Assembly: GCA_964016885.1 (NCBI GenBank) | Contig: OZ024743.1 | Span: forward strand, 320,478,001-320,542,000 | DNA from: Eledone cirrhosa | Taxonomy: Eukaryota | Direction: 5' to 3' | DNA length: 64,000 bases | Part shown: positions 1 to 64,000 of the stretch, one piece after another | Position numbering within the stretch: the stretch's first letter is position 1 | How the letters are laid out: every line of letters begins with the position of its first letter | The notes under the pieces: generated by a model | Databases searched by the model: none | What the model was told of the DNA's origin: nothing | What the model saw: only the letters and a program-made list of their open reading frames with translations | Translations under genes and position numbers: made by a program

Positions 1-1830
1 TATGGGATCTATCAAGGTTGAGTATGCAAGTTACTAATTTGTGATCCGAATAGCCAACCATGAGCATCTTTAGACAGCATAAAATTATCATTATTTCTAA
101 CTAGGACCCTATCTAGGTACGACCTAAATGATCCGCTGCAGTTTGCCCAAGTCAAGGTTGGCGCAGTCGGGAATTATTTTAGGAGGACCCGGTTAATGGG
201 TCCGACGCAGGGCGGGAGGCACGTCCTCTTTAAAATTGTATATGTCCTCTGGGACTTTTATCATTTTGAGGTGGGGGAAATCCCCTGCCTGGGTGAAGTT
301 AGGCCCTTCGGTTTCTACCAAATTATTATTATAAATAATGTTCAACAGTTTTTTGTTTCTTGTGTTTATGTATGTGTATGCATATTTTTGTGTGGTGTTT
401 TTTGTTTGCTGTTGTTGTGTGTTCTTTTGTGTTGATGTCTGTGTTATGTTTTGGGGAGGGTTGTTTTTATTTGTGTGTCTGAGGTATGTTTTCTTTTCTT
501 TCCTTTGACTTTTTGGAAATGCTCCCCCTCGTCTGACGACAAATGCGGATCGTCTTCCGTGTTGAGGGGAGGGGTACATTTTCGGGTAGTGTTTGCGGTG
601 CGGCTGTTTTGGAAATTGTTTCTTTTAGTGTGTGTGTGTGGTGGTGGGGGGGGGGACAGTATTTTGTTTTGTGTTAACTTGTGGTTGTTGTTTTTGTAGT
701 GGTCGTGGTGGTGATTGTGTTGGTTGTGTAGTTGTTGGTGGTGTGGGCAGAATTGGAGTTTTCTTTTTAAGTTGAGGACAGACAGCCTTCAGGTGACCTC
801 TGGTTCCACTGATGTAACACGAGGGCCGCCTTCCCTCAACGGTAATGTTTATAAAATTTCGGTCATCCAGTATGACGCGTTCGGGCATCTGGGCGATCCT
901 TTTGGGCCTCATTTGAACTAAAAGTTCGACGCCCGTTCCACTGAACGCGTCACCCGATACCTTTCCCATGGATATTAATATGTCATCGTTCAGGTCAAGA
1001 AAACCTGTTAACACCCACCATATGTCCATAATTGGAAGAATTGTGTGTATTTTTATTTTCTGTGACCTTCTACCCATGTATGTAGGGTAGAAGGTGTATG
1101 CGGTGGATGTAATAGGTTTACCGAAAGTTTTTTTGACGTGTCCTGATCCTTCATGAGAATGGATAGACTCCCATAGAGTCTATCCTTTTGTATGAACAGA
1201 ATGTCTTACATTACATCTTTTAAGACCATCTCTATCTCACTCTGTGATGGTTGAGCTGGTTTTTTCGTTTTATTTAACACTGACCTAAACATCACTGTGT
1301 TTAGGAGTAGCTGACTTTTTAGTTCCGGTGGGGGGGGATCGAGAATGATCCATTTTCCCCGTATACTATGTATTTTTTGGCTTCTGCAGTAGCTCATTAG
1401 CGTTGCTTATGTCTACTGGCAGGTATTCAAGGGTTGTTTTCGCAGTTTGGGCAAAGGAAATATTTTCCTTGTTCGTGGAGTTGTTCGTGTTGCTGTTGTT
1501 GTTGGTGGTGTTGTTGTTATCATTGTTGCTGTTGTTCTTGTTCTTTTTGTTGTCATTATTGTTGTTGTTGTTGTTGTTGTCCTTGTTGGTGTTGTTTATA
1601 TTTTGCATGTTATTGGTGTTTGTGTTAGTGTTGATGTTACAATCAACGTTCGACATCGTGTTTTCAAACGAAAATTTCACCCAGGGAGGGGTGAAGATGA
1701 GTTGACCCACCGTTTGAAAGTCCAGACGTGCGGTCGAGCTATAAAATAGTCTCAAATTTAACAATAAATGTTTTATTTCTTACTTAGAAAATCAACAAAA
1801 ACTTACCAGCGAACTGGCACACGTCTATCG
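1..1830 (-). mobile_element. Tx1-like LINE (copy Z): 5' UTR, broken ORF1 and, after an internal deletion near 185, the end of the APE endonuclease; runs off the window
   Basis: ORF pieces 1366-1764, 1206-1397, 625-1077 (VEGRRPSCYISGTRGHLKAVCP, degenerate zinc knuckle) and 193-579 resemble ORF1 of the other Tx1 copies. Bases 1-180 align by eye to 4735-4915 (SYLDRVLVRN..YSDHKLV). Confidence 0.8.
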
Positions 1831-1834
1831 AGGG

Positions 1835-1852
1835 AGATAGATAGATAGATAA

Positions 1853-1905
<53 letters not shown>

Positions 1906-1927
1906 GAGATAGATAGATAGATAGATA
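1835..1927. repeat. (AGAT)n microsatellite, forming the 3' tail/target of Tx1 copy A
   Basis: Direct read. On the minus strand it follows AATAAAGAAAC at the 3' end of the element. Confidence 0.95.
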
Positions 1928-4900
1928 TGTTTCTTTATTAGTCACAGGGGTACAAAAGAAGGGGACAAATACAAAGAGGGAAGTTTACATACAATAAAAA
2001 ACGTGTAAAATGTTATCGCGAATGCAATTTAAAAAGTTAGTCGATTTTCCCCAATAGGGGGAGACAGTTTATATGGGTAACACATACCCCCGAAAAAATG
2101 TGCAACCCTCATCTCCAGGAGTACGAAGACTTTGTACCCATTTCCACTCTTCCTCTTTTTCCTCAACCTACAGGCTGATATAGAAAGAAGGCTCATTCAC
2201 TCGGGCCATTCTCGCCACTTTCACTCACCTTTCATAAAACTTGCTGGGGTACAGCACCTCTCTCTCCATCCTGATTCTTCTTCCAAAGTGGTATTTGAAA
2301 AAAAGAATCAGTTGTTGGCCGGAGAGAAAGGTGCCTGACCTCATCCCTTTTAACCTCGTCCATCATACAACCTATTTCGCCATAGCTATCACACAAAGGA
2401 AAACCGCCCCTCTCCTTCGTTTTTGAAGGAGGGTGGCGGTTTGATCATGACAATGGACACGGTGGTCAACCGGGTAGGTATCACCCGGACAGATCTTTTT
2501 CGAAGGGTCCCTGCCCGGGCGCCCATGTCTGTAGAGCTTGTCTCGAACTGGTAGAGCTCGTCGGTAGCACTGCCAGGCCAGGGACCTTTGCAAGTTGTCC
2601 ATCGGTCCCGGGCGGAAGGTCCTACTGAACAGACGGGTCAGTTCGTCTTCCTCTACGCCTAGAGTTTCTCCGAACGCGTCGTCGCACTTGCTGCGTATCA
2701 ACCCTCTATAGAATGACGAAGTAGAGTCTCCACTGATCGCCGGGTCCACCTGCCATAGGGCTGTGAGCGCCTGAGCACATTCGATGTGCCAGTCGCACAT
2801 TTTCCTCGGTCTTTGCTTGATCCAGGACTGGAGCTCGGTCAGGTTGTCCGGTCAGGAATACGTAGAGATGCCGCAGCCTGAGTGCGTGTTTTCGCATCAT
2901 CAGCCACGTCATCCCCATCCCTCCGTTGGCAGGGTGTTTCCAGCAGATGGATCTTCTCACCAGAGGATCCCACTTCTTCCAAAGGAATTGGAAGAGCGCG
3001 TGCTCCATTTTGGTGATTGTTTCGGCTGGACAAGGCACGACGGTCAAGCGGTAGTAGATGACGGACGCTATAAAAGTGTTCGCCACCTCTGCTCGATCTT
3101 TCAAGGATAGTTTGCACTCTGCCCAGTTCTGGGTGAGTGCAAACACCTTGGCCGTCATCTCGTTCCAGTTTTTCTCCACCTGAAGGTCTGGACCGAACCA
3201 GACCCCGAGCAATTTCATCGGTCCGTCCGTCCAGCGTCCTTCGACGCTATCAGACGTCATCGGCTTGCCTCTCCACGTACCGAGTTGCAAACCGACAGAC
3301 TTGTCCGGGTTTAGTTTTGCTCACGTCAGCGTTTCGTATACCTTCAGTAAGGTGCCGACTTCCTCGATTTCCGAGGGGCTCGACACCATTACTGTGACGT
3401 CGTCGGCGTAGGCCGACGCCGCTTTTTGCAGTCCCGGTTCCGGTTCTAGAGAGATTCCCTGCAATAGCTCCAACTTCCGCAGTAGTGGCTCGAGTGTCAG
3501 TACATACAGAAGGGAGGAGACAGCGCATCTCTGTCGGATGGATCGCGTGATATGGAACGGCTCCGAGAGGTAGCCATTCACCTTGATCCTTGAGCAGATG
3601 TTGCTGTTGTGCATTGCAGCAATCCAGTCCCTGAACACGGGTCCGAAGCCTGCCGCCTCGAGCACCGCATCCAGGTAATGATTGTCAAACCTACCGAAAG
3701 CCTTAGACTGATCCAAGTTGATCAAGGCCCCACCGAAGCCAGGTTTACACCCACCCTCTCTAGGATGTATCGCATGAGGTGGAGGTTGTCGTGTATAGAC
3801 CTGGTCGGGATTGCGCATGTCTGCGCTTCTCCCACCAGGTTTTCGACGACAAGCGCCAGCCTCTTTGCCAACACCTTGGCCAAAATCTGTAACTCTGTTT
3901 TTAGCAAAGTTATGGGCGGGAAGTTGCCTATGTCATCCCCCTTATTCTCGAATTTCGTGGCTAGTGTGTCTACGTCCCTGGTCACAGAACTCAGAATTCT
4001 CCCGTCATGCTGCCAGTTTCAGGAGACTGGAGAACAAGTCCGGTATTGCTACGTAAAATTCGTAGGGTAGACCGTCGAGACCTGGAGATTTGCGCTTGCC
4101 GCATTGGCTCACCGCGTCCTATATCTCAGCGGCTGAAATCGGCTTTTCGCAGAACTTCGCCCTGCCGTCGGATAGTCGCGGTAGGCCGTCGAGGTATAGA
4201 CCGAAATCCATAGCACCTCCCGGCGCGCCGCCCTGCCCGAACAGCTGAGCAAAGTGCCGCTGAAAGGCCGCGCACATCTGCTTCGGCTCACGTATCACGC
4301 GTCCGTCTTGGTCCTTCAAAGACCGAATCGTGCACTTGTTTCCACTTTTCCCCTCCGTCACGCGGGCCCAGTTAACAGCTTTGGCTCCCTCGTACCCAGA
4401 GCACGTATTTTGCTTCTGACAACGCAACCCTTGTGCTTTGCGTCGAAGAACTGGTCCAAGGCCGTTCTCGTTGCTACCACACTGGCTACGTTGCCACTTC
4501 TAATTGTCTCTTCTACTTTATCTACCTGTTCCTTCTCGGTCCTATTTCTATCTAACGCTAATTCTTTACTAAAAACTAACGAGTCTAATGTAACTGCCAT
4601 CTTGAGAGAGTACCACCATCTGTTGTTGACAGTGGCCCCTGTCAAGTGTTCTTTAACTAAAGTGCTAATCCGTCTACTGTAGGCTTTGCATGTCGGTAAG
4701 GACAAGTTCAGCTTCCAGTAGTCGGGTCCTTGTCTATGGGTTCTATCAAGGTTGACCATGCAGGTCACTAGTTTGTGATCTGAATAAGCAACCATGAACA
4801 TTTGTGGACAGATTAACATGTCCCTATCCTTATTTCTAACTAGAACCCTATCTAGGTACGATCTAGATGTTCCGCTACGATTAGTCCACGTCCACAGTTG

Positions 4901-5794
4901 CACAGTCGGAAAATCTATATCGGCCAGGTCAAATCGGCCAATTAACTGTTTGGGGTTGTTACCCCCCCCCATTATAGGGACATGCGCCCACATAGTCCCA
5001 ACGTGCATCTAGGATTCCATTCCAGTCCCCCACTAAAAGCAAGGAGCGGCACGTTCCCAGAAAAGTCTCTAGACGTTTGAAGATGTCTGGACGCGGTGTC
5101 CCGGATGGGGCATATGCGGCCACCAGCCTGAAGGCTCCACCTTCACCACCGTCGACGTCTAGGACCACCAGTCGAGCCTCCAGGTCCAGATGTACCGTCT
5201 GTGTTACGAGGTCCAGGTGTTTCAGCAGCAAAACGGCAACCCTGCCCCCACCTCCCGGCTGACAGAGAGATGCGTAGATCTGAAAGTCATCGAAGATGTG
5301 GGCCAGATGTCGCTCGCTGTGGATCCTGGACTCGCAAATGGCTACTACATCCATAGTGCGCGACCTGAGATCGTTTAAGAGTTTGACCTGTTTCCAGGAC
5401 TTCCCCAGGCGGCGTACGTTCACACATCCAACTCTTATGTTAGCCATGTTGGTGCTGAAAAGTTAAAAGAAGAGGAAAAGAAATCACTCACTTTTTCGTC
5501 TCCAGGGGACCAGGCTGCACGATTTCCATGGGGGTGTTGGAGGGGTTGTCTGGGTGGGTGGTGATTTCCGGCGGGGTGGGGACAGAGATGTTTGGTGGGG
5601 AGGGGTGCCTGGTGGGATGGGGGTGTCTGGGGTGGGGAGACATTTGAGAAGGACGCGGTTAAGTGGTTTAATGCAGGAATTCCCCACATCCTTTTCAAAT
5701 GTTTCTTTTAGGGACCTATAAGTTTGTATAGGGACCCTAATCAGCTTTTTGTTATTTTTAATAGAGTGGGTGAAAGTTTTCCCTTCAAAGGTTA
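1928..5794 (-). mobile_element. Tx1-like LINE (copy A), 5'-truncated within ORF1; ORF2 (APE-RT) pseudogene from ATG 5447 to ~2170
   Basis: APE motifs (GCVNVRRL, AICESR, LLVGDWN, YLDRVLV, YSDH) and RT motifs (PITLL, LDQSKAF, AYADDV, KLLGVWFG) spread over frameshifted ORFs. 3' UTR has AATAAA. Confidence 0.92.
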
Positions 5795-6418
5795 CTTATT
5801 ACTAATTATATCTAATGTTTCTTCTCTCTTCATAATGTACTTTATAGCTCTGATACTGAATCAGTCTAATCCATTCGGATAGTTCTGTCCCAGTTATTCA
5901 TAGAGCAACATCGGTTGAGGTTGACACCACTAACACAGGGATATGTGTGGATATATTCATGTATATGTATGTGTCCGCATGTATCTGTGTGTTTCTCTCT
6001 ATATATTGTTTATAACTCCCTTTGGTCGAGTAACCTTTGAAGTGTAGTGACTGCTGGATAGCTACCATTACTGATACTTCTCGCCTCCTCAAACCACCTC
6101 TTCTACGGCTTTGATATGAATACCCCCTCAGCCTCCGTGGTATTTTTTTCAGGGTTATAAGGGGCTTAGCTCTGTTTCTTGACCGCTGTATCACGTTATT
6201 GACTCTCCCTCCGCCTTTTCGAGATTCTATCTCGCGCATTGCAGATAATGAGATATCCCCTTGATAAGTCGGCAGAACCTCACAAAAACTCTATATCTCT
6301 ATGATCTAGTGTTTTTACATAATATGCCACCAAACTACGTAGTCGGGGACTGAAGAACCAGCTAGGTATGATATATCTTATTACTAATTATATCTAATGT
6401 TTCTTCTCTCTTCATAAT

Positions 6419-6423
<5 letters not shown>
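5795..6423 (+). mobile_element. Small non-coding HHR-bearing element with a 47-bp terminal direct repeat (period 582), retrozyme/pLTR-like
   Basis: 5795-5841 is repeated at 6377-6423, followed by (TA)n. Internal HHR-like fold at 6256-6349. Confidence 0.6.
6256..6349 (+). ncRNA. Type I hammerhead-like motif, U3:A8 core, long stem II, G12 changed to C (probably inactive)
   Basis: UCCCC-UUGAUAA-GUCGGCA...UGCCAC-CAAA-CUACGUAG-UC-GGGGA. Stem III is palindromic (ACUACGUAGU). Confidence 0.6.
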
Positions 6424-6466
<43 letters not shown>

Positions 6467-6778
6467 AAGATCGGAATTAAGAGTATTCTGCAGTTCACTG
6501 TAATAATAATAATAGTATTAGCTCAAAGAAGAATAGAGAATTTTCTTCTGAGCTCAAATGCAAATATCTTACACAAAGAGAAGTGTGTTACACAGTGAGA
6601 TGTGTGTAAATAATTATGACAAGTGAGTTTTAATGTTACTGTATAGAGAACAATATCTACAGGTTTAACAATTAAATACAAAAAAACTAAGTCAGAATCA
6701 AATCTCTGAATTAGAGTTTTAAATTACCAACCTTATAACTATAAGTTTGCTGATACGAATCTCAAACAACAATATATA

Positions 6779-7726
6779 TATAAGGAAAATAAATCGAAAA
6801 TGCAAATGGAATCTTTTTAAGAATATTTATTTGTTTCCTTTACCGGTTTCACAGTTCTTATGCTTTTCAAAAGTAGAATTGAGATGGAGAGTTTGTGGTT
6901 TTTCTCAGATGTTACTTCTGTTTTATGTGGAAAAAAGTGACTCGAATTGCTAGTTTTCTTTCTTATATTTTGGTTGGTTGATGACTGTCACGTGAATAAG
7001 TACATCAACTTTCGCGCCAGTCGCGTTTGAGGGTTCTTTAGTGTCATTTTCACTTTAAAAAAGTGGCTCAAATTATTGTTTTTATAAGTGTAATTTGGTT
7101 GGTTGATGACTGCCACGTGAATAAGTATATTAAATTTCGTTTCAAACAAAATATAATGTACAAGAAAAGGGAAGAGGAGAAAACGTTCAGTGAGCATGGC
7201 TAATGTGCTGAGGTATCAAAATTCAGACTTTCTATTGAAATAAATTGAATGTTTGTGTCGAGAGCGGTGGTTGTGGCGGCAGAGTAGAAAATAGAGATAT
7301 ATATTTTTATTTGTGTGCGGATGTGTGTTTGTGTGTATGTATGTGTGTAATGAGTGTGTGTGTGTATGTGTGTGTGTGTGTAGGAAAATGATTCTATTAG
7401 TTGAAATGGAGAAAGATGTTATGTTTGTGTGTGTATGTGTGCGGTATGGTGAGCATGTTAAGGTGTTAAAATATTAACGTATGTTGAAGTATATTCAGCT
7501 CTTGTCCTTTATTTTCGAATATAAAATAGGGTGTTATGTGTGTGTATGTATGTGTCTGTGTGGATGGTTAGCATGTTATGGTGTTAATATATTAATGTAT
7601 ATTAAACCATATTTAATTCTGGTCTATATTTTTGAATAAACATATTTTCCTTATTTATTCGTATTTGGTCTGTTGTATTGTCAGTGCGAAGATAGAGTGG
7701 GAAGACTTGGAATTTGGGTGTCTTAT
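6779..7726 (-). repeat. 3' pseudo-LTR of PLE-A
   Basis: Near-identical to 11040-11997; includes the GIY-YIG C-terminus and 3' UTR. Confidence 0.9.
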
Positions 7727-10700
7727 CTCTTGCGCATATGTCTAGATGTACACTGAGTGGTCTTGAGGTATAGTCTCGTAATTGTTGACGATGAATTGTC
7801 ATTCTGTTTCTGAGCATGAGTTTAGTTTGACCTATATAATCTTCATTGCATCCTTTACATTTAATGGCATAAAGTACATTTTTTGATGTGCAAGTGAAGT
7901 GACTTTTCACAACAAAATGTTGTCCTGATTGAAATGTATACATGGTACCTTCAATGAGGAGAGTACAAGTTTCGTAATTAGAGGGACCACACTTTTTGAC
8001 AGTTGGTTGTGGGGTTGTGGTGGGTAAATTGGCATTGGTGAGTAATGTTTTTTAGTGATTTAGGTTTTCTTTTGCTTTTGATTATTTTGTGTTTCAGGTA
8101 CTTTTTTCATTCTTGGGTCTTGTCGCAATAGTGGGATGTTCTTGTGAATAATTTTATATGCTTCCGTATTTCTTGGGTTGTGTGTTGAGATATATGATAG
8201 AATATTGGACGTACCTTAAATTTGTTTTTGTTTTCGTAATTCATCAATGACTATTGCTTTAGCCCTTTCTATTCCCTTATCTGATAGTAACGGTGGGTAC
8301 TGTCTTTCGAGCAGAATTTCCTTTAATTCTTGAAGTCTTTTATTTCGCGTTTCATAATTGGAGACAATTGTGCAAATTCTTCTTGCTATATTAAAAGGGG
8401 CGTTCGTCTTCGTGTGCTTTGGATGGCTGGAGGTGAAGAGCAGGTATTTCTTGGAATCTGTTAGTTTTTAATGGATGTCAGTTTCAATATTTGTGTCTTT
8501 TTTTATGATTAAGATGTCCAGAAATGGGAGTTGGTCTTGACTGTATTCCATTGTAAATTGGATGTGGTTATTGATGCTGTTAATTAAATTGTTGGAATCA
8601 TTTAGTTGGTCGAGTGTGTGAGACCATAGAATAAGACAGTCATCCAAGTTGCGTTTCCAATTCTCTGATAAATATTTATGGAAGTTCAAGACGTATTTTG
8701 ATTTGGAATTACAAGTATGCCATGACTAAGTTAGCGTAAGTTGGAACGACTTTTGTACCCATCGCAGTCCCCGATATTTGTTTGTAAATGCTGCCATCAA
8801 AATCAAAAAAGTTGTTCTGTGAAATAAATTTTAATCCCTCGGTGATGAAGCCTTTTTCTATTCTGTCCGGTATCTCATTGGGGAATTTTTCTAGCCAGAA
8901 TCCTATTGCTTCTAGTCCGTGTTGGTGTGGGATCGTCGTGTAGAGATTCACTACATCGAAAGACACAATAATAGTGTCGTTGCTGACATGTTTGGGGAGG
9001 TGGTTTAAGAGGTCCAAGTCGTCTCTTACAAGGCTTAGTATGTGTTTGAGAATTGGTTTTAGTAGTATGTCTATAAAGTTGCTCCTTCTGTGAGTTTCAC
9101 ATTGTGTGCCCGCTACATTTGGTCTTAATTTAAGATCAGTGGGGTGTTGTGTGTTTACACAGGTTGAGGTGGATTCTTTACAGGCATCGTTAATTGTTTT
9201 ACACTTGTGGATCTTCGGAAGTCCGTAAAGGTTGATGGTTTTGTATTCAAATGTGTTACATAATCGCGTTCCTTTTTAGTTCTCTTTCTGGTATTGACAA
9301 ATGAATGCGTTTAATCTGGTCACCTTTTTTGATTGCTGGTAGTTGTTTACTTTTTCATAGTAGTTAGTGTCTTGTAAGAGAGAGAATATAGAATTTTTAT
9401 ACTGTTCAGCATCCATAATGATGACAGTACTTCCCTTGTACGCTTCCTTAATTACAATGTCAATATTGTTTTTTTAATGTATGGATAATTTCCCATTCCC
9501 TTCGGCTAGTGTTGGGTTTGGGTTTAGATTGTGGTAGTTCATGGTATGGGAAAGTTGATACGTGGTTACAACATTTGTCAAGAACTCTGTTCCTGCCCTT
9601 TGTTGGGTTGTAGCTGCTTTTATTCAGTACAATTGATTGTTCGTTAGTCTCCTTATCAAAACATTCCTCTGTTTGACTAATTTTCTACAGAAGTCTGAAA
9701 TATCATCGTTTATCTCATTGAGGTTAGAGTATTGAGGTGTTTGTGTGAATTTCAGTCTCTTTGAGAGAATTTTAATTTCTTGGGCTGAGAAGTTTGAAAT
9801 TGAAAGATTGGCTATTTTCGGTTTTTCTAAATCGGTTTGTGCCACCAGATGTCGTGGGTCCTGTAGCCTTGGTCTAAAAAATGATTTTTCTGAAATGTTT
9901 ATTCATGTGTATTACTATATCTAATGGCATTTTCCCTGTTGTTGTGTGGTCTTGTATAGAAGTTTCGGACGTATTGAGGTTCGGTTTGTTGATGGTCCGG
10001 ATTCTAATTTTTGTTCCGTTGTGTGGGTTGGAATCTATGATTTTAGAACAGGTTCTGTGTGGTTTGGGGTCTACGGTTTTGGAACAGGTTTTGTGTGGGA
10101 TGTGATCAGCGGATCGGGTCCTGTCTTGTGTGAAGGGGCATTTAGGTTTTTTTTAGTAAGGTTAAAGTTTTGTCTATGGATTCTTGGATTATCGTCATAT
10201 TTTTTCTGGGGGTATGTTGGATATTTTGTTGCTTTTTTTGTTGTTTGTTATGAGTTTGGTGTGTGAATTTCATTTTGTTTTAAAAATGGGGTACCTGTAT
10301 GGTGTTTGTTTTTGAAAATAATTTCGTAGTTGTTGAAGCAAGTGGCGTTTTTATTCCCATCGTTAAAAGGATGTTGGTTCTTCGTCCTCACAATTTTCTT
10401 ACCAAAGTTTGAAGCTTTTTTTCATAGAGTAGGCCTTCGGAGTGCGTTGAGATTTCGGTTTCCATCTGTTGGTCGAGTAACTTGAATTTTTCTTCGTTGG
10501 AGTTGGCTCTTAACCGCAACAGTTCTATTTCTATTTTAAACTTTTCTAAGGCCATCTTTTCCCTAAGATTTGTTGGTTTTCTGGTTCATTCGGGATGGGT
10601 TTTATTTGGAGTTTTTTGGGGAGGATGATTGGGGTAGAGTTTAGCCACGTTTCATATATATCTACTTTTCCATTATTTTTTAGGAGATTCCAAAAGACAA

Positions 10701-11039
10701 ATTTGCGAGCTGTGAGCTTTTGAGTCCATATATGGTTTAGGGTGTTTTTCAATGAGTGGACTTCTCGTAGATGGGTTCTAATGGTTGTTCCAGATTTTGG
10801 AGCATTGCTGTTTCAATTATTTTGATCAGTTTGGTATATGTTGGAGTAATATCCGTCTCTTGGGTATTTTCTCCTTTTTCATGGAGTCCTTTTTTGTAGA
10901 TATGTATTTGGTCTACTTTGTTCATTTAAGATGTCCTTGTTGAGACTTTGGTGGCATTGTCGGTCCCCGTGTGGTGGGTGTGAGTAAGAAAGTGAGTGGG
11001 GGGTAAAGAAAAAAGTGAGATGTCCTACACGAGTGAAAG

Positions 11040-11997
11040 TATAAGGAAAAGAAATCGAAAATGCAACTGGAATTTTTTTAAGAATATTTATTTTTTTCCT
11101 TTACCGGTTTCACAGTTCTTATGCTTTTCAAAAGTAGAATTGAGATGGAGGGTTTGTGGTTTTTCTCAGATCTTACTTCTGTTTTATGTGGAAAAAAGTG
11201 GCTCGAATTGCTTGGTTTTTCTTTTTTAATAATTTGCTTGGTTGATGACTGTCACGTGAATAAGTACATCAACTTTGGCGCCAGTTCGCGTTACAAAGTT
11301 TTAAAAAAATGGCTCAAATCTTTGTTTTTTTCTTATAAAAGTGAAATTTGGTTAGTTGATGACTGTCATGGGAATAAATACATCAACTTTCGCGCCAGTT
11401 CGTATTTGACATTTTCACAGTCACATGATTTGTCATAGAGGGTTTTGTGCCAAACAAAAAATAATGGTCAAGAAAAGTGATGAGGAGAAATCGTTCTGGT
11501 TCAGTGAGTATGGCTGATGTGCTGAGATGTCAAAATTCAGACTTTCTATTGAAATAAATTGAATGATTGTGTCGATAGCGGTGGTGCTGGCGGCAGGGTA
11601 GAAAATAGAGATAATTATTTTTATTTGTGTGCGGATGTGTGTTTGTGTGTGTGTGTGTAGGAAAATGATTCCATTAGTAGAAATGGAGGGGGGTGTTATG
11701 TTTGTGTGTGAGGTATGGTTAACCTGTAAAGGTGTTTAAATATTAACGTATGTTGAAGTATATTTAGCTCTGGTCTTTTATTTTCGAACATAGAAGAGGG
11801 TGTTATGTGTGTGTGTATGTATGTGTCTGTGTGGATGGGTAGCATGTTATAGTGTTAATATGTTAATGTATATTAAACTATATTTAATGCTGGTCTATAT
11901 TTTTGAATAAACATATTTTCCTTATTTATTCGTATTTAGTCTGTTGTATTGTCAGTGCAAAGATAAAGTGGGGCGACTTGGAATTTGGGTGTCTTAT
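11040..11997 (-). repeat. 5' pseudo-LTR of PLE-A
   Basis: Direct repeat of 6779-7726. Confidence 0.9.
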
Positions 11998-12009
11998 GAT
12001 AGATCATTT

Positions 12010-13050
12010 TAGTGCTTACGAATTACTTTTGAGATATATATTTTTTTGTCATTCCTCTTAGCACGGCGTTTCTCCGACTGTCATTTCAAATATTGATCTT
12101 GTTATAATCTCTTTTTATTGAAACAACTTTTCATAAAATAATTGTATACGAAAACTATTTTGTAAAATTAGTTTAACTATAGTGCATCTTTAAATATACA
12201 ATGATTTGAATGTAGTATCAAATAAAGATCACGCCTGAAATTTTAATTTTGAAATAAAGAGCAACAGTCTTTCCAATCCTTGACAATTTTATCTTTATTT
12301 CTTTATCAGATTATAGTGACCTGTTTATTGTTATGTACCGTGTTTGTTATATGCTTATATCTCTTCTTCCCCTATTTCATGTCGAAAGTTTGGCATGCTA
12401 GTGTTTATATATTCAGACTTGGTAAATGTGGGAAGCCGGAAATGATGTAGTTAACCGTGTCATTGTGCTGGTTGTACATTCTGCATTTGTTGTTAAGATC
12501 CGTTTTCATTGTCGTGTTCCTATATTTCATTGGGGTCAAACATTAGTCGTGTATTGTGAAAATGAATCCTGTTTTTCCCGTTAGTTCGTAGCTTCTGAAT
12601 CATTCTTGTCATTAACTTTGACTTGCTTTTTCTCTTTCAAGCCTTATCGAGATTTGGTCGCGGTGTGGCTTTTCTCACCGTTTCTCCTTTATTATGTATT
12701 GTAAATCCGTTTTCATGCTATATTTCGGCACTAAATTTGTTTATTGTATTTTTATCTAAATTGTTTCAGCGTTGTTTGTTTCTGCTTTCTAATTTGTTGT
12801 TAGCTTGTATATATAAAAACGTTCTTTCGTTATCACATTTATCCGTGTTCCTCTATATGTTTCTAATATTTTTTCTATTCAATCAGTTGTTATTTTGTAG
12901 TAGGTTTTGTGTCGCTTCGGTACACGATCAATTGTTTACGTGTTTCTTTTTCTATCTAAATTTTCAACTCAGCTTTCAGAGGTTTTAGTCTATTAGATAT
13001 GTCGACTAAACTATCAGAAGATCCGCCATTCGGACAGTTCTCTGCTAACA
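12010..13050 (-). pseudogene. Very degraded R4/Dong-like RT C-terminus and zinc-knuckle remnant
   Basis: Manual translation near 12410-12500 gives NNKCRMYNQHNDTVNYIISGFPHL, resembling CRxC..ETVxHIxSxCxxL. Boundaries are uncertain. Confidence 0.4.
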
Positions 13051-13124
13051 TGTGTAGTGTGCGTATTGGTATTATATGCATGTAGATATGATATGTAAAT
13101 TGAAAAGGAAATTGACAATATCTT

Positions 13125-13770
13125 CTTCACCCACTTATTTCCAAGAGAGTCGTAGGGGAAGAGTCCTTCTCAAACACTCCTTCCAGCGAGTCTGTCAGAA
13201 TCAAACATCTCTAAGTGATCCAGCTGGATCCCAAAGCGTGACCAGCCAAGATCATGGATGTTATCCAACTATATTGCTCAGGGTCTACATCTGGGTCTCC
13301 TACCAGTTGGTTTTGCCAGTAAAATCTGTCCAGTGATGCTTTCCTGAGACATTTTAACCATATGTCCATAGTATCGGAGCTGTGATCTCTTAATTCAGAG
13401 AAGTAGTGGCTCTACCTGGAGTGACTCTCTGATCTCCGAGCTATGCACTTTATCGACTAAATTTACTCCAAAGACCCTTCAGAGGAACCCCATTTCGACC
13501 GCTTGTATTTGCAATCGTATTTTTTCGATCATTACCAAAGATTCATGACCATAGGTAAGGGTTGGCAGGAAAACCAGGAAGAAAGCGCGTTTGGATTTTA
13601 CACCTACCTCCCTTCTGATTACTGAATGCTGAAGCTGGCGCATTACTGCATCAGCTTTTGCAATTCTTGCACTAGCCTCCTGCCTTCCATCACTCGTGAA
13701 TACGGCCCCGAGATACCTGAACTTCTCTACCTGCTTCAGTTGAACTCCATTCACATGTATATGAATTTGA
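13125..13770 (-). mobile_element. RTE-clade LINE 3' fragment
   Basis: [43 protein letters not shown], typical of the RTE RT thumb/C-terminus. Confidence 0.75.
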
Positions 13771-13849
13771 GTGACTTCAATCCATCCGCCCGTCACACAA
13801 TGTGTGTGTTTGTGTGAATGTACGTGTGTGTAAAAGGAAGGTGACACAC

Positions 13850-13911
13850 CCATATATATATATATATGTATGTATATATATATATATATAGATGTATGTA
13901 TGTATATATAT

Positions 13912-13985
<74 letters not shown>
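13850..13985. repeat. (TA)n microsatellite (others at ~6423-6463, 17611-17672, 17952-17990, 18335-18530, 53740-53834, 59366-59420, 60840-60868, 61285-61375)
   Basis: Direct read. Confidence 0.95.
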
Positions 13986-13987
<2 letters not shown>

Positions 13988-14109
13988 CACACGCACATAT
14001 TCACACGCATCCCTAATTTAAGAATGCCAACAAACTCACGCGCGCGCACATACACACCCTGTCCTATTACCACTTAAGAGATTTTGCTGGGCAAACATCC
14101 CCTCAATTT

Positions 14110-14510
14110 TGGAATAGTCTGGGTTGTCCAGAATTGATGGGGGAAGACCTGACAGTCTTACCCTGTGCCCCTGGTCAAGAGGTAGGTGCCTTACCTAGGA
14201 CGTAACAGTTAGTGACTATTTTGCTTCTTCCCACATCCTATTTGCAGAGGTAAGGGTGAGAACTACAGCATCCGCAGCTGAACGGAACAAAATCCTAAAA
14301 TACCGTGTTCTGTCAGCTAACTACATTATCCAGCCTGTGGTGTTCGAGACGTTTGGGAGAGTCGGCCTACCAACTGCGAGGTTCTTATCTTCACTGGCGG
14401 CTCGCCTAACCGAGTTATCTGGTGATGCTCCTGGGGGTGCTTAGTTGTTCCAGCACCTCAGCTGCGCCATCACCCGAGGTAACGCTGCGAGCGTGCCGGC
14501 TTGCCTCGAA
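14110..14510 (+). mobile_element. CRE-clade non-LTR retrotransposon, restriction-like endonuclease fragment
   Basis: GRPDSLTLCPWSRGRCLT*DVTV...AAERNKILKY...PVVFETFG...LFQHLSCAITRGNAASV matches the CRE-type RLE signature. Confidence 0.75.
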
Positions 14511-14609
14511 AATTTATATGGATAATTGAGGAGCATTGACTGAAGGCTGTAATTAATGGAGAAAAAGTGATTGGGTCTCGCTTACAGAGTGAACGTTTCA
14601 AAGCAATAT

Positions 14610-15130
14610 GTCTGGCTTCAAATCCATTTCCCAAATTGGTGAGTGTACATAGTCATTGTGTTATTTATGCTATTTATCCCAAATGCAGTGCATACATTGT
14701 AGATGTTCAATATCGGCTGCATGTCTTCTACTGTGTGTGCAACAATATCTGCATCATCAGCATAAAGGAACCCCCTGACTAGAGTATCAAATGTTTTGGA
14801 CTTGGTGTTAAAATGTCGTAGATTATTGACTTTGCTAGAGATTCTAATTCGCAAGTAGACATCGATTTCGAAGACTTGGAAGGCATATGTCAGCAGCACG
14901 GCAAAGTAGATGGGGAACGAATGGTTGCAGGTATGTCGCCTTGTTTGAAACCGTTTTCCATTCATATTCGGTCTATAAGTGTTCTATTGAAGTTCACTTT
15001 TGCCTTCATATTTTCACGTTTTCTTTTTTATATTCCAACAAATTCAAGGTATCCAAGTTTACCCAATTTGACCCACAGTGTACTGCGATTAACAGTATCG
15101 AATGCTTTAGTAACTTTCAAAAATAATTGG
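14610..15130 (-). mobile_element. RTE (BovB-like) RT fragment
   Basis: TKAFDTVNRSTLW near 15075-15115 and NLRHFNTKSK..FLYADDADIVAHT. Confidence 0.7.
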
Positions 15131-15359
15131 AACAGCGACACTTGCTACTCAACACAATTCTGCATCAGCTGGCGGGCTGAGAAAATCGTCTCTCAAGTGA
15201 CTCGCCCAACTCTGAATATACATTGATTCACAGGGATGGACCCTGTGCAGATCAATTTTATTAGACGATTCAGCAAGACCAGACCAGCATAAACAGTTTG
15301 GACCCTTCGTTGGGATACTAATTAGATGTGTGTGTTTGTATATATATATACAAACACAA

Positions 15360-17290
15360 GTCATACGGCCTATCCGTAACTATAGACCTCAACCACCAAG
15401 TTGTCAACTTCCTGCACGTGACCCTGGAGTTGAGTACGGGCCTATATAAGCCATACCATAAGTCTGGAGAGAGCCTTTCTTATATTAATTATGCCTCCAA
15501 CCACCCTAAGCAGACTCTCAACTCCATAGTCTATAGCATCTCACATAGGATCTCGAGGCTCTCCGCCAATGGGGATATCTTCAACCAAGCGGCCGATTAC
15601 TACGACACCGCTTACTACGATAAGCGCCTGTTTTAACCGAGGAATCTCCTACATCCCTAATGCTAGCTCCAGAAACCACCCCCCTCATAAGACTAACGTT
15701 ATAGTAAGCCATATCTATAATCGATCACGCGGCGGCTTCGAAGGAGTCGGATGTAATAGTATAGTAAATAACACTAAGGAACACGGCCACAATGCTAATT
15801 ACACTGGTGATAGTATAGGTAGCTTACCACACAATAAAGATCACGACCCCGTTGACAGTGACCACTGTAGCGTACTCGAATTATTCGCCTACTATAAAAT
15901 CAACAAAGGCGACGGCCTACTACCAACGCCTTCCAACCAACATCTTCCTATACATAAACGTAGCAGAAAGAAGAAGAGTGCACCCGAGCATAAAGCGAAA
16001 AGGACACGTAACCGGCTACAGCGCATTAACATGCATAAGAACGGTCACCCTGATAGCACAACCCGTGGCAAACGTACTAAGATACGTAACCGCCACCGTA
16101 ACGTCCTATGAGTCCATCGGAGTGTGGCCTCCGACATACTTCGGATATTCTTCGAAGCCTTAGAGAAGAACTTCCAACCCAACCATAGGTATAGGAAAAT
16201 CCTTAATAGGAACAATATAAAAATATCCTTCTCTACTTCTCCTAACCTAGCAGACATCATAGGAACAACTAATCACAGTAAAATCACCAAGACACAGCAC
16301 CTTAGCACAGACGCACCTACACCTGACAACAACAATATCGGCCTTAACAACTCCCTAGCAGCATCCAATAGTGCTGGCAACAGCCACTACAGACGCAATC
16401 AACATAACCGCGACATGACTGGGGATTATGCAAATGACCTGCACGGGTCACCTGGCGGCAACGGAAGGTGCTGCTGCGTGCGGAATAATAATGGTACCAG
16501 CCCGCACGCAGTGGGTTATAAGGGGGCTAATGACAGGTGTGGGAGCGTAGGTAACAACGTAGATAGCAATAATAATAGCCTTACCGTGGGAACTAGAAGG
16601 GACCGCGACAGGAATTGCAACTGCCGGGACAGCTGAAACGACGATAGGCTGTACACACCGCTTAAAAATATCCTACTCCAGATCGAATAAGAACGAGGAG
16701 TGAAACCGTAAACCGGGTTTCCCTGCACCAAGCTTTAACACCCCGGCGGGTAGGCGCTGCAAAAAACATCCGGAAACTAACCATGCCTTCTAGACTCGGC
16801 ATGATTCGACCCAGGTGGGCAGGCGCTGCAAACAAACGTCTCGAAACAAACGTTGCATGCCTGACCCTGTGCGTATCGACAATGGTAAGGTAGTAGCCAC
16901 ATACTGGTAACGGAGAAAAAATTTGTCCGCAAAAGACTGCCATAACACGGGTCAGAGTTATCTCCCTTGACCTACTGCAAAATCAATACATGTTTTTTTA
17001 CGAAGAATGAACTCTGACGTGAACTTATGTCTAAAAACCCATTCGGGTTATGTAAGGAACGCTTTTTAGTTATTATGTCCTTGAGAAGCCCATTCGGGCG
17101 AAACGTACGTAGGGGCTATTTTAAATAAACATGTTTAATCTGTTATTTAATAAATATTTGCTCTACGGTTCTTATATATTTGATATATATTTATCCTTAT
17201 CGAGCCCTCTTTGGATTTTAGTCTTCAAATTTTTATTATTTTTATTGAATATATATAAAAGAAATAGGATTTCGCTTCAAGCATAGCTTT
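15360..17290 (+). mobile_element. Penelope-like element fragment of a second type (tentatively Nematis-like): RT thumb and linker, GIY-YIG deleted, 3' region with HHR
   Basis: VNFLHVTLELSTGLYKPY..SNHP..ISHRISRLS; FFEALEKNF..ILNRNNIKISFSTSPN; CNCR. Homologous to 63188-64000. Confidence 0.75.
17077..17116 (+). ncRNA. Minimal type I hammerhead ribozyme, U3:A8 variant
   Basis: GUCC-UUGAGAA-GCCC AUUC GGGC-GAAA-CGUACG-UA-GGG. Palindromic stem III; AATAAA lies just downstream. Confidence 0.8.
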
Positions 17291-17300
17291 ATACAATATG

Positions 17301-17606
17301 TATAAATATGTCGTATCTCCAAAGAAATACAGTTTTAGGAAGCCGTAGCCATGCAAACACCGGGGGGGCTAACGCCCTCTGGTTATGTCCAGCAGAAGGG
17401 GGACAACCGTCTATGCATTTCAGGTTTAACCGGCCTTCGTCAGGACGGTCCCTCCCACCGCTTGCGACTGGTGGACTAGAAGTTAAGCCTGAAATGCATA
17501 GACGGTTGTCCCCCTTGCTTCTGCTGAACATCACCAGTGGTCGTTAGCCCCCCGGTGTTTGCATAGCTACGGCTTCCTAAAACTGTATTTCTTTGAAGAT
17601 TCGAAA

Positions 17607-17614
<8 letters not shown>
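17301..17614. repeat. Long inverted repeat (arms ~130 bp, spacer ~50 bp), PLE-derived
   Basis: 17301-17430 is the reverse complement of 17482-17614 with few mismatches; abuts (TA)n. Confidence 0.9.
17407..17448 (-). ncRNA. Minimal type I hammerhead ribozyme, canonical core
   Basis: CCGUC-CUGACGA-AGG(CCGGUUAAA)CCU-GAAA-UGCA-UA-GACGG. 5-bp stem I; palindromic AUGCAU stem III. Confidence 0.85.
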
Positions 17615-17674
<60 letters not shown>

Positions 17675-17947
17675 CAGCTCTTACTTGCGACCTGATTTTG
17701 CGTGTGTGTCATTTTAACGGCCTGATCGCATGCGTTAGACAGGAAACGAAATATTGACTTACTGTGAAATTAGCAACCTTATAGTCTGGAAATAAGCTGT
17801 CTGAAGATCTAATTCTTTCCATTGGAAATTCTCTGGATTTCCAATCTTTGGATTGGTGAAACCGTCAGTAACAGCAATAGAACAGGTGATTATTTGAATC
17901 GTTTTTTAATTTATTTAGAGAATTGTTTGATAATTGCTTGCTCCGCT

Positions 17948-17989
<42 letters not shown>

Positions 17990-18066
17990 GTCTCGGATGG
18001 TAGCTAAAATGCTTCCATAGGCGGTATGCCGGTTGAGCACTCTATGCTCTTACAGAGCAGAGTATG

Positions 18067-18341
18067 ATATAATATAAAACGAAAAATCAGTGATGCATCT
18101 GAACTCAATTTATTGTGTGTTACAATTGTTTCGCCGGTGGACAACTCGAGACGCGATCATTGTGTGGATCTGTCTGATTCTGGACCCACGGGTTCGACGG
18201 ACACGTCTAATGATTTCGGAGAGCATATTCTCTCAGTGATCCACACAATGATCGCATCTCCAGCTGGCCGCCGGCGAAACAATTGTAACACACAATAAAT
18301 TGAGTTCAGATGCATCACTGATTTTTCGTTTTATATTATAT
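18067..18341. repeat. Long inverted repeat (arms ~104 bp) carrying an HHR 3' half and AATAAA
   Basis: 18067-18170 versus 18238-18341. The arm contains CCGGC-GAAA-CAATTG-TA-ACACAC-AATAAA. Confidence 0.85.
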
Positions 18342-18389
18342 ATATATATATGTATGTATATATATATATATCTACAGACAGATATACAT

Positions 18390-18436
<47 letters not shown>

Positions 18437-18494
18437 AATGCATGTATGTATATATATATATATCTGTAGTTATATCTATATCTATCTATATGTG

Positions 18495-18520
<26 letters not shown>

Positions 18521-18530
<10 letters not shown>

Positions 18531-19003
18531 AAATTGGGGAGAAAAATACTGCTGGTAGCACATGGATAACATGTAATAAAATAAGTCCCTCATCAGTGAT
18601 TTGCCGACGATCATAGATATTTCATTGCATTAAAAATCATATACCTCACGTCGGTGCAATAATAACTAAATTAAGTTATTAGGACAATTAAAACGCGTAA
18701 AGCGAGTGAGACAGGAAAACAACAAAGAGTAGAGCTAACCGTAGAGGAAGGAAACAAGCTTCATAGTTATTCTGTTAGCATAAGCTAGGGGAATATATGA
18801 GCGCTTAGAAAAAAGACCTTTCGCGAACGAATGCAATGTAAGAAAGAGATAAATTGCTTTCGTTGCGAACGGGGTGAAGTGAGGAGAGGAGGAGAGTAGA
18901 AACAGTGAGTGAGTGAGTGAGTGAGTGGAAGTGTGAGGAAGAGTTAACTGACATGACAGAGGGGGCGAAAGAAAGTAGGAGAAACAGAGAGAATGAGGGA
19001 GCA

Positions 19004-19081
<78 letters not shown>

Positions 19082-19200
19082 CGAGAGAGAGAGAGAGAAA
19101 AAAACAGAATCGCAGTTTAGGTAAATATATGTGATAAAATGGGGAGAAAAATACTGCTGGTAGCACATGGATAACATGTAATACAATAAGTCCCTCATCA
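18521..19200 (-). mobile_element. Non-coding unit with a 75-bp terminal direct repeat (period 605) embedded in (TA)n; contains (GA)n at 19007-19096
   Basis: 18521-18595 is repeated at 19126-19200. CTGATGA lies at the repeat edge on the minus strand. Confidence 0.5.
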
Positions 19201-19699
19201 TATATATATATATATATATAGAATTAAAAACGACAAACACAGAGATATAATTACACAGTCGTATTAGTTTCAGGCTTGTTGAAAAAAGAAAAGGAATATC
19301 TCGATTTATTTGATATGGGTCCTTCATTAGGAAAAGTAGAGTGAAGAGAAGAAGGGGGTTTGAAAGGTTAAAAAGAGGAAGAAAGAGTGTTTACTAGGTT
19401 GGGTAAGGTGCATGAGGAACCAATCTTGCGTGCTGTTGTGCCGACAAAGTAGATGGGGAGCGTCGGAATCTATAATTGTTACTGGTATACTGAGTGTGTG
19501 TGCGTCTTGGTTTTAGTTTTTGCTTTTGTGTGCGCTTTTTTGTGAGTGTGTATGCGTGTATGTGTGTTTTGGTAGTTTGCATTTTGTTCTTGATGATGTT
19601 ATGTGTTTTGGTGTGTGCGTGTATGTATGAGTGTGGTTCGGTATATGTGCCTGCTTTGGGCCTGTGTTGATAATGGTGATATGCTTTTTTGTGTGTATC

Positions 19700-20823
19700 A
19701 TTTGACATTTACTTTATTTTGTCGCGTTTTATCCTTAATCATTCGTGTTACCACTTCTAGGACGAGTGTCAACCAAGACTTGAGGGGTCTTCCTCCCCTA
19801 GAGACACGGCTATTCCCCGCCGGTCGCCATCCCGGTATTTCTTGGTCACGGGGTTTTCTTTTTTGTTGTTTTTTAAATTGTTATTATCATGAGTGATCCT
19901 TAATGTGAGCATTGCGTGGCTTAAGAATGAAATTATTATTAATAATATAATATACTTTTTGCTGAAGTTGCCTGTTATTGTTGTTGGCTATGTCGGTGGT
20001 GGTGCTGGGGCTTTTTCTATTGTTGGTGGGCCAGCAATGCTATAGTCGTTGACGTTTGACCGAGTCACTAAATCAGTCTATTTATATCTTTTGCTAGCCT
20101 CTCCCTTGTCTAGTGATACCGCCACCTTCCCCTTTCTTAAGTTAACAGGATGTAGTGGGGGAATAGTGGTGGTAGCAATGAAGGAGTGGTGGCGGCGGTG
20201 ATGGGATAGTGGTAGCAATGATGGATGGCGTGGTGGCGGCGGTGACTATAGTGATGTCGTTACTGGGTTTTGTTGAATAGACTGTAGTAGTATGCGTTTG
20301 TTTGATCTGTGTATCTATGCGGTTTGTCGCGTATGTTTAATATATGTGTTGACATATTTTCTTAATATTTGAATTAAACATTTTGAGAAAACTTGAGATA
20401 CAATAATACTAATTATTATTATTATGCTGGGATTGGTGGTGGTGGTGGTGAAATTGCCGCTATCTGGCTATTGTATTTAGTGTACACAGAGGGGTGATGG
20501 GATAGGTGGTGTATCTAATTTGTGGTGTTGGTGAAATTGCTGTTATTTGGCTGTTCTATATAGTGTAGACGGGGGGGGGGGGGTTCTTCCATTTATAACC
20601 ATTTTCATTTTTCAATATCAAATTTATAATACAAAATTGAATATTTGAGCTATATAACAGGATATTATGGATCCGAATTTTTCTGAGAGCAGAGTCTGGT
20701 GCTTTATGTATCATTTGTACTAAGAATTGTTATATCACAATTGTTTTAAATATGTTAAAAATCAAAATCTTACGGGAGCGATTTCATACCATTCTATCTA
20801 CCACGTGCGCCTTCTTCCCTTAT
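19700..20823 (-). mobile_element. 5' UTR remnant of a diverged Dong/R4-like element
   Basis: 20150-20823 aligns by eye to 34370-35163 (5' UTR of the intact Dong copy), ending at the same CTTCTTCCCTTA junction with (TTA)n. Left boundary is uncertain. Confidence 0.65.
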
Positions 20824-20846
20824 ATCTTATTATTATTATTATTATT

Positions 20847-23800
20847 GGCGACCTACGTAGTAAATCGTATCATCGTGAGCTCCACAAAGGTTTGTTGTTT
20901 TCAGTTGTTTAAAATTGCCATTTATGGAAAATTTTTATTGTTAACTGTATATAAGTGCACATACATTGTTTTCTGAAAAGGACAATCAAAAAGATTGGGG
21001 CCTTGAGCCCAACATTTAAACTTTTATAATTATCGAAAAAAATAATTTTCTTGAAAAATCATGGCCGACTCACAGCTGAACCAAGTAGCTGAGAGCCTTC
21101 CTCACAAACTAACACCTCACACCGACACAACCATTGTAAATATTACTACGTTTGCCAACACTAAAAATATAAGCAGTAGCAATATTTTAAATTTGTCTCA
21201 GGCAGACATTCATTTCCGCCATTACCAATGACTGCAAGTGTTGAAGCCGCCACCCCCACCACCACCACAGCGACAACAGAAACAAAAGAAAAAAATAAAT
21301 TATCTCGTGATATCGAAATGAATTCACCCAGAATAAACTCTTCCACACCGAATACCACTGACGCCACCACAACCACAACTGAAACTAAAATTAACAATAA
21401 CAAAAATAACGATAACAACAACAACAATAATGAGAATAAGAAAACCCTGTCTTTTGCAAGAGTAGCAAAAAAGTGCGAAGCAATACAGGTAACTCAGGAG
21501 GAATTAGAAGAAGCCAAAAGAATGGTAAAGGAAGATGGGTACAGGGTCAGCCTCACCCCACCTAATAAAATGAAGCATCGGCGTCTATGCACCGTGTCTT
21601 ATCGGACGATTAACATAAAATCGCGCCGAGTGGACCTGGCATCCGAGTCCCAAATCCAAAAAGCTTTGGGACATGTGTGGGCAAAAAAAACTCACATCAG
21701 ACGTGGGCAGAAATATGGAACCGTGGACGTGTTCTTTGAAACACCACAGGAGACCAGAGAACACTCCATGGCCCCATTAAGAAGTGACGACTTCACAAGC
21801 TATTGTGGCCAGAGACTCGTGAAGATCAGGGTGACCCACGTTCCACCGACCATCGAAATTCCCTGGCACCAAAATAATCGAAATAGCGAAAGAAAAGCAG
21901 GAGAACTGGTCCGGATCTGGGATGGAGCTCCTGATCCAAGCAGACCAAAAAGAGGAGATACCAGAGGTAATAGACTTCACTGACGGCAGCCACCTAACCG
22001 TAATCGTCGAGGGCAGAAGGCCTAGGTGTGACGTTTATGGTGAAGGAACCCACCTAAGGGCTTTCTGCCCTCAGGCTAAAAGGTTGAGGCCACCTCTCTT
22101 ACCCACAACAGTGACTCAACCATCAACACCACCAGCAGCAGAAATGGCACTAACAAATGTAGTAGCAACAACAGAAGCAACTGTAACAGCAACAAACCCA
22201 GCAACACTAGCAAAACCAACACCACCACCACCAAAACGCGCCAGAACTAGCACCAGCGCCTACACCATCCACCACGCCACAACCAAAACCAACGCCCATG
22301 GAGGATTTTCCACTCCCCGACCTATCGCAACTGGAGATAGATTGTGACAAGAGGAGTGGGAAACGGTATCAGGAAAAAAGAAAACAAAGAAAAAGAAAGC
22401 AAAAATGAAAAAATCCTCTTCCTCCCCCCTCCAAAAACAAAATACAGAGGGAAACACATAAAATATCAAACAAAAAAGTTAGGACAGCTATGCCACCATC
22501 CACACCAGCATCACCAACCCCATCACCACAAACACCAACACCATCACCATCATTAACCCCAACACCACCATCACCAACAGCACAAAAGTCACCAAAAAGC
22601 GAAACAGAAACAAACCCACAACAAACGCAAACAAAACAAAACAACCAAAACGATACACACTACACAACATTAAATTTGAACAACAACCAATTACTACATT
22701 ACATCCAACACAACACCAGTATCACAGAAAAAGACTACACAACAACCCAAAAGTTCACACCACCACCACATATACAGATCACTCGCATCACACAGAAAAC
22801 GTACACGACACTAAAACAAAAATTCCCCAAAGACATCGAAGACTTCTGACAAGCACTCTCCAGGAGGATTTATAAGGACATCCTTCCGGAGGCGGCCAGA
22901 AGCGGTGAAAAGGATGGAAAAACCATCCTTCCCCTACGAGAAGTAAGGTAAGTGGTCTATCCCATCTTTTCCACTCCATTTCAACATGACATCACTCAGA
23001 ATAGGCAGCATAAATGCGCGTGGCTTGGGGTCATCATGGAAGCAGGACCACCTGCTCAACTACCTCAGGTCACTAAACATAGATGTAGTGGCCATCAGCG
23101 AGAGCAGTATCTCCGATGCACGGACCTTCGTACCGATCTTCGGCGGCTACGATGTGTACGCATCTCCCAGCCGTCCTGGATCGGAGGGAAGAGTTGCTGT
23201 GCTTTTTCAGAAAGGTTTAGATCTCGCCATACGGGCCATCTTCCTGGACCCAGAAGGTATGTTGGTGGTGCTGGACGTGACCAGCGGAGACGGGCAAGCT
23301 TTCAGGCTAGTGGCCGTCTATGCCCCGACAGGAGCAGGGCGGCCTGATTTCTTCCGGCGTCTGGAGACCTTTCTTGGAACGTCCCGCTCTTTAGTGTTAG
23401 TGGGCGACTGGAACGGGATCTTAGTTGCACGCTGGGACTGTGTGGGATTAGCGGATAAGGAAGGAGGGTGCAAGAGCCTCACCAACCTGCTCAGGCGTTT
23501 TCAACTGTCTGACAGGTACCGATTGGATTTCCCGAATGTGCCAATGTGGACTTGGACAAATCGCATAGGGTCATCCAGATCATATCTAGATAGAGTACTT
23601 TGTTGGGAAATAGATAGGTCTAGCATAGGCTGTCCACAATTCAAGATAGTCAGCTAGACGGACCACAAATTCGTGATCTGTGTGCTTGACATAGATAGGC
23701 TTCATAGACGTGGACCCGGCTACTGGAAGCTAAACGCCTCCTTACCAGCGCGCAAGGCCTACAGAGACCGGATTAGCGAACTAGTTAAGCGGGCGTTGAC

Positions 23801-26650
23801 GGGGCCATCGTCAACAACAAGTTTTTGGTGTGCTCTTAAAAGAGCGAGTAGAATAGAGTCCATTGGGTTTAGTAAGGCATTAGCAATGGAGAAAAATAGA
23901 GCAGAGGGAGAACTAGTTAGAAAATTACACGAGGCGCTTAGCAAAGGCATCGCGCCCGAGGTACTAGCGACGAGATTGGCCCTTGACCAATTCTTCAATG
24001 CAAAGCACGAAGGCTGCGTTGTCAGAGCTAAGGTGCGTGCTCTCAGATACGAGGGGACGAAAGCCGTTCAATGGGCCCGAGTGGCGGATGCGCATCGTGG
24101 CAACAAAGCCACGATCCGGTTTTTGGTGGACCACGACGGGCGCATGCTACTCGATCCCAGGCAAATGTGTGAAGCTTTTCAGCGAAATTTCGCACAGCTG
24201 TTCGTGGGCAGCGGCGGGCCGGAACGAGGGATGGACTTTAGTGTCTACCTCGACGGACTGCCGCGGCTCCCGGCCACTGAGGCGGAGCATTGCGAAAAGA
24301 CGATAACAGCCGCTGAAGTACGGGAGGCAATGACTGGCTGCACAAGCGGTAAATGCCTGGTTTGGATGGTCTGCCCTATGAACTTTACGTACAGATGCCA
24401 GACTTGTTCGGAGGCCTCTTGGCGGACGTCTACTGCAACTGGCAACAGAACGGGAGAATTCCCACCTCTGTGAGCCGAGGAGCTGTGGCGCTGCTGAGAA
24501 AGGATCCGAACAATGGGGATAACAGATAATTTCAGGCCCATAACTCTGCTAAACACAGAGTTCAAGAATTTGGCCAAAGTGCTAGCAAAGAAGTTAGCGC
24601 TTGTCGTTAGTGGTCTGGTTAGGAGAGGCACAGACATGCGCCATTCCCGACAGATCCACCCACGACAACCTCCACCTCATGCGATACATCGTAGAGAGGG
24701 TAGCTAGGGAACCTGGCACGGGTGGGTCCTTGATCAATTTAGATCAGTCGAAAGCTTTCGATAGGGTCGACCATCATTACCTAGCGGCAGTCCTGAGGGC
24801 GGCTGGCTTTGGGCCAGTCTTCAGAGGCTGGATCGCTGCCATGCACAGCGATATCTGCTCTGTGGTGAGAGTGAACGGTCACCTTTCGGAACCGTTCAAC
24901 ATCATGCGCTCGGTCCGCCAAGGATGTCCCCTCGCGTCCCTATTGTACGTATTGACTCTCGAGCCATTACTGCACAAACTGGAGATGTTGAGGGGGGTCC
25001 CGCGCGAACTAGGATGCGGAAGATCCGTGTCAGCATATGCCGACGATGTCACCGTAGTGGTGTCGAACGCCAAACACATCGAGGCGATCGGCACTACACT
25101 AAGAGAATACGAAGCGGTGACAGGAGCAATGATCAACCAGGAAAAGTCAGTGGGCCTGCAGCTCGGCACCTGGAGAGGCAGGTCCATGCCGTCCAACAGC
25201 GTCGTCGGGCGCTGGACGGACGGACCGGTTAAATTGCTAGGGATCTGGTTCGGTCCAGACCTCCAGACGGACAACAACTGGGACGAGGTGACGAGCAGGG
25301 TGGCTTCTCTCACCCAGAAATGGGCCGAGAGGAAGCTATCCCTGAAAGGTCGAACGGAGGTGGCTAGCGCGTACATCGCGTCCGTCATCTACTACCGCCT
25401 GACCGTCGTACCTTGTCCTAAGCCCCGCCTGACTGAGCTGGAGCGTTTGCTCTTTCGCTTCTTGTGGAAGGGACGCGCTCCGATGGTCAGGCGGTCCATC
25501 TGCTGTCAACACCCGCTACGTGGAGGGCTGGGCATGCCGTGGCTGATGATGCGCAGACACGCGCTCAGGCTACGACATCTCCACCTCTTCCTCGACGGTG
25601 ATCAGGTGTGGTCGCCGTTTGCTAGACAAGTTTTTTTCCCAGCTCGTCTCCTTGACGGTACTGCAGTCCTGGGTCAAGCGAAGACCGAGAGGGAGCGGTT
25701 GGACACTGGAATGTCTACAGCCGCTCACAGCCCTCGACCAATCGGGCAATGTGATCGGTGGAAACTCCACCTTGGCGTTCTATAGAGGATTAGTGGAGGG
25801 GAAGAGCGACGACGTACTTGGAGAAACTCTAGGCGTCGACGAAAATCAACTAGCCAATCTCTTCGGAAGGACTTTCGGGCCGGGGCCTATGGACAACTTC
25901 CAGAAATCCCTGGCCTGGCAGTGCTACCGGGGTGCTTTGCCAGTTCGGGATAAACTTTACAGGCATGGAGGTGCCGTCAGCCGGGCATGTCCGAGATGCG
26001 CACAGGGCGACGAAACCGTCCTGCACGCACTCGTCCAGTGTCCGAGCATTGCTGACTTGTGGGTTTATGTCGAACACCTGCTGTCACGTGTAGGACGGAT
26101 CCAGCTATCAGCTTAGTCCATCGTGAGGATTGCCCCGCCCTCTTCCTTTAGCTGGGAAGGGCAGGCAGTTTTTATCTGTCTGGTGGCCATGGCGAAAGAG
26201 ATAGTATGGTGGACACGTTTGAAAGGGCTGAAGACGAGCACTTACCTCTTCGGTGATGCCCTGATTAACTTTTTCAAATTTCATCTGAAAAGGAAAATCA
26301 GGGTAGAGAGGGAAGGGCTCTCTTCCCAGCATTTTGTTGAAAGGTGGGTGAGAGAAGCAAGTATGGCCCGAATGAATGGGCCTTCTCTGAGTATGTGTCT
26401 GTAAATTAAAGGTGGAAGACTGGGAGAGGGCACTTGCCCTGGTGGTCAGGGCCACTGTGGTCTTTTAATGGGCTTTCTCCACAAATGTCCCTCGGAAGTC
26501 TCCCCCCTATTGGGGAATTTTTCTTTGTTATTTTATTTCATCCACTGTTTTTTTTTACACGCAGAAATGACCATTTGTACCGTCCTGTATTGTCCTGTAC
26601 TGTCCTTAATGTCTACTTTATGTAAACCCTTGTGGTTAATAAAGAAAACA
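20847..26650 (+). mobile_element. Tx1-like LINE (copy C), full length but disrupted: ORF1 21228-22849, ORF2 22986-26404
   Basis: ORF1 knuckle-like VEGRRPRC..THLRAFC; APE (GSINARGL, LVGDWN, SYLDR); RT (LDQSKAFDRV, VRQGCPL, AYADDV); C-terminal CPRC..ETVLHALVQC. (TTA)n on both sides. Confidence 0.95.
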
Positions 26651-26679
26651 TTATTATTATTATTATTATTGTTGTTATT

Positions 26680-29600
26680 CCTTGAATCTCAGTCATTGAT
26701 GTTGGTTAACTGGAAAGTCCGTTGGATTGAATATCAAGCCACTACCTGCAGCCTCAGATATTCAGGACGTATCGGAGGGTTCTTGCTGTTCCAAGCAAGC
26801 ATGCTTTTTGAAGCGTTCCAAAAAGCGTGAAGGGGCCGATTTTCTTTAACCATCCCTGGAAACTTTTGGAGATAGTCCCCAGTGCGCCTATGACAATCGG
26901 GATCACTTTGACTTCATGGCAGTTCCAAATCCTTTTCACCTCCCACTTTAGGTCCTGGTATCGGTTAATTTTCTCCCTCTCCTTCTCTTGCACTCTCGTG
27001 TCGAACGGGCAGGCCACATCCACAATCAGGCACGATCTTTTTTCTTTGTCCACAACCACCAGGTCAGGTCTATTGTGTTCCATTTTTTGTCCGTCTGTAT
27101 CCTAAAATCCCACAGCACCTTCACCTGATTGTTCTCCATCACCGCCTCTGGCCTATGCTCATACCATTTCTCAGAATGTGGTAAATTGTTTACTTTGCAC
27201 AGGTGCCAGTGGATCACCCTGCCCAACACATCGTGTCTCCAGCCCTTATAGTGGGTCTGGGCTAGGTGTTTACACTCGGACACAATGTGAGCCACAGTCT
27301 CCTCTCTCTCTCCACAGATCCTGCACAGTGGGCTAGCCTCCTCCTTGTAGATATGGTGCTTCAAACACTTCGTTTTGAGGGCCAGCTCCTGCGCAGCCAT
27401 TAGCATTCCTTCTGTAGCCTTTTTGAGGTCTCCTCTTCTCAACCAGTTCCATGTCTGTGGATCTCTAAATTCAGTTTTCTCAAAGAAGGTACTATGAAGG
27501 GATTTTCCCTTAAGGCTGCACTTCCTCCTTGATGTTATTTCCTCCTTGGACATCCCCTGGCCTACTGTCCCCTCCTTCAGTACAGTTCTGAGCATTGGCT
27601 CCTTACTATAGGTCACGTATTTGTATAGGTTGTTTTTCTCCATCTGAACACAGTCCTCTATGCTGATAAGACCTCTTCCACCCTCAGATCTCCTTAGGTA
27701 GAGTCTATCGACATCACTCCTCTTGTGGAACATGTTGTAGATAGTCAATAGCTTCCTAGTCTTCCTATCCATTTCTTTTTGTTCAGCAACATTCCATCTC
27801 AGTATTCCCGCACTGTACCTAATAATAGACACAGCTCGGGAATTTACTGCGCTTATGGCATTTCTGCTGTTCAGATGTGACTTAAATACGCTCCTTACTC
27901 TCCGAATGTATTCAGTTCTTAACAATTCCTTCATTTTTTTGTTCTTTATGCCATCAGCCTCCAGAACGCCCAAATACTTGTATCCTTCCTCAGAGTCAAT
28001 TTCCTTTATCATCTCACCTGTTGGTATCTGGATCCCGTTACTTCTGCTCAACCTACCCCTCTTCATCACAATGACTCCACATTTACCAATACCAAACTGC
28101 ATACATATATCACTGCTGAAAATACGGACAGTGTCAACAAGCACATCCAACTCCTTCTCACTTTTCCCGAAGAGCTTAAGATCGTCCATGAAGAGGAGGT
28201 GATTGATGGTAAGCTCTCCCCTTCCCAACTTGTATCCTGCTCTCACTTTTCGCAGCATAATGGTCAAGGGCATCAGGGCAAGGACAAACAACAGAGGGGA
28301 CAGGCTATCTCCCTGGAAGATACCTCTCTTGATCTTCACGCTTCCCAAGGATACTCCAGTTGATGTCAACTCTGTCTCCCAGGACCCCATACTCCTGCCT
28401 AGCAACTGTCTGATGTTATCTGCCACCCTGAAGATCTCCAGGCTTTTGGTGATCCAGGAATGAGGCACCATGTCAAATGCCTTTCTGTAGTCTATCCATC
28501 CCATGGCAAGATCAGTGTGTCTCCTCCTGCAATTCCCCATTACCATCTTATCAATAAGTAACTGGTCCTTTGTATCACGTGACTTCTTTCGGCATCCTTT
28601 CTGTTCGTCCGGTAACAAGTTGTTTGTGTGGAGGTGATGGTAGATTTCCTCAGACACAATGCTCGTCAACAGTTTCCACATTACGGACAGACATGTGATA
28701 GGTCTATAGTTGGTAACATCATTACCCTTGATTCGGTCTTTCATTATCAGAACTGTGGTACCTTTTGTCAACCACTCTGGCACCTCACCCCACACCAAGC
28801 AGTCATTGAACATGGCCGTCAGCTTCGGGTGGAGGGATGTTAAATGTTTAATCCAATACCCCTGCACACCATCTGGGCCTGGTGATTTCCAGTTGGTTAG
28901 TTTTTTGGCCTGCCCCTTAAGAGTTTCAACTGTGATACTCAAATCAGTTTGTTGTTGTGCCTGCTCACCGATCTCCCTCTGTACTGTCTCAATCCACCCT
29001 GCCTGGGCATTGTGTCTAACATCCTGCTCCCATATTCCTCTCCAGAACGTTTTAGTTTGCTCCGCCCCAGGGATCAAGTCGTTGCCTCTTTCTTTCCCCT
29101 CAAGCTATCCAAACAGCATCTTCTGGTTGTTGTCGAACATGCGGTTCTGTTTATACTGACTGACTCTGTTCTCGTATCGCCTGATTTTTGCACTCTTTGC
29201 TACAATGCGTTGCTTCAGTTCCTCTATGATAATATTTAGCTTTTTCCTCCTAGTTTTGTATTTTATTTCCAGTCTATTTTTAGTGCCTATGTTTTTTAGT
29301 GTCCCATTCAGTAGTGACTCAAGCTTTCCTATGTCATTTCTCATTTCCCCGATTTGCCCACTCAGTCGCTTCTTCCACCACGGCTCTGCTCTTTCTTGTC
29401 TGTTGTTTCCTCTCGCTTTTATACCAAGTAGTTTCCTCACCGTATTTGCTGTTGCTTTGAGGATATTGTTGCACTGGTGAAGGCTCCTCGCCTCAAGGTA
29501 TGGGATGACTTTGTTTACCTTAGCTGTTGTTTCTTTTAACTTTTTCCTGTCTACAAATCTTAGGTTCATAGGTCTCCCACTATCATTGTTCAATTCATCT

Positions 29601-30260
29601 ACCACTAAATTTAGGATGTCAACCGAATCTTGTCCTAGCCCGTCAGCATTCATCTCCTCAGTGGCCGTATCTCTGTTCCAGGTATTATTTATCTCAGTAT
29701 TCAGATCATTGTCTGCTTCGGGTGGTTCCTCCGTTCTCAGGACCTCTTCACCTTCATTTCCCACTGGCTCGCTTGTCTGGCATACTACACCCGCCATCTC
29801 CAAGCCATTCTCTCTGCTCAGTTCCTCCAGTTCCAGCTCGCTTATCTATCCATTAGTTCTTATTACCCGAGCCTGCCCGGCCAATTTTTGTTCATCTAAT
29901 TTAAATAAACCAATCTCGTTCCAGATGTTATGCATCCGTCTCCTGTAGCCCCTCTCCTTGGGGTTACTTTTCAGGTAACATTGCATAACAGTTCTATTCA
30001 ATTCTTTCGTCCAGTTGGTTCTGGCCCCTTTCCTTCTTCTCCTTCCTCCAACATCAGCAGTATTTGGTTGACAGTCAGGTTCCTGCTGCTGAGCTAGGGG
30101 TCACCTGCTGGGTGAGAGTCTGTCACATGACGTTCTAGTCTCCATTTCACCGTTATTCGAACTGTTTATGTTCGATATTTAAACACTCTTATCAAGGATT
30201 GGCGAATGTATGGTTACATATCCATCTGTGGATCCGCCATTCCACTTGGCCCTTGTGTGG
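26680..30260 (-). mobile_element. Dong/R4-clade LINE copy 1, 5' UTR truncated, ORF broken by stops and frameshifts
   Basis: Near-identical to the intact ORF 30390-33782; split at ~27083, ~29105 and ~30095. Flanked by (TAA)n. Confidence 0.93.
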
Positions 30261-30261
30261 A

Positions 30262-30297
<36 letters not shown>

Positions 30298-30389
30298 TAT
30301 ATTGTTATTGTTATTCCTTGAATCTCAGTCATTGATGTTGGTTAACTGGAAAGTCCGTTGGATTGAATATCAAGCCACTACCTGCAGCC

Positions 30390-33300
30390 TCAGATATTCA
30401 GGACGTATCGGAGGGTTCTTGCCGTTCCAAGCAAGCATGCCTTTTGAAGCGTTCCAAAAAGCGTGAAGGGGCCGATTTTCTTTAACCATCCCTGGAAACC
30501 TTTGGAGATAGTCCCCAGTGCGCCTATGACAATCGGGATCACGTTGACTTCATGGCAGTTCCAAATCCTTTTCACCTCCCACTCTAGGTCCTGGTATCGG
30601 TTAATTTTCTCCCTCTCCTTCTCTTGCACTCTCGTGTCGAACGGGCAGGCCACATCCACAATCAGGCACGATCTTTTTTCTTTGTCCACAACCACCAGGT
30701 CAGGTCTATTGTGTTCCAGTTTTTTGTCCGTCTGTATCCTAAAATCCCACAGCACCTTCACCTGACTGTTCTCCATCACCGCCTCTGGCCTATGCTCATA
30801 CCATTTCTCAGAATGTGGTAGATTGTTTACTTTGCACAGGTGCCAGTGGACCACTCTGCCCATCACATCGTGTCTCCAGCCCTTATAGTGGGTCTGGGCT
30901 AGGTGTTTACACTCGGACACAATGTGAGCCACAGTCTCCTCTCTCTCTCCACAGATCCTGCACAGTGGGCTAGCCTCCTCCTTGTAGATATGGTGCTTCA
31001 ACCACTTCGTTTTGAGGGCCTGCTCCTGCGCAGCCATTAGCATTCCTTCTGTAGCCTTTTTGAGGTCTCCTCTTCTCAACCAGTTCCATGTCTGTGGATC
31101 TCTAAATTCAGTTTTCTCAAAGAAGGTACTATGAAGGGATTTTCCCTTAAGGCTGCTCTTCCTCCTTGATGTTATTTCCTCCTTGGGTATCCCCTGGCCT
31201 ACTGTCCCCTCCTTCAGTACAGCTCTGAGCATTGGCTCCTTACTATAGGTCACGTATTTGTATAGGTTGTTTTTCTCCATCTGAACACAGTCCTCTATGC
31301 TGATAAGACCCCTTCCACTCTCAGATCTCCTTAGGTAGAGTCTATCGACATCACTCCTCTTGTGGAACATGTTGTAGATAGTCAATAGCTTCCTAGTCTT
31401 CCTATCCATTTCTTTTTGTTCAGCAACATTCCATCTCAGAATTCCCGCACTGTACCTAATAATAGACACAGCTCGGGAATTTACTGCGCTTATGGCATTT
31501 CTGCTGTTCAGATGTGACTTCAATACGCTCCTTACTCTCCGAATGTATTCAGTTCTTAACAATTCCTTCATTTTTTTGTTCTTTATGCCATCAGCCTCCA
31601 GAACGCCCAAATACTTGTATCCTTCCTCAGAGTCAATTTCCTTTATCATCTCACCTGTTGGTATCTGGATCCCGTTACTTCTGCTCAACCTACCCCTCCT
31701 CATCACAATGACTCCACATTTACCAATACCAAACTGCATACATATATCACTGCTGAAAATACGGACAGTGTCAACAAGCACATCCAACTCCTTCTCACTT
31801 TTCCCGAAGAGCTTAAGATCGTCCATGAAGAGGAGGTGATTGATGGTAAGCTCTCCCCTTCCCAACTTGTATCCTGCATCCACTTTTCGCAGCATAATGG
31901 TCAAGGGCATCAGGGCAAGGACAAACAACAGAGGGGACAGGCTATCTCCCTGGAAGATACCTCTCTTGATCTTCACGCTTCCCAAGGATACTCCAGTTGA
32001 TGTCAACTCTGTCTCCCAGGACCCCATACTCCTGCCCAGCAACTGTCTGATGTTATCTGCCACCCTGAAGATCTCCAGGCTTTTGGTGATCCAGGAATGA
32101 GGCACCATGTCAAATGCCTTTCTGTAGTCTATCCATCCCATGGCAAGATCAGTGTGTCTCCTCCTGCAATTCCCCATTACCATCTTATCAATAAGCAACT
32201 GGTCCTTTGTACCACGTGACTTCTTTCGGCATCCTTTCTGTTCGTCCGGCAACAAGTTGTTTGTGTGGAGGTGATGGTAGATTTCCTCAGACACAATGCT
32301 CGTCAGCAGTTTCCACATTACGGGCAGACATGTGATAGGTCTATAGTTGGTAACATCATTAACCTTGATTCGGTCTTTCATTATCAGAACTGTGGTACCT
32401 TTTGTCAACCACTCTGGCACCTCACCCGACACCAAACAGTCATTGAACATGGCCGTCAGCTTCGGGTGGAGGGATGTTAAATGTTTAATCCAATACCCCT
32501 GCACACCATCTGGGCCTGGTGATTTCCAGTTGGTTAGTTTTTTGGCTTGCCCCTTAAGAGTTTCAACTGTGATACTCAAATCAGTCTGTTGCTGTGCCTG
32601 CTCACCGATCTCCCTCTGTACTGTCTCAATCCACCCTGCCTGGGCATTGTGTCTAACATCCTGCTCCCATATTCCTCTCCAGAATGTTTTAGCTTGTTCC
32701 GCCCCAGGGATCAAGTCGTTGCCTCTTACTTTCCCCTCAAGCTGTCCAAACAGCATCTTCTGGTTGTTGTCGAACATGCGGTTCTGTTTATACTGACTGA
32801 CTCTGTTCTCGTATCGCCTGATTTTGGCACTCTTTGCTACAATGCGTTGCTTCAATTCCTCTATGATAATATTTAGCTTTTTACTCCTAGTTTTGTATTT
32901 TATTTCCAGTCTATTTTTAGTGCCTATGTTTTTTAGTGTCCCATTCAGTAGTGACTCAAGCTTTCCTATGTCATTTCTCATTTCCCCGATTTGCCCACTC
33001 AGTCGCTTCTTCCACCACGGCTCTGCTCTTTCTTGTCTGTTGTTTCCTCTCGCTTTTATACCAAGTAGTTTCCTCACCGTATTTGCTGTTGCTTTGAGGA
33101 TATTGTTGCACTGGTGAAGACTCCTCGCCTCAAGGTATGGGATGACTTTGTTTACCTTAGCTGTTGTTTCTTTTAACTTTTTCCTGTCTACAAATCTTAG
33201 GTTCATAGGTCTCCCACTATCATTGTTCAACTCATCTACCACTAAATTTAGGATGTCAACCGAATCTTGTCCTAGCCCGTCAGCATTCATCTCCCCAGTG

Positions 33301-33782
33301 GCCGTATCTCTGTTCCAGGTATTATTTATCTCAGTATTCAGATCATTGTCTGCTTCGGGTGGTTCCTCCGTTCTCAGGACCGCCTCACCTTCATTTCCCG
33401 CCGGCTCGCTTGTCTGGCATACTACACCCGCCATCTCCAAGCCATTCTCTCTGCTCAGTTCCTCCAGTTCCAGCTCGCTTATCCACCCATTAGTTCTTAT
33501 TACCCGAGCCTGCCCGGCCAATTTTTGTTCATCTAATTTAAATAAACCAATCTCGTTCCAGATGTTATGCATCCGTCTCCTGTAGCCCCTCTCCTTGGGG
33601 TTACTTTTCAGGTAGCATTGCATAACAGTTCTATTCAATTCTTTCGTCCAGTTGGTTCTGGCCCCTTTCCTTCTTCTTCTTCCTCCAACATCAGCAGTAT
33701 TTGGTTGACAGTCAGGCTCCTGCTGCTGAGGCAGGGGGCACCTGTTGGGTGAGAGTCTGTCACATGACGTTCTAGTCTCCAT
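30390..33782 (-). CDS. 1130-aa RT + CCHC + restriction-like endonuclease protein (R4/Dong)
   Basis: KSPGPDG, YRPITCL, IDYRKAFD, GIFQGDSLSP, LFMDDLKL, CRICGEREETVAHIVSEC, RHD, RPDLVVVD..IVDVACP..EKINRY. Confidence 0.95.
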   Translation of the reverse strand: METRTSCDRLSPNRCPLPQQQEPDCQPNTADVGGRRRRKGARTNWTKELNRTVMQCYLKSNPKERGYRRRMHNIWNEIGLFKLDEQKLAGQARVIRTNGWISELELEELSRENGLEMAGVVCQTSEPAGNEGEAVLRTEEPPEADNDLNTEINNTWNRDTATGEMNADGLGQDSVDILNLVVDELNNDSGRPMNLRFVDRKKLKETTAKVNKVIPYLEARSLHQCNNILKATANTVRKLLGIKARGNNRQERAEPWWKKRLSGQIGEMRNDIGKLESLLNGTLKNIGTKNRLEIKYKTRSKKLNIIIEELKQRIVAKSAKIRRYENRVSQYKQNRMFDNNQKMLFGQLEGKVRGNDLIPGAEQAKTFWRGIWEQDVRHNAQAGWIETVQREIGEQAQQQTDLSITVETLKGQAKKLTNWKSPGPDGVQGYWIKHLTSLHPKLTAMFNDCLVSGEVPEWLTKGTTVLIMKDRIKVNDVTNYRPITCLPVMWKLLTSIVSEEIYHHLHTNNLLPDEQKGCRKKSRGTKDQLLIDKMVMGNCRRRHTDLAMGWIDYRKAFDMVPHSWITKSLEIFRVADNIRQLLGRSMGSWETELTSTGVSLGSVKIKRGIFQGDSLSPLLFVLALMPLTIMLRKVDAGYKLGRGELTINHLLFMDDLKLFGKSEKELDVLVDTVRIFSSDICMQFGIGKCGVIVMRRGRLSRSNGIQIPTGEMIKEIDSEEGYKYLGVLEADGIKNKKMKELLRTEYIRRVRSVLKSHLNSRNAISAVNSRAVSIIRYSAGILRWNVAEQKEMDRKTRKLLTIYNMFHKRSDVDRLYLRRSESGRGLISIEDCVQMEKNNLYKYVTYSKEPMLRAVLKEGTVGQGIPKEEITSRRKSSLKGKSLHSTFFEKTEFRDPQTWNWLRRGDLKKATEGMLMAAQEQALKTKWLKHHIYKEEASPLCRICGEREETVAHIVSECKHLAQTHYKGWRHDVMGRVVHWHLCKVNNLPHSEKWYEHRPEAVMENSQVKVLWDFRIQTDKKLEHNRPDLVVVDKEKRSCLIVDVACPFDTRVQEKEREKINRYQDLEWEVKRIWNCHEVNVIPIVIGALGTISKGFQGWLKKIGPFTLFGTLQKACLLGTARTLRYVLNI

Positions 33783-34351
33783 TTCACCGTTATTCGAACT
33801 GTTTATGTTCGATATTTAAACACTCTTATCGAGGATTGGCGAATGTATGTTTACATAGCCATCTGTGGATCCGCCATCCCACTTGGCCCTTGTGTGGCAT
33901 TATCACCACGCTGTATACGGACACACATAAACAAACAAACACACGGGCAGAAAGGGCCCCAAAAATGAATAAGCATAAGTTTCATTGTAATGTAGTATTC
34001 GAATGTCTGACTTAGTTTTTGTTTTTTAAGTTTTACTTTTTCCCCCCTCTTCTCTGTCCGTCCGCCTGCTTCTCTCTTCATTCTTATTTTCTTTACGTTT
34101 CTGGGGTTTCTTTTTTTGTTTTTGTTTTTCTCTGTTTTTCTCGTTTTTTACTGTTGTTGCTGTGCTGCTTTTGTTGTTTGTTTTTTCTTTTTTCTCTTGA
34201 GTCTATCTATATATTTTGATGCCTTCCTCTTTGTTAGTAGTAGGAATTCTATAATGTGGAAGTGGTAGCCAGCAGAGACTGGCGGCGTTGGCGATACTGA
34301 GACAGTGGTGGTGGTGATGTCGATACCGAGGCAGTGGTGGCGGTGATGCGA

Positions 34352-34997
34352 CCGTATTACTGTAGTGATGGTGCTGTAGCGGTGGCAGCAGCAGTGAAGG
34401 AGTCAAGGGGTGGTGGCGGCGGTGATGGGATAGTGGTGGTAATGATGGCCGTAGTGAGCGGTGGCGGTGAAGGTGAAAATGCTGTTGTGTTTAGTGTACA
34501 CAGATGATGGGGTGGGTGGTGTATCTAGTTTCTGGTGTTGGTGAGTTTCGCTGTCCTATATAGTGTAGCCAGAGGAGAGGAGGGGGGGGGGTTCTTCTTC
34601 TTCCATTTATAGCCATTTTATTTTTTTTTTTTTTGGATATACAGTGTACAATACAAAGTTGAATATTTGAATATTTGAGCCGTATTACTGTCGTGATGGT
34701 GCTGTAGCGGTGGCAGCAGCAGTGAAGGAGTCAAGGGGTGGTGGCGGCGGTGATGGGATAGTGGTGGTAATGATGGCCGTAGTGAGCGGTGGCGGTGAAG
34801 GTAAAAATGCTGTTGTGTTTAGTGTACACAGATGATGGGGTGGGTGGTGTATCTAGTTTCTGGTGTTGGTGAGTTTAGCTGTCCTATATAGTGTAGCCAG
34901 AGGAGAGGAGGGGGGGTTCTTCTTCTTCCATTTATAGCCATTTTTTTTTTGGATATACAGTGTACAATACAAAGTTGAATATTTGAATATTTGAGCC
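34352..34997. repeat. Tandem duplication (~328-bp period) in the Dong 5' UTR
   Basis: CCGTATTACTGT... starts at 34352 and again at 34680; both units end in GAATATTTGAGC. Confidence 0.9.
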
Positions 34998-35162
34998 TTA
35001 TAACAATATATTTTGGGTCCGAATTTTTTTTGGGCTGAAGCCGGGTGCTTTACGTAGCATTTGTACTAAGAGTTGTTATTTCACAAATGATTTAAATATG
35101 TTAAAAATTCAAAACTTACGGGAGCGATTTCATGACCTCCGTCACCTCGTGCGTCTTCTTCC

Positions 35163-35163
35163 C

Positions 35164-35234
<71 letters not shown>

Positions 35235-35245
35235 GTTATTACTAT
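35163..35245. repeat. (TTA)n tract; similar tracts separate every array member (~20827, 26650, 30262, 38180, 40677, 46442, 47160, 53219)
   Basis: Direct read. Confidence 0.95.
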
Positions 35246-35246
35246 T

Positions 35247-38180
35247 TGAGTCTCAGTCATTGATGTTAGTTAACTGGAAAGTTTGTTGAAATGAATATCA
35301 AGCCACTACCTGCAGCCTCAGATATTCAGGACGTATCGTAGGGTTCTTGCTGTTCCCAGCAAGCATGCCTTTTGAAGCGTTCCAAAAAGTGTGAAGGGGC
35401 CAATTTTCTTTAACCATCCCTGGAAACTTTTTGAGATAGTCCCTAGTGCGCCTATGACAATCGGGATCACTTTGACTTCATGGCAGTTCCAAATCCTTTT
35501 TACCTCTCACTTTAAGTCCTGGTATCGGTTAATTTTCTCCCTCTCCTTCTCTTGCACTCTCGTGTCAATGGGCAGGCCACATCCACAATCAGGCACGATC
35601 TTTTTTCTTTGTCCAAAACCACCAGGTCAGGTCTATTGTGTTCCAGTTTCTTGTCCTAAAATCCCACAGCACCTTCACCTGATCGTTTTCTATCACCGCC
35701 TCTGGCTTATGCTCATACCACTTCTCAGAATGTGGTAAATTGTTTACTTTGCATAGGTGCCAGTGGATCACCCAGCCCATCACATCATGTCTCCAGCCCT
35801 TATAGTGGGTCTGGGCTAGGTGTTTACACTCGGATACAACGTGAGCCACAGTCTCCTCTCTCTCTCCACAGATCCTGCACAGTGGGCTAGCCTCCTCCTT
35901 CTAAATATGGTGTTTCAACCACTTCGTTTTGAGGGCCTGCTCCTGCGCAGCCATTAACATTCCTTCTGTAGCCTTTTTAAGGTCTCCTCTTTTCAACCAG
36001 TTCCATGTCTGTGGATCTCTAAATTCAGTTCTCTCAAAGAAGGTACTATGAAGGGATTTTTCCTGAAGGCTGTTCTTTCTCCTTGATGTTATTTCCTCCT
36101 TGGACATCCCCTGGCCTATTGTCTCCTCCTTCAGTACAGTTCTGAGCATTGGCTCCTTACTATCTGTCACGTATTTGTGTAGGTTGTTTTTCTCCATCTG
36201 AACACAGTCCTCTATGCTGATAAGACCTCTTCCACCCTCAGATCTCCTTAAGTAGAGTCTATCGACATCACTCCTCTTGTGGAACATATTGTAGATAGTG
36301 AATAGCTTCCTAGTCTTCCTATCCATTTCTTTTTGTTCAGCAACATTCCATCTCAGAATTCCCGCACTGTACCTAATAATAGACACAGCTCGGGAAATTA
36401 CTGCACTTATGGCATTCCTACTGTTCAGATGTGACTTTAATACACTCCTTACTCTCCGAAGGTATTCAGCTCTTATCAATTCCTTCATTTTTTTGTTCTT
36501 GATGTCATCAGCCTCCAGAACGCCCAAATACTTGTATCCCTCCTCAGAGTGAATTTCCTTTATCATCTCACCTGTTGGTATCTGAATTCCGTTACTTCTG
36601 CTCAACTTACCCCTCCTCATCACAATGACTCCACACTTACTAATACCAAATTGCATACATATATCATTGCTGAAAATACGGACAGTGTCAACAAGCACAT
36701 CGAACTCCTTCTCACTCTTCCCGAAGAGCTTAAGATCGTCCATGAAGAGGAGCTGATTGATGGTAAGCCCTCCCTTTCTCAACCTGTATCCTGCTCTCAC
36801 TTTTCGCAGTACACTGGTCAGGGGCATCAGGGCAAGGACAAACAACAGAGGGGACAGACTATCTCCCTGGAAGATACCTCTCTTGAACATCACGCTTCGC
36901 AAGGATTCTCCAGTTGATGTTAACTCTGTTTCCCAGGACTTCATACTTCTGCCCAACAACTGTCTGATGTTATCTGCCACCTTGAAGATCTCCAGGCTTT
37001 TGGTAATCCAAGAATGAGGCACCATGTCAAATGCCTTTTTGTAGTCTATCCATCCCATGGCAAGATCAGTATGTCTCCTCCTGCAATTCCCCATTACCAT
37101 CTTATCAATAAGTAACTGGTCCTCTGTATCACGTGACTTCTTTCGGCATCCTTTCTGTTCGTCCGGTAACAAGTTGTTTGTGTGGAGGTGATGGTAGATT
37201 TCCTCAGACACAATGCTCGTCAACAGTTTCCACATTACGGACAGACATGTGATAGGTCTATAGTTGGTAACATCATTACCCTTGATTTGGTCTTTCATTA
37301 TCAGAACTATGGTACCTTTTGTCAACCACTCTGGCACCTCACCCGACACCAAGCAGTCATTGAACATGGCCGTCAGTTTCGGGTGGAGGGATGTTACATT
37401 TTTAATCCAATACCCCTGCACACCATCTGGGCCTGGTGATTTCCAGTTGGTTAGTTTTTTTGCCTTCTCCTTAAGAGTTTCAACTGTGATACTCAAATCA
37501 GTTTGTTGGTGTGCCTGCTCACCGATCTCCCTCTTTACTGTCTCAATCCACCCTGCCTGGTCATTATGTCTAACATCCTGTTCCCATATTCCTCTCCAGA
37601 ATGTTTTAGTTTGTTCCGCCTCAGGGATCAAGTCGTTGCCTCTTTCTTTCCCCTCAAGCTGTTCAAACAGCATCTTCTGGTTGTTGTCGAACACTCTGTT
37701 CTCGTATCGCCTGATTTTTGCACTCTTTGCTACAATGCGTTGCTTCAGTTCCTCTATGATAATATTTAGCTTTTTCCTACTAGTTTTGTACTTTATTTCC
37801 AGTCTATTTTTAGTGCCTATGTTTTTTAGTGTCCCATTCTGTAGTGACTCAAGCTTTCCTATGTGATTTCTCATTTCCTTGATTTGACCACTTAGTCGTT
37901 TCTTCCACCAAGGCTCTGCTCTTTCTTGTCTGTTGTTTCCTCTCGCTTTTATACCAAGTAGTTTCCTCACGTATTTGCTGTTGCTTTGAGGATATTGTTG
38001 CACTGGTGAAGGCTCCTCGCCTCAATGTGTGGGATGACTTTGTTTACCTTAGCTGTTGTTTCTTTTTCTCTTCATTTTTATTTTCTTTACGTTTTTCGTT
38101 GTTCCTGAGCTGCTTTGATTTTGATTTTTGTTTTTTTTATTTGACCGTATCATCAAGTCAGTCTATTTATATATTTTGTT
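35247..38180 (-). mobile_element. Dong/R4 copy 3, disrupted, with internal deletion of the N-terminus
   Basis: 700-aa ORF remnant 35901-38003; 38065-38180 matches 5' UTR sequence at ~34070-34220. Confidence 0.9.
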
Positions 38181-38203
38181 ATTATTATTATTATTATTAT
38201 TAA

Positions 38204-38237
<34 letters not shown>

Positions 38238-38239
38238 GT

Positions 38240-40676
38240 TCTTTGAGTCTCAGTCATTGATGTTATTTAACTGGAAAGTTTGTTGTAATGAATATCAAGA
38301 CGCCACCTGCAGCCTCAGATATTCAGGACGTATCGGAGGGTTCTTGCTGTTCCCAGAAAGCATGCCTTTTGAAGTGTTCCAAAAGGCGGGGCTGGACTAA
38401 CTTTCTTTAACCATACTTGGAAACTCTTTGAGATAGTACCTAGTGCGCCTATGACAATCGGACGACTCTGACTTGATGGCAGTTCCAAATCCTTTTTACC
38501 TCCCACTTTAAGTCCTGGTATCGGTTAATTTTCTCCCTCTCCTTCTCTTGCACTCTCGTGTCGAATGGGCAGGCCACATCCACAATCAGGCACGATCTTT
38601 TTTCTTTGTCCAAAACCACCAGGTCAGGTCTATTGTGTTCCAGTTTCTGGTCCGTCTGTATCCTAAAATCCCACAGCATCTTCACCTGATCGTTTTCTAT
38701 CACCGACTCTAGCTTATGCTCATGCCACTTCTCAGAATGTGGTAAATTGTTTACCTTGCATAGGTGCCAGTGGATCACACTTCCCATCACATCATATCTC
38801 CAGCATTTATAGTGAGTCTGGGCTAGGTGTTTACACTCGGATACAATGTGAGCCAAAGTCTCCTCTCTCTCTCTCCACAGATCCTCCACAGTGGGTTAGC
38901 CTCCTCCTTGTAAATATGGTGTTTCACCCACTTCGTTTTGAGTCCCTGCTCTTGTGCAGCCATTAGTATTCCTTCTATAGCCTTTTTAAGGTCTCCTCTT
39001 TTTAACCAGTTCCATGTCTGTGGATCTCTAAATTCAGTTTTCTCAAAGAAGGTACTATGAAGGGATTTTTCATGAAAGTTGGTCTTCCTCCTTGTTTTTA
39101 TTTCCTCCTTGGACATCCCCTGGTCTATTGTCTTCTCCTTCAGTACAGTTCTGAGCATTGGCTCCCTACTATCGGTCACGTATTTGTGCAGGATGTTTTT
39201 CTCCATCTGAACACAGTCCTCTATGCTGATAAGACCTCTTCCACCTTCAGATCTCTTTAAGTAGAGTCTATCGACATCACTCCTCTTGTGGAACATATTG
39301 TAGATAGTAAATAGCTTCCTAGTCTTCCTATCCATTTCTTTGTGTTCAGCAACATTCCATATCAGAATTCCAGCCTGTACCTAATAATAGACACAGCTCG
39401 GGAAATTACTGCACTTATGACATTCCTACTATTTAGACGTGATTTTAATACGCTCCTTACTCTCCTAATGTACTCAGATCTTATCAATTCCTTCATCTTT
39501 TTGTTCTTGATGTCATCTGCCTCCGGAACACCTAAATATTTGTATTCTTCTTCAGTGTCAATTTCCTTTATCATCTAACCTGTTGGTACCTGGATCCCGT
39601 TGCTTCTGCTCAATTTACCCCTCCTCATCACTAGGACTCCACACTTATTAATACCAAATTCCATACATATATCATTGCTGAAAATACGAACAGTGTCAAC
39701 AAGTACATCCAACTCGTTCTCACTCTTCCCAAGGAGTTTAAGATCGTCCATGAAGAGGAGGTGATTGATGATAAGATCTCCTTTTCCCAACTTGTATCCT
39801 ACTCTCACTTTTCGCAGTATAATGGCCAGGAATATCAGGGCAAGGACAAACAACAGAGGGGACAGACTATCACCCTGGAAGATACCTCTCTTGATCTTCA
39901 CGCCTCCCAAGGATTCTCCACCCGATGTTAATTCTGTTTCCGAGGACTTCATACTTTTGCTCCACAACTGTCCGATGTTATCTGCCACTTTGAAGATCTC
40001 TAGGCTTTTGGTTATCTAAGAATGAGGCACCATGTCGAATGCCTTTTTGTAGTCTATCCATCCCCTGGCAAGACCAGTGTGTCTCCTCTTGCAATTCCTC
40101 ATTACCATCTTATCAATAAGTAGCTGGTCTTTTGTACCACGGGACTTCTTTCGGCATCTTTTCTGTTAGTCCGGTAACAAGTTGTTTGTGAGGAGGTGAT
40201 GGTAGATTTCCTCAGACACAATGCTTGTTAACAGCTTCCACATAACATGTGATAGGTCTATAGTTGGTAACATCATTATCCTTGATTTGGTCTTTTATTA
40301 CCAGGACTGTGGTACCCTTTGTCAACCACTCTGGTACCTCACCCGACATCAAGAAGTCATTGAACATGGTTGTCAGTTTCAGGTGGAGGGATGTTAAATT
40401 TTTAATCCAATACCCCTGCACACCATCTGGGCCTGGTGATTTCCAGTTGGTTAGTTTTCTCGCCTGTCCTTTAAAAGTTTTAACTGTGATACTTAAATCA
40501 GTTTGTTGGTGTGCTTGTTTTGTACTGTCTCAATCTACACCGCCTCATCATTATGTTCAACATCCTGCTCCCATATTCCTCTCCAGAATGTCTTAGTCTG
40601 TTCCGCCTCAGGGATCAAGTCGTTGCCTCTTTCTTTCCCTTCAAGCTGCCAAAACAATATCTTCTGGTTGTTGTCA
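38240..40676 (-). mobile_element. Dong/R4 copy 4, 5'-truncated and more degraded
   Basis: Multiple ORF pieces homologous to the 1130-aa protein; (TAA)n at both ends. Confidence 0.9.
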
Positions 40677-40692
40677 TTATTATTATTATTAT

Positions 40693-43600
40693 GGCCGCAC
40701 ATGTGTGAAGACAGTACAAATCTGCGGGGGAAAAGGTTCGTAACTTTAGACTGTTTTAAAGTGTCATTTTTTTGTATTTTCTTGTCGTTAACGAAACTTA
40801 AGGTACACATCTTGATTTAAAGAGAAGGATACCTCTCAATATTCGGGCTTTAAGCCCGAATATTCAGATTTATTTTTAAAAACTTCGAAAAAAAATCACT
40901 TCCCCACCAAAAGAAAATTATGGAAATGTTCGACCTTGAAACGGTAAACAACGTTCAGGTCAAAAGTTTAACGGCAGCCACTGTAGATTTCACCACGACT
41001 ACGACGACTACAGTCATGCCTGTCATCCACTCTACTGAATGTGAAGGCAAAACTCAACCTTCTGTGATAGCAGCAGTATCATCTGAAAACGACATCACCA
41101 CCACCACCACCACCACCACCACCACCACAACAACAACAACAACAACAACTCAGAGCAATAATGACAATAACACCGACAGCTTCAATGTAAACAAGGATGG
41201 CGGTGGCAACACCAATAACAACAGCAAGAATGACAACAACAACAATAAGAGCATCAGAAACACCACATTTGCTGCAGCAGCAGCAAAAACAAAGCGCTTA
41301 TTGAATATTGATATTGATATTAGCGATAAAGACGAACAGTTGGCCAAAGCGTGGAGGTTAATTAAACGGGAGAAGTCCTGGGCAAACCTGACCATCCCGG
41401 ACGAGGCAATAGCGGCCATGCAAAGGAGGACGGTGTTCTTTCGATGTATTTCGGTGCAGACACGAAAAGTGGAACTTGCGAGCCAAGCAGAGGTAGAGGC
41501 TGCTTTGGAGTACATCGGAAGTAACATAGAGTACAAAGCAAGAGGCAAACAATTCGGTACCATCTCGGTACTGTTCAAAACCGAGGCCCTCGCTATTAAG
41601 CACTCGGTGAACCCCTGCAGAACGGAACGCATTATCATGCATCCGTCCTATATGGGTAAAAGGACAGTGAAGGTACGCATTCCCAGCATCCCACCAGGAA
41701 TGAACATATGGTGGCTGCTGGGATGCGTAATCGAGGAGGGGACAGACACTACCCTCCTGGACATCAAAAGGACAGAGAGAGAGGACTGGTCCGGAATGGA
41801 TTTGGAGATTCTTCTCCAAATGAAACCGGAGGATATGAATAACATCCCGGATTTTGCCCGCCTGCAGGACGGGCCAACAATCCAACTAATGATTGACGGA
41901 AGAAGGCAACGCTGCTTCGTCTGCGGGGAAGCAACGCATCTTCAAGCCTTCTGCCCTCAGCGCAAAAATGCAGGGGGTCGCAAACCTCCTTTGTTGCCAA
42001 CACCAGTGTCAGCACGGAAAGCTGCACCACCAGCACCACCAAAACCAACATCAACAAAAACACGGACACCAACATCAAAATCAGCCGGATCACCACCAAC
42101 ACCAAAACCAATCCAAGGAGAAAACGAGGAAAGCTCTCCCACTCCCCCCCCCCAATTATACACATAGACAAAACAATAAACGCACACACAGACACAGAGA
42201 CACTCACAGACACAGACCCTTTGTCTGCCAGCAGCGAAGATGAAGGAAAACCCAAAAGTGCAAAAAAACAGCACTAACGCAAACACTTCCCCAATAACAT
42301 AATCACCAACAGCAACATCGAGACCACCTCCACAATCCCCGAAACGCAAACAACCTAAACAAACACAAGTACAAACATAGACATACCCGAAACAACACCA
42401 CCAAAACCATCGCCACCACCTTCACCAAAACGAAAACAAATAAAACTACACCAACAAAATGTTAAAAACTTCGTGCTTGTCAGAAGGGCCAACGATAAAC
42501 TGATGGCCCTCTTAGCGCGAAGCGAGGACATTCAAACAGAGGGGGAGATTTTTGACATGAGCACATTTTGCGTGCCAGAAGATTTGCTTCTGGTCCGAAT
42601 GTCACTCAATTCCTTCAAAGAAATTCGAGAGAGCTTTTCTCAAGACGTGGGAACCCCGAATGTGAAACCCACATCAAGACTTTTAAAGGGGTTCCCAAAA
42701 GAAATCCCACCAACCATGGAGGTCGAACTACCCGACCTTCACAAGACCCGGGAGGTAAGTAAACCTTCCCTCTCTCTCTCTTAGCTTACCAATATGGCCA
42801 TATTAAGAGTAGGAAGTTTAAATGTTCGCGGCCTGGGGTCACCCTGGAAGCAGGGTCGCCTGCTCAACGACCTCCGGTCGCTGGAAATGGATGTGATTGC
42901 CGTAAGCGAGACCAGAATTTCCTACACGCGCGCACTAGCCCCCATTTTCGACGACTATCAGATCTTCACATCGGTTAGCAGGCCGAGAATGGGGGATGGG
43001 GTGGCAGTGTTGTTAGGGAAAGGACTGGATCTCGAGGTAAGGTCGATCTTCCGGGACGCGGACGGTAAGTTGGTGGTCTTGGATGTGAGCAGTAGCGAAG
43101 GTGGTGCCTTTAGACTGCTGGCCGTCTACGCCCCTACAGGGGCCAGACGACCTGACTTCTTTAGGCGCCTGGATACCTTTCTGGGTACGTCTCGCCCTTT
43201 ACTGTTAGAAGGGGGACTGGAATGGCATCTTAGACGCACGCTGGGATTGTGTGGGAGTAGCCGATAGGAGCAGGGGGTGCAAAAGCCTCAAGCACCTACT
43301 CAGCCAGTTCCAAATGTCTGACAGGTATAGACTAGATTTCCCCAATGTGCCAGTATGGACATGGACCAACCGAATGGGGTCATCTAGATCGTATATAGAC
43401 AGGATCTTCATTAGGAAAATAGATAGAAATAGTGTGGGCTGTCCACTTTTTAAAACGGTCGCCTATTCAGATCACAAATGTTTGATCTGTACGGTCGACC
43501 TAAATAAAACGCGTAGGTTAGGACCGGGTTACTGGAAGCTGAACATGTCATTTCCGGCACGTAAGGCTTACAGGGACCGAGTCAACAATTTAGTTAAGCA

Positions 43601-46441
43601 AAAGTTGACAGGGGGGATCATCAACAACAGATGGTGGGAGGCTCTCAAAAGAGAGATTAGAGTAACTTCGATAGAGTTCAGCAAAGAACTAGCGTTAGAG
43701 AAAAATAGAAAGGTGGGGAGCTGGTAGATAAGTTAGACGAGCCTATTTGGCGTGCTAACGGCGAGAATGGCATTAGACCATTTCTTCAATGCCAGACACA
43801 AAGGTTGCATTTTCAGAGCTAAGGCGCGTGCGCTGAGAAACGAGGGAACTAAACCTGTTCGATGGGCCCGCGTGGCGGAGGCGCAGCGTGGTAATAAAAC
43901 CACAATTCGGTCTAGGCGGACCGAGACGGACACGAGATAAACGATTCCAAGCGGATGTGTGAGGCCTTTCGCCAGCACTTTGCTCGGTTGTTCAGGGAGA
44001 GTGGCGAGTCAGAGAGAGTAGCGGATTTCAGTCCCTACCTTGACGGCTTGCCGCGCATCTCGATGGTCGACGCTGAGCGCTGCGAAAGGCCGATTACTTC
44101 AGCCGAAATTCAGGACGCCCTTGTCGGCTGCATGAGGCGCAAGTCACCCGGTTTGGATGGCCTGCCCTACGAGCTTTACGTAAATATGCCAGACTTGTTC
44201 TCCGAACTCCTCAAAGCACTCTACTGCAACTGGCAGCAGAATGGGAGTATTCCCAGTTCTGTCAGCAGGGGAGTGGTGACGCTGATAAGGAAAGACGAGA
44301 ACAAGAGGGATACATTAGACAACTACTTCAGGCCCATAACTCTGCTCAACACAAAGTTTAAGATGTTGGTCAAGGAGATTGGCGCTTGTCGTGGAGGATT
44401 TGGTTGGGGAGGCGCAAACTTGCGCCATCCCAGCCAGGTCCATACACGACAATCTCCACCTCATGCGATACATCATAGAGAGGGTAGGGTGTAAACCTGG
44501 CTCCGGTGAGGCACTGATCAATTTAGATCAATCGAAAGCATTCGATAGGGTCGACCATCGATATCTGGAGTTTGTCCTCAAAGCAGCTGGCTTCGGCCCC
44601 GTCTTCAGAAGCTGGATCGTTGCAATGCACAGCGGCACCTGCTCGATGGTCAAAATGTATGGCCACTTCTCGGAACCGATTCAGGGCTCCCGATCGGTCC
44701 GTCAAGGGTGCCCTCTCTCTTCCCTTCTGTACGTATTGACTCTCGAGCCTTTACTGTGGAAGCTGGAGCTGTGGCAGGGCATCCCACTCGAACCGGGACG
44801 TGGAAAGGCGGTGTCGGCTTATGCGGACGACATCACCGTGATGGTGTCGAACACCTCAGAAATCGAGGTGGTCGGCACCTTATTGAAGGAATATGAAAGG
44901 TTGGCAGGAGCCAAACTTAACCCGGAAAAATCGGTGGGCTTGCAGCTCGGTACCTGGAGAGGCAAGCCCATGCCGTCCAACAGCGTCGTGGGGCGCTGGA
45001 CGGACGGACCGGTAAAGTTGCTCGGGGTTTGGTTCGGACCAGTCCTCCAGGTGGAAAAGAATTGGGACGAGGTAACGAGTAGAGTAGCCAGTCTCACCCA
45101 AAAATGGGCTGGGAGGAAGCTATCACTGAAAGGTCGCGCGGAGGTGGCGAATGCGTACATCGCGTCCGTCATCTACTACAGCCTAACCGTCGTGCCTTGC
45201 CCCCGTCCGCGCCTCGTCAAGTTGGAACGGCTCCTCTTCAAATTCTTGTGGAGGGAACAAGTTCCGTTGGTGAGGTGGTCCATCTGCTGCCAGCACCCTC
45301 TACGCGGAGGGCTGGGCATGCCGTGGCTAATGATGCGCAGACATGCGTTGAGGCTTCGACATCTCCAGATATTCTGCCTCAATGGTGAACAGGTGTGGTC
45401 GCCGTTTATCAGACGGGCCTTTCCGCAGCTCATTTCTTTGACTGAGCTGCAGTCCTGGGTCAAGAAGAGACCGAGACTGGGTGACTGGCACCTGGAATGT
45501 TGCCAGGCACTCACTGCTCTCTACCAAGCGGGCAATGCGATCAGTGGAACTTCCACTCTCGAGTTCTATAGAGGATTAGTGGTGTGCAAGTGCGATGACG
45601 CACTCGGAGAAGCTTTGGGCCTCGACGAAGTCGAACTGACCAGTCTGTACCGGAGGACTTTTGAGCCGAGGACGATGGATAATTTCCAGAAATCCCTCGC
45701 TTGGCAGTGCTACCGGGGGGCACTGCCGGTTCGGGATAAATTCTACAGGCACGGAAGTGCTGTCAGACGGACCTGCCCAAGATGCGCACGGAACGACGAA
45801 ACCGTTCTGCACGCACTTGTCCAATGTCCGTGCATTACTGACTTGTGGAGTTATGTCGAACAGCTACTGTCGCGTGTGGAACGAATCCGGCTATCGGCCG
45901 AGTCCATAGTGAAGATCGAGCCGCCACCTTCCTAAGGTCAGGAAGAGCAGGAAATTTTCCTCTGTCTGGTGGCAGTTGCGAAAGAGATTATATGATGGAC
46001 CAGGTTGAAAGGACTAAAGACAGACACTTTTCTCTTCGGCCAATTCCTCATCAACTTATTCAAGTTTCACCTGGAAAGGAGGGTGAGGGTGGAGAGAGAA
46101 GTGCTGCCCCCCAGTACATTTGCTAAAAGGTGGGTGAATGTGGCGAGAATGGCTCGTGTGAATGGGCCTACTCTGAGGAGAGGGGTGCTCTCCCTGGGTG
46201 CCCTAGAAGCGCAGGGTGGTTCAGGTTTGGTGGGGTACCCGAATCACCCCAGGGTCGTCCAACCCCTATCGGGGAATTTATTTTGTTATATTTATGCATA
46301 GTTCATTTTATATTTTTATATTTTCATTGTTAAATTAGTCTTGCCATTGTGCACTTTTACTCGACCTTATTGTAAACCCCCACTGTCCCTGTCTTTGTAT
46401 TGTCCCTTACATGTCGGCCCTTGTGGCTAATAAATGAAATC
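40693..46441 (+). mobile_element. Tx1-like LINE (copy D, distinct subfamily): ORF1 40920-42784, ORF2 42794-~46180, disrupted
   Basis: ORF1 CFVCGEATHLQAFC; APE GSLNVRGL; 518-aa RT segment 44379-45935; AATAAA followed by a (TTA) tail. Confidence 0.95.
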
Positions 46442-46450
46442 ATTATTATT

Positions 46451-47158
46451 GCCAGTTCGGGATAAACTCTACAGGCATGGAGGTGCCGTCAGCCGGGCAT
46501 GTCCGAGATGCGCGCAGGGCGACGAAACCGTCCTGCACGCACTCGTCCAGTGTCCGAGCATTGCTGACTTGTGGGTTTATGTCGAACACCTGCTGTCACG
46601 TGTAGGACGGATCCAGCTATCAGCTGAGTCCATCGTGAGGATTGCCCCACCCCCTTCCTTTAGCCTGGAAGGGCAGGCAGTTTTTATCTGTCTGGTGGCC
46701 ATGGCGAAAGAGATAGTATGGTGGACACGTTTGAAAGGGCTGAAGACGAGCACTTACCTCTTCGGTGATGCCCTGATTAACTTTTTCAAATTTCATTTGA
46801 AAAGGAAAATCAGGGTAGAGAGGGAAGTGCTCTCTTCCCAGCATTTTGTTGAAAGATGGGTGAGAGAAGCAAGTATGGCCCGAATGAATGGGCCTTCTCT
46901 GAGTATGTGTCTGTAAATTAAAGGTGGAAAACTGGGAGAGGGCACTTGCCCTGGTGGTCAGGGCCACTGTGGTCTTTTAATGGGCTTTCTCCACAAATGT
47001 CCCTTGGAAGTCTCCCCCCTATTGGGGAATTTTTCTTTGTTATTTTATTTCAACCTCTGTTTTTTTACACGCAGAAATGCCCATTTGTACCGTCCTGTAT
47101 TGTCCTGTACTGTCCTTAATGTCTACTTTATGTGAACCCTTGTGGTTAATAAAGAAAA

Positions 47159-47160
<2 letters not shown>
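46451..47160 (+). mobile_element. 5'-truncated Tx1 3' fragment (C/E subfamily) in the tail of copy D
   Basis: Nearly identical to 25939-26650; begins directly after ATTATTATT and ends in (TTA)n. Confidence 0.93.
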
Positions 47161-47210
<50 letters not shown>

Positions 47211-50200
47211 GAATGCCATAGTTGACGGAGGCTCGGTTCTGTAAGGTATAGTAATTTTTAACCGCTATAACAATTGTAAATTGTTTAAAACTTGAACCAA
47301 ATTGTAGATAAAAACACCCTCCTCTTCGTGAGAGGGGTCTTTCTGCTCGTTATTTGGCCCTTCGGGGTTAAATAACCGCTTATTGGGGTTTTGTACCCAA
47401 TATTCATTTTAAACCGTAAAAAAAAACATGGCTGCAAAAAAGAATTTTCACAAGTCACTCCGACACTTTCCGTCTTCTTCTTCCTCAATCGTCATTGCAT
47501 CAGAGAGAAGATTGTCTCTCTCCCTCACTTCTCTAAATGTGGTGTCGCCTCTTTCGCCAGCGATGCCATTAAAGAAAAGTATAGTTTCTGGAAGCTTTCA
47601 CCAAGAGAACGGGCATACCATGGAACATTTCTCCACGACGACGACGACGAAAAATGTGTGCGGTAAATACGGAAAGCCATTTCATTCGTCTGACGTCATG
47701 AAGAATAGCAGCAGCAACAGTGACAAGGAAAACACTAGTAGCAGCCGCAACAACATCAGCAGTAGCATAAACAACAACAGCAGCAGCAGCAACAGCAACT
47801 ACAACAGCAACAGCAGCACCAACAACAACCACAGCAACAGCGGCGGCGACGGTCGTAGTACCTGCAGCAACAACAAAAGTAACAGCAGCTCTGACGACGA
47901 CAACAACAACAACAAGAAAGAAAAACCAATCTCGTTTGCAGGTATCGCAAAGAACCTGGAAACCATCCTTATAACAACTGAGAAATTACAGGAAGCAAAG
48001 AAGATGGTGATGAAAACCGGACACCGAGCAATCTGCAAGGCAGCCGAAAAACTTTTCGAAACCCAACAGCACTATACGGTCACGTACCGTACAGTAAACA
48101 CAAAATCACGTAGGGTTGAAAGAGCCACAGACGCTCAAATACAAAAAGCCTTAGGGTCTGTGTGGCAGCGGAAAACGTATATCACCCGAGGCAAGAAATA
48201 TGGCACCGTGGACGTACTTTTTGCCACAGCCCAGGAGGCAAAGGCTCAATCCCTAGTGACCCTAAGGAGCGAGGAAATGGTGTTGGTGCCCTCCTACTGC
48301 GGGCAAAAATTGCGAGGGTCAAACTGACCCCCCCCCCCGGATGGCCCCTTCTTCGCTGGCCGCATCTGTCCTCGTCGGAATCGAGGACAAAACAACTGTA
48401 CTGCAAGTACAGAAAAAAGTACGAGAAGATTGGGTCGGCACCTCCATTGACATGTTAATTCAAACCAGCCATCGAAGCTATCCCGGATGTGATAGACTTC
48501 GATAACGGCACTCAACTTCCCATAAGTGTTGAGGGCAAACGCCCGAAATGTTTTCGCTGTGGGTCGAAGACTCACCTCAGGGCCTTCTGCAATGAGAAGA
48601 CCCTCGAGAAAGGAGAAAACCCCCTCCTTCCGAAACCGGCTCCACTGCTACCAGCAACAGGACATGCGGCATGCAGGAAGGATAGGTCCGTGGTACCCAT
48701 ACCCACGCCACGGAAATCAAGAACAGCAGCAGTAGTGGAAGTATTAACAACAACAACAGTAATAGCAACTGCAGCTGGCAACAGAGACTCCACTGCAATC
48801 ATCACCAACAAGAACAAGTGAAAGAGTGGAGCTGGTACCCCTCCCCGACCTCACAGAATCGGACATAGAGTGTAAGGTGGGAGAGGGATGGCAAAAGGTC
48901 GCAAGAAGGCACAAACGCAGAGGCAGCGCATCGTCGCCTTCGAAAAGGGAGTGAAGAAATAAAAAAAGGGTAAAGGCTACTGCAAAGAGACTTACAGCAG
49001 CGACACCACCAGCACCATCACCACCCACACTAGCACCACCATCACCACCCACACTAGCACCACCATCACCACCGGCGGCAACCCCACCACCAACAATAAC
49101 AACAACACCTTCAACACCACCACCACAAGCACAAACATCGCAAACACAACAATAAAACACACACACCCAGTAACAACGACAAGAAAATAGCAGAATCACA
49201 CCCCACCCCCAGAAAAAGAAATGCACAGCAATAAATACACACAACAAGAAACTAATGACTTACATAATTGAACACACAGACATTTCACAGCACGACTACA
49301 TAATACCAGCACCAATCAAAACACCAACGAACATAAGACTGGTAAGAATATCACAGAAACAATCCACAAACATTAAAATAAGGAGGCACACTCAACCGGA
49401 GAGTATATTCGGATATACTCACAGAAGAGCCGACGACCAGCCGAAGGGACGATTCAACGGTGCCTTCACCAGACGATCAAGTGAAAAGGGATGGAGAAAC
49501 CATCCTTCCTCTACGAGAAGTAAGGTAAGTGGTCTATCCCATCTTTTCCACTCCATTTCAACATGACCTCACTCAGAATAGGCAGCATAAATGCGCGTGG
49601 CTTGGGGTCGTCATGGAAGCAGGGCCACCTGCTCAACGACCTCAGGTCACTAAACATAGATGTAGTGGCCATCAGCGAAACCAGAACCTCCGAAGCACGG
49701 GCCTCCGCACCGATCTGCGGCGGCTAAGATGTGTACGCATCTCCCAGCCATCCTAGATCGGGGGGTGGAGCTACTGTGCTTTTTCGGAGAGGTTGGATCT
49801 CGCCATACGGGCCATCTTCCTGGACCCAGAAGGTAGTATGTTGGTGGTGCTGGACGTGACCAGTGCAGAAGAGCAAGCTTTCAGCCTAGTGGCCGTCAAT
49901 GCCCCGACAGAAGCAGGACGGCCTGTTTTCTTCCGGCATCTGGAGACATTTCTAACTATTTGGAGTTAGTGGGCGACTGGAACAGGATCTTAGATGCACG
50001 CTGGCAGTGTGTGGGATTAGCGGATAGGGGAGGAGGGTGCAAGAGCCTCATCAAGCTGCTCAGGCGTTTTGAATTGTTTGACAGGTACCGATTGGATTTC
50101 CCGAATATGCCAATGTGGACTTGGACAAACCGTATCGAGTAATCCAGATCATATATAGATAGAGTATTTTGTAGGGAAATAGATAGGTCTAGCATAGGCG

Positions 50201-53200
50201 GTCCACAATTCAAGATAGTCAGCTACACGGACGACAAATTCGTAATCTGTGTGCTTGACTTAGATAGGCTTCATAGACGAGGACCCGGCTACTGGAAGCT
50301 AAACGCCTCCTTACCAGCGCGCAAGGCCTACAGAGACCGGATTAGCGAACTAGTTAAGCGGGCGTTGACGGGGCCATCGCCAACAAAAAGTGGTGGTTTG
50401 CTCTTAAAAGAGCGAGTAGAATAGAGTCCATTGGGTTTAGTAAGGCATTAGCAATGGAGAAAAATAGAGCAGAGGGAGAACTAGTTAGAAAATTAGACGA
50501 GGCGCTTAGCAAAGGCATCTCGCCCGAGGTACTAGCGACGAAATTGGCCTTTGACATATTCTTCAATGCAAAGCACGAAGGCTGCGTTGTCAGAGCTAAG
50601 GTGCGTGCTCTCAGACACGAGGGGACAAAAGCCGTTCAATGGGCCCGAGTGTTGGATGCGCATCGTGGCAACAAAGCCACGATCCGGTCTTTGGTGGACC
50701 ATGACGGGCGCATGCTACTCGATCCCAGGCAAATGTGCGAAGCTTTTCAGCGATATTTCGCACAGCTGTTCGGGGGCAGCGGCGGGCCGGAACGAGGGAT
50801 GGACTTTAGTGTCTACCTCGACGGACTGCCGCGGCTCTCGGCCACTGAGGCAGAGCGTTGCGAAAAGCCGATAACAGCCGCTGAAGTACGGGAGGCAATG
50901 ACTGGCTGCACAAGCGGTAAATGCCTGATTTGGATGGTCTGCCCTATGAACTTTACGTACAGATGCCAGACTTGTTCGGAGGCCTCTTGGCGGACGTCTA
51001 CTGCAACTGGCAACAGAACGGGAGAATTCCCACCTCTGTGAGCCGAGGAGCTGTGGCGCTGCTGAGGAAGGATCCGAACAACGGGGATAACAGATAATTT
51101 CAGGCCCATAACTCTGCTAAACACAGAGTTCAAGATTTTGGCCAAAGTGCTAGCAAAGAGGTTGGCGCTTGTCGTTGGTGGTCTGGTGGGAGAGGCACAG
51201 ACATGCGCCATTCCCGACAGATCCATCCACGACAACCTCCACCTCATGCGATACATCGTAGAGAGGGTAGCTAGGGAACCTGGCACGGGTGGGTCCTTGA
51301 TCAATTTAGATCAGTCGAAAGCTTTCGATAGTGTCGACCATCGTTACCTAGCGGCAGTCCTGAGGGCGGCTGGCTTTCGGCCCGTCTTCAGAGGCTGGAT
51401 CGCTGCCATGCACAGCGATATCTGCTCTGTGGTGAGAGTGAACGGTCACCTTTCGGAACCGTTCAACTACATGCGCTCGGTCCGCCAACGATGTCCCCTC
51501 TCGTCCCTATTGTACGTATTGACTCTCGAGCCATTACTGCACAAACTGGAGATGTTGAGGGGGTCCCGCGCGAACTAGGATGCGGAAGATCCGTGTCAGC
51601 ATATGCCGACGATGTCACCGTAGTGGTGTCGAACGCCAAACACATCGAGGCGATCGGCACTACACTAAGAGAATACGAAGCGGTGACAGGAGCAATGATC
51701 AACCAGGAAAAGTCAGTGGGCCTGCAGCTCGGCACATGGAGAGGCAGGTCCATGCCGTCCAACAGCGTGGTCGGGCGCTGGACGGACGGACCGGTTAAAT
51801 TGCTAGGGATCTGGTTCGGTCCAGACATCCAGACGGACAAAAGCTGGGACGAGGTGTGGCAGGGTGGCTTCTGTCACCCAGAAATGGGCCGAGAGGAAGC
51901 TATCTCTGAAAAGTCGAGCTGAGGTGGCTAACGCATACATCGCGTCCGTCATCTACTACCGCCTGACCGTCGTACCTTGTCCTAAGCCCCGCCTGACTGC
52001 GCTGGAGCGTTTGCTCTTTCGCTTCTTGTGGAAGGGACGCGCTCCGATGGTCAGGCGGTCCATCTGCTGTCAACACCCGCTACGTGGAGGGCTGGGCATG
52101 CCGTGGCTATTGATGCGCAGACACGCGCTCAGGCTACGACATCTCCACCTCTTCCTCGACGGTGATCAGGTGTGGTCGCCGTTTGCTAGACGCGTCTTTC
52201 CCCAGCTCGTCTCCTTGACGGAGCTGCAGTCCTGGGTCAAGCGAAGACCAAGAGGGATCGCTTGGAGATTGGAATGTCTTCAGGCGCTCACATCCCTCGA
52301 CCAATCGGGCAATGTGATCGGTGGAAACTCCACCTCGGCGTTCTATATAGGATTAGTGGAGGGGAAGAGCGACGACGTACTTGGGGAAACTCTAGTCTTC
52401 GACGAAAATTAACTAGCTAATCTCTTCGGAAGAACTTTCGGGCCGGGGCCTATGGACAACTTCCAGAAATCCCTGGCTTGGCAGTGCTACCGAGGAGCTT
52501 TTCCATTTCGGGATAAACGCTACAGATGTGGAGGTGCCGTCAGCCGGGCATGTCCGAGATGCGCGCAGGGCTACTAAACCGTCCTGCATACACTCGTCCA
52601 GTGTCCGAGCATTGCTGACTCGTGGGTTTATGTCGAACACCTGCTGTCGCGTGTAGGGCGGATCCGGCTATCAGCTGAGTCCATCAGGAGGATTGCCCCG
52701 CCCTCCTCCTTTAGCCGGGAAGGGCAGGCAGTTTTTATCTGTCTGGTGGCCATGGCGAAAGAGATAGTATGGTGGACACGTTTGAAAGGGCTGAATACGA
52801 GCACTTACCTCTTCGGTGATGCCCTGATTAACTTTTTCAAATTTCATTTGAAAAGTATAATCAGGGTAGAGAGGGAAGTGCTTTCTTCCCAGCACTTTGT
52901 TGAAAGATGGGTTGAGAGAAGCAAGAATGGCCCGAGTGAATGGGCCTACTCTGAGTATGTGTCTGTAAATTAAAGGTGGAAAACTGGGAGAGGGCACTTG
53001 CCCTGGTGGTCAGGGTCACTGTGGCCTTTTAATGGGCTTTCTCCACAAATGTCCCTTGGAAGACTCCCCCCTATTGGGGAATTTTTAATTGTTTTTTTTC
53101 TGTTACATCCTCTGTTTTTTTTTTTACACGCAGACATGCCCATTTGTACCGTCCTGTCTTGTCCTGTACTGTCCTTAATGTCTACTTTATGTAAACCCTT

Positions 53201-53220
53201 GTGGTTAATAAAGAAAGCAT
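47211..53220 (+). mobile_element. Tx1-like LINE (copy E): ORF1 47428-~49530, ORF2 49563-52969, disrupted
   Basis: ORF1 CFRCGSKTHLRAFC. ORF2 and 3' UTR are highly similar to copy C; (TTA)n on both sides. Confidence 0.95.
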
Positions 53221-53226
53221 TATTAT

Positions 53227-53645
53227 TCTTCGAAATGCTTTTAATTAAGTATACAGTGTATTGCAAAATGCACTATATATACATTCATATATATATCGCT
53301 ATTTCAAAGCACCAATTCTAATTTTCAATTTCTGCTTGACCGGCAACCAATCTGTATAATCAGTTCCTGATTATTACTAGAATTCTATAAGAATCAAACA
53401 GTCATGATTTTCAGCAAACAGGTGGAGTACTTAGCTTTGATAAGTACCAAAAAGTACGAGACAGAGCTCTGTCAGCTTTATCTCCCCTTGTTTGCTGAAA
53501 ATTTAAAGTAAGTGAGACTGTCACTACTCTAAAACAATAGCGTAAGGTCTTCGAAATGCTTTTAATTAAGCATACATTGGATTGCAAAATACACTATATA
53601 TACATTCATATATATATATCGCCATTCCAGAGCACCAATTCTAAT
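53227..53645 (+). mobile_element. Retrozyme-like 1.3-mer: 321-bp unit with HHR and ~96-bp terminal direct repeat
   Basis: 53227-53322 is repeated at 53548-53645; HHR in between; followed by (TA)n. Confidence 0.7.
53407..53502 (+). ncRNA. Type I hammerhead with extended stem I, U3:A8 core, GAGA in place of GAAA
   Basis: AGCU-UUGAUAA-GUAC CAAAAA GUAC-GAGA-CAGAGCUCUG-UC-AGCU (53433-53477), enclosed by UUUUCAGCAAACAGG / CCUUGUUUGCUGAAAA. Confidence 0.8.
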
Positions 53646-53797
53646 ATATATATATATCCAAATCGATACCGAAGTTGGGTCCATAACTCCTATGGGTCGC
53701 CTTGAGCCAATCCTCTGCGAAACGTGCGTAACAGGTTGATATGTAATATATATATATACAGGTTGATACGTAATATATATATATATATAATATATAT

Positions 53798-53834
<37 letters not shown>

Positions 53835-53945
53835 TAGCCATTTGACACACATCCCTGCTAACCATTATCACAACATCGAACACCTTACTACTACTACTAC
53901 TACACACACACACACACACATATTTGTTGTGAAAGAGTCATTTCT

Positions 53946-54193
53946 CAGTCTTGGCGCAAAATCAATTTTTTATTCACATGACCTCTACCGACCAATCAAA
54001 ATTGTTTTGACCACAAGAATTTTTGCAAACACCAAGTAGCGCTGGAGCCACTTTTTTAACATAAAAACAGTCTTGGCGCAAAATCAATTTTTTACATTCA
54101 CATGACCTCTACCGACCAATCAAAATTGTTTTGACCACAAGAATTTTTGCAACACAAAAGTAGCGCTGGGGCCACTTTTTTAACATAAAAACA
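53946..54193 (+). repeat. 122-bp tandem module x2 in the 5' pLTR of PLE-B
   Basis: Units start at 53946 and 54068. Confidence 0.92.
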
Positions 54194-54427
54194 GGTAGAA
54201 TTCCAAAAACTAATCAGATCAGAGCAAACAACACGGACACTCTATCTCAAAATTATTTTTGAAAAGCATTTAGAAATGCGCAACCGGTAAAAACTTAAAA
54301 ACTTAAAACCACAACTGAATACTAACCCATACAATTACTAATACTCTTTTATTCCTAATTAAACCATTTTTCAACTGTGAACAATTTGTCAGCATTTTCT
54401 ATTCCGTTTACCAATATATAATAACTT

Positions 54428-55792
54428 GTGTGTTACACCTCTATTCTTTTAACTATCATATCCTCACACGAGATACAGAAAAGGCCAACAAAAACGGATA
54501 CACCCCTCATCAACACAAATGGAGTGATCCTACAGGAACTCAAGAAAATCAACACCAACCTATCTTTGCTGGTCGACAAACTTGACTCCACAAATAAGGA
54601 AACCGCCACCGGATACAAACCCTCCGAAATCGGCGACAAACTCCAAAACCTTTGCGATACTATCCAAACTATGTTCACTACTACCAACCCAGGAAAAATC
54701 AACGAAGAACCATGTTAGATTGATTCATACAAAATGAAAATTCGAACAATTCCAAAATGCAACAAACCCCTCAGAGACTGAAAGTTCTCATTCTGGAAGA
54801 TGATACAAAATGACAACAAAGCAGCGATATATGAAAAATGGCTTTACTCAACCCCTCTAACTCTCCCCCGTAAACTACAAATAATGTCCATTCCAAATGA
54901 ACCCGAACCTCAAAGACACCTTAGGGAAAGAATTGCATTGGAAAAAATGAAGACAGAAATTGAACTTCTTAAACTGAGGGCCCAGACAAATGAGGAAAAA
55001 ATCAAAACCATCGATGAAGAGATCCTCCTGGAAATCAACAACAAAACTGAAGGCCCCAAGGTAGAGAAGAACTCCAAATTATGGAAAGGGGACTGCAACA
55101 GAGAAGAACTGAAATCCCTTCAACGCTGGGAAAAAAGTGCTGCTTGGTTCCTACACTAGGAATCGACTTTTCAAACGAATTACACCTCCAATAACCCGTT
55201 CATAAAAATAGGAAAACCCATAACTGAACCGCACAACAACTTCTCAAACCCCCAAGCCACTAACAAACGAAGAAGGAAGCACCACACCGAAGATGAACTT
55301 GCCAACATCGCTACCATAATAAGGAACAAAAACCCAAGAAATCATCTCCCCCAGAATGACATTTACAACTTTCCCCCTTCAAGGAGACACCATACCAAAT
55401 CACTCAACTACTACGCGGATGCCTCATCGTCAAACATAGGGAAAAGATACCACCACCTTGATAGATGTAACAACTTCCCCGCTTCAAGGGGACAGCAAGG
55501 TAATTACCATTTTCTCAACTCTCGCTTCCACAATACACAACAAACCCACACCACACGATACAACCAACAACGTAGGCCACTTAAATCACCACAATACAAC
55601 ATGGCACATAGAAACACACACCCATACTCGCAGTACAGGAATACCCTATTCAATCTACAACCACCAACCCGAACCACGTTTTACAACAACAAGGAATATA
55701 ACAAACACAGGAGACCACTTAACATCAGCAGATAACCCCTCTACCCCAACCATCTTTTAGACACAGCACACAGATACAGGCAAACAAAATAA
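54428..55792 (+). pseudogene. Putative ORF1 of PLE-B (coiled-coil-like plus hydrophilic low-complexity tail), one frame with four internal stops
   Basis: Manual translation: stops at 54716, 54779, 55157 and 55733, no frameshift needed. IYEKWLYSTPLTLPRKLQIMSIPNEPEPQ matches PLE-A IYETWLNSTPIILPKKLQIKPIPNEPENQ. Start codon is uncertain. Confidence 0.65.
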
Positions 55793-55929
55793 CACAAGAC
55801 AGGGAGGAGAAACCGATTGTAATAAAAATTATCAATCTTACTAGTGCAGAACCAACACCCAACCTTATCAACTTACTCTCCAAAGGTCTTAAATTCACAC
55901 CGACCCCACTACGTCCTAACTACTATGAA

Positions 55930-58077
55930 ATGAAGGAAGACATCACAGACTTCTGTAGAAAGTTACGACTTAGTGAACAACTATTCGACCAGTACAATGA
56001 GGATGAATCATTAGCCAGAAATAGAAGCAATTACACCCCTTCAAAAGGTAGAAATAAAATCCTGGACGAATTCTGTGAACACATCACAAACTTCCCTTAC
56101 CAACACTTGCACAGACAAAAACACAAGCCAAACCTCAACAAGAAAGAATGGGAAGAATTAAATAGATTAAAAACCGACAGAACCATTACAATTAAAGAGG
56201 CTGATAAAGGGAGTACAGTAGTCCTAATGGAGACAGAATTATATATCAACTTAGCGCTCTCCACTTTGGAAAACGAAACATACTACGAAAAGGCTGAACA
56301 CTACAATCAACAGAAAATTATGAGAAACCTAAAAACTCTAATCAACCAATACAAAGAAGGACTCACTAACAAGGAATTCAGCTTCATCACAGACTTCACA
56401 AGTAAATCCAGCCTTTTCTACGGTATCCCTAAAGTACATAAAAGCGAATTAATAAGTAAGGCATGCAAGGAAGCCACAGACATAGTCATCAATGTCCCCT
56501 CACCCAATGATATCAAATTAAGACCTATAATAGCAGGCCCAGCTTGCGAAACTCACCGCCTTAGCAACTTCATTGATACCCTTCTCAAACCCTTTCTCAA
56601 ACACATCAAAAGCTATATAAGGGACGACCTAGATATGCTCAATCACCTCCCTTATATGCCACTTTCTGAACAAACCCTACTAGTGACGTTCGATGTAGTC
56701 AACCTATACTCCAACATCCCCCACAACCTAGGAATAGAAGCTATCCAATTCTGGCTGGATAATTTCCACAATGAACTCCCACAACGCATCAAAAAAGAAT
56801 TCGTGATAGAGGGACTCAAATTTATCTTGGAGAACAATTACTTCGTTTTCAATACCAAACCCTACAGGCAGAAATCTGGGACCGCTATGGGAACGAAAAC
56901 AGCCCCCACTTATGCCAACCTAGTCATGGGATACCTGGAAATCACCCTCTACACTAAAGTCCTAAACAAATTTGGAAACACCCTCCACTTACACATTGAA
57001 AGGAACTGGAAGCGATATCTAGATGACTGCTTCATCCTTTGGCACGAAAATATTGAAAAACTTAAAGAATTTCACACCCTTATAGATGGCCTCAACACGA
57101 ATATTAACTTCACGATGGAATACAGCCATCAACAACTCCCCTTCCTCGACATCCTCATTAAGATCCATAACAAAAAAATAGAAACAGACATAAACTACAA
57201 GCCCACAGACTCCAAGCAATATCTCCCTTTCAACTCTTGCCACCCTAGACACGTTAAAATTAATATTCCCTACAACTTATCCAAGAGAATCTGTACTATA
57301 ATCTCCAATAAAAACACCTGCTACTTACGGCTACAAGAACTAAAGGACACACTCATAGGCAGGGACTACCCTGCATCACTAATTGACAATGGAATCCAAC
57401 GTGCCCTAAAACTCAGTACCCAGGACCTTAGACAACCTAAAGTAAATCAACCGAAACTAAAAGCTCTTCCATACATCTCCACACACAACCCCCTCAACAA
57501 TGAGGCCTTTGACACCATCCTCCAGAACATCCCTGTGTTGAAAAAGGACCATAGAATGAACCAAATCCTACGAACACACGATATCATAAAGAGCAAAAGA
57601 CAATCCAAGTCAATGAAAAACATCCTAACACATGCCAAAGTACTGCCAACCACAACAACGAAACCCACAGTAAAAAAATGCGATAGACCCAACTGTGGCA
57701 TTTGCATCAACCTAATAGAGGGTTCGGAATTCTATTTCAAAGAAGGACAACGTTTTATAGTAAAACACAATTTCACATGTGCATCGGAAAATCTAATATA
57801 TGTATTAACTTGCTCAGGTTGTCGAGAACAATACATAGGTCAGACCAAAAACAGCATCCGCCAACACATGACTGTCCATAGATCCCAAATTAAAATACGG
57901 GAATACAGGAAAATACCACTGAGTGAAAACATTGATACCTGTGCCGCCCCAAATCATCCCAACTTCAGAATCTTTCCCCTCTACAAATTTAAAGTTAATG
58001 CCACCCACACCCAGCGCATCAGCAAGGAATCTTACTTCATTAACAAATACGGACCCCGTCTAAACACTTCTCCCTAA
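55930..58077 (+). CDS. PLE reverse transcriptase + Cys linker + GIY-YIG endonuclease (frame open from 55702)
   Basis: LSKGLKFTPTP upstream of the first ATG, KEADKG, YGIPKVHK, LRPIIA, FDVVNLYSNIP, GTAMGT, RYLDD, CDRPNCGIC, LIY..YIGQT. The GIY-YIG Arg seen in PLE-A (RNRM) reads RQHM here. Confidence 0.92.
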   Translation: MKEDITDFCRKLRLSEQLFDQYNEDESLARNRSNYTPSKGRNKILDEFCEHITNFPYQHLHRQKHKPNLNKKEWEELNRLKTDRTITIKEADKGSTVVLMETELYINLALSTLENETYYEKAEHYNQQKIMRNLKTLINQYKEGLTNKEFSFITDFTSKSSLFYGIPKVHKSELISKACKEATDIVINVPSPNDIKLRPIIAGPACETHRLSNFIDTLLKPFLKHIKSYIRDDLDMLNHLPYMPLSEQTLLVTFDVVNLYSNIPHNLGIEAIQFWLDNFHNELPQRIKKEFVIEGLKFILENNYFVFNTKPYRQKSGTAMGTKTAPTYANLVMGYLEITLYTKVLNKFGNTLHLHIERNWKRYLDDCFILWHENIEKLKEFHTLIDGLNTNINFTMEYSHQQLPFLDILIKIHNKKIETDINYKPTDSKQYLPFNSCHPRHVKINIPYNLSKRICTIISNKNTCYLRLQELKDTLIGRDYPASLIDNGIQRALKLSTQDLRQPKVNQPKLKALPYISTHNPLNNEAFDTILQNIPVLKKDHRMNQILRTHDIIKSKRQSKSMKNILTHAKVLPTTTTKPTVKKCDRPNCGICINLIEGSEFYFKEGQRFIVKHNFTCASENLIYVLTCSGCREQYIGQTKNSIRQHMTVHRSQIKIREYRKIPLSENIDTCAAPNHPNFRIFPLYKFKVNATHTQRISKESYFINKYGPRLNTSP

Positions 58078-58400
58078 GACGAACTCACAACATACACACG
58101 TCAACATACATACCTACATCAGCACACATCTCTACCCACATATAAACACAATGACATACGTAAACACACATGCTCTATGGTGCAACACAAAAAAATATAT
58201 GTGTATATATATATATATGTATATATGTATATATAGTGAATATATGTGTATATATATATATATATGTATAGTGAATATCATTTCACACCTCTTATTGTTA
58301 AGATTTTTGATGAACCGATTTTACTGAAAAAATCGAATTATGTACACCATTTTACCAGGGGGAAAAAAATACTGGTCCACCCACACACACACACACACAT

Positions 58401-58451
<51 letters not shown>

Positions 58452-58778
58452 CGTACATTAACATACAAAGAGACTTATACACACACACGCACACACACAC
58501 ACACACACACTTCTCCGTATAAGACAAAAGCTGAAAAACATCTTTTGACATGCTATAATACCCCCACTGCTTACAGACACATTCCTACTGATCATCCCTG
58601 CTACCACGAATTACTCTGCTATACACACACACACACACACACACAAACACACACACTACTTATCTTAATAGCCATTTGACACACATCCCTGCTAACCATT
58701 ATCACAACATCAACCACCTTACTACTACTACTACACACACACACACACACACACATTTGTTGTGAAAGAGTCATTTCT

Positions 58779-59146
58779 CAGTCTTGGCGCAAAATCAATT
58801 TTTTATTCACATGACCTCTACCGACTAATCAAAATTGTTTTGACCACAAGAATTTTTGCAAACACCAAGTAGCGCTGGTACCACTTTTTTAACATAAAAA
58901 CAGTCTTGGCGCAAAATCAATTTTTTATTCACATGACCTCTACCAACCAATCAAAATTGTTTTGACCACAAGAATTTTTGCAAACACCAAGTAGCGCTGG
59001 TACCACTTTTTTAACATAAAAACAGTCTTGGCGCAAAATCAATGTTTTATTCACATGAACTCTACCGACCAATCAAAATTGTTTTGACCACAAGAATTTT
59101 TGCAACACCAAAGTAGCGCTGGAGCCACTTTTTTAACATAAAAACA
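58779..59146 (+). repeat. 122-bp tandem module x3 in the 3' pLTR of PLE-B
   Basis: Units start at 58779, 58901 and 59023. Confidence 0.92.
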
Positions 59147-59362
59147 GGTAGAATCCCAAAACTAATCAGATCAGAGCAAACAACACGGACTCTCTATCTC
59201 AAAATTATTTTTGAAAAGCATTTAGAAATTCGCAACCGGTAAAAACTTAAAAACTTAAAACTACAACTGAATACTAACCCATACAATTACTAATACTCTT
59301 TTATTCCTAATTAAACCATTTTTCAACTGTGAACAATTTGTCAGCATTTTCTATTCCGTTCA

Positions 59363-59427
<65 letters not shown>

Positions 59428-59444
59428 TTATATAAATCCTTTTA

Positions 59445-59700
59445 CTTTATTCATCCACTTGCTCTGGATTCTGGCCTACTGTCGAGCGACTCTTTCCTTG
59501 AACATTTTAACCACATGTCCGAAGTACCAGAGCAGCTCTACATAGAGCGAATTCCCGATCCTAAAATTAAGCATTCTACTGAGTAAGTTTATACCAAAAA
59601 CCCCTCGTAGGAACCCCATTTCAGCCTCTTACATTCATGATCATATTTTTTCGGGCATTACCCAAAACTCATGACAAGGTATAAGGGTTGGCTCGAACAA
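59445..59700 (-). mobile_element. RTE-clade fragment, same family as 13125-13770
   Basis: Manual translation PTL..HEFWVMPEKI...EAEMGFLRG. Confidence 0.6.
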
Positions 59701-60127
59701 CTATTTCTCTCCTGATGATCATCGGATACTGAAGTGACGTATTATTACACCATCATTTATATCATACATACATATATGATGATGATGATGGCTGCAACTT
59801 GATTTCGAGTAATGCCATCGCTTGATACTTAAGCATGACCATCAGGGACGTGGATTTTTAGTCCTGCTAGGGACTTGTCTATGGCCAGCAATAAGATGCA
59901 TTGTAAAACATGTCGTATATTAAGTGATGCCTGTGCTCGAAGCTTTTTTAAATGAAGAAAGGCTTTGGACGGGGTCAATCGCACTATCTGAACATCGAAT
60001 GCATTTGCCCAGAAAGAAGGATTAGTCTATATCATTTTATGTAAACAAACTCGCAGGTTTTATATCAGAGTGGCCTTCTCCTAGAGAGATGTCTTAATGA
60101 AGACTAGGAGTCTCTCGCTCCACAAAA

Positions 60128-60420
60128 AACATACATACATACACGCACACACATATACATATATACATGCATACACACATACATACAGCACATACATGCA
60201 TACACACACACGCATACATACATACACATACATATATAAACACATACGTACATAGATACACACAAATACATACACATACATACATATATACAGACACACA
60301 AACATTCATACATACACCCATACATACACGCATAGATACACACATACGTACACACATACACGCATACATACACACGCACATACATAATACATACATACAA
60401 ACACATACATACATGCACAC
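60128..60420. repeat. Compound (CATA)/(CA) microsatellite
   Basis: Direct read. Confidence 0.9.
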
Positions 60421-60836
60421 ATGATTAAATACAGACAGACATCGATATATATATCTTGGCATCATATTTTAACTGAAATAAATTGGGATTGTTTCATTCT
60501 TGTGGAAATGAATATAAAACCTTAAAATCATTATATGAAGCACAGGTGCTTATATATCGAAAGTGATATTTCGTATGAACTATCGTCTTTTGAACTGGGT
60601 GTGTATAGTTGCAACCCAGTCTTATTGATTCATTAATCTATAAAATGACAAAATGTGTGTTGATCGTATAGATTTAAGATATGGTTGAATTGATTCTAAT
60701 AAACCACAAAGGCAAATATGTCGTTGCGATTTCGTATCATTCGTGAATGAAAATATAGTTTCTACTCTTCAAACATATATATACATTGCTCCAAACATTA
60801 CGAATCATCAAGTTCCTCACACACACTCACTTATCA

Positions 60837-60867
<31 letters not shown>

Positions 60868-60873
<6 letters not shown>

Positions 60874-61135
60874 AAACAATGAAATTTACACAAAATACGA
60901 GTAATTCATAGTAAAACTCATTATTTTACGATCGTTTCTGGGGGGTAGTTCTCCGTATGTTCATTCTATTAGTGATCTATGTAAAATATATAACAAATTT
61001 GATAATTTGTAATATATTTTACATAGATCACTAAAAGGAATGAACAGACGGAGAACTACCCCCCAGAAGCGATCGTAAGATAATGAGTTTTACTATGAAT
61101 TACCCGTATTTTGTTTAATTTCATTGTTTTCACTA
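60868..61135. repeat. Long near-perfect palindrome (arms ~132 bp, 4-nt loop) next to (TA)n
   Basis: 60868-60999 versus 61004-61135. Confidence 0.9.
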
Positions 61136-61280
61136 ATTGTATTATTTTGACTCTGTTTCCAATGAATTATATCGTTGAAATTCTGTATTTTAAACTTTGC
61201 TTCACGACATCTTCTACATACGGATTACATTGAGCTCTTCATACAGCTTGGGCCCTACCATTAATTGGTGGATTTATCTG

Positions 61281-61322
<42 letters not shown>

Positions 61323-61527
61323 TATACCATGTATGTATGTATTGATGATATAAATATATATATATATATATATATAGCAATTAAAATACTAGAGTGTGTT
61401 GGAGTTAAACACCCTCTTCATATTATAGAAATGACAGTATAAGATATAGCTCAATGTAATTAAACAGAGCCGAAGAATTATAAAAAATAAACCAAAGAAG
61501 CGTTCAATACATCAAAAGTCTTTATTA

Positions 61528-61565
61528 GCCAACAATGTTTCGTCCTATTAAGGACTCATCAGGGC
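61528..61565 (-). ncRNA. Minimal type I hammerhead ribozyme, canonical core
   Basis: GCC-CUGAUGA-GUCCU UAAU AGGAC-GAAA-CAUUG-UU-GGC, followed by UAAUAAA. Confidence 0.88.
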
Positions 61566-63187
61566 AAGTAAAGCTACAAGAAGCACTATCGGCCAATACA
61601 AGCCCAAAACTCAGAAGAATATGGAGTATACATCTATTAAAGCTTTGGAAAAATATCAAGGAAAAGTTGGGTAAGATTAAGAGTGAGCAGTTACAAACAT
61701 AGATATAGACCAAATAGCAAGGAAGTGATTAACATGTTCAACGCACATTGCAAATATTGTATAATGCAAAAACTTGAAACACAAATGGTAATTTAATGCG
61801 AGAATTACAGTACGATATAGAATATAATATAATATAATATATGGTGATAATAAAAAGCTTAATATATGTATATATGTATATCTATACATATACACATAAG
61901 TAAAAACACAAACTAACACTTATTAAGTATTTAAATATATATATATATATATATTGTTTACAGTATAATATAATAAAGATAAAAATAAGAATAAAAATAA
62001 AATATAATATATAATTCCCTGTCAGTGTGCATGAACAATATAAAAACATTATAATAACATTATAATAACAATATTATAATATATAGGCATCAAAAGATAT
62101 ACAAAATTACATCATACATATAATTCAAGTTTAACAAGTAGTATAAAGTTTTACACAGGGTAAGAAAAAAATCATATAGAACTAAATTGTGTTGAAAAAA
62201 TTGTGTTGAAAAATATCTATACCATTGTAACAAATACACGGAGGTCAAGTCATTTTACATTGGCATAAATATTACCAAAATATCACAAAATATTACAAAA
62301 TATAACAGAACAGTACCTCAAATAACAGACATATATTAAAATCTATAATACGATTACATAAAAATGATATGATATAACAACGTTAATATCAAATAGCAAA
62401 CAGAGTCTAAGGAAATGCTTAATATATATATTTACGTGGTTGACATACACAGACATATATTAATGAAATTACATGGATCAGATAGACAGCGTGTGGTAGT
62501 AAAAAAATAAATAAAATAAACCGAAGCTCGAAAAACAAAAACAAGTATATTTACTTAGGTATCACAAGCGGTTAAGTAAAAGAAAAAAAGATAGAAATGT
62601 AAACTGGAGAATTGACTAGAAAAACTTTTTAAATTAATTAATATTAAAAGTATTTAAAATACATATTTAGTCACTTCAAAATTGGCTAGTGTTTAAGTCA
62701 TCAAAATCGTACAGGTTTAAGATATCTCAATAGAATTATCAAGAATAGAGTAAAATATGCTCCGTTCAGTCGAATAACGTTATCAAATAAAAGGACTCTA
62801 AATAGAACTATGGTAGACCAATGGGAACAGAAAGAAGAGAGGTTATGGAGGATAGGAAGGAGCATAAAAGTAAAATCAATATATTATATAATATCATAAA
62901 AAGGTGCATAAAGGTGAAATTAATATATAGTATAATAGAAGGGGCGGATATGAAGTGTGTAGAGGAGGAGGTTCATTAGTTGAATGAGACTCCAAACAAA
63001 GTATTTAATAAGATATAAACTCATAAGGTGTTAGTAGTGAAACTATAATAATGCTTAAGAAGAGAGATAGGGTATGGTAGCCAAAAGACTATGGAAACTA
63101 AAATCGAAAAGCTGTAAAAAACTAATAATAATGATGATAATGGTAATCAAAATGAACCTAAACAAAAAAGATAAGGAAATATAGCAG

Positions 63188-64000
63188 CTAATGGATACGA
63201 TTTAAACTACCAGTACTTTTAGGTCTATAATAGAAGAAAGAATTAGAAATGGCATGGGGGCAGGAAGAAAATATCTCAGACTTTCTATTAAGCAAAACTT
63301 CCCACCAGAAAATTATAGAGTGGGTCTTTAGGATACAGAGATTACAGAATTTAGTGTGTGTTGATAGGTTATTAGAGCGTGCTACTATACGCCAATTAAG
63401 GCTATATGGCATACCAGCCCCTTTAAGATCTCAGATATGGTGTGCTAAAGAAGTAGAGTTCTTAAACTTAACATGCTTAAAATTAGAGATATGAGAATTA
63501 AACCTAGTTTTAAAAGTATTAGATGTGGAGCCTATATATGTGCTATTAGAAGAATTAGTCTTAACTTCACCAGCATAAACAATGTTCCTAGAGAGGCAGT
63601 GACCATTTAAAGGGTAGTTAATACTTACTCTACAGTTACACTTCCGGGTGCTATTGACCGGCTGAATGAGTGATGCATCACTCCTAGGGTTATTATAAGA
63701 ATAGATCTGCTCAGGTGGTAAGGCATTAATGGATCTATCAAGACTAGTAGTACGCAAAGAGGAGTAGCTGTCCCTAAGTTTCCTATTGTTAGTGCTAGCT
63801 AAATGAGAACTAATATTAGGGGTGGTAGAGAATGATAGTTTAATTACATTTTTATTAAAAATACCATGGTATTTATTAGAAGGAGGGAAATGTTTCTCTA
63901 AGATAGAAAAGAAAGACCTAGGCATGTTAGTTAATACTTTATGATCATAAGGCGGGTTAAAATAAGTATTGAGTCTCCTCATATGTCTATCCTTACCAAC
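63188..64000 (-). mobile_element. Penelope-like element (tentatively Nematis-like) linker and GIY-YIG, disrupted; continues off the window; 3' UTR may extend to the HHR at 61528
   Basis: YFNPPY..LEKHFP..IFNKNVIKLSFSTTPN..CNCR..IVY..YIGSTSNTFKTRFNSH..CNLC..LLNRKSEIFSSCPH. Confidence 0.85.

Follow-up and report, generated by a model that had tools for sequence, protein, structure and literature searches.

How does a Penelope-like element (PLE) make its reverse transcriptase (RT) when the RT frame is not that of the ORF lying upstream? The question is raised by an element on the minus strand of a 64,000-nt stretch of the Eledone cirrhosa genome (assembly GCA_964016885.1, contig OZ024743.1, positions 320,478,001 to 320,542,000), hereafter the window. 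Canonical endonuclease-bearing (EN+) PLEs are described as single-ORF elements (PMC8557442, PMC3846280, PMC4209133, PMC6515669), a description repeated in the PMC8557442 preprint, PMC5408684, PMC6431247, PMC5537684 and bioRxiv 2026.07.22.740005, at least in the accessible portions of these sources. The family to which the window element belongs has two ORFs, offset by -1 and overlapping at a heptamer, U-UUU-UUA, that is fixed in sequence and phase, and its domain content is that of an EN+ PLE. We argue below that the window element is very probably a decayed member of a two-ORF lineage of EN+ PLEs, in which a programmed -1 frameshift at the conserved heptamer would produce an ORF1-RT-endonuclease fusion.

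The window element

The heptamer occupies positions 9881-9875 of the minus strand, within CAT TTT TTA GAC (9883-9872), which in the ORF1 frame reads H-F-L-D, as the first-pass annotation had it. The frame that carries the RT start (ILSKRLKFTQTP), open from 9902 to 9624, is indeed at -1 to it. Within the 3.36-kb element, the sense strand has no other U-UUU-UUA; across the whole window, the same heptamer occurs 10 times on the minus strand and 30 times on the plus strand. ORF1 (9812-10957, minus strand) has decayed through internal deletions, frameshifts and stops (38% to the ORF1 of a second family, family 2 below, by tblastn), and a TAA at 9901-9899 closes the H-F-L-D frame six codons before the His. 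ORF2 (7602-9902, minus strand), in the -1 frame, encodes the RT, a C-X4-C-X2-C linker and a GIY-YIG domain, and is likewise broken. With both ORFs disrupted at several places, this copy is a decayed fossil from which alone a programmed site is not demonstrable, and other copies are needed.

Two further features pointed out at first pass fared less well on comparison. The stop 15 codons past the Asp is there (TAG, 9829-9827, minus strand) but is a change peculiar to the window copy and the duplicate closest to it, the family having a sense codon at this place and its ORF1 stop, in intact copies, at the position corresponding to 9814-9812 (minus strand). The hairpin proposed as a stimulator (9841-9867, minus strand) does fold, 7 nt 3' of the heptamer, but no better than shuffled sequence (-7.1 kcal/mol, where shuffles average -7.3; z +0.11, 106 of 200 shuffles of the 45 nt being as good), which leaves its stimulatory role unsupported; its 3' arm is different in most copies of the family.

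The element is flanked by pLTR-type repeats. Upstream, at approximately 11040-11997 (minus strand), lies a partial-tandem repeat made of another copy's 3' end and pLTR, self-BLAST aligning 11040-11600 with 6779-7286 (77%) and 11677-11997 with 7400-7726 (89%). Downstream, a 3' UTR and a second pLTR (approximately 6779-7601, minus strand) end in a short TA run. Each pLTR contains a minimal hammerhead-like motif (11098-11136 and 6837-6875, both minus strand) predicted from pattern only; the upstream one has a palindromic helix III and a U3-A8 core, a variant described in PMC4209133, and its stem II is damaged in the window copy. Pattern matching finds such pLTR motifs in four families, whose stems differ, and others lie outside both elements of the window, at 61562, 17443 (minus) and 17081 (plus), one of them with a canonical core. 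Rfam scans of six related loci returned neither a hammerhead nor a frameshift element, only microsatellite noise. The 5' leader contains a candidate 80-nt intron (11025-11104, minus strand; GT, pyrimidine tract, AG; read by eye), the layout of which recurs in young copies. In both families represented in the window, the pLTRs carry repeated blocks (11395-11240 and 7025-6975 on the minus strand, 54010-54090 on the plus strand) with motifs that resemble E2F and CCAAT consensus sites, and a cell-cycle-timed promoter is possible. Elsewhere, the window harbours several copies of another, GC-richer retroelement (2100-5800 on the minus strand; 24600-26300, 43300-46800 and 50600-52800 on the plus strand), with an AP-endonuclease-like N-terminus as read by eye, and, at 26650-41000, four head-to-tail copies of a repeat of ~3-5 kb that are 72-99% alike.

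The heptamer in the host genome

Searching the host genome (3.0 Gb, 1796 contigs) yielded 60 loci of the window element's own family, family 1 (L001-L030 and L061-L090), and the heptamer is exact in 54 of them: in 24 of the 30 found by junction DNA, the other six being off by one base or one T, and in all 30 of the younger ones found by ORF1 protein. Outside these 60, the junction is deleted in L105, and the first base of the heptamer is changed in L103. Majority stops leave the ORF1 frame uninterrupted between -1302 and +63. The -1 frame is free of them from -25 until the alignment ends, and its earliest majority ATG (+461) falls far inside the RT. Intact young copies have an ORF1 of 409 codons (400 aa) whose stop is 21 codons after UUA, an 88-nt overlap at -1, and an ORF2 of 775 codons (e.g. 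L104). ORF1 and RT are thus not in one frame in the family, since majority stops and intact young copies both keep the -1 offset. Copies sit at interior places of many contigs, several with TA runs beside them. Near-identical copies of both window elements (L001-L004 and L031-L032; G000:C4, 319.9-320.8 Mb) occur within 0.6 Mb and share private changes, pointing to local duplication or assembly doubling.

The second element of the window (54259-58077, plus strand) belongs to family 2, its ORF1 being broken and its ORF2 open for 784 codons (55723-58077). One base of its heptamer place (55753-55759) departs from the family: position 55754 is C instead of T, and T is also what four contig runs covering family 2 show there in nearly all of their depth. 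This family is young (best 150 matches 98-100% identical) and has the same four codons, an ORF1 of 455 codons stop to stop, the RT at -1, and an exact heptamer in 30 of 33 loci. In family 3 (ORF1 of 427 codons), the heptamer is followed by GGG and is exact in 14 of 16 records; in family 4 (476 codons), it is followed by AC and is exact in 20 of 20, both totals counting records, re-fetched places included. Family 5, with one copy, has the heptamer as well. Further searches of the same genome recovered what are seemingly the same families, by places and frame lengths, and L265-L288 stand outside these counts. The RT/ORF2 proteins of families 1-3 share 55-57% identity, and every young family with intact ORFs has kept the -1 offset. 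Fused ORF1-RT frames exist in L036 and in L098-L100, the latter selected for long frames, and are due to single indels in base runs, each indel being different. In two of the contig runs (X1 and X3), depth over the family 2 pLTR (54170-54480) is ~100x that over the ORFs, a hint that solo or non-autonomous copies of pLTRs are very numerous, although depth does not measure copy number.

Relatives outside the host

An ORF1 profile retrieves 783 clusters (50% identity) at E 0.001, the best 150 of which are of at most 553 aa. Among the 77 relatives of at least 330 aa, 65 have Phe-Leu within their last 45 residues and 12 do not, compared with 7.2 of 77 expected from shuffling and with 3 and 5 of 77 in two upstream windows. 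The dipeptide has thus been kept although ORF1 tails are otherwise unalignable. At the DNA level, 114 contig loci were collected with an RT profile, five of which have ORF1 homology upstream, and all five have an in-phase heptamer in the overlap. Taking these five metagenome loci together with the five host families, an in-phase X-XXY-YYZ in a -1 overlap is found in ten of ten lineages with DNA. In a fast RT tree of the sequences of this analysis only, the eight heptamer-lineage RTs included group together with L117 (96% local support), the L117 contig having just 160 nt upstream of its RT.

The closest named protein relatives come from bivalves. Two mussel gene models (P0016 and P0120) have ORF1 and RT in one protein with the motif kept, and may reflect modelled introns or indel copies. 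P0162, P0178, P0186 and P0204 have Y-F-R or F-F where relatives have F-L, which are possible variant slip sites. The ORF1 profile had no match among viral and metagenome contigs, nor the RT profile among viral contigs. PLE sequences are also present at 38 loci of prokaryote genome assemblies (L187-L224), likely as host DNA binned with symbionts.

How is the RT frame expressed?

The heptamer is the one at which HIV-1 carries out its gag-pol -1 frameshift, and a comparable sequence of events can be envisaged here. Ribosomes would start at the ORF1 AUG, and the majority would terminate at the ORF1 stop, releasing the ORF1 protein, whose helical part is followed by a long low-complexity tail and which is likely to be an RNA-coating partner. 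In a minority, the Phe and Leu tRNAs would re-pair one base back and translation would continue as F-(L/F)-R into the RT, the slip setting a high ORF1-to-enzyme ratio. Tandem slippage on U-UUU-UUA would account at once for the fixed codons, their phase, the -1 offset, and an ORF1 tail that is open yet unconserved. In line with this reading, GxKF is within 80 aa of the called start in 105 of the 107 RT relatives with the motif (proteins of 426-1357 aa were searched). No conserved downstream hairpin was found with loci folded singly and pseudoknot-free, z being between -0.8 and +0.2 in families 1, 2 and 4 (-0.79 over 70 nt for the hairpin region of a young family 1 copy), and positions +6 to +55 of family 2 folding at 0 kcal/mol. 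In L111, and in a single window of L115, z falls below -3.

The serious rival is splicing, in which the U-run and the AG would form a splice acceptor and an RNA skipping all or part of ORF1 would make the RT. A G directly follows the heptamer in nine of the ten lineages, giving a U-rich AG, and the tenth (family 4) has a CAG in the same phase 6 nt on; spliceosomal introns are known in PLEs (PMC4209133); and in family 2, an ATG lies 11 nt before a possible 5' donor and would be in the RT frame after such a splice. That leader ATG, however, forms one side of the predicted hammerhead stem II and co-varies with the other side, and family 1 has a different stem II pair and an in-frame stop just upstream. 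No phase-2 donor inside ORF1 is shared by the four families, family 1 having none, and the G-GGU-UUY lineage described below lacks a U-rich acceptor. At the protein level, 13 of 65 relatives have Y, P, N, W, H, F or L next after Phe-Leu, which makes an AG straight after UUA impossible. An acceptor would neither fix the Phe-Leu phase nor keep the ORF1 tail open; frameshifting needs that tail open up to the heptamer and splicing does not, so that an open but unconserved tail favours frameshifting. We therefore regard splicing as unlikely. The four genomic-looking contig runs over family 2 contain no joint at the heptamer, which has no bearing on this point.

Separate translation of ORF2 from a start codon ~30 nt past the heptamer, whether through reinitiation or internal initiation, draws on an ATG in family 3 and a GTG in family 1 at the same place, and on several of the closest database RT proteins being called from 22-30 aa before GxKF. 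Database starts are, however, the choices of gene callers. We consider this route decidedly improbable, because an in-frame ATG between the heptamer and the first RT motif exists in just one of ten lineages (family 3, 34 nt downstream), because four lineages have no ATG, GTG, CTG or TTG at all in that interval, including families 2 and 4, which are young and have many intact copies, and because the fixed heptamer and phase would be left unexplained. Polymerase slippage on the U-run, adding or dropping a base during transcription, would be in keeping with a homopolymer, with single copies that have five or seven T, and with the fused frames of L010, L027 and L036. Six bases are few for transcriptional slippage, and both the constancy of the X-XXY-YYZ phase and the existence of the G-GGU-UUY variant agree with re-pairing tRNAs and not with a slipping polymerase, making this explanation very hard to credit. 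Equally far-fetched, and largely refuted, is the idea that the offset arose through decay of one long ORF beside a chance heptamer: the window copy is broken at many places and fused copies do exist, but site, phase and offset are alike in ten lineages and in 65 of 77 proteins, and young intact families all retain the offset. Tandem slippage at the heptamer is the reading that we retain.

A possible role for the ORF1 stop codon

If structure is not a shared stimulator, the distance to the ORF1 stop may offer a lead. Of 102 ORF1 relatives with a tail of at least 70 aa, 79 have Phe-Leu within 45 residues of their end, and in 27 of these 79 the Phe stands precisely 12 residues from the C-terminus, placing the stop 11 codons after the Leu codon; it is nearer in a single one. 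A geometric null expects ~3.5% at the 11-codon distance and 43-66% nearer. These counts are less than independent owing to the relatedness of the sequences: on a quick ORF1 tree of 67 rows, the 11-codon trait is clustered and needs eight changes, at least four of which are forced by well-supported branches. The ten residues between Phe-Leu and the stop are unalike among the relatives concerned. An 11-codon stop is seen at the DNA level in family 2 and L118. Elsewhere, the spacing is 21 codons in family 1 and 20 in family 3, both inside the first RT motif, 24 in family 4, 32 in family 5, and 2 in L115.

A contig-end artefact was considered for this mode, since 31-letter assembly words would likewise leave 10 residues past Phe-Leu, and was mostly rejected. 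A pearl-oyster model with such an end lies on a 68-Mb contig and another protein on a 1.1-Mb contig, and several 11-codon clusters have members of equal length on contigs of differing length; three of the 19 proteins looked up are on contigs under 1.6 kb and are doubtful.

In yeast, ribosome collisions at stop codons leave disome footprints of 58 and 61 nt, the latter being the more abundant in rich medium (PMC7784341), which correspond to ribosome spacings of 30 and 33 nt. With a 33-nt gap, a trailing ribosome would sit on UUU-UUA. The ORF1 stop, which in about one-third of relatives is one queued-ribosome length downstream, may thus provide the pause: a slowly terminating ribosome would hold the next one 11 codons back, with UUU in the P site and UUA in the A site. 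A pause of this kind would make RNA structure unneeded and let RT output rise with ribosome load, and family 2, with its 11-codon spacing, has no predicted structure after the heptamer. The spacings of families 1, 3, 4 and 5 and of L115 speak against such a model; that of 21 codons might, as a speculation, reflect three ribosomes queued at 33 + 30 nt. We put forward, tentatively and as something rather short of an even bet, that in a large EN+ PLE clade the ORF1 stop is itself the frameshift stimulator, a second clade having reached G-GGU-UUY separately.

A second heptamer and loci without one

That second clade is represented by thirteen loci from one contig set (L162-L183; e.g. L164:3641-3690), in which G-GGU-UUU/C ends an upstream ORF that has 357-431 codons in 12 of them and is broken in one. 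The stop is 1-3 codons past the last heptamer codon, and most of the loci have a predicted short hairpin that starts 6-9 nt further on (among 11 distinct junctions, 6 have z below -1.8), so that the whole looks like a textbook -1 signal. The RTs of these loci, which carry both linker and endonuclease, fall in a clade of their own, separate from the U-UUU-UUA RTs. ORF1 homology between the two clades is not significant (hhalign probability 0.13). This one may have come to -1 frameshifting separately, with an adjacent stop and a hairpin. In one member, L186, a pattern search found no heptamer.

Other loci show different arrangements. L139 and L140 have a -1 overlap without a canonical heptamer, their upstream ORFs being of 704 and at least 611 codons and overlapping the RT by 34 and 22 nt, with an ATG in the overlap; they may use stop-start coupling. 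ORF1 weakly resembles the N-terminus of the single-frame locus L128, at an E of 0.0025 in a tiny database. In L145, a single-frame PLE-like ORF has D-V-E-L-N-P-G-P, a match to the 2A/StopGo consensus, near its start, in an in-frame N-terminal extension upstream of 1756.

Relation to known elements

The RT has the GxKF and DKG motifs of the PLE type; its Pfam RVT_1 score of 29.4 bits narrowly misses the cut-off (29.6). The C-terminal GIY-YIG domain, in the RT frame, scores above the Pfam cut-off of 22.6 bits in both window elements (24.3 bits in the minus-strand one) and has CxxC cysteines between its two motifs, and the C-X4-C-X2-C linker between RT and endonuclease is present in families 1-3. 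ORF2 had no match among PDB sequences. ORF1 consists of a predicted helical N-terminal domain followed by a long low-complexity tail. Six long helices are predicted for a family 2 homologue (pLDDT 88), the best fold match of which (Z 8.8, rmsd 6.3, 124 aligned) is in the range of generic helical bundles; nothing specific was found in PDB or among viral models (0 viral matches at E 0.001), and pieces of the family 2 ORF1 had no Pfam match.

A CX2-5CxxC linker and a GIY-YIG at the C-terminus define Neptune/Nematis-type elements (PMC8557442). By its motifs the window element appears to be of Neptune type, its kind of linker being shared with Nematis, and it resembles these elements in GxKF, DKG, linker, GIY-YIG, pLTR-type repeats and partial-tandem layout, the repeats also bearing a predicted minimal hammerhead-like motif. 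It departs from the single-ORF description in that an ORF of its own, linked at -1, encodes the N-terminal part. Of the bicistronic, gag-pol-like Neptune lineage suggested at first pass, the two ORFs at -1 and the Neptune/Nematis-type motifs stand and the likeness to Gag does not: with an ORF1 predicted to consist of long helices throughout and no resemblance to a retroviral Gag found, 'gag-pol-like' describes expression logic only. The likeness to HIV-1 gag-pol lies in an identical heptamer, followed in family 3 even by the GGG, and in an expected excess of structural protein over enzyme, whereas most of the lineages here have no predicted stable stem-loop and their ORF1 has no viral fold match.

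Athena elements lack an endonuclease and are telomeric. An ORF1 and a frameshift were reportedly described for Athena/Terminon by Arkhipova and co-workers in 2017, and a helical ORF1 upstream and a frameshift before the RT would be the points in common; here, by contrast, a GIY-YIG is in the RT frame and copies are spread over many contigs. Two-ORF PLEs outside Athena also include Chlamys-2/5_cBra, which have an upstream zinc-knuckle ORF (PMC8557442) but belong to another clade, have a gag-like knuckle and, in the accessible part of that source, are not stated to use a programmed frameshift. According to the legend of Fig. 1 in the same paper, a frameshift with a pseudoknot can set ORF1 apart in PLEs, the clade being unnamed. 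Esterases occur in Neptune-like elements of fish and molluscs (PMC5408684), so extra coding parts in Neptune are already known. In SARS-CoV-2, the stop codon of the 0 frame tunes -1 frameshifting efficiency (PMC8168617); it differs in being 5 codons on and in its proposed role, which is to let the pseudoknot refold (PMC8168617), whereas the PLE mode is 11 codons and a queued ribosome is proposed without structure. The open literature text that was searched contains no statement of programmed frameshifting for Neptune or any other EN+ clade; there is an appreciable, if minor, chance that for Neptune such a frameshift has already been published or entered in Repbase.

Implications

The heptamer arrangement is real, conserved and widespread, and we infer that it works like a retroviral -1 frameshift from what the sequences have in common. 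EN+ PLEs are annotated as single-ORF elements, yet here are two overlapping ORFs with a heptamer kept across very distant relatives, in an ORF1 family that is large (783 clusters at 50% identity). Tools that expect one long frame will, as a result, treat intact elements as damaged or overlook the first of their genes. The 11-codon spacing provides a natural series in which dozens of unrelated sequences have a distance in common, which makes stop-codon queuing as a driver of -1 frameshifting in animals directly testable. If the slip is programmed, it would mean that relatives of telomerase set their ratio of structural protein to enzyme as retroviruses do.

Follow-up and report, generated by a model that had tools for sequence, protein, structure and literature searches.

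An array of about 32 kb (20819-53227) in the window, the whole stretch of 64,000 nucleotides of Eledone cirrhosa DNA analysed here, was most likely built by repeated, separate TPRT events, the work of two LINE lineages with a common preference for an AAT/ATT microsatellite. Five of its elements are on the minus strand (a Dong-like 5'-UTR remnant and four Dong-like copies of the RLE type) and four on the plus strand (L1-group copies of the APE type, probably Tx1).

Array layout and junction tracts

The order from left to right was Dong0(-), T1(+), D1(-), D2(-), D3(-), D4(-), T2(+), Tf(+), T3(+). Self-BLAST, tblastn and junction print-outs agreed on this order and on the strands, both of which a sequence-only reading of the same DNA had claimed. 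That reading had also reported (TTA)n at every junction and no element interrupting another's body. A (TTA)3-23 tract was indeed present at nine of nine junctions, although two of them (46442-46450 and 53219-53227) hold only three repeat units, and the tract map showed neither tracts nor insertions within any body. The junction tracts were:

J1, 20820..20846, plus strand: TTATATC followed by (TTA)6TT, head-to-head between the 5' ends of Dong0 and T1
J2, 26650..26670, plus strand: (ATT)7, tail-to-tail between T1 and D1
J3, 30262..30297, plus strand: (ATT)12
J4, 35164..35232, plus strand: (TTA)23
J5, 38179..38236, plus strand: (TTA)8+11, read as (TTA)8 A (TAT)11
J6, 40676..40692, plus strand: (ATT)5AT, head-to-head between the 5' ends of D4 and T2
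J7, 46442..46450, plus strand: (ATT)3, the final TT common to Tf
J8, 47160..47210, plus strand: (ATT)10+6, read as (ATT)10 AG (TAT)6
J9, 53219..53227, plus strand: (ATT)3, the right end of the array

Plus-strand TTA-phase tracts of at least 9 nt numbered 14 in the 64 kb; 11 lay in 20827-53227, all of them at the nine junctions. There were four TAA-phase tracts in the window and none inside the array. All four Tx 5' ends in the array adjoin a TTA tract. In the DNA outside the array, 90 of 31,598 positions (0.28%) are no more than 10 bp from such a tract. Four of four then has a nominal p of 7e-11, which overstates the evidence because the window was chosen for the feature, the background took no account of the array's own tracts, and T1 and T3 are related.

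The head-to-head junctions at 20827 (J1) and 40676 (J6) carry tracts that are neither neighbour's tail, and these tracts are therefore targets. The 5'-truncated copies D1, D4 and Tf likewise adjoin tracts, with microhomology to the tract of 5 nt at D1 and 2 nt at Tf; target-site duplications are unreadable within pure repeat. Together, the head-to-head junctions and the truncated copies bear out the earlier proposal that each insertion leaves a tract that seeds the next. A 98-bp paralogue of the array's right flank had no TTA upstream. A single founder tract is at most a possibility at this locus, since the left flank is gone with the Dong0 body and the right-flank paralogue lacks upstream TTA. 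The remaining window is also transposon debris, with three Penelope-like elements, hairpin elements and microsatellites, and no host gene was seen among the window ORFs scanned.

Dong-like and Tx1-like copies

The Dong-like elements were:

Dong0, 20055..20819, minus strand: older remnant of the 5' UTR only, without a body; its left limit is uncertain and could lie near 19830
D1, 26671..30261, minus strand: 5'-truncated, with ATAAT (5 nt) as microhomology to the tract at the truncation; 98.2% to D2; three stops, one frameshift
D2, 30298..35163, minus strand: full-length, with an uninterrupted frame of 1141 codons at 30390-33815 (RT, CCHC, PD..D..K nuclease)
D3, 35233..38178, minus strand: internal deletion of about 0.9 kb and 5' truncation, about 110 nt of UTR kept; 94-95% to D1/D2; two stops, three frameshifts
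D4, 38237..40675, minus strand: 5'-truncated, the most decayed Dong-like copy; 89-92% to the others; four stops, five frameshifts

Dong0 matched the D2 5' UTR at 76-77% of nucleotides and is itself split by an (ATT)4 (20412-20423) together with some 170 bases of unrelated sequence; no ORF follows it, and tblastn with the Dong ORF found no match to its left. The D2 5' UTR measures 1.35 kb and includes an internal 330-bp duplication (34352-34688 / 34680-35004). Sense-oriented (TAA)n flanked all four Dong copies on both sides and Dong0 on its 5' side.

The D2 protein matched RVT_1 in Pfam (E 1e-22); in the PDB it matched R2 proteins best (E 2e-31), with L1 ORF2p behind them (E 7e-14). Residues C952 C955 H964 C969, R981 H982 and P1038 D1039 D1054 K1070 were invariant in 14 of 14 aligned sequences. 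We take this C-terminal CCHC knuckle followed by PD..D..K to be of the restriction-like nuclease (RLE) type. The only CxxC lies at 952, so the protein has no N-terminal zinc finger, a feature of R2 and NeSL, unlike Dong/R4. No clade label was carried by any of the 120 homologues among the matches listed.

D1 and D2 differ by 65 substitutions and two indels, and dN/dS was 0.28-0.33 in all six Dong pairs (neutral simulation, P 0.003-0.008). Since the differences are mostly substitutions with dN/dS of about 0.3, the Dong copies are separate retrotransposition products and not an assembly artefact. Pure tandem duplication was rejected on the Dong substitution pattern and dN/dS. Disruptions along the Dong run amounted to 0, 1.2, 1.8 and 3.8 per kb, and this decay gradient (D4>D3>D1>D2; four points, not strictly monotonic) is suggestive of growth near J2.

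The window gave no Rfam match for a 5' HDV-like ribozyme at gathering score, and 33800-35300 gave none of relevance at E up to 5. A ribozyme descriptor, used without a positive control, did not match D2 or Dong0; it gave one weak match, in T3, among seven regions, with 0-1 of 30 shuffles matching per region. Six 5' ends were folded over their first 100 nt, and only TA did better than shuffles (z -1.85; see below).

The Tx copies in the array were:

T1, 20847..26649, plus strand: full-length, with a 214-nt 5' UTR, ORF1, an APE-RT-zinc knuckle ORF2, AATAAA and tail; ORF2 broken
T2, 40693..46441, plus strand: full-length, second family; ORF1 of 415 aa with a CCHC knuckle; ORF2 broken; 73.5% nt to T1
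Tf, 46449..47159, plus strand: 0.7-kb 5'-truncated copy of T1 type; 97.8% to T1; dN/dS 0.19 on 154 codons
T3, 47211..53218, plus strand: full-length chimera with its own 5' UTR and ORF1; ORF2 and 3' UTR 94.6% to T1 from 49481

The copies have two ORFs, with APE, RT and a C-terminal zinc knuckle in ORF2. Their Pfam matches were Exo_endo_phos (6e-11), RVT_1 and zf-RVT, and EN matched L1 EN structures. P0241, a close relative (78% to T2), matched L1 ORF2p at E 3e-50 versus R2 at 4e-24, indicating an L1-group RT. T2 ORF1 had no Pfam match at 1e-3, hence no Transposase_22. It carries CX2CX4HX4C, and its Atlas neighbours were of zf-CCHC, RRM or ZCCHC3 type (score 0.90-0.93, a lead only). It is thus predicted to be of type I (RRM-like plus CCHC), as in the Tx1 clade. 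The available text of one paper ties the RRM/CCHC-type ORF1 to Tx1 (PMC5203782); a literature search for ZCCHC3 together with Tx1 found nothing. Among the matches listed, none of 360 homologues (240 on the Tx side) was a named Tx1 or Dong reference, and the closest named Tx relative was a protein of the octopod Argonauta hians (65% aa). The window Tx copies, P0241 and the Argonauta protein formed one group (SH-aLRT 100) in a quick RT tree of 42 rows, which left out most matches as well as TA and Tf (neither has the RT region) and contained no labelled Tx1 references. The plus-strand copies probably belong to the Tx1 clade.

T1 ORF2 carries one stop and four frameshifts against P0241, and its EN frame is cut off by a further stop at 23657; the 155 codons of Tf are free of disruptions. 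The first ATG of T1 ORF1 is at +215, and in each of T1, T2 and T3 an ATG lies 215-228 nt past the tract, so these 5' ends are genuine. Tx tails lack poly(A), and AATAAA stands 5-7 nt ahead of the tail. Tx decay was 1.8, 2.2 and 3.0 disruptions per kb, levels which are too similar to prove different ages and are not decisive for an age order.

The sequence-only reading had treated the Tx copies as one set. All are on the plus strand, as it stated, but they fall into three families (ORF1 proteins 30-51% identical), and T1 and T3 are not independent active copies. The same two RT frameshifts, separated by a stop, occur in T1 and T3; in EN and in the first half of RT, dN/dS was 0.9-1.0. Their identity is patchy (91-97%) and starts sharply at 22905/49481, the 5' halves being unrelated at the nucleotide level. 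For this dead-RT pair there was either mobilisation in trans or an exchange at the DNA level that made the copies partly uniform.

Sister Tx copies lie outside the array:

TA, 1..1834, minus strand: 5' part of a sister Tx copy (UTR, ORF1, piece of EN), extending beyond the window
(CTAT)23 tract, 1835..1927, minus strand: serves as the TB tail and flanks TA on its 5' side; the sole such array in the window
TB, 1928..5790, minus strand: 5'-truncated sister Tx copy with a (CTAT)n tail; 68-70% nt to T1-T3; no tract at the 5' end

This sister tandem (1-5790) repeats the tail-to-5'-end pattern with (CTAT)n at 1835-1927. The EN hairpin loops of the (ATT)n and (CTAT)n families are nearly alike (WTNR[IM]GSSRSY and WTNRSGTSRSY, respectively), and the CTAT copy nested among the ATT copies in the quick tree, with an SH-aLRT of only 89. 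Tx 5' ends were at a repeat tract in four of four cases in the array and one of two outside, at one selected locus. The window is rich in (TA)n tracts, but none of the five 5' ends of T1, T2, T3, Tf and TA was at one.

Dong relatives at 14 outside loci had 12 TAA tracts in the element sense versus one antisense; a sense tract was absent at eight of the 14. At one of these loci (L004), Dong-relative pieces stand head-to-tail, joined by (AAT)n. Only two to three of its seven pieces have a 5' tract and four of seven a 3' tract, and one piece lies directly behind another copy. A distant Tx relative (42% aa) at locus L008, a chance find, had the same 3' UTR motifs and no microsatellite tail. A contig scan with the Tx alignment, in a set that held no eukaryotic genomes, gave 84 pattern matches and no confirmed relatives.

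Array growth and alternative explanations

In the proposed course of growth, the Dong-like RLE element would nick the (TTA)n strand, giving copies that read (TAA)n, and the Tx1-like APE elements would prime from the (AAT)n strand, giving copies that read (ATT)n. Under the TPRT model, opposite polarity would follow from each lineage nicking its own strand and is hence not a separate surprise. Every insertion would split a tract and leave repeat on both sides, adding one target per event; bodies are never struck because they hold no such tract. With one extra target per event, growth should be geometric, not Poisson, and a stack of nine pieces would need no special locus. In an illustrative calculation with assumed rates of 0.1-1 per tract, the Yule tail for eight insertions was 2,500- to 30,000-fold higher than the Poisson tail.

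The sequence-only reading had inferred that an APE and an RLE enzyme converged on opposite strands of one repeat. Entry of both lineages into pre-existing TTA/TAA tracts holds up; that the APE itself reads (AAT)n is less secure, given the CTAT sister with its near-identical hairpin. We lean slightly towards endonuclease recognition as what fixes the Tx strand and repeat. A loose TpA nick combined with pairing of a short (AUU)n RNA tail is a possible but rather unlikely cause. More generally, we suggest tentatively, as a somewhat unlikely reading, that the landing repeat of this octopod-like Tx1 lineage is mainly set by RNA, through a weakly specific TpA-nicking APE and a short 3' repeat tail, made by read-through, pairing with the nicked strand. 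Such choice by RNA would explain the near-identical hairpin loops of the (ATT)n and (CTAT)n families and the nesting of the CTAT copy, as well as AATAAA before tails without poly(A) and the landing of RT-dead T1/T3 in TTA tracts. A copy landing in a new repeat would then take that repeat as its tail and switch target with its enzyme unchanged, and the Tx lineage would have shifted over time to the repeat used by Dong, the two building mixed arrays together across the genome.

Several observations count against repeated TPRT into the shared repeat: the single locus, the tractless TB 5' end, the tailless L008 relative, the right-flank paralogue without a tract, the eight of 14 outside loci without sense TAA, the patchy L004 tracts, the shared T1/T3 frameshifts and the similar Tx decay. 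Some of them fit an account in which only Dong targets the repeat, Tx tails are (ATT)n made by slippage, template jumping set the Tx copies head-to-tail within one or two events, and the tails were afterwards filled by Dong. The Tx-Tx junctions J7 and J8 are tail-to-head, as is the TB/TA junction, and TB without a 5' tract, the L008 relative without a tail, the similar Tx decay and the paralogue without TTA point the same way. However, a single event would have to yield about 18 kb of cDNA, copied from four RNAs that belong to three families, at J1 the T1 5' end meets a tract although no Tx lies upstream (unless one disappeared along with the Dong0 body), and Tf is undisrupted over its 155 codons and 97.8% identical to T1. 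We regard this account as improbable. An array produced mainly at the DNA level, by tandem duplication, unequal crossing-over or gene conversion between copies, is very improbable: purifying selection in the Dong pairs (dN/dS about 0.3), a separate 5' truncation in each Dong copy without copied flank, T2 at 73% to T1/T3 and the unrelated T1/T3 5' halves all speak against it. What it accommodates well is the T1/T3 pair, with its two common RT frameshifts, neutral divergence over half of ORF2, patchy 91-97% identity and sharp start at 22905/49481, along with the 98% likeness of the neighbours D1 and D2. For the T1/T3 ORF2 match alone, DNA-level exchange is a serious, if minority, possibility.

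The locus might also be a special sink beyond self-seeding, heterochromatin or a selected piRNA cluster in which opposite polarity yields antisense RNA. The surrounding transposon debris and the lack of a host gene among the ORFs scanned agree with a sink, but self-seeding alone reaches such sizes at plausible (assumed) rates, D2 is intact, and a sink would supplement targeting and not replace it; we think it unlikely to have been needed. The sequence-only reading had named an assembly artefact as a way in which it could fail; similar repeats would then have been mis-joined via their TTA tracts. Short-read assemblers can make such errors in low-complexity sequence, and every join does lie in one and the same repeat of that kind. 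The window, however, contains no N, no two copies are identical (best 98.2%), the differences are transition-rich substitutions with codon bias and not homopolymer indels, and several tracts of 9-21 nt could be spanned by any read. Substitution pattern, dN/dS and short tracts thus speak against an artefact, which is extremely improbable.

Significance and comparison with known systems

Repeat targeting of this sort is known, and opposite-strand use of one repeat and APE/RLE convergence on one target are already in print (PMC7265360, PMC4640811). New here are a probable (ATT)n target with a (CTAT)n sister among microsatellite-targeting Tx1-like LINEs, and APE and RLE lineages on one self-renewing interstitial target. 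Whether the endonuclease or the RNA tail selects the repeat is poorly understood according to a 2013 review (PMC3812793), and the near-identical ATT and CTAT families form a natural pair for endonuclease versus RNA-tail repeat choice. Self-seeding predicts geometric array sizes and could explain some cephalopod transposon hotspots without a special locus. The uninterrupted D2 ORF suits biochemistry on a TAA-specific RLE. Literature searches listed no earlier account of a Tx1 element that targets ATT or of an array in which Dong and Tx1 are mixed; Repbase-type records may hold one.

Both lineages have known counterparts. Dong (R4 clade; Bombyx, Anopheles, Biomphalaria) resembles the D copies in its (TAA)n target and its single ORF with RT, CCHC and PD..D..K. 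The accessible part of the 2013 review gives TAA as the Dong target and places Dong among APE-type elements, in contrast to the RLE-type C-terminus of the copies here (PMC3812793). The B. mori Dong 5' end is self-cleaved by an HDV-like ribozyme, according to an excerpt of PMC3774820; none was found in the copies here (Rfam, and the descriptor without positive control). The portion of PMC4494074 at hand describes Kibi, Koshi and crocodilian Tx1 with TC, TTC and TTCC/TTTC targets, close relatives differing in unit, and takes more than 20% of flanks sharing a sequence type as its criterion for target preference. Those units are pyrimidine-only and the elements vertebrate, whereas the units here are ATT and CTAT in an octopod-related lineage. 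Dong-R4 and L1-Tx1 were both recently active in Octopus vulgaris, as stated in the available text of PMC13282606.

The closest parallels pair two LINE families. TRAS1 and SART1 insert in opposite directions into (TTAGG)n of Bombyx mori and form arrays, as described in the available sections of PMC7265360 and PMC10088271. They are like the present case in joining two families, one simple repeat, opposite orientation and arrays, and unlike it in that both are APE elements of the R1 clade on a telomeric repeat, with SART1 ending in poly(A). Here an RLE and an APE lineage share an interstitial TTA repeat, with no poly(A) and no telomeric-type array in the window. Keno (APE, Tx1 clade) and Utopia (RLE) reached U2 snRNA genes in parallel, Utopia sometimes in tandem, as the accessible text of PMC4640811 reports. 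Both enter a site within a gene and have identical 3' flanks there, whereas here the repeat would be renewed by each insertion and is entered on opposite strands within one array.

Array layout and TTA tracts

Self-comparison, translated searches and junction sequences bore out the element order and strands proposed by the sequence-only reading:

20819 (5' end), minus: Dong0, Dong-like 5'-UTR remnant
20847-26649, plus: T1, Tx1-like copy
26671-40675, minus: D1-D4, four Dong-like copies
40693-46441, plus: T2, Tx1-like copy
between T2 and T3, plus: Tf, 0.7-kb Tx1-like fragment
47211-53218, plus: T3, Tx1-like copy

The tract map and polarity were observed directly. That reading had placed (TTA)n at every junction, and plus-strand TTA-phase tracts, each 3 to 23 units long, were present at 9 of 9. 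The window held 14 TTA-phase tracts of at least 9 nt; 11 lay inside the array, all of them at junctions. No element interrupted another's body, as had been claimed, and no body contained a TTA-phase tract. The strict opposite polarity also held, with all Dong-like copies minus and all Tx copies plus. None of the window's four TAA-phase tracts fell within the array.

At the left edge, Dong0 has lost its body and left flank. At the right edge, a 98-bp direct repeat (53227-53322 / 53548-53645, 91%) starts exactly at the array boundary, and its second copy (53548-53645) had no TTA upstream. This paralogue would fit either a repeat starting at the boundary or a founder insertion at a tract-less site.

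Elsewhere in the window, Penelope-like elements (RT + GIY-YIG) were found at 55160-58077 (plus; 784-codon frame), ~7611-9878 (minus) and 63431-64000 (minus). The first lies between direct repeats of ~590-700 bp (53832-54420 / 58666-59372) containing a 122-124 bp minisatellite, and the second is accompanied by ~950-bp repeats (6779-7726 / 11040-11997). Three long palindromic elements of 270-325 bp (17296-17619, 18067-18341, 60868-61135) adjoin (TA)n tracts and resemble MITE or foldback elements.

Identity and independence of the copies

D2 retained an uninterrupted 1141-codon frame with an RT domain. It also has a single CCHC knuckle and PD..D..K residues, conserved without change in all 14 aligned sequences, and R2 proteins were its best solved relatives. 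Together with TAA on both sides, these protein features would fit an assignment of the copies to Dong of the R4 clade. D1 and D2 differed by 47 transitions, 18 transversions and 2 indels, dN/dS was 0.28-0.33 in all six Dong pairs, and every Dong copy had a different 5' end (ATAAT was common to the D1 truncation and the tract). These substitutions and dN/dS values make an assembly artefact a very improbable origin of the array. Neutral simulation reached the D1/D2 synonymous count with P 0.003-0.008, and disruptions per kb were 0 in D2, 1.2 in D1, 1.8 in D3 and 3.8 in D4. The Dong copies are independent of one another and arose as separate insertions from diverging active lineages.

At 14 loci with Dong relatives outside the window, TAA tracts were sense in 12 cases and antisense in 1. 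On one contig (L004), Dong-like pieces were joined head-to-tail by (AAT)n; a sense tract was absent at 8 of the 14 loci, and several L004 pieces also had no tract. Decayed Dong-like copies formed same-strand runs with no tracts on L009, L010 and L014. All these contigs (L001-L014) are filed under bacterial genomes yet carry eukaryotic LINEs and microsatellites, and so resemble host contamination. A protein labelled bacterial (P0245) matched T2 at 68%.

The B. mori Dong is described as carrying a 5' ribozyme (PMC3774820). Searches found none here, with Rfam across the window and, in D2 and Dong0, with a descriptor lacking a positive control. The D2 5' UTR contains a ~330 bp tandem duplication (34352-35004, 95%). 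A UTR piece retained by D3 (38067-38178) matched Dong0 (20055-20096) at 83% over 42 nt, above expectation, which may tie Dong0 to an earlier form of the UTR.

In the Tx copies, ORF1 carries a CCHC knuckle and ORF2 combines APE, RT and zinc-knuckle domains. A relative (P0241, 78% to T2) matched L1 ORF2p far better than R2, and the copies belong to the L1 group and probably to the Tx1 clade; among the matches listed, the closest named relative was from the octopod Argonauta hians (65%), which makes a cephalopod host probable. T1 and T2 shared 73.5% ORF2 identity, ORF1 proteins were 30-51% alike, and the copies fall into three families. Strong hairpins lay 130-180 nt into the 5' UTRs of T2 (40831-40870; 0/40 shuffles equally stable) and T3 (47341-47380; 1/40), with hairpins also in TA, a Tx copy outside the array (1/40), and, weakly, T1 (10/40); the four had no sequence in common.

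T1 and T3 are the one exception to separate active-lineage products. Their 5' halves were unrelated, switching sharply at 22905/49481, ~80 nt upstream of the ORF2 start, to 94.6% identity. Both carry two RT frameshifts (T1 24355 and ~24524; T3 50923 and ~51092) with a stop between them, and dN/dS was 0.9-1.0 across EN and the first half of RT and 0.4-0.5 beyond. This pattern suggests an ORF1-module swap with a dead ORF2: the two either belong to a chimeric, RT-dead subfamily mobilised in trans or were partly homogenised in place.

Probable targeting of the repeat by Tx copies

The strongest evidence that Tx copies target the repeat came from two head-to-head junctions, J1 (Dong0/T1, 20820-20846) and J6 (D4/T2, 40676-40692), where a Dong 5' end faces a Tx 5' end and the intervening tract is the tail of neither. 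The 5' ends of T1, T2 and T3 are genuine, since an ATG follows 215-228 nt downstream of the tract in each. Short of chaining by template jumping, T2, Tf and T3 must have entered a pre-existing tract, whichever insertion came first. Outside the array, sites no more than 10 bp from a TTA tract make up 0.28% of positions, and finding four Tx 5' ends at tracts is therefore far from chance; the nominal p of 7e-11 is inflated by window selection, exclusion of the array's own tracts from the background and T1/T3 kinship.

The minus-strand tandem of sister copies TB and TA (1-5790) is an in-window control. TB (~5790-1928) ends in an AATAAA-containing terminus like the array copies but has a (CTAT)23 tail, the sole such array in the window, and TA starts directly after this tract (1835-1927). 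(TA)n tracts are numerous in the window, and none of five Tx ends (T1, T2, T3, Tf, TA) lay at one. Counting against strict targeting, the truncated 5' end of TB had no tract and a distant Tx relative (L008) had no tail. A ~48 bp direct repeat links the truncated TB end (5791-5838) with a site beside a (TA)21 tract (6375-6423).

Probable self-seeding and comparison with known systems

Under a TPRT model, the (TTA)n strand, once nicked, would prime Dong and the (AAT)n strand would prime the Tx elements, and the opposite polarity of the two would follow. Every insertion would leave the repeat on each side, so that targets multiply and bodies are spared. In an illustrative calculation, with the rate per tract assumed to lie between 0.1 and 1, self-seeding made 8 further insertions 2,500 to 30,000 times as probable as a fixed target. 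The array is real, and self-seeding is its best and a probable reading.

According to published work, target choice depends mainly on the endonuclease and its beta-hairpin, and pairing between RNA and target helps reverse transcription to begin (PMC1919474, PMC7265360). Hairpin loops of the ATT and CTAT copies were equal in length and differed at about two positions, a quick tree placed TB next to T2 (weak support, 89), and Tx tails started 5-7 nt after AATAAA with no poly(A). These observations make selection of the Tx target by RNA-tail pairing a live alternative, albeit the less likely one; a one- or two-residue change could also switch specificity.

The array resembles TRAS/SART in its opposite directions within one repeat (PMC7265360, PMC10088271) and Keno/Utopia in bringing APE and RLE lineages to one target (PMC4640811); it works like both and is a member of neither. 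Every ingredient has precedent, with TAA already published as a Dong target (PMC3812793) and TC, TTC, TTCC and TTTC as targets of Tx1 families (PMC4494074). Neither an ATT-targeting Tx1 nor a mixed Dong/Tx1 array appeared in the literature covered. The apparent novelties are ATT as a target, the CTAT sister of that target, and a single interstitial repeat shared between an APE and an RLE lineage.

Follow-up and report, generated by a model that had tools for sequence, protein, structure and literature searches.

A programmed −1 frameshift very probably joins an upstream reading frame (ORF1) to the reverse transcriptase (RT) in the intact members of a wide clade of EN+ Penelope-like elements (PLEs), yielding ORF1 and a minor ORF1-RT-endonuclease fusion. 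Judged from the sequences, the junction between the two frames is real, family-wide, and kept at the nucleotide level. ORF1 itself is a real, separate gene family under purifying selection. Two PLE copies, termed elements A and B, lie in the window (the whole stretch of 64,000 nucleotides of Eledone cirrhosa DNA that was analyzed), which is rich in retrotransposons and microsatellites. They share the same layout of ORF1 followed by RT in the −1 frame, and both are dead copies.

Elements A and B

The features of both elements are collected in Table 1. Element B lies between a pair of pseudo-LTRs with (TA)n on both flanks. Its RT matched Pfam RVT_1 just under the cut-off (E 8e-7, 29.4 bits, cut-off 29.6), and the GIY-YIG endonuclease, C-terminal to the RT, was found above the Pfam cut-off. 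Element B is an EN+ PLE, and the Neptune label of the original prediction is an assignment by its linker and other motifs, next to an RT tree built without named references.

Table 1. Coordinates of the features of elements A and B in the window
Feature	Position	Strand	Remarks
Element A, RT-endonuclease remnant	7599..9902	-	Stops and frameshifts
Element A, ORF1 remnant	9827..10957	-	M-P-P-K start as in many relatives; several indels
Element A, perfect heptamer T TTT TTA	9875..9881	-	RT frame −1
Element B, left pseudo-LTR	53832..54420	+	Tandem 122-124 nt units, then hammerhead-like block; (TA)n before
Element B, degenerate minimal hammerhead-like motif	54253..54294	+	U3-A8 core variant, identified by eye; copy near 59205-59246
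Element B, decayed ORF1	54425..55792	+	Single frame, internal stops, start codon not found
Element B, RT and GIY-YIG endonuclease frame	55723..58077	+	Open over 784 codons, −1 to ORF1, first ATG at 55930
Element B, slippery-site relic T CTT TTA	55753..55759	+	Family form T TTT TTA
Element B, TAA at codon +11 after the heptamer Leu	55790..55792	+	Ten-codon stop or decayed Trp codon
Element B, next ORF1-frame stops TAA TAA	55820..55825	+	20 codons past F/L-L
Element B, C-x4-C-x2-C linker from RT to endonuclease	57679..57705	+	C-D-R-P-N-C-G-I-C; Neptune/Nematis type
Element B, right pseudo-LTR	58666..59372	+	95-97% identity to left copy; (TA)n after

The upstream region of element B had been described as a single frame from 54428 to 55792, homologous to the corresponding region of element A. 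One frame does span it, but this frame is not open: it is interrupted by four internal stops (TAG at 54716, TGA at 54779, TAG at 55157, and TAA at 55733), contains no ATG upstream of 54671, and position 54428 is merely the first GTG past the left repeat. The match to intact relatives begins near 54485 (tblastn); a helical core extends from ~54734 to 55216, with a low-complexity tail after it. The homology to element A was recovered by tblastn, with amino acid identities of 47% and 60% over 56 and 45 codons.

The C-terminus of this ORF1 reads N-H-L-L-D-T-A-H-R-Y-R-Q-T-K-stop. It has the predicted H-L-L-D ending and a heptamer one mismatch away from the family form, and the predicted stop, a TAA, stands ten codons beyond the Asp. 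The mismatch affects the P-site codon, where CUU would have to re-pair on UCU, which probably makes it a poor slippery site as it stands. Since the closest kin of element B (P0001, P0003, and P0007) carry a Trp at +11, its stop ten codons on may be a decayed Trp codon; P0001 and P0007 end at 20 codons, the same end point as the TAA TAA of element B. A Trp is also found at +11 of the ORF1 frame in element A, whose ORF1 ends 15 codons past F-L, and in locus L002.

The RT frame of element B is offset by −1 as predicted, but it is open from 55723 and not from 55702 (a TAA lies at 55720). Conserved RT sequence (K-I-I-N-L and L-S-K-G-L-K-F-T-P-T-P) does precede the first ATG. The RT carries 11 changes at 90%-conserved columns, compared with 0-7 in 11 relatives, and H736, one of the CCHH columns of the family's endonuclease (C697, C700, H719, and H736), is lost. 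The frame is free of stops over its whole length, against four stops in 455 codons of ORF1, for which simple arithmetic gives a chance of ~0.02; element B could belong to a lineage that lost ORF1 first.

Elsewhere in the window, further retroelements were recognized by translation (15530-17000, 21180-26116, 27026-40015, and 40854-52973), which we take to be a PLE-like remnant and several L1/Tx1-like two-ORF elements. An RT element with a nuclease-like motif at its C-terminus is also present, in four tandem copies.

Repeats and hammerhead-like motifs

The tandem 122-124 nt units of the repeats (53902-54190 and 58735-59145; 11190-11400 in element A) contain TGGCGC in each unit, TCAC(A/G)TGAC in most, and CCAAT in element B, presumably resembling E2F, E-box, and CCAAT promoter sites. 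The hammerhead-like motif of element B is composed of TTGAAAA, a 6-bp stem II, GCAA replacing GAAA, a palindromic CCGG, and TA, and it lies inside the sole block common with the repeat of element A (76 nt, 78%). A U3-A8 minimal hammerhead variant has been described (PMC4209133). At the gathering score, Rfam reported no hammerhead in the window; standard hammerhead cores are found in the repeats of L001 and L011. A donor-like CCG/GTAAA in the left repeat was considered as a splice donor and rejected, as it better fits the hammerhead motif. Another standard core (CTGATGA, 4-5-bp stem, GAAA) at 61562-61538 on the minus strand probably belongs to a PLE remnant ending near 63431-64000.

ORF1 as a separate gene family

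In a search with the 125-residue core of ORF1, 396 clusters formed at 50% identity were matched; the best 150 of these range from 60 to 541 amino acids, and none is fused to an RT. Conversely, the best 120 of 999 RT relatives range from 557 to 803 amino acids, within a search range of up to 1372. No ORF1-RT fusion was found among proteins of 948-2705 amino acids by a profile search, which is a weak one, and an equally negative, likewise weak word-index search compared the ORF1 core with longer proteins. Purifying selection on ORF1 is evident from dN/dS values of 0.16 for L001 versus L011 and 0.18-0.19 for element A versus element B, which are limited to close pairs, as more distant pairs were saturated.

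The predicted structure of the homolog P0008 consists of long helices with a confident core (residues ~110-280, pLDDT 89-98) and a disordered tail. Pfam gave no family for ORF1, esterase included, and Foldseek no match to the ORF1 model at E<=0.001. The best fold match (Z 9.3, rmsd 5.4) was below the bar for helical bundles. A zinc knuckle is absent from the ORF1 consensus, and no capsid fold was matched in the fold searches. A language-model match to Retrotrans_gag (0.91, 96 of 256 features shared) is weak and serves as a lead only.

Named members of the ORF1 family come from the oyster Pinctada imbricata, and the RT relatives in bivalve-symbiont bins are probably host contigs. Locus scans gave no match in viral contigs and one marginal match (L130) in 380 + 122 bacterial genomes. 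Dozens of animal-type PLE copies (L076-L127, genome_contigs) lie inside bacterial genome bins and are probably host contamination.

The ORF1-RT junction in relatives

The C-terminal tails were analyzed in the 95 of 150 ORF1 proteins that have a tail of at least 60 residues; the 55 fragments were left out. F-L occurs within the last 45 residues in 68 of the 95, compared with a mean of 4.4 and a maximum of 11 in shuffles. None of the 68 has K, E, Q, M, or W, whose codons are unable to end in T, directly ahead of the F (15.3 expected, P=3e-8), as T TTT TT(A/G) predicts. The junction Phe is 90% conserved within an otherwise unalignable tail. H-x-L-D had been put forward as the conserved unit of the junction. 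This did not hold, as H precedes F-L in 25 of the 68 relatives and D follows it in eight; across the proteins, the unit that is kept reads as a T-ending codon plus F-L. Terminal F-L is absent in 27 of the 95 proteins. In four of them the ending is N-F, F-F, or D-F with ten further residues, compatible at the protein level with other heptamers of the X XXY YYZ type, and several look truncated.

RT scans gave 127 loci, six of which have an ORF1 profile match; L129 was added as a seventh. The heptamer T TTT TTA is in frame in L001, L002, L005, L008 (junction identified by eye), and L011, and T TTT TTG in L077, with the RT at −1 in all six. L129 also has its RT at −1, but its only heptamer is T TAT TTT (deduced from the two-frame translation) and it has an in-frame Met. 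An in-frame T TTT TT(A/G) is thus present in six and the −1 offset in all seven outside DNA loci with ORF1. L015 carries T TTT TTG without an ORF1 profile match and falls into the same RT clade (support 100). The −1 frame of L002, L005, and L077 becomes open 0-1 codons ahead of the heptamer. L001 looks intact, with 434 codons of ORF1, 784 codons of RT, and hammerhead cores in its repeats. The original prediction had argued that an offset shared by two diverged elements exceeds random decay; two elements alone make a weak case (1 in 3), whereas the family data lie far beyond chance. Neither outcome that the original prediction had named as refuting it, a missing offset in other copies or an ORF1 free of purifying selection between families, was observed, and its interpretation is thereby supported.

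Directly after F-L, D-H-N-W is conserved in the ORF1 tails of L001, L011, P0035, P0049, P0090, and P0103, encoded by GAC CAC AAC TGG in both L001 and L011. Such conservation is odd for a disordered tail and may reflect an RNA element or a constraint from the RT frame. In-frame heptamers were also seen upstream of RTs without this ORF1 (L091:4776, T TTT TTA; L082:4713, G GGT TTT; L006:125, A AAA AAC).

Probable frameshifting at the heptamer

By programmed frameshifting, most ribosomes would finish ORF1 (~400 residues) at its own stop, and a few would slip by −1 on U UUU UU(A/G) to give the rarer ORF1-RT-endonuclease fusion. Slippage at this site is likely, and ORF1 may be made in Gag-like excess over the enzyme and may serve in RNA packaging. 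What stimulates the slip probably differs between members: some would use a hairpin, and in one large clade the stop of ORF1, ten codons further along, may act as stimulator.

A hairpin beating 25/25 shuffles follows the heptamer in three of the ten junctions folded (L002, L005, and L077); two of the three begin at 2 nt, the tested spacing being 5-9 nt downstream. Significant structure is absent in the other seven, and a crude pseudoknot scan of the junctions gave nothing beyond shuffles. Element B is among these seven, in line with the earlier remark that it has no evident stimulatory structure: neither hairpin nor pseudoknot was found 3' of its heptamer. Two features of this copy speak against frameshifting, namely the P-site mismatch and the open RT beside a decayed ORF1, which is odd if the RT needs ORF1.

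Spacing of the ORF1 stop

The ten-codon spacing between heptamer and stop is the new element of the present analysis. Exactly ten residues follow F-L in 26 of the 68 proteins, where a geometric null expects two, and fewer than ten in none, where it expects 29. The four proteins ending in N-F, F-F, or D-F show the same spacing with what would be other heptamer types. The ten residues of the F-L class are unrelated in sequence (9.7% identity), and Gly is scarcer in the tails of the ten-codon class (0.5 versus 2.1). The last residue is P or T in 11 of the 26 and Q, E, S, L, A, or V in none, a bias noted post hoc. On a quick ORF1 tree the ten-codon label is clustered, with 23 of 27 in one 31-row clade and ten changes. 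Elsewhere the stop lies one codon (L005) or 12 codons (L001 and L011) after the heptamer. The ten-codon DNA loci (L008, L015, and element B) have no significant hairpin, while the three loci with hairpins have other spacings.

A tentative and rather unlikely reading of this pattern is that, in one large clade, the ORF1 stop stimulates the frameshift via ribosome collision. A ribosome paused at the ORF1 stop would hold a trailing ribosome 33 nt behind (A-site to A-site), whose decoding sites would then be occupied by U UUU UUA; no RNA structure would be needed, as their collision would drive the −1 slip. Mouse disomes measure 59-60 and 62-63 nt and monosomes 29-30 nt (PMC7397865); our own subtraction of these published values gives 30 or 33 nt, compared with 33 nt in the elements. 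If true, the elements would offer a conserved example from nature of collision-programmed frameshifting, with enzyme output tied to ribosome load. The same pattern would arise without collision if +11 is kept for a hydrophobic residue or a start codon in the RT frame, which may be the case. The clustering in one clade, the other spacings in L001, L011, and L005, and the Trp at +11 in the closest kin of element B also count against the collision reading. Weak peaks at 20-21 and 30-31 codons were considered as queue periodicity and discarded, the former being explained by an RT motif.

Other routes to the RT

The RT might instead start at its own AUG or a near-cognate codon ~11 codons past the U run, by AUGA termination-reinitiation or leaky scanning, with the U run having another role or serving a second route. 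We regard this as improbable, though it fares best among the alternatives. A start-type codon at +11 is indicated by two-frame compatibility (P0007/P0315 with P0179/P0300), and the +11 codons are GTG-G in element A and CTG-G in L002. P0015/P0182 are compatible with an AUGA overlap, and such overlaps occur in a sister PLE group. The intact RT of element B beside its decaying ORF1 would also suit internal initiation. However, no AUG lies between the heptamer and the conserved RT motif N-L-S in nine of ten junctions, the intact-looking L001 among them, and the +11 stops are TAG in L008 and L015 and TAA in element B, none of them AUGA. AUGA is impossible for five of the 26 last residues in the ten-codon class, near the 6.9 expected by chance. 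Of 120 RT proteins, 52 are called with a start upstream of N-L-S, and 30 of these have G at +4 (27% background, P=3e-6); yet NTG-A in the overlap is a stop, which alone would inflate G at +4. Internal initiation, moreover, leaves F-L unexplained.

Even less probable is that TTTTTTAG acts as a 3' splice acceptor, with splicing dropping the ORF1 tail or all of ORF1 and bringing the RT into frame. A codon starting with G follows F-L in 51 of the 68 proteins, AG follows the U run in eight of ten junctions, and introns are retained in PLEs (PMC8557442). Nevertheless, AG is impossible at the site in 17 of the 68, L077 and L015 read TTTTTTGT, a splice acceptor would need no fixed ORF1 frame, and proteins ending in N-F or D-F have no acceptor at this place.

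That F-L is a protein motif, with offset and stop position as by-products of overlapping coding or decay, is largely refuted and deserves very little credence. The conserved hydrophobic residues of the RT frame do generate ORF1-frame stops, and the RT motif K-V/I-I-N explains the secondary end point at 20 codons. On the other hand, the codons are TTT TT(A/G) after T in all six outside F-L loci and in element A, the searches (one of them weak) found no in-frame fusion, ORF1 is under purifying selection, and most loci would be left without a way to start the RT. Slippage of RNA polymerase or RT on the run of 6-7 T, adding a base to give the same fusion, is hardly credible, since the run is short for polymerase slippage, which usually needs runs of nine or more, and neither A AAT TTY nor G GGT TTY forms a long homopolymer.

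If the programmed −1 frameshift holds, the database RT proteins of the wide clade are mis-started, and biochemistry on the RT alone would miss the natural fusion. EN+ PLEs have been described as single-ORF elements, whereas in the wide clade ORF1 stands apart from the RT and the junction resembles that of gag-pol, which offers a handle on PLE particle building and enzyme dose.

Other PLE couplings

A second EN+ PLE clade (WLWD01... contigs; L047, L050, L054, L055, L058-L063, L068-L072, and L074), drawn from one assembly and often with several copies per contig, has an ORF1 of 360-430 amino acids ending in G GGT TT(T/C), with 0-2 codons between this heptamer and the stop, and the RT at −1. A hairpin ~9 nt on is conserved, with 80% of cells paired and two pairs with double changes.

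On JGI858J16261 contigs, EN+ PLEs (L018, L021, and L027, with ATGA; L022, L024, L037, and L041 as nearby variants) have an ORF1 of up to 715 amino acids with an RG-rich tail, ending on or beside the RT ATG. These overlaps are candidates for termination-reinitiation.

In-frame single-ORF EN+ PLEs also occur among the RT-scan loci. A single-ORF PLE at L017:175-670 has an in-frame N-terminal domain with I-I-P-K-G-L-Q-I-K, resembling I-L-P-R-K-L-Q-I-K in the present ORF1 as well as P-K-G-L in the WLWD group. A common origin of this domain and the two ORF1s is possible; profile comparison of the present ORF1 with that of the G GGT TTT group gave a probability of 0.2%, the alignment being centred on P-R-K-L/P-K-G-L.

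Comparison with known systems

In HIV-1 gag-pol, the frameshift takes place on U UUU UUA, with the structural gene first and the enzyme at −1. The present elements have the same heptamer, in many cases with G as the next base, and the same gene order and −1 enzyme frame. Unlike HIV-1, they have no conserved stem-loop, and neither a zinc knuckle nor a capsid match was recognized in ORF1.

Athena and Terminon elements reportedly contain an ORF1 frameshift. That an ORF1 frameshift occurs in PLEs as such is already in print: the legend of Fig. 1 of Craig 2021 (PMC8557442) allows for a PLE ORF1 set apart by a frameshift that comes with a pseudoknot. The frameshift PLEs of that legend share with the present elements a helical ORF1 upstream of the RT and joined to it by frameshift. 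In contrast to these, the present elements bear a C-terminal endonuclease, insert at (TA)n, and gave no pseudoknot in the crude scan. Among the papers searched for a slippery site in Neptune-type elements, only this legend came up.

Neptune-type EN+ PLEs as described there (PMC8557442) are alike in the C-terminal GIY-YIG, the CX2-5CxxC linker, the pseudo-LTRs, and the (TA)n target; the RT motif G-T-A-M-G...A-P-x-Y-A-N is, by eye, nearest to the two Neptune rows of Fig. S1. Neptune was found to be paraphyletic in the same work, and canonical EN+ PLEs are called single-ORF (Craig 2021, PMC8557442). The present elements differ from the latter in having, upstream and in a different frame, an ORF1 of ~400 amino acids without a Pfam family. 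An esterase ORF is mentioned for Neptune-like elements in PMC5408684, whereas the ORF1 described here has no Pfam esterase match.

The position of a stop past the slippery site also matters in SARS-CoV-2, in which the 0-frame stop lies five codons on, inside the pseudoknot, and a nearer stop is better (Bhatt 2021, PMC8168617). Unlike the spacing found here, the model as outlined for that virus predicts no ten-codon floor. A closer counterpart of the ten-codon class is a set of E. coli reporters in which stalling at a stop codon makes the ribosome behind slip by −1 more often, with a peak at nine codons between A-sites (Smith 2019, PMC6815119). Both systems have a slippery heptad one ribosome length before a stop, without RNA structure. 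They differ in that the reporters were engineered and peak at nine codons, whereas the present cases are natural animal elements with 11 codons. If functional, the ten-codon class would be a naturally occurring example of what has so far been demonstrated with engineered reporters in bacteria.

Follow-up and report, generated by a model that had tools for sequence, protein, structure and literature searches.

A U3-A8 minimal hammerhead motif in each pLTR of two Penelope-like elements, preceded by a tandem module that is likely a multimerised promoter cassette

The window, by which we mean the whole 64,000-nt stretch of DNA that was analysed, is AT-rich, microsatellite-rich animal sequence dense in retroelements, and two of the Penelope-like elements (PLEs) within it are considered here: PLE-B on the plus strand and the more decayed PLE-A on the minus strand at about 6780-12000, whose RT genes share about 64% DNA identity. 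PLE-B begins in a (TA)n tract with its 5' pLTR (53832-54420, plus strand), a 5'-truncated tandem copy that is 96-97% alike to the 3' pLTR-matching region at 58666-59372 (plus strand), itself terminating in (TA)n. Beyond the end of the 5' pLTR lies an optional 36-nt tail (54421-54456, plus strand), followed on the same strand by an upstream reading frame (54500-55810), stop-interrupted in three-frame translation, and by the gene for an RT with a C-terminal GIY-YIG endonuclease and a CX4CXXC linker (55822-58077), which is open for 715 aa from the ATG at 55930. Within this protein RVT_1 matches positions 196-382 with E 7.5e-7, and positions 622-711 match GIY-YIG with E 4.5e-4, both just under the Pfam cut-off. 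The 5' pLTR of PLE-A (11040-11997, minus strand) opens with the final 40 endonuclease codons and is 79% alike to 6779-7726, and the PLE-A RT-endonuclease gene (7605-9827, minus strand) is interrupted by frameshifts and stops.

The order of domains, RT and then GIY-YIG, is that of the C-terminal EN+ PLEs, and the partial-tandem pLTRs come with two possible ends 36 nt apart, which agrees with the tails of 30-40 bp described in PMC8557442. The CX4CXXC linker of PLE-B, found also in 15 of the 15 best relatives listed, falls within the CX2-5CXXC linker between RT and EN that defines the Neptune/Nematis type in the same paper. This linker places PLE-A and PLE-B with the Neptune or Nematis type, the two clades being taken together here. 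In a quick tree free of named references, both elements group with four unnamed proteins (SH-aLRT 100), and hammerhead-bearing loci surround their branch. Those relatives that have names, at 41-47% identity, are oyster proteins and others filed under bivalve symbionts, and the viral collection searched contained neither a relative of the elements nor the tandem module described below. The host may be a mollusc, perhaps a cephalopod. We also note that in PLE-A (about 9870, minus strand) the upstream frame meets the RT frame at a TTTTTTA run, which recurs in the related loci L044, L045, L048 and L051, its PLE-B counterpart at the T-rich end of the upstream frame (about 55765, plus strand) having one base changed. 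The run is a candidate -1 frameshift site, and such a site is mentioned for some PLEs in PMC8557442.

All four pLTRs contain a minimal hammerhead motif whose core is the U3-A8 covariant UUGAAAA, with CCGG as its palindromic loop and UA at the site of cleavage. In PLE-B the 5' motif lies at 54253-54295 on the plus strand (core at 54259-54265, 6-bp stem II, predicted cut after 54289; 27.3 bits, E about 0.001) and the 3' motif at 59205-59247 on the same strand (predicted cut after 59241; 20.3 bits, E about 0.04). The two PLE-A motifs, both on the minus strand and both scoring 20.6 bits, lie at 11096-11137 in the 5' pLTR (3-bp stem II, predicted cut after 11102) and, with the same core and stems, at 6835-6876 in the 3' pLTR (predicted cut after 6841). 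For the first core box, which is CUGANGA or its covariant UUGANAA, UUGAAAA is found in all four pLTRs. The second box is an intact GAAA in both PLE-A copies; in both PLE-B copies it is replaced by GCAA (A13C, at 54281 in the 5' copy), so that we class the PLE-B motif as hammerhead-derived rather than as an intact ribozyme. Stems I and II, the palindromic loop 3 and a UH site are present throughout, with one stem II mismatch in the PLE-B 3' copy; the 3-bp stem I reads CUU/AAG in PLE-A and UUU/AAA in PLE-B.

In their type I order, the lack of a true helix III, the palindromic loop 3, the short helix I, the U-rich 5' and AU-rich 3' flanks, the position on the sense strand of the pLTR and the U3-A8 core, these motifs resemble the metazoan PLE minimal hammerheads of PMC4209133, among them the U3-A8 hammerhead of Schistosoma Cercyon. 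The same paper reports Neptune elements with hammerheads, and the U3-A8 core is a natural, active variant according to PMC3088659. Differences concern the unpaired base between A9 and 10.1, a consensus feature in supplement file 2 of PMC4209133 that is absent in the four window copies and in six of 11 aligned relatives (it is missing in L044, L048, L049, L056, L059 and L076), the G-U pair with which stem II opens in PLE-A, and the A13C of PLE-B.

The first-pass annotation had stated that these pLTRs lack visible hammerheads, and had itself named a covariance search as the test that could refute it. Rfam found no hammerhead in the four pLTRs, its matches in the window being weak ones to two other elements only, and a first descriptor that scored U3-A8 as two mismatches missed the motifs. 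A descriptor admitting U3-A8, with a background of 0.05 matches per shuffled window (20 block shuffles), recovered the two PLE-A motifs under strict settings and the PLE-B 5' motif once a single GAAA base was relaxed, and missed the PLE-B 3' motif. The covariance search was then made with a model, R1, built from 11 related hammerheads with no window sequence, only one of whose 11 training rows is U3-A8 and whose E-values are rough. Over the whole window, unfiltered, it gave 12 matches up to E 5, with the four pLTR sites among the best seven (20-27 bits) and hammerhead motifs of neighbouring elements as the other three; there was no match inside any of the nine module copies. The claimed absence of hammerheads is thereby overturned.

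The single-copy stretch 3' of the last module, which holds the motif, is the only part of the two families that BLAST joins (76-78% over about 75 nt). Single copies of the motif fold no better than shuffles (z 0.36 and 0.56), and their stems are short and A-U rich. ViennaRNA dimer folding paired the CCGG palindromes in PLE-B but produced a complete hammerhead fold for neither PLE-A nor PLE-B, and it is not counted here as evidence. Two other readings of the same letters were set aside, namely TTTGAA as a CHR cell-cycle element, since it is the ribozyme core, and CCG/GTAAA as a splice donor, since it is loop 3 with the cleavage site, although it might serve a double role.

For comparison we used related elements at 119 loci. 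Prokaryote assemblies supplied 43 of these and metagenomes 76, and in both cases the loci most likely represent host DNA. L001-L043, together with P0026, P0034, P0044, P0061, P0079, P0081 and P0111, are animal-type PLEs in prokaryote assemblies that appear there as named bacterial proteins, and host contamination of symbiont bins is their likely origin. The flanks of the relatives carry minimal hammerheads immediately 5' of a T-rich tract. With the palindromic loop demanded, the U3-A8-admitting descriptor found a motif in 39 of the 119 loci, two of these matches (L019, on the minus strand, and L045, inside an ORF) probably being due to chance. In a nine-locus subset, drawn afterwards by at least 40% identity, a match reaching the endonuclease end and a 3' flank no shorter than 150 nt, six loci were positive by descriptor and one more by model, and in L045 and L047 a motif was recognised by eye only. 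Counted across all 119 loci, 25 motifs are U3-A8, many of them from one metagenome, and 32 are C3-G8 with GAAA.

Of 14 distinct aligned rows, 10 have C-G at positions 3 and 8 and four have U-A, and no row is mixed. In the joint hammerhead alignment 47 cells change on both sides, a value that none of 500 shuffles reached; as the relatives were chosen by a pairing descriptor, these covariation counts are partly circular. Rfam run on 20 related loci returned nothing up to E 2, although many of them hold clear minimal hammerheads. Variant-core minimal hammerheads are invisible to Rfam here, so that the absence of a hammerhead from a PLE should be claimed only on the strength of a descriptor in which U3-A8 is allowed. 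A GCAA match in seven loci of one assembly, with a weak stem II and lying about 2 kb before the RT match, was treated as chance; L012, the one of these loci that was compared with itself, showed no pLTR-like direct repeat.

Changes at A13 cripple hammerheads, and with A13C in both of its copies the PLE-B motif may be inactive. We think it likely that this motif is dead or nearly so, and the PLE-A motif may cut weakly. The consensus core given in PMC3088659 is not matched by A13C, and the open literature searched, including the accessible portions of PMC12192606 and PMC11014351, yielded no statement on A13 variants. In the reads no substitution at 54281 stands among the best 40 of 167 differences (each at about 80% or more in some run), from which it follows only that no other single letter dominates there. 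The consensus of loose ends in X1 (8 contigs) has GAAA after a PLE-B-like stem, without CCGG. According to PMC4209133 minimal hammerheads pair as two copies through their palindrome and cut weakly in vitro, and in the window elements too the motifs would act as dimers by way of CCGG. Cleavage was dispensable for insertion of the anole element in vitro (PMC11167929), which fits a decayed PLE-B core. The need for cleavage by PLE hammerheads is treated as an open question in PMC8557442 and PMC11167929, and PLE-A with GAAA and PLE-B with GCAA offer a natural pair for asking whether these hammerheads must cut.

Upstream of the hammerhead motif every pLTR carries the tandem module, nine copies in all, and the copy numbers first read from the sequence were confirmed. 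Tandem Repeats Finder gives two modules in the PLE-B 5' pLTR (53946-54194, plus strand; period 124, 2.0 copies) and three in the 3' pLTR (58779-59147, plus strand; period 122, 3.0 copies), and PLE-A has two per pLTR on the minus strand, at 11183-11409 in the 5' pLTR, both with the exact E2F consensus, and at 6922-7156 in the 3' pLTR, where the first module (7150-7048) lacks the TGGCGC block. In the PLE-B 3' modules the blocks are TTGGCGCAAAA, TTATTCACATGAC, ACCRACCAAT, GCCACTTTTTT and CATAAAA. Identity is 89-97% within the B modules, 66-88% within the A modules and 50-61% between families, the last being concentrated in four short blocks; the proposal of common short blocks in both families holds, save for that one PLE-A module out of four.

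The central block, TTATTCACRTGAC with at most one mismatch, occurs eight times against 0.16 expected, and none of 100 shuffles reached eight. A profile of the nine modules matches its own nine sites, as it must by construction, and no other site in the window below E 6. The spacing of the first three blocks is constant across families (19-21 and 15 nt), the next spacer is variable, and the distance from the last module to the hammerhead motif is 63-80 nt in all four pLTRs. We also observed that most module copies, in PLE-A and PLE-B alike, have ATCAA at two places (alignment A1, columns 21-27 and 47-60). The first of the two is inverted in PLE-A and direct in PLE-B, as would be more natural for a DNA site than for a stem in RNA. 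The PLE-A 3' UTR has a second tandem duplication, older and about 119 bp long (11907-11811 and 11788-11693, minus strand, and also in the 7638-7532 region; 74-79% alike); it is unrelated to the module and is sited farther upstream.

The 119 related but more distant loci gave no match to the module or its blocks (best E 0.69 in 708 kb). Loose ends in X7 and X1 point to a further, close family whose module starts with the same kind of opening block, TTTGGCGCGAAA and ATTGGCGCGAAA, with the exact E2F consensus. The head-to-tail module joint itself recurs in 291 raw reads (about 43 starts) of X15 and in three contigs of X1.

The names E-box, M-box, CRE, CCAAT, TATA and initiator are used in what follows for motifs that we take to be of these kinds. 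The likeness of the blocks to E2F, E-box and CCAAT sites, noted in the first-pass annotation, proves to be divided between the families: exact TTTSSCGC stands in three of the four PLE-A modules but in none of the five PLE-B modules, TCACRTGA in five of five B and two of four A modules, and CCAAT in four of five B modules but in none of the four from A. For E2F the consensus TTTSSCGC was taken from 10.1101/2020.11.07.372946; the DHFR-type E2F word was not found in the open literature, and PMC4176359, in its accessible part, does not spell out a consensus. The label "cell-cycle" would derive from E2F-like sites that are exact in PLE-A only.

Related elements were scanned for promoter-like words at the same place, with one motif each from 33 loci that have a located hammerhead, and again with the 11 loci of one metagenome collapsed into one (n=23). 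A TATA-like word 36-46 nt 5' of the core occurs in 13 of 33 loci, a figure that none of 1000 random rotations equalled in its best window, and in seven of 23 after collapsing (1 of 1000 rotations). An initiator-like TCANT at 7-17 nt occurs in 14 of 33 (3 of 1000 rotations) and in eight of 23 (22 of 1000). The clustering of the strict initiator TCAKTY in relatives vanishes on collapsing (4 of 23; 494 of 1000 rotations), and none of the four window pLTRs has this word. The relatives show no clustering of CCAAT either (233 and 948 of 1000). Among 12 close loci TGACGT stands upstream of the hammerhead 19 times, in five loci, against 1.2 expected, the motif having been picked after the flanks were viewed, and the E2F motif in none of the 12.

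The TATA-like box at 36-46 nt 5' of the core was seen in L005, L046, L047, L054, L058, L062 and the L092-L114 group, several of which have CCAAT farther upstream, and short tandem repeats stand upstream of the hammerhead in L001, L044 and L046. With a TATA-like box at about -40 a start near -10 would be expected, so that the fixed distance from box to hammerhead in the relatives predicts where transcription begins. In PLE-A and PLE-B no TATA-like box stands at 36-46 nt, and CATAAAA is found instead 57 and 74-75 nt 5' of the core; all four window pLTRs have TCA with its A at -10 to the core. Judged by these motifs, the TATA-like box and the clustered TGACGT, the relatives would keep a promoter at the position of the module, and this suggests a general layout of promoter and then ribozyme in related elements.

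The interpretation that we favour is that each pLTR has a U3-A8 minimal hammerhead and, upstream of it, a module that is likely a multimerised Pol II promoter cassette of E2F-like, E-box and CCAAT sites, with a start about 10 nt 5' of the core. A multimerised promoter was one of the two branches offered by the first-pass annotation, and by its position and motif content it is the better supported of the two. The blocks would be DNA sites for host factors (E2F-like, bHLH E-box/M-box and, in PLE-B, CCAAT). Insertion as partial tandems in (TA)n, which is described in PMC8557442, places the 3' end of one copy before the next, and a module carried in the 3' end of the element RNA would come to stand ahead of the following tandem unit, in the manner of U3 in a true LTR. 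The module would then lie 50-70 nt and more upstream of the start predicted at -10, where it would likely recruit host factors, and the start site itself would be the TCA whose A is 10 nt before the core in both families. Presumably the transcript starts just 5' of the hammerhead, runs through the gene and the 3' modules, and passes the second hammerhead to one of the two ends 36 nt apart. Unequal exchange or jumps between templates may alter the number of module copies.

Three features are already known, namely the type of element, its U3-A8 core and the presence of a hammerhead in the pLTR. Neither a tandem E2F/E-box cassette nor an A13C family was found in the open papers searched, and the same holds for a fixed distance from TATA to hammerhead in Neptune-type elements. 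In retroviruses and LTR retrotransposons the U3 enhancer repeats likewise form a tandem cassette of factor sites, variable in number, that passes from the 3' end of the RNA to a place upstream of the next start. A pLTR differs from a true LTR in arising by tandem insertion and not by strand transfer, and integrase, primer site and true LTR are all lacking. The Neptune/Nematis PLEs with C-terminal GIY-YIG, as far as they are presented in PMC8557442, agree with the window elements in the RT followed by GIY-YIG, the CX2-5CXXC linker, the DKG motif, the partial-tandem pLTRs, the 36-nt tail, the insertion in (TA)n and the pLTR hammerhead, and differ from them in that the window pLTRs hold a 2-3-fold cassette of about 110-122 bp 5' of the hammerhead.

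In Drosophila virilis the Penelope promoter, dissected by experiment (PMC2377424), is similarly in the pLTR together with the start site; it is internal, TATA-less and downstream of the start, in contrast to the candidate sites of the window, which lie upstream of the predicted one. Closer in this respect is Pen2a of Adineta vaga (PMC3846280), for which a TATA and initiator arrangement with sites upstream of the start is proposed. Non-LTR retrozymes (10.64898/2026.07.22.740005) are also tandem units related to pLTRs, but there every unit has a hammerhead, whereas the module unit has none and the pLTR hammerhead is single.

Reads bear on the ends and on the abundance of the pLTRs. The ends of PLE-B fall into two (TA)n-joined classes, behind 54420 and 54456, with 782 and 727 reads in X15 and seen also in X4. 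In X15 the pLTR bins are roughly a hundred-fold deeper than the 5' UTR and ORF (about 345-3000 against 6-37), a step that is also present in X1 and is not clearly so in X7; X15 being a reduced-representation library, and contig depth not being copy number, many pLTR-only copies are hinted at rather than counted. Such pLTR-only copies seem to outnumber full elements. A bolder reading, which we put forward as speculation and consider clearly less probable than not, is that Neptune-type pLTRs work like the U3 of a true LTR, with a Pol II start about 10 nt 5' of the hammerhead and a ribozyme that removes the initial 40 nt, cap included, from the transcript to which it belongs, that in this lineage the multimerised E2F/E-box cassette ties jumping to dividing cells, and that PLE-B, its hammerhead broken in the core (U3-A8 with A13C), has spread until pLTR-only copies are in great excess. 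If core-broken PLE-B did spread in this way, cleavage would not be needed for spread in vivo.

Other explanations of the module have to be weighed against a multimerised promoter. It might be an unstructured RNA element of the 3' end, for example a set of sites bound by proteins, a signal at the U tract for pausing or termination, or one by which the RT recognises its template. This would agree with the presence of the module in the 3' UTR of every copy, its element sense being kept in both families, with the far greater depth of the pLTR in X15, as though short module-holding copies spread well, and with the GCCAC + T5-6 block, which has no firm factor assignment. The best-kept blocks are nevertheless short, CpG-centred and near-palindromic (GGCGC, CACRTG), like DNA sites, and the corresponding stretch in the relatives has a TATA-like box and factor-like motifs of other kinds; moreover, the RNA requirement for insertion of the anole element is the start of the ORF and not the pLTR (PMC11167929). 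We regard an unstructured RNA element as unlikely.

Alternatively, promoter function might reside in a single copy of the cassette, the tandem copies being left behind, with neutral effect, when the RT jumps between templates. The differing copy number at the two ends of one element, two and three, would be expected on such terms, as would the loss of the first block from one PLE-A module, the modest likeness of the PLE-A modules (66-88%) and the unrelated duplication of about 119 bp farther upstream in PLE-A. Yet there are at least two copies in all four pLTRs of both families, the joint recurs in other samples, and the diverged PLE-A copies retain most blocks while their spacers drift, so that this view, too, seems improbable, marginally the more so.

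The remaining branch of the first-pass annotation was an unrecognised structured or self-cleaving RNA that replaces, or perhaps backs up, the hammerhead. The pairing of the module ends on which it drew can be drawn, with 91% of 45 cells pairing, and a 7-bp stem can be folded around the E-box block in the PLE-A modules; in addition, the core change in PLE-B may inactivate the hammerhead there. But the fourth pair of the end stem is broken in three of nine copies, the stem has no compensatory change and 500 of 500 shuffles score as high. The covariation across families that was called for did not appear: RNAalifold on the nine aligned modules found 0 consensus pairs and there were 0 double changes, at the low power of nine rows from two families. 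Folding z-scores of six sense modules run from -1.06 to 0.94, the hairpins of the A and B modules are not in register, and no Rfam family matches the module. With hammerhead motifs found in all four pLTRs and a module without structure signal, the branch of an RNA replacing the hammerhead falls, and we consider a new structured RNA very unlikely. The claim of a Neptune element that lacks the ribozyme and has a new catalytic RNA is not borne out, and most of the surprise goes with it. Least credible of all is that each module is a small Pol III unit with an A-box-like start, a B-box-like ATTCGAG and a T-tract terminator, for, judged by the usual A-box and B-box consensus, the T5-6 end of the module and the ATTCGAG before the T tract in two PLE-A modules are offset by the internal T4-T6 runs of PLE-B, which would stop Pol III early, and by the missing B-box-like word there.

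The window holds several further elements. A third Penelope-like element has a consensus-core hammerhead at 61525-61568 on the minus strand (32.8 bits with R1 and a weak Rfam HH9 match) and a GIY-YIG fragment at 63431-63982 on the same strand, preceded by a CxC linker, and the combination of linker and fragment resembles the Hydra clade of PMC8557442. Just upstream of PLE-B, a 321-bp repeat is present in about 1.3 units at 53227-53645 on the plus strand (53227-53322 and 53548-53645 being 91% alike), with a decayed U3-A8 hammerhead at 53431-53479 that has a 10-nt palindromic loop; the repeat looks like a retrozyme-type remnant. Minimal hammerhead motifs also lie at 17075-17117 (plus strand) and 17406-17449 (minus strand), one of them U3-A8 and the other C3-G8, and a short PLE RT fragment lies at 15370-15576. 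Two short elements at 60883-61121 and 18067-18341 have long inverted arms (84 nt at 93% and 104 nt at 95%), are the source of sub-threshold Rfam microRNA matches, and are probably MITEs. Frames of non-LTR retrotransposons cluster at 600-5450, 21200-26300, 26600-40500 and 40900-53200, and 26650-40500 holds four near-identical non-LTR copies, with one open frame of 1130 aa at 30390-33782.
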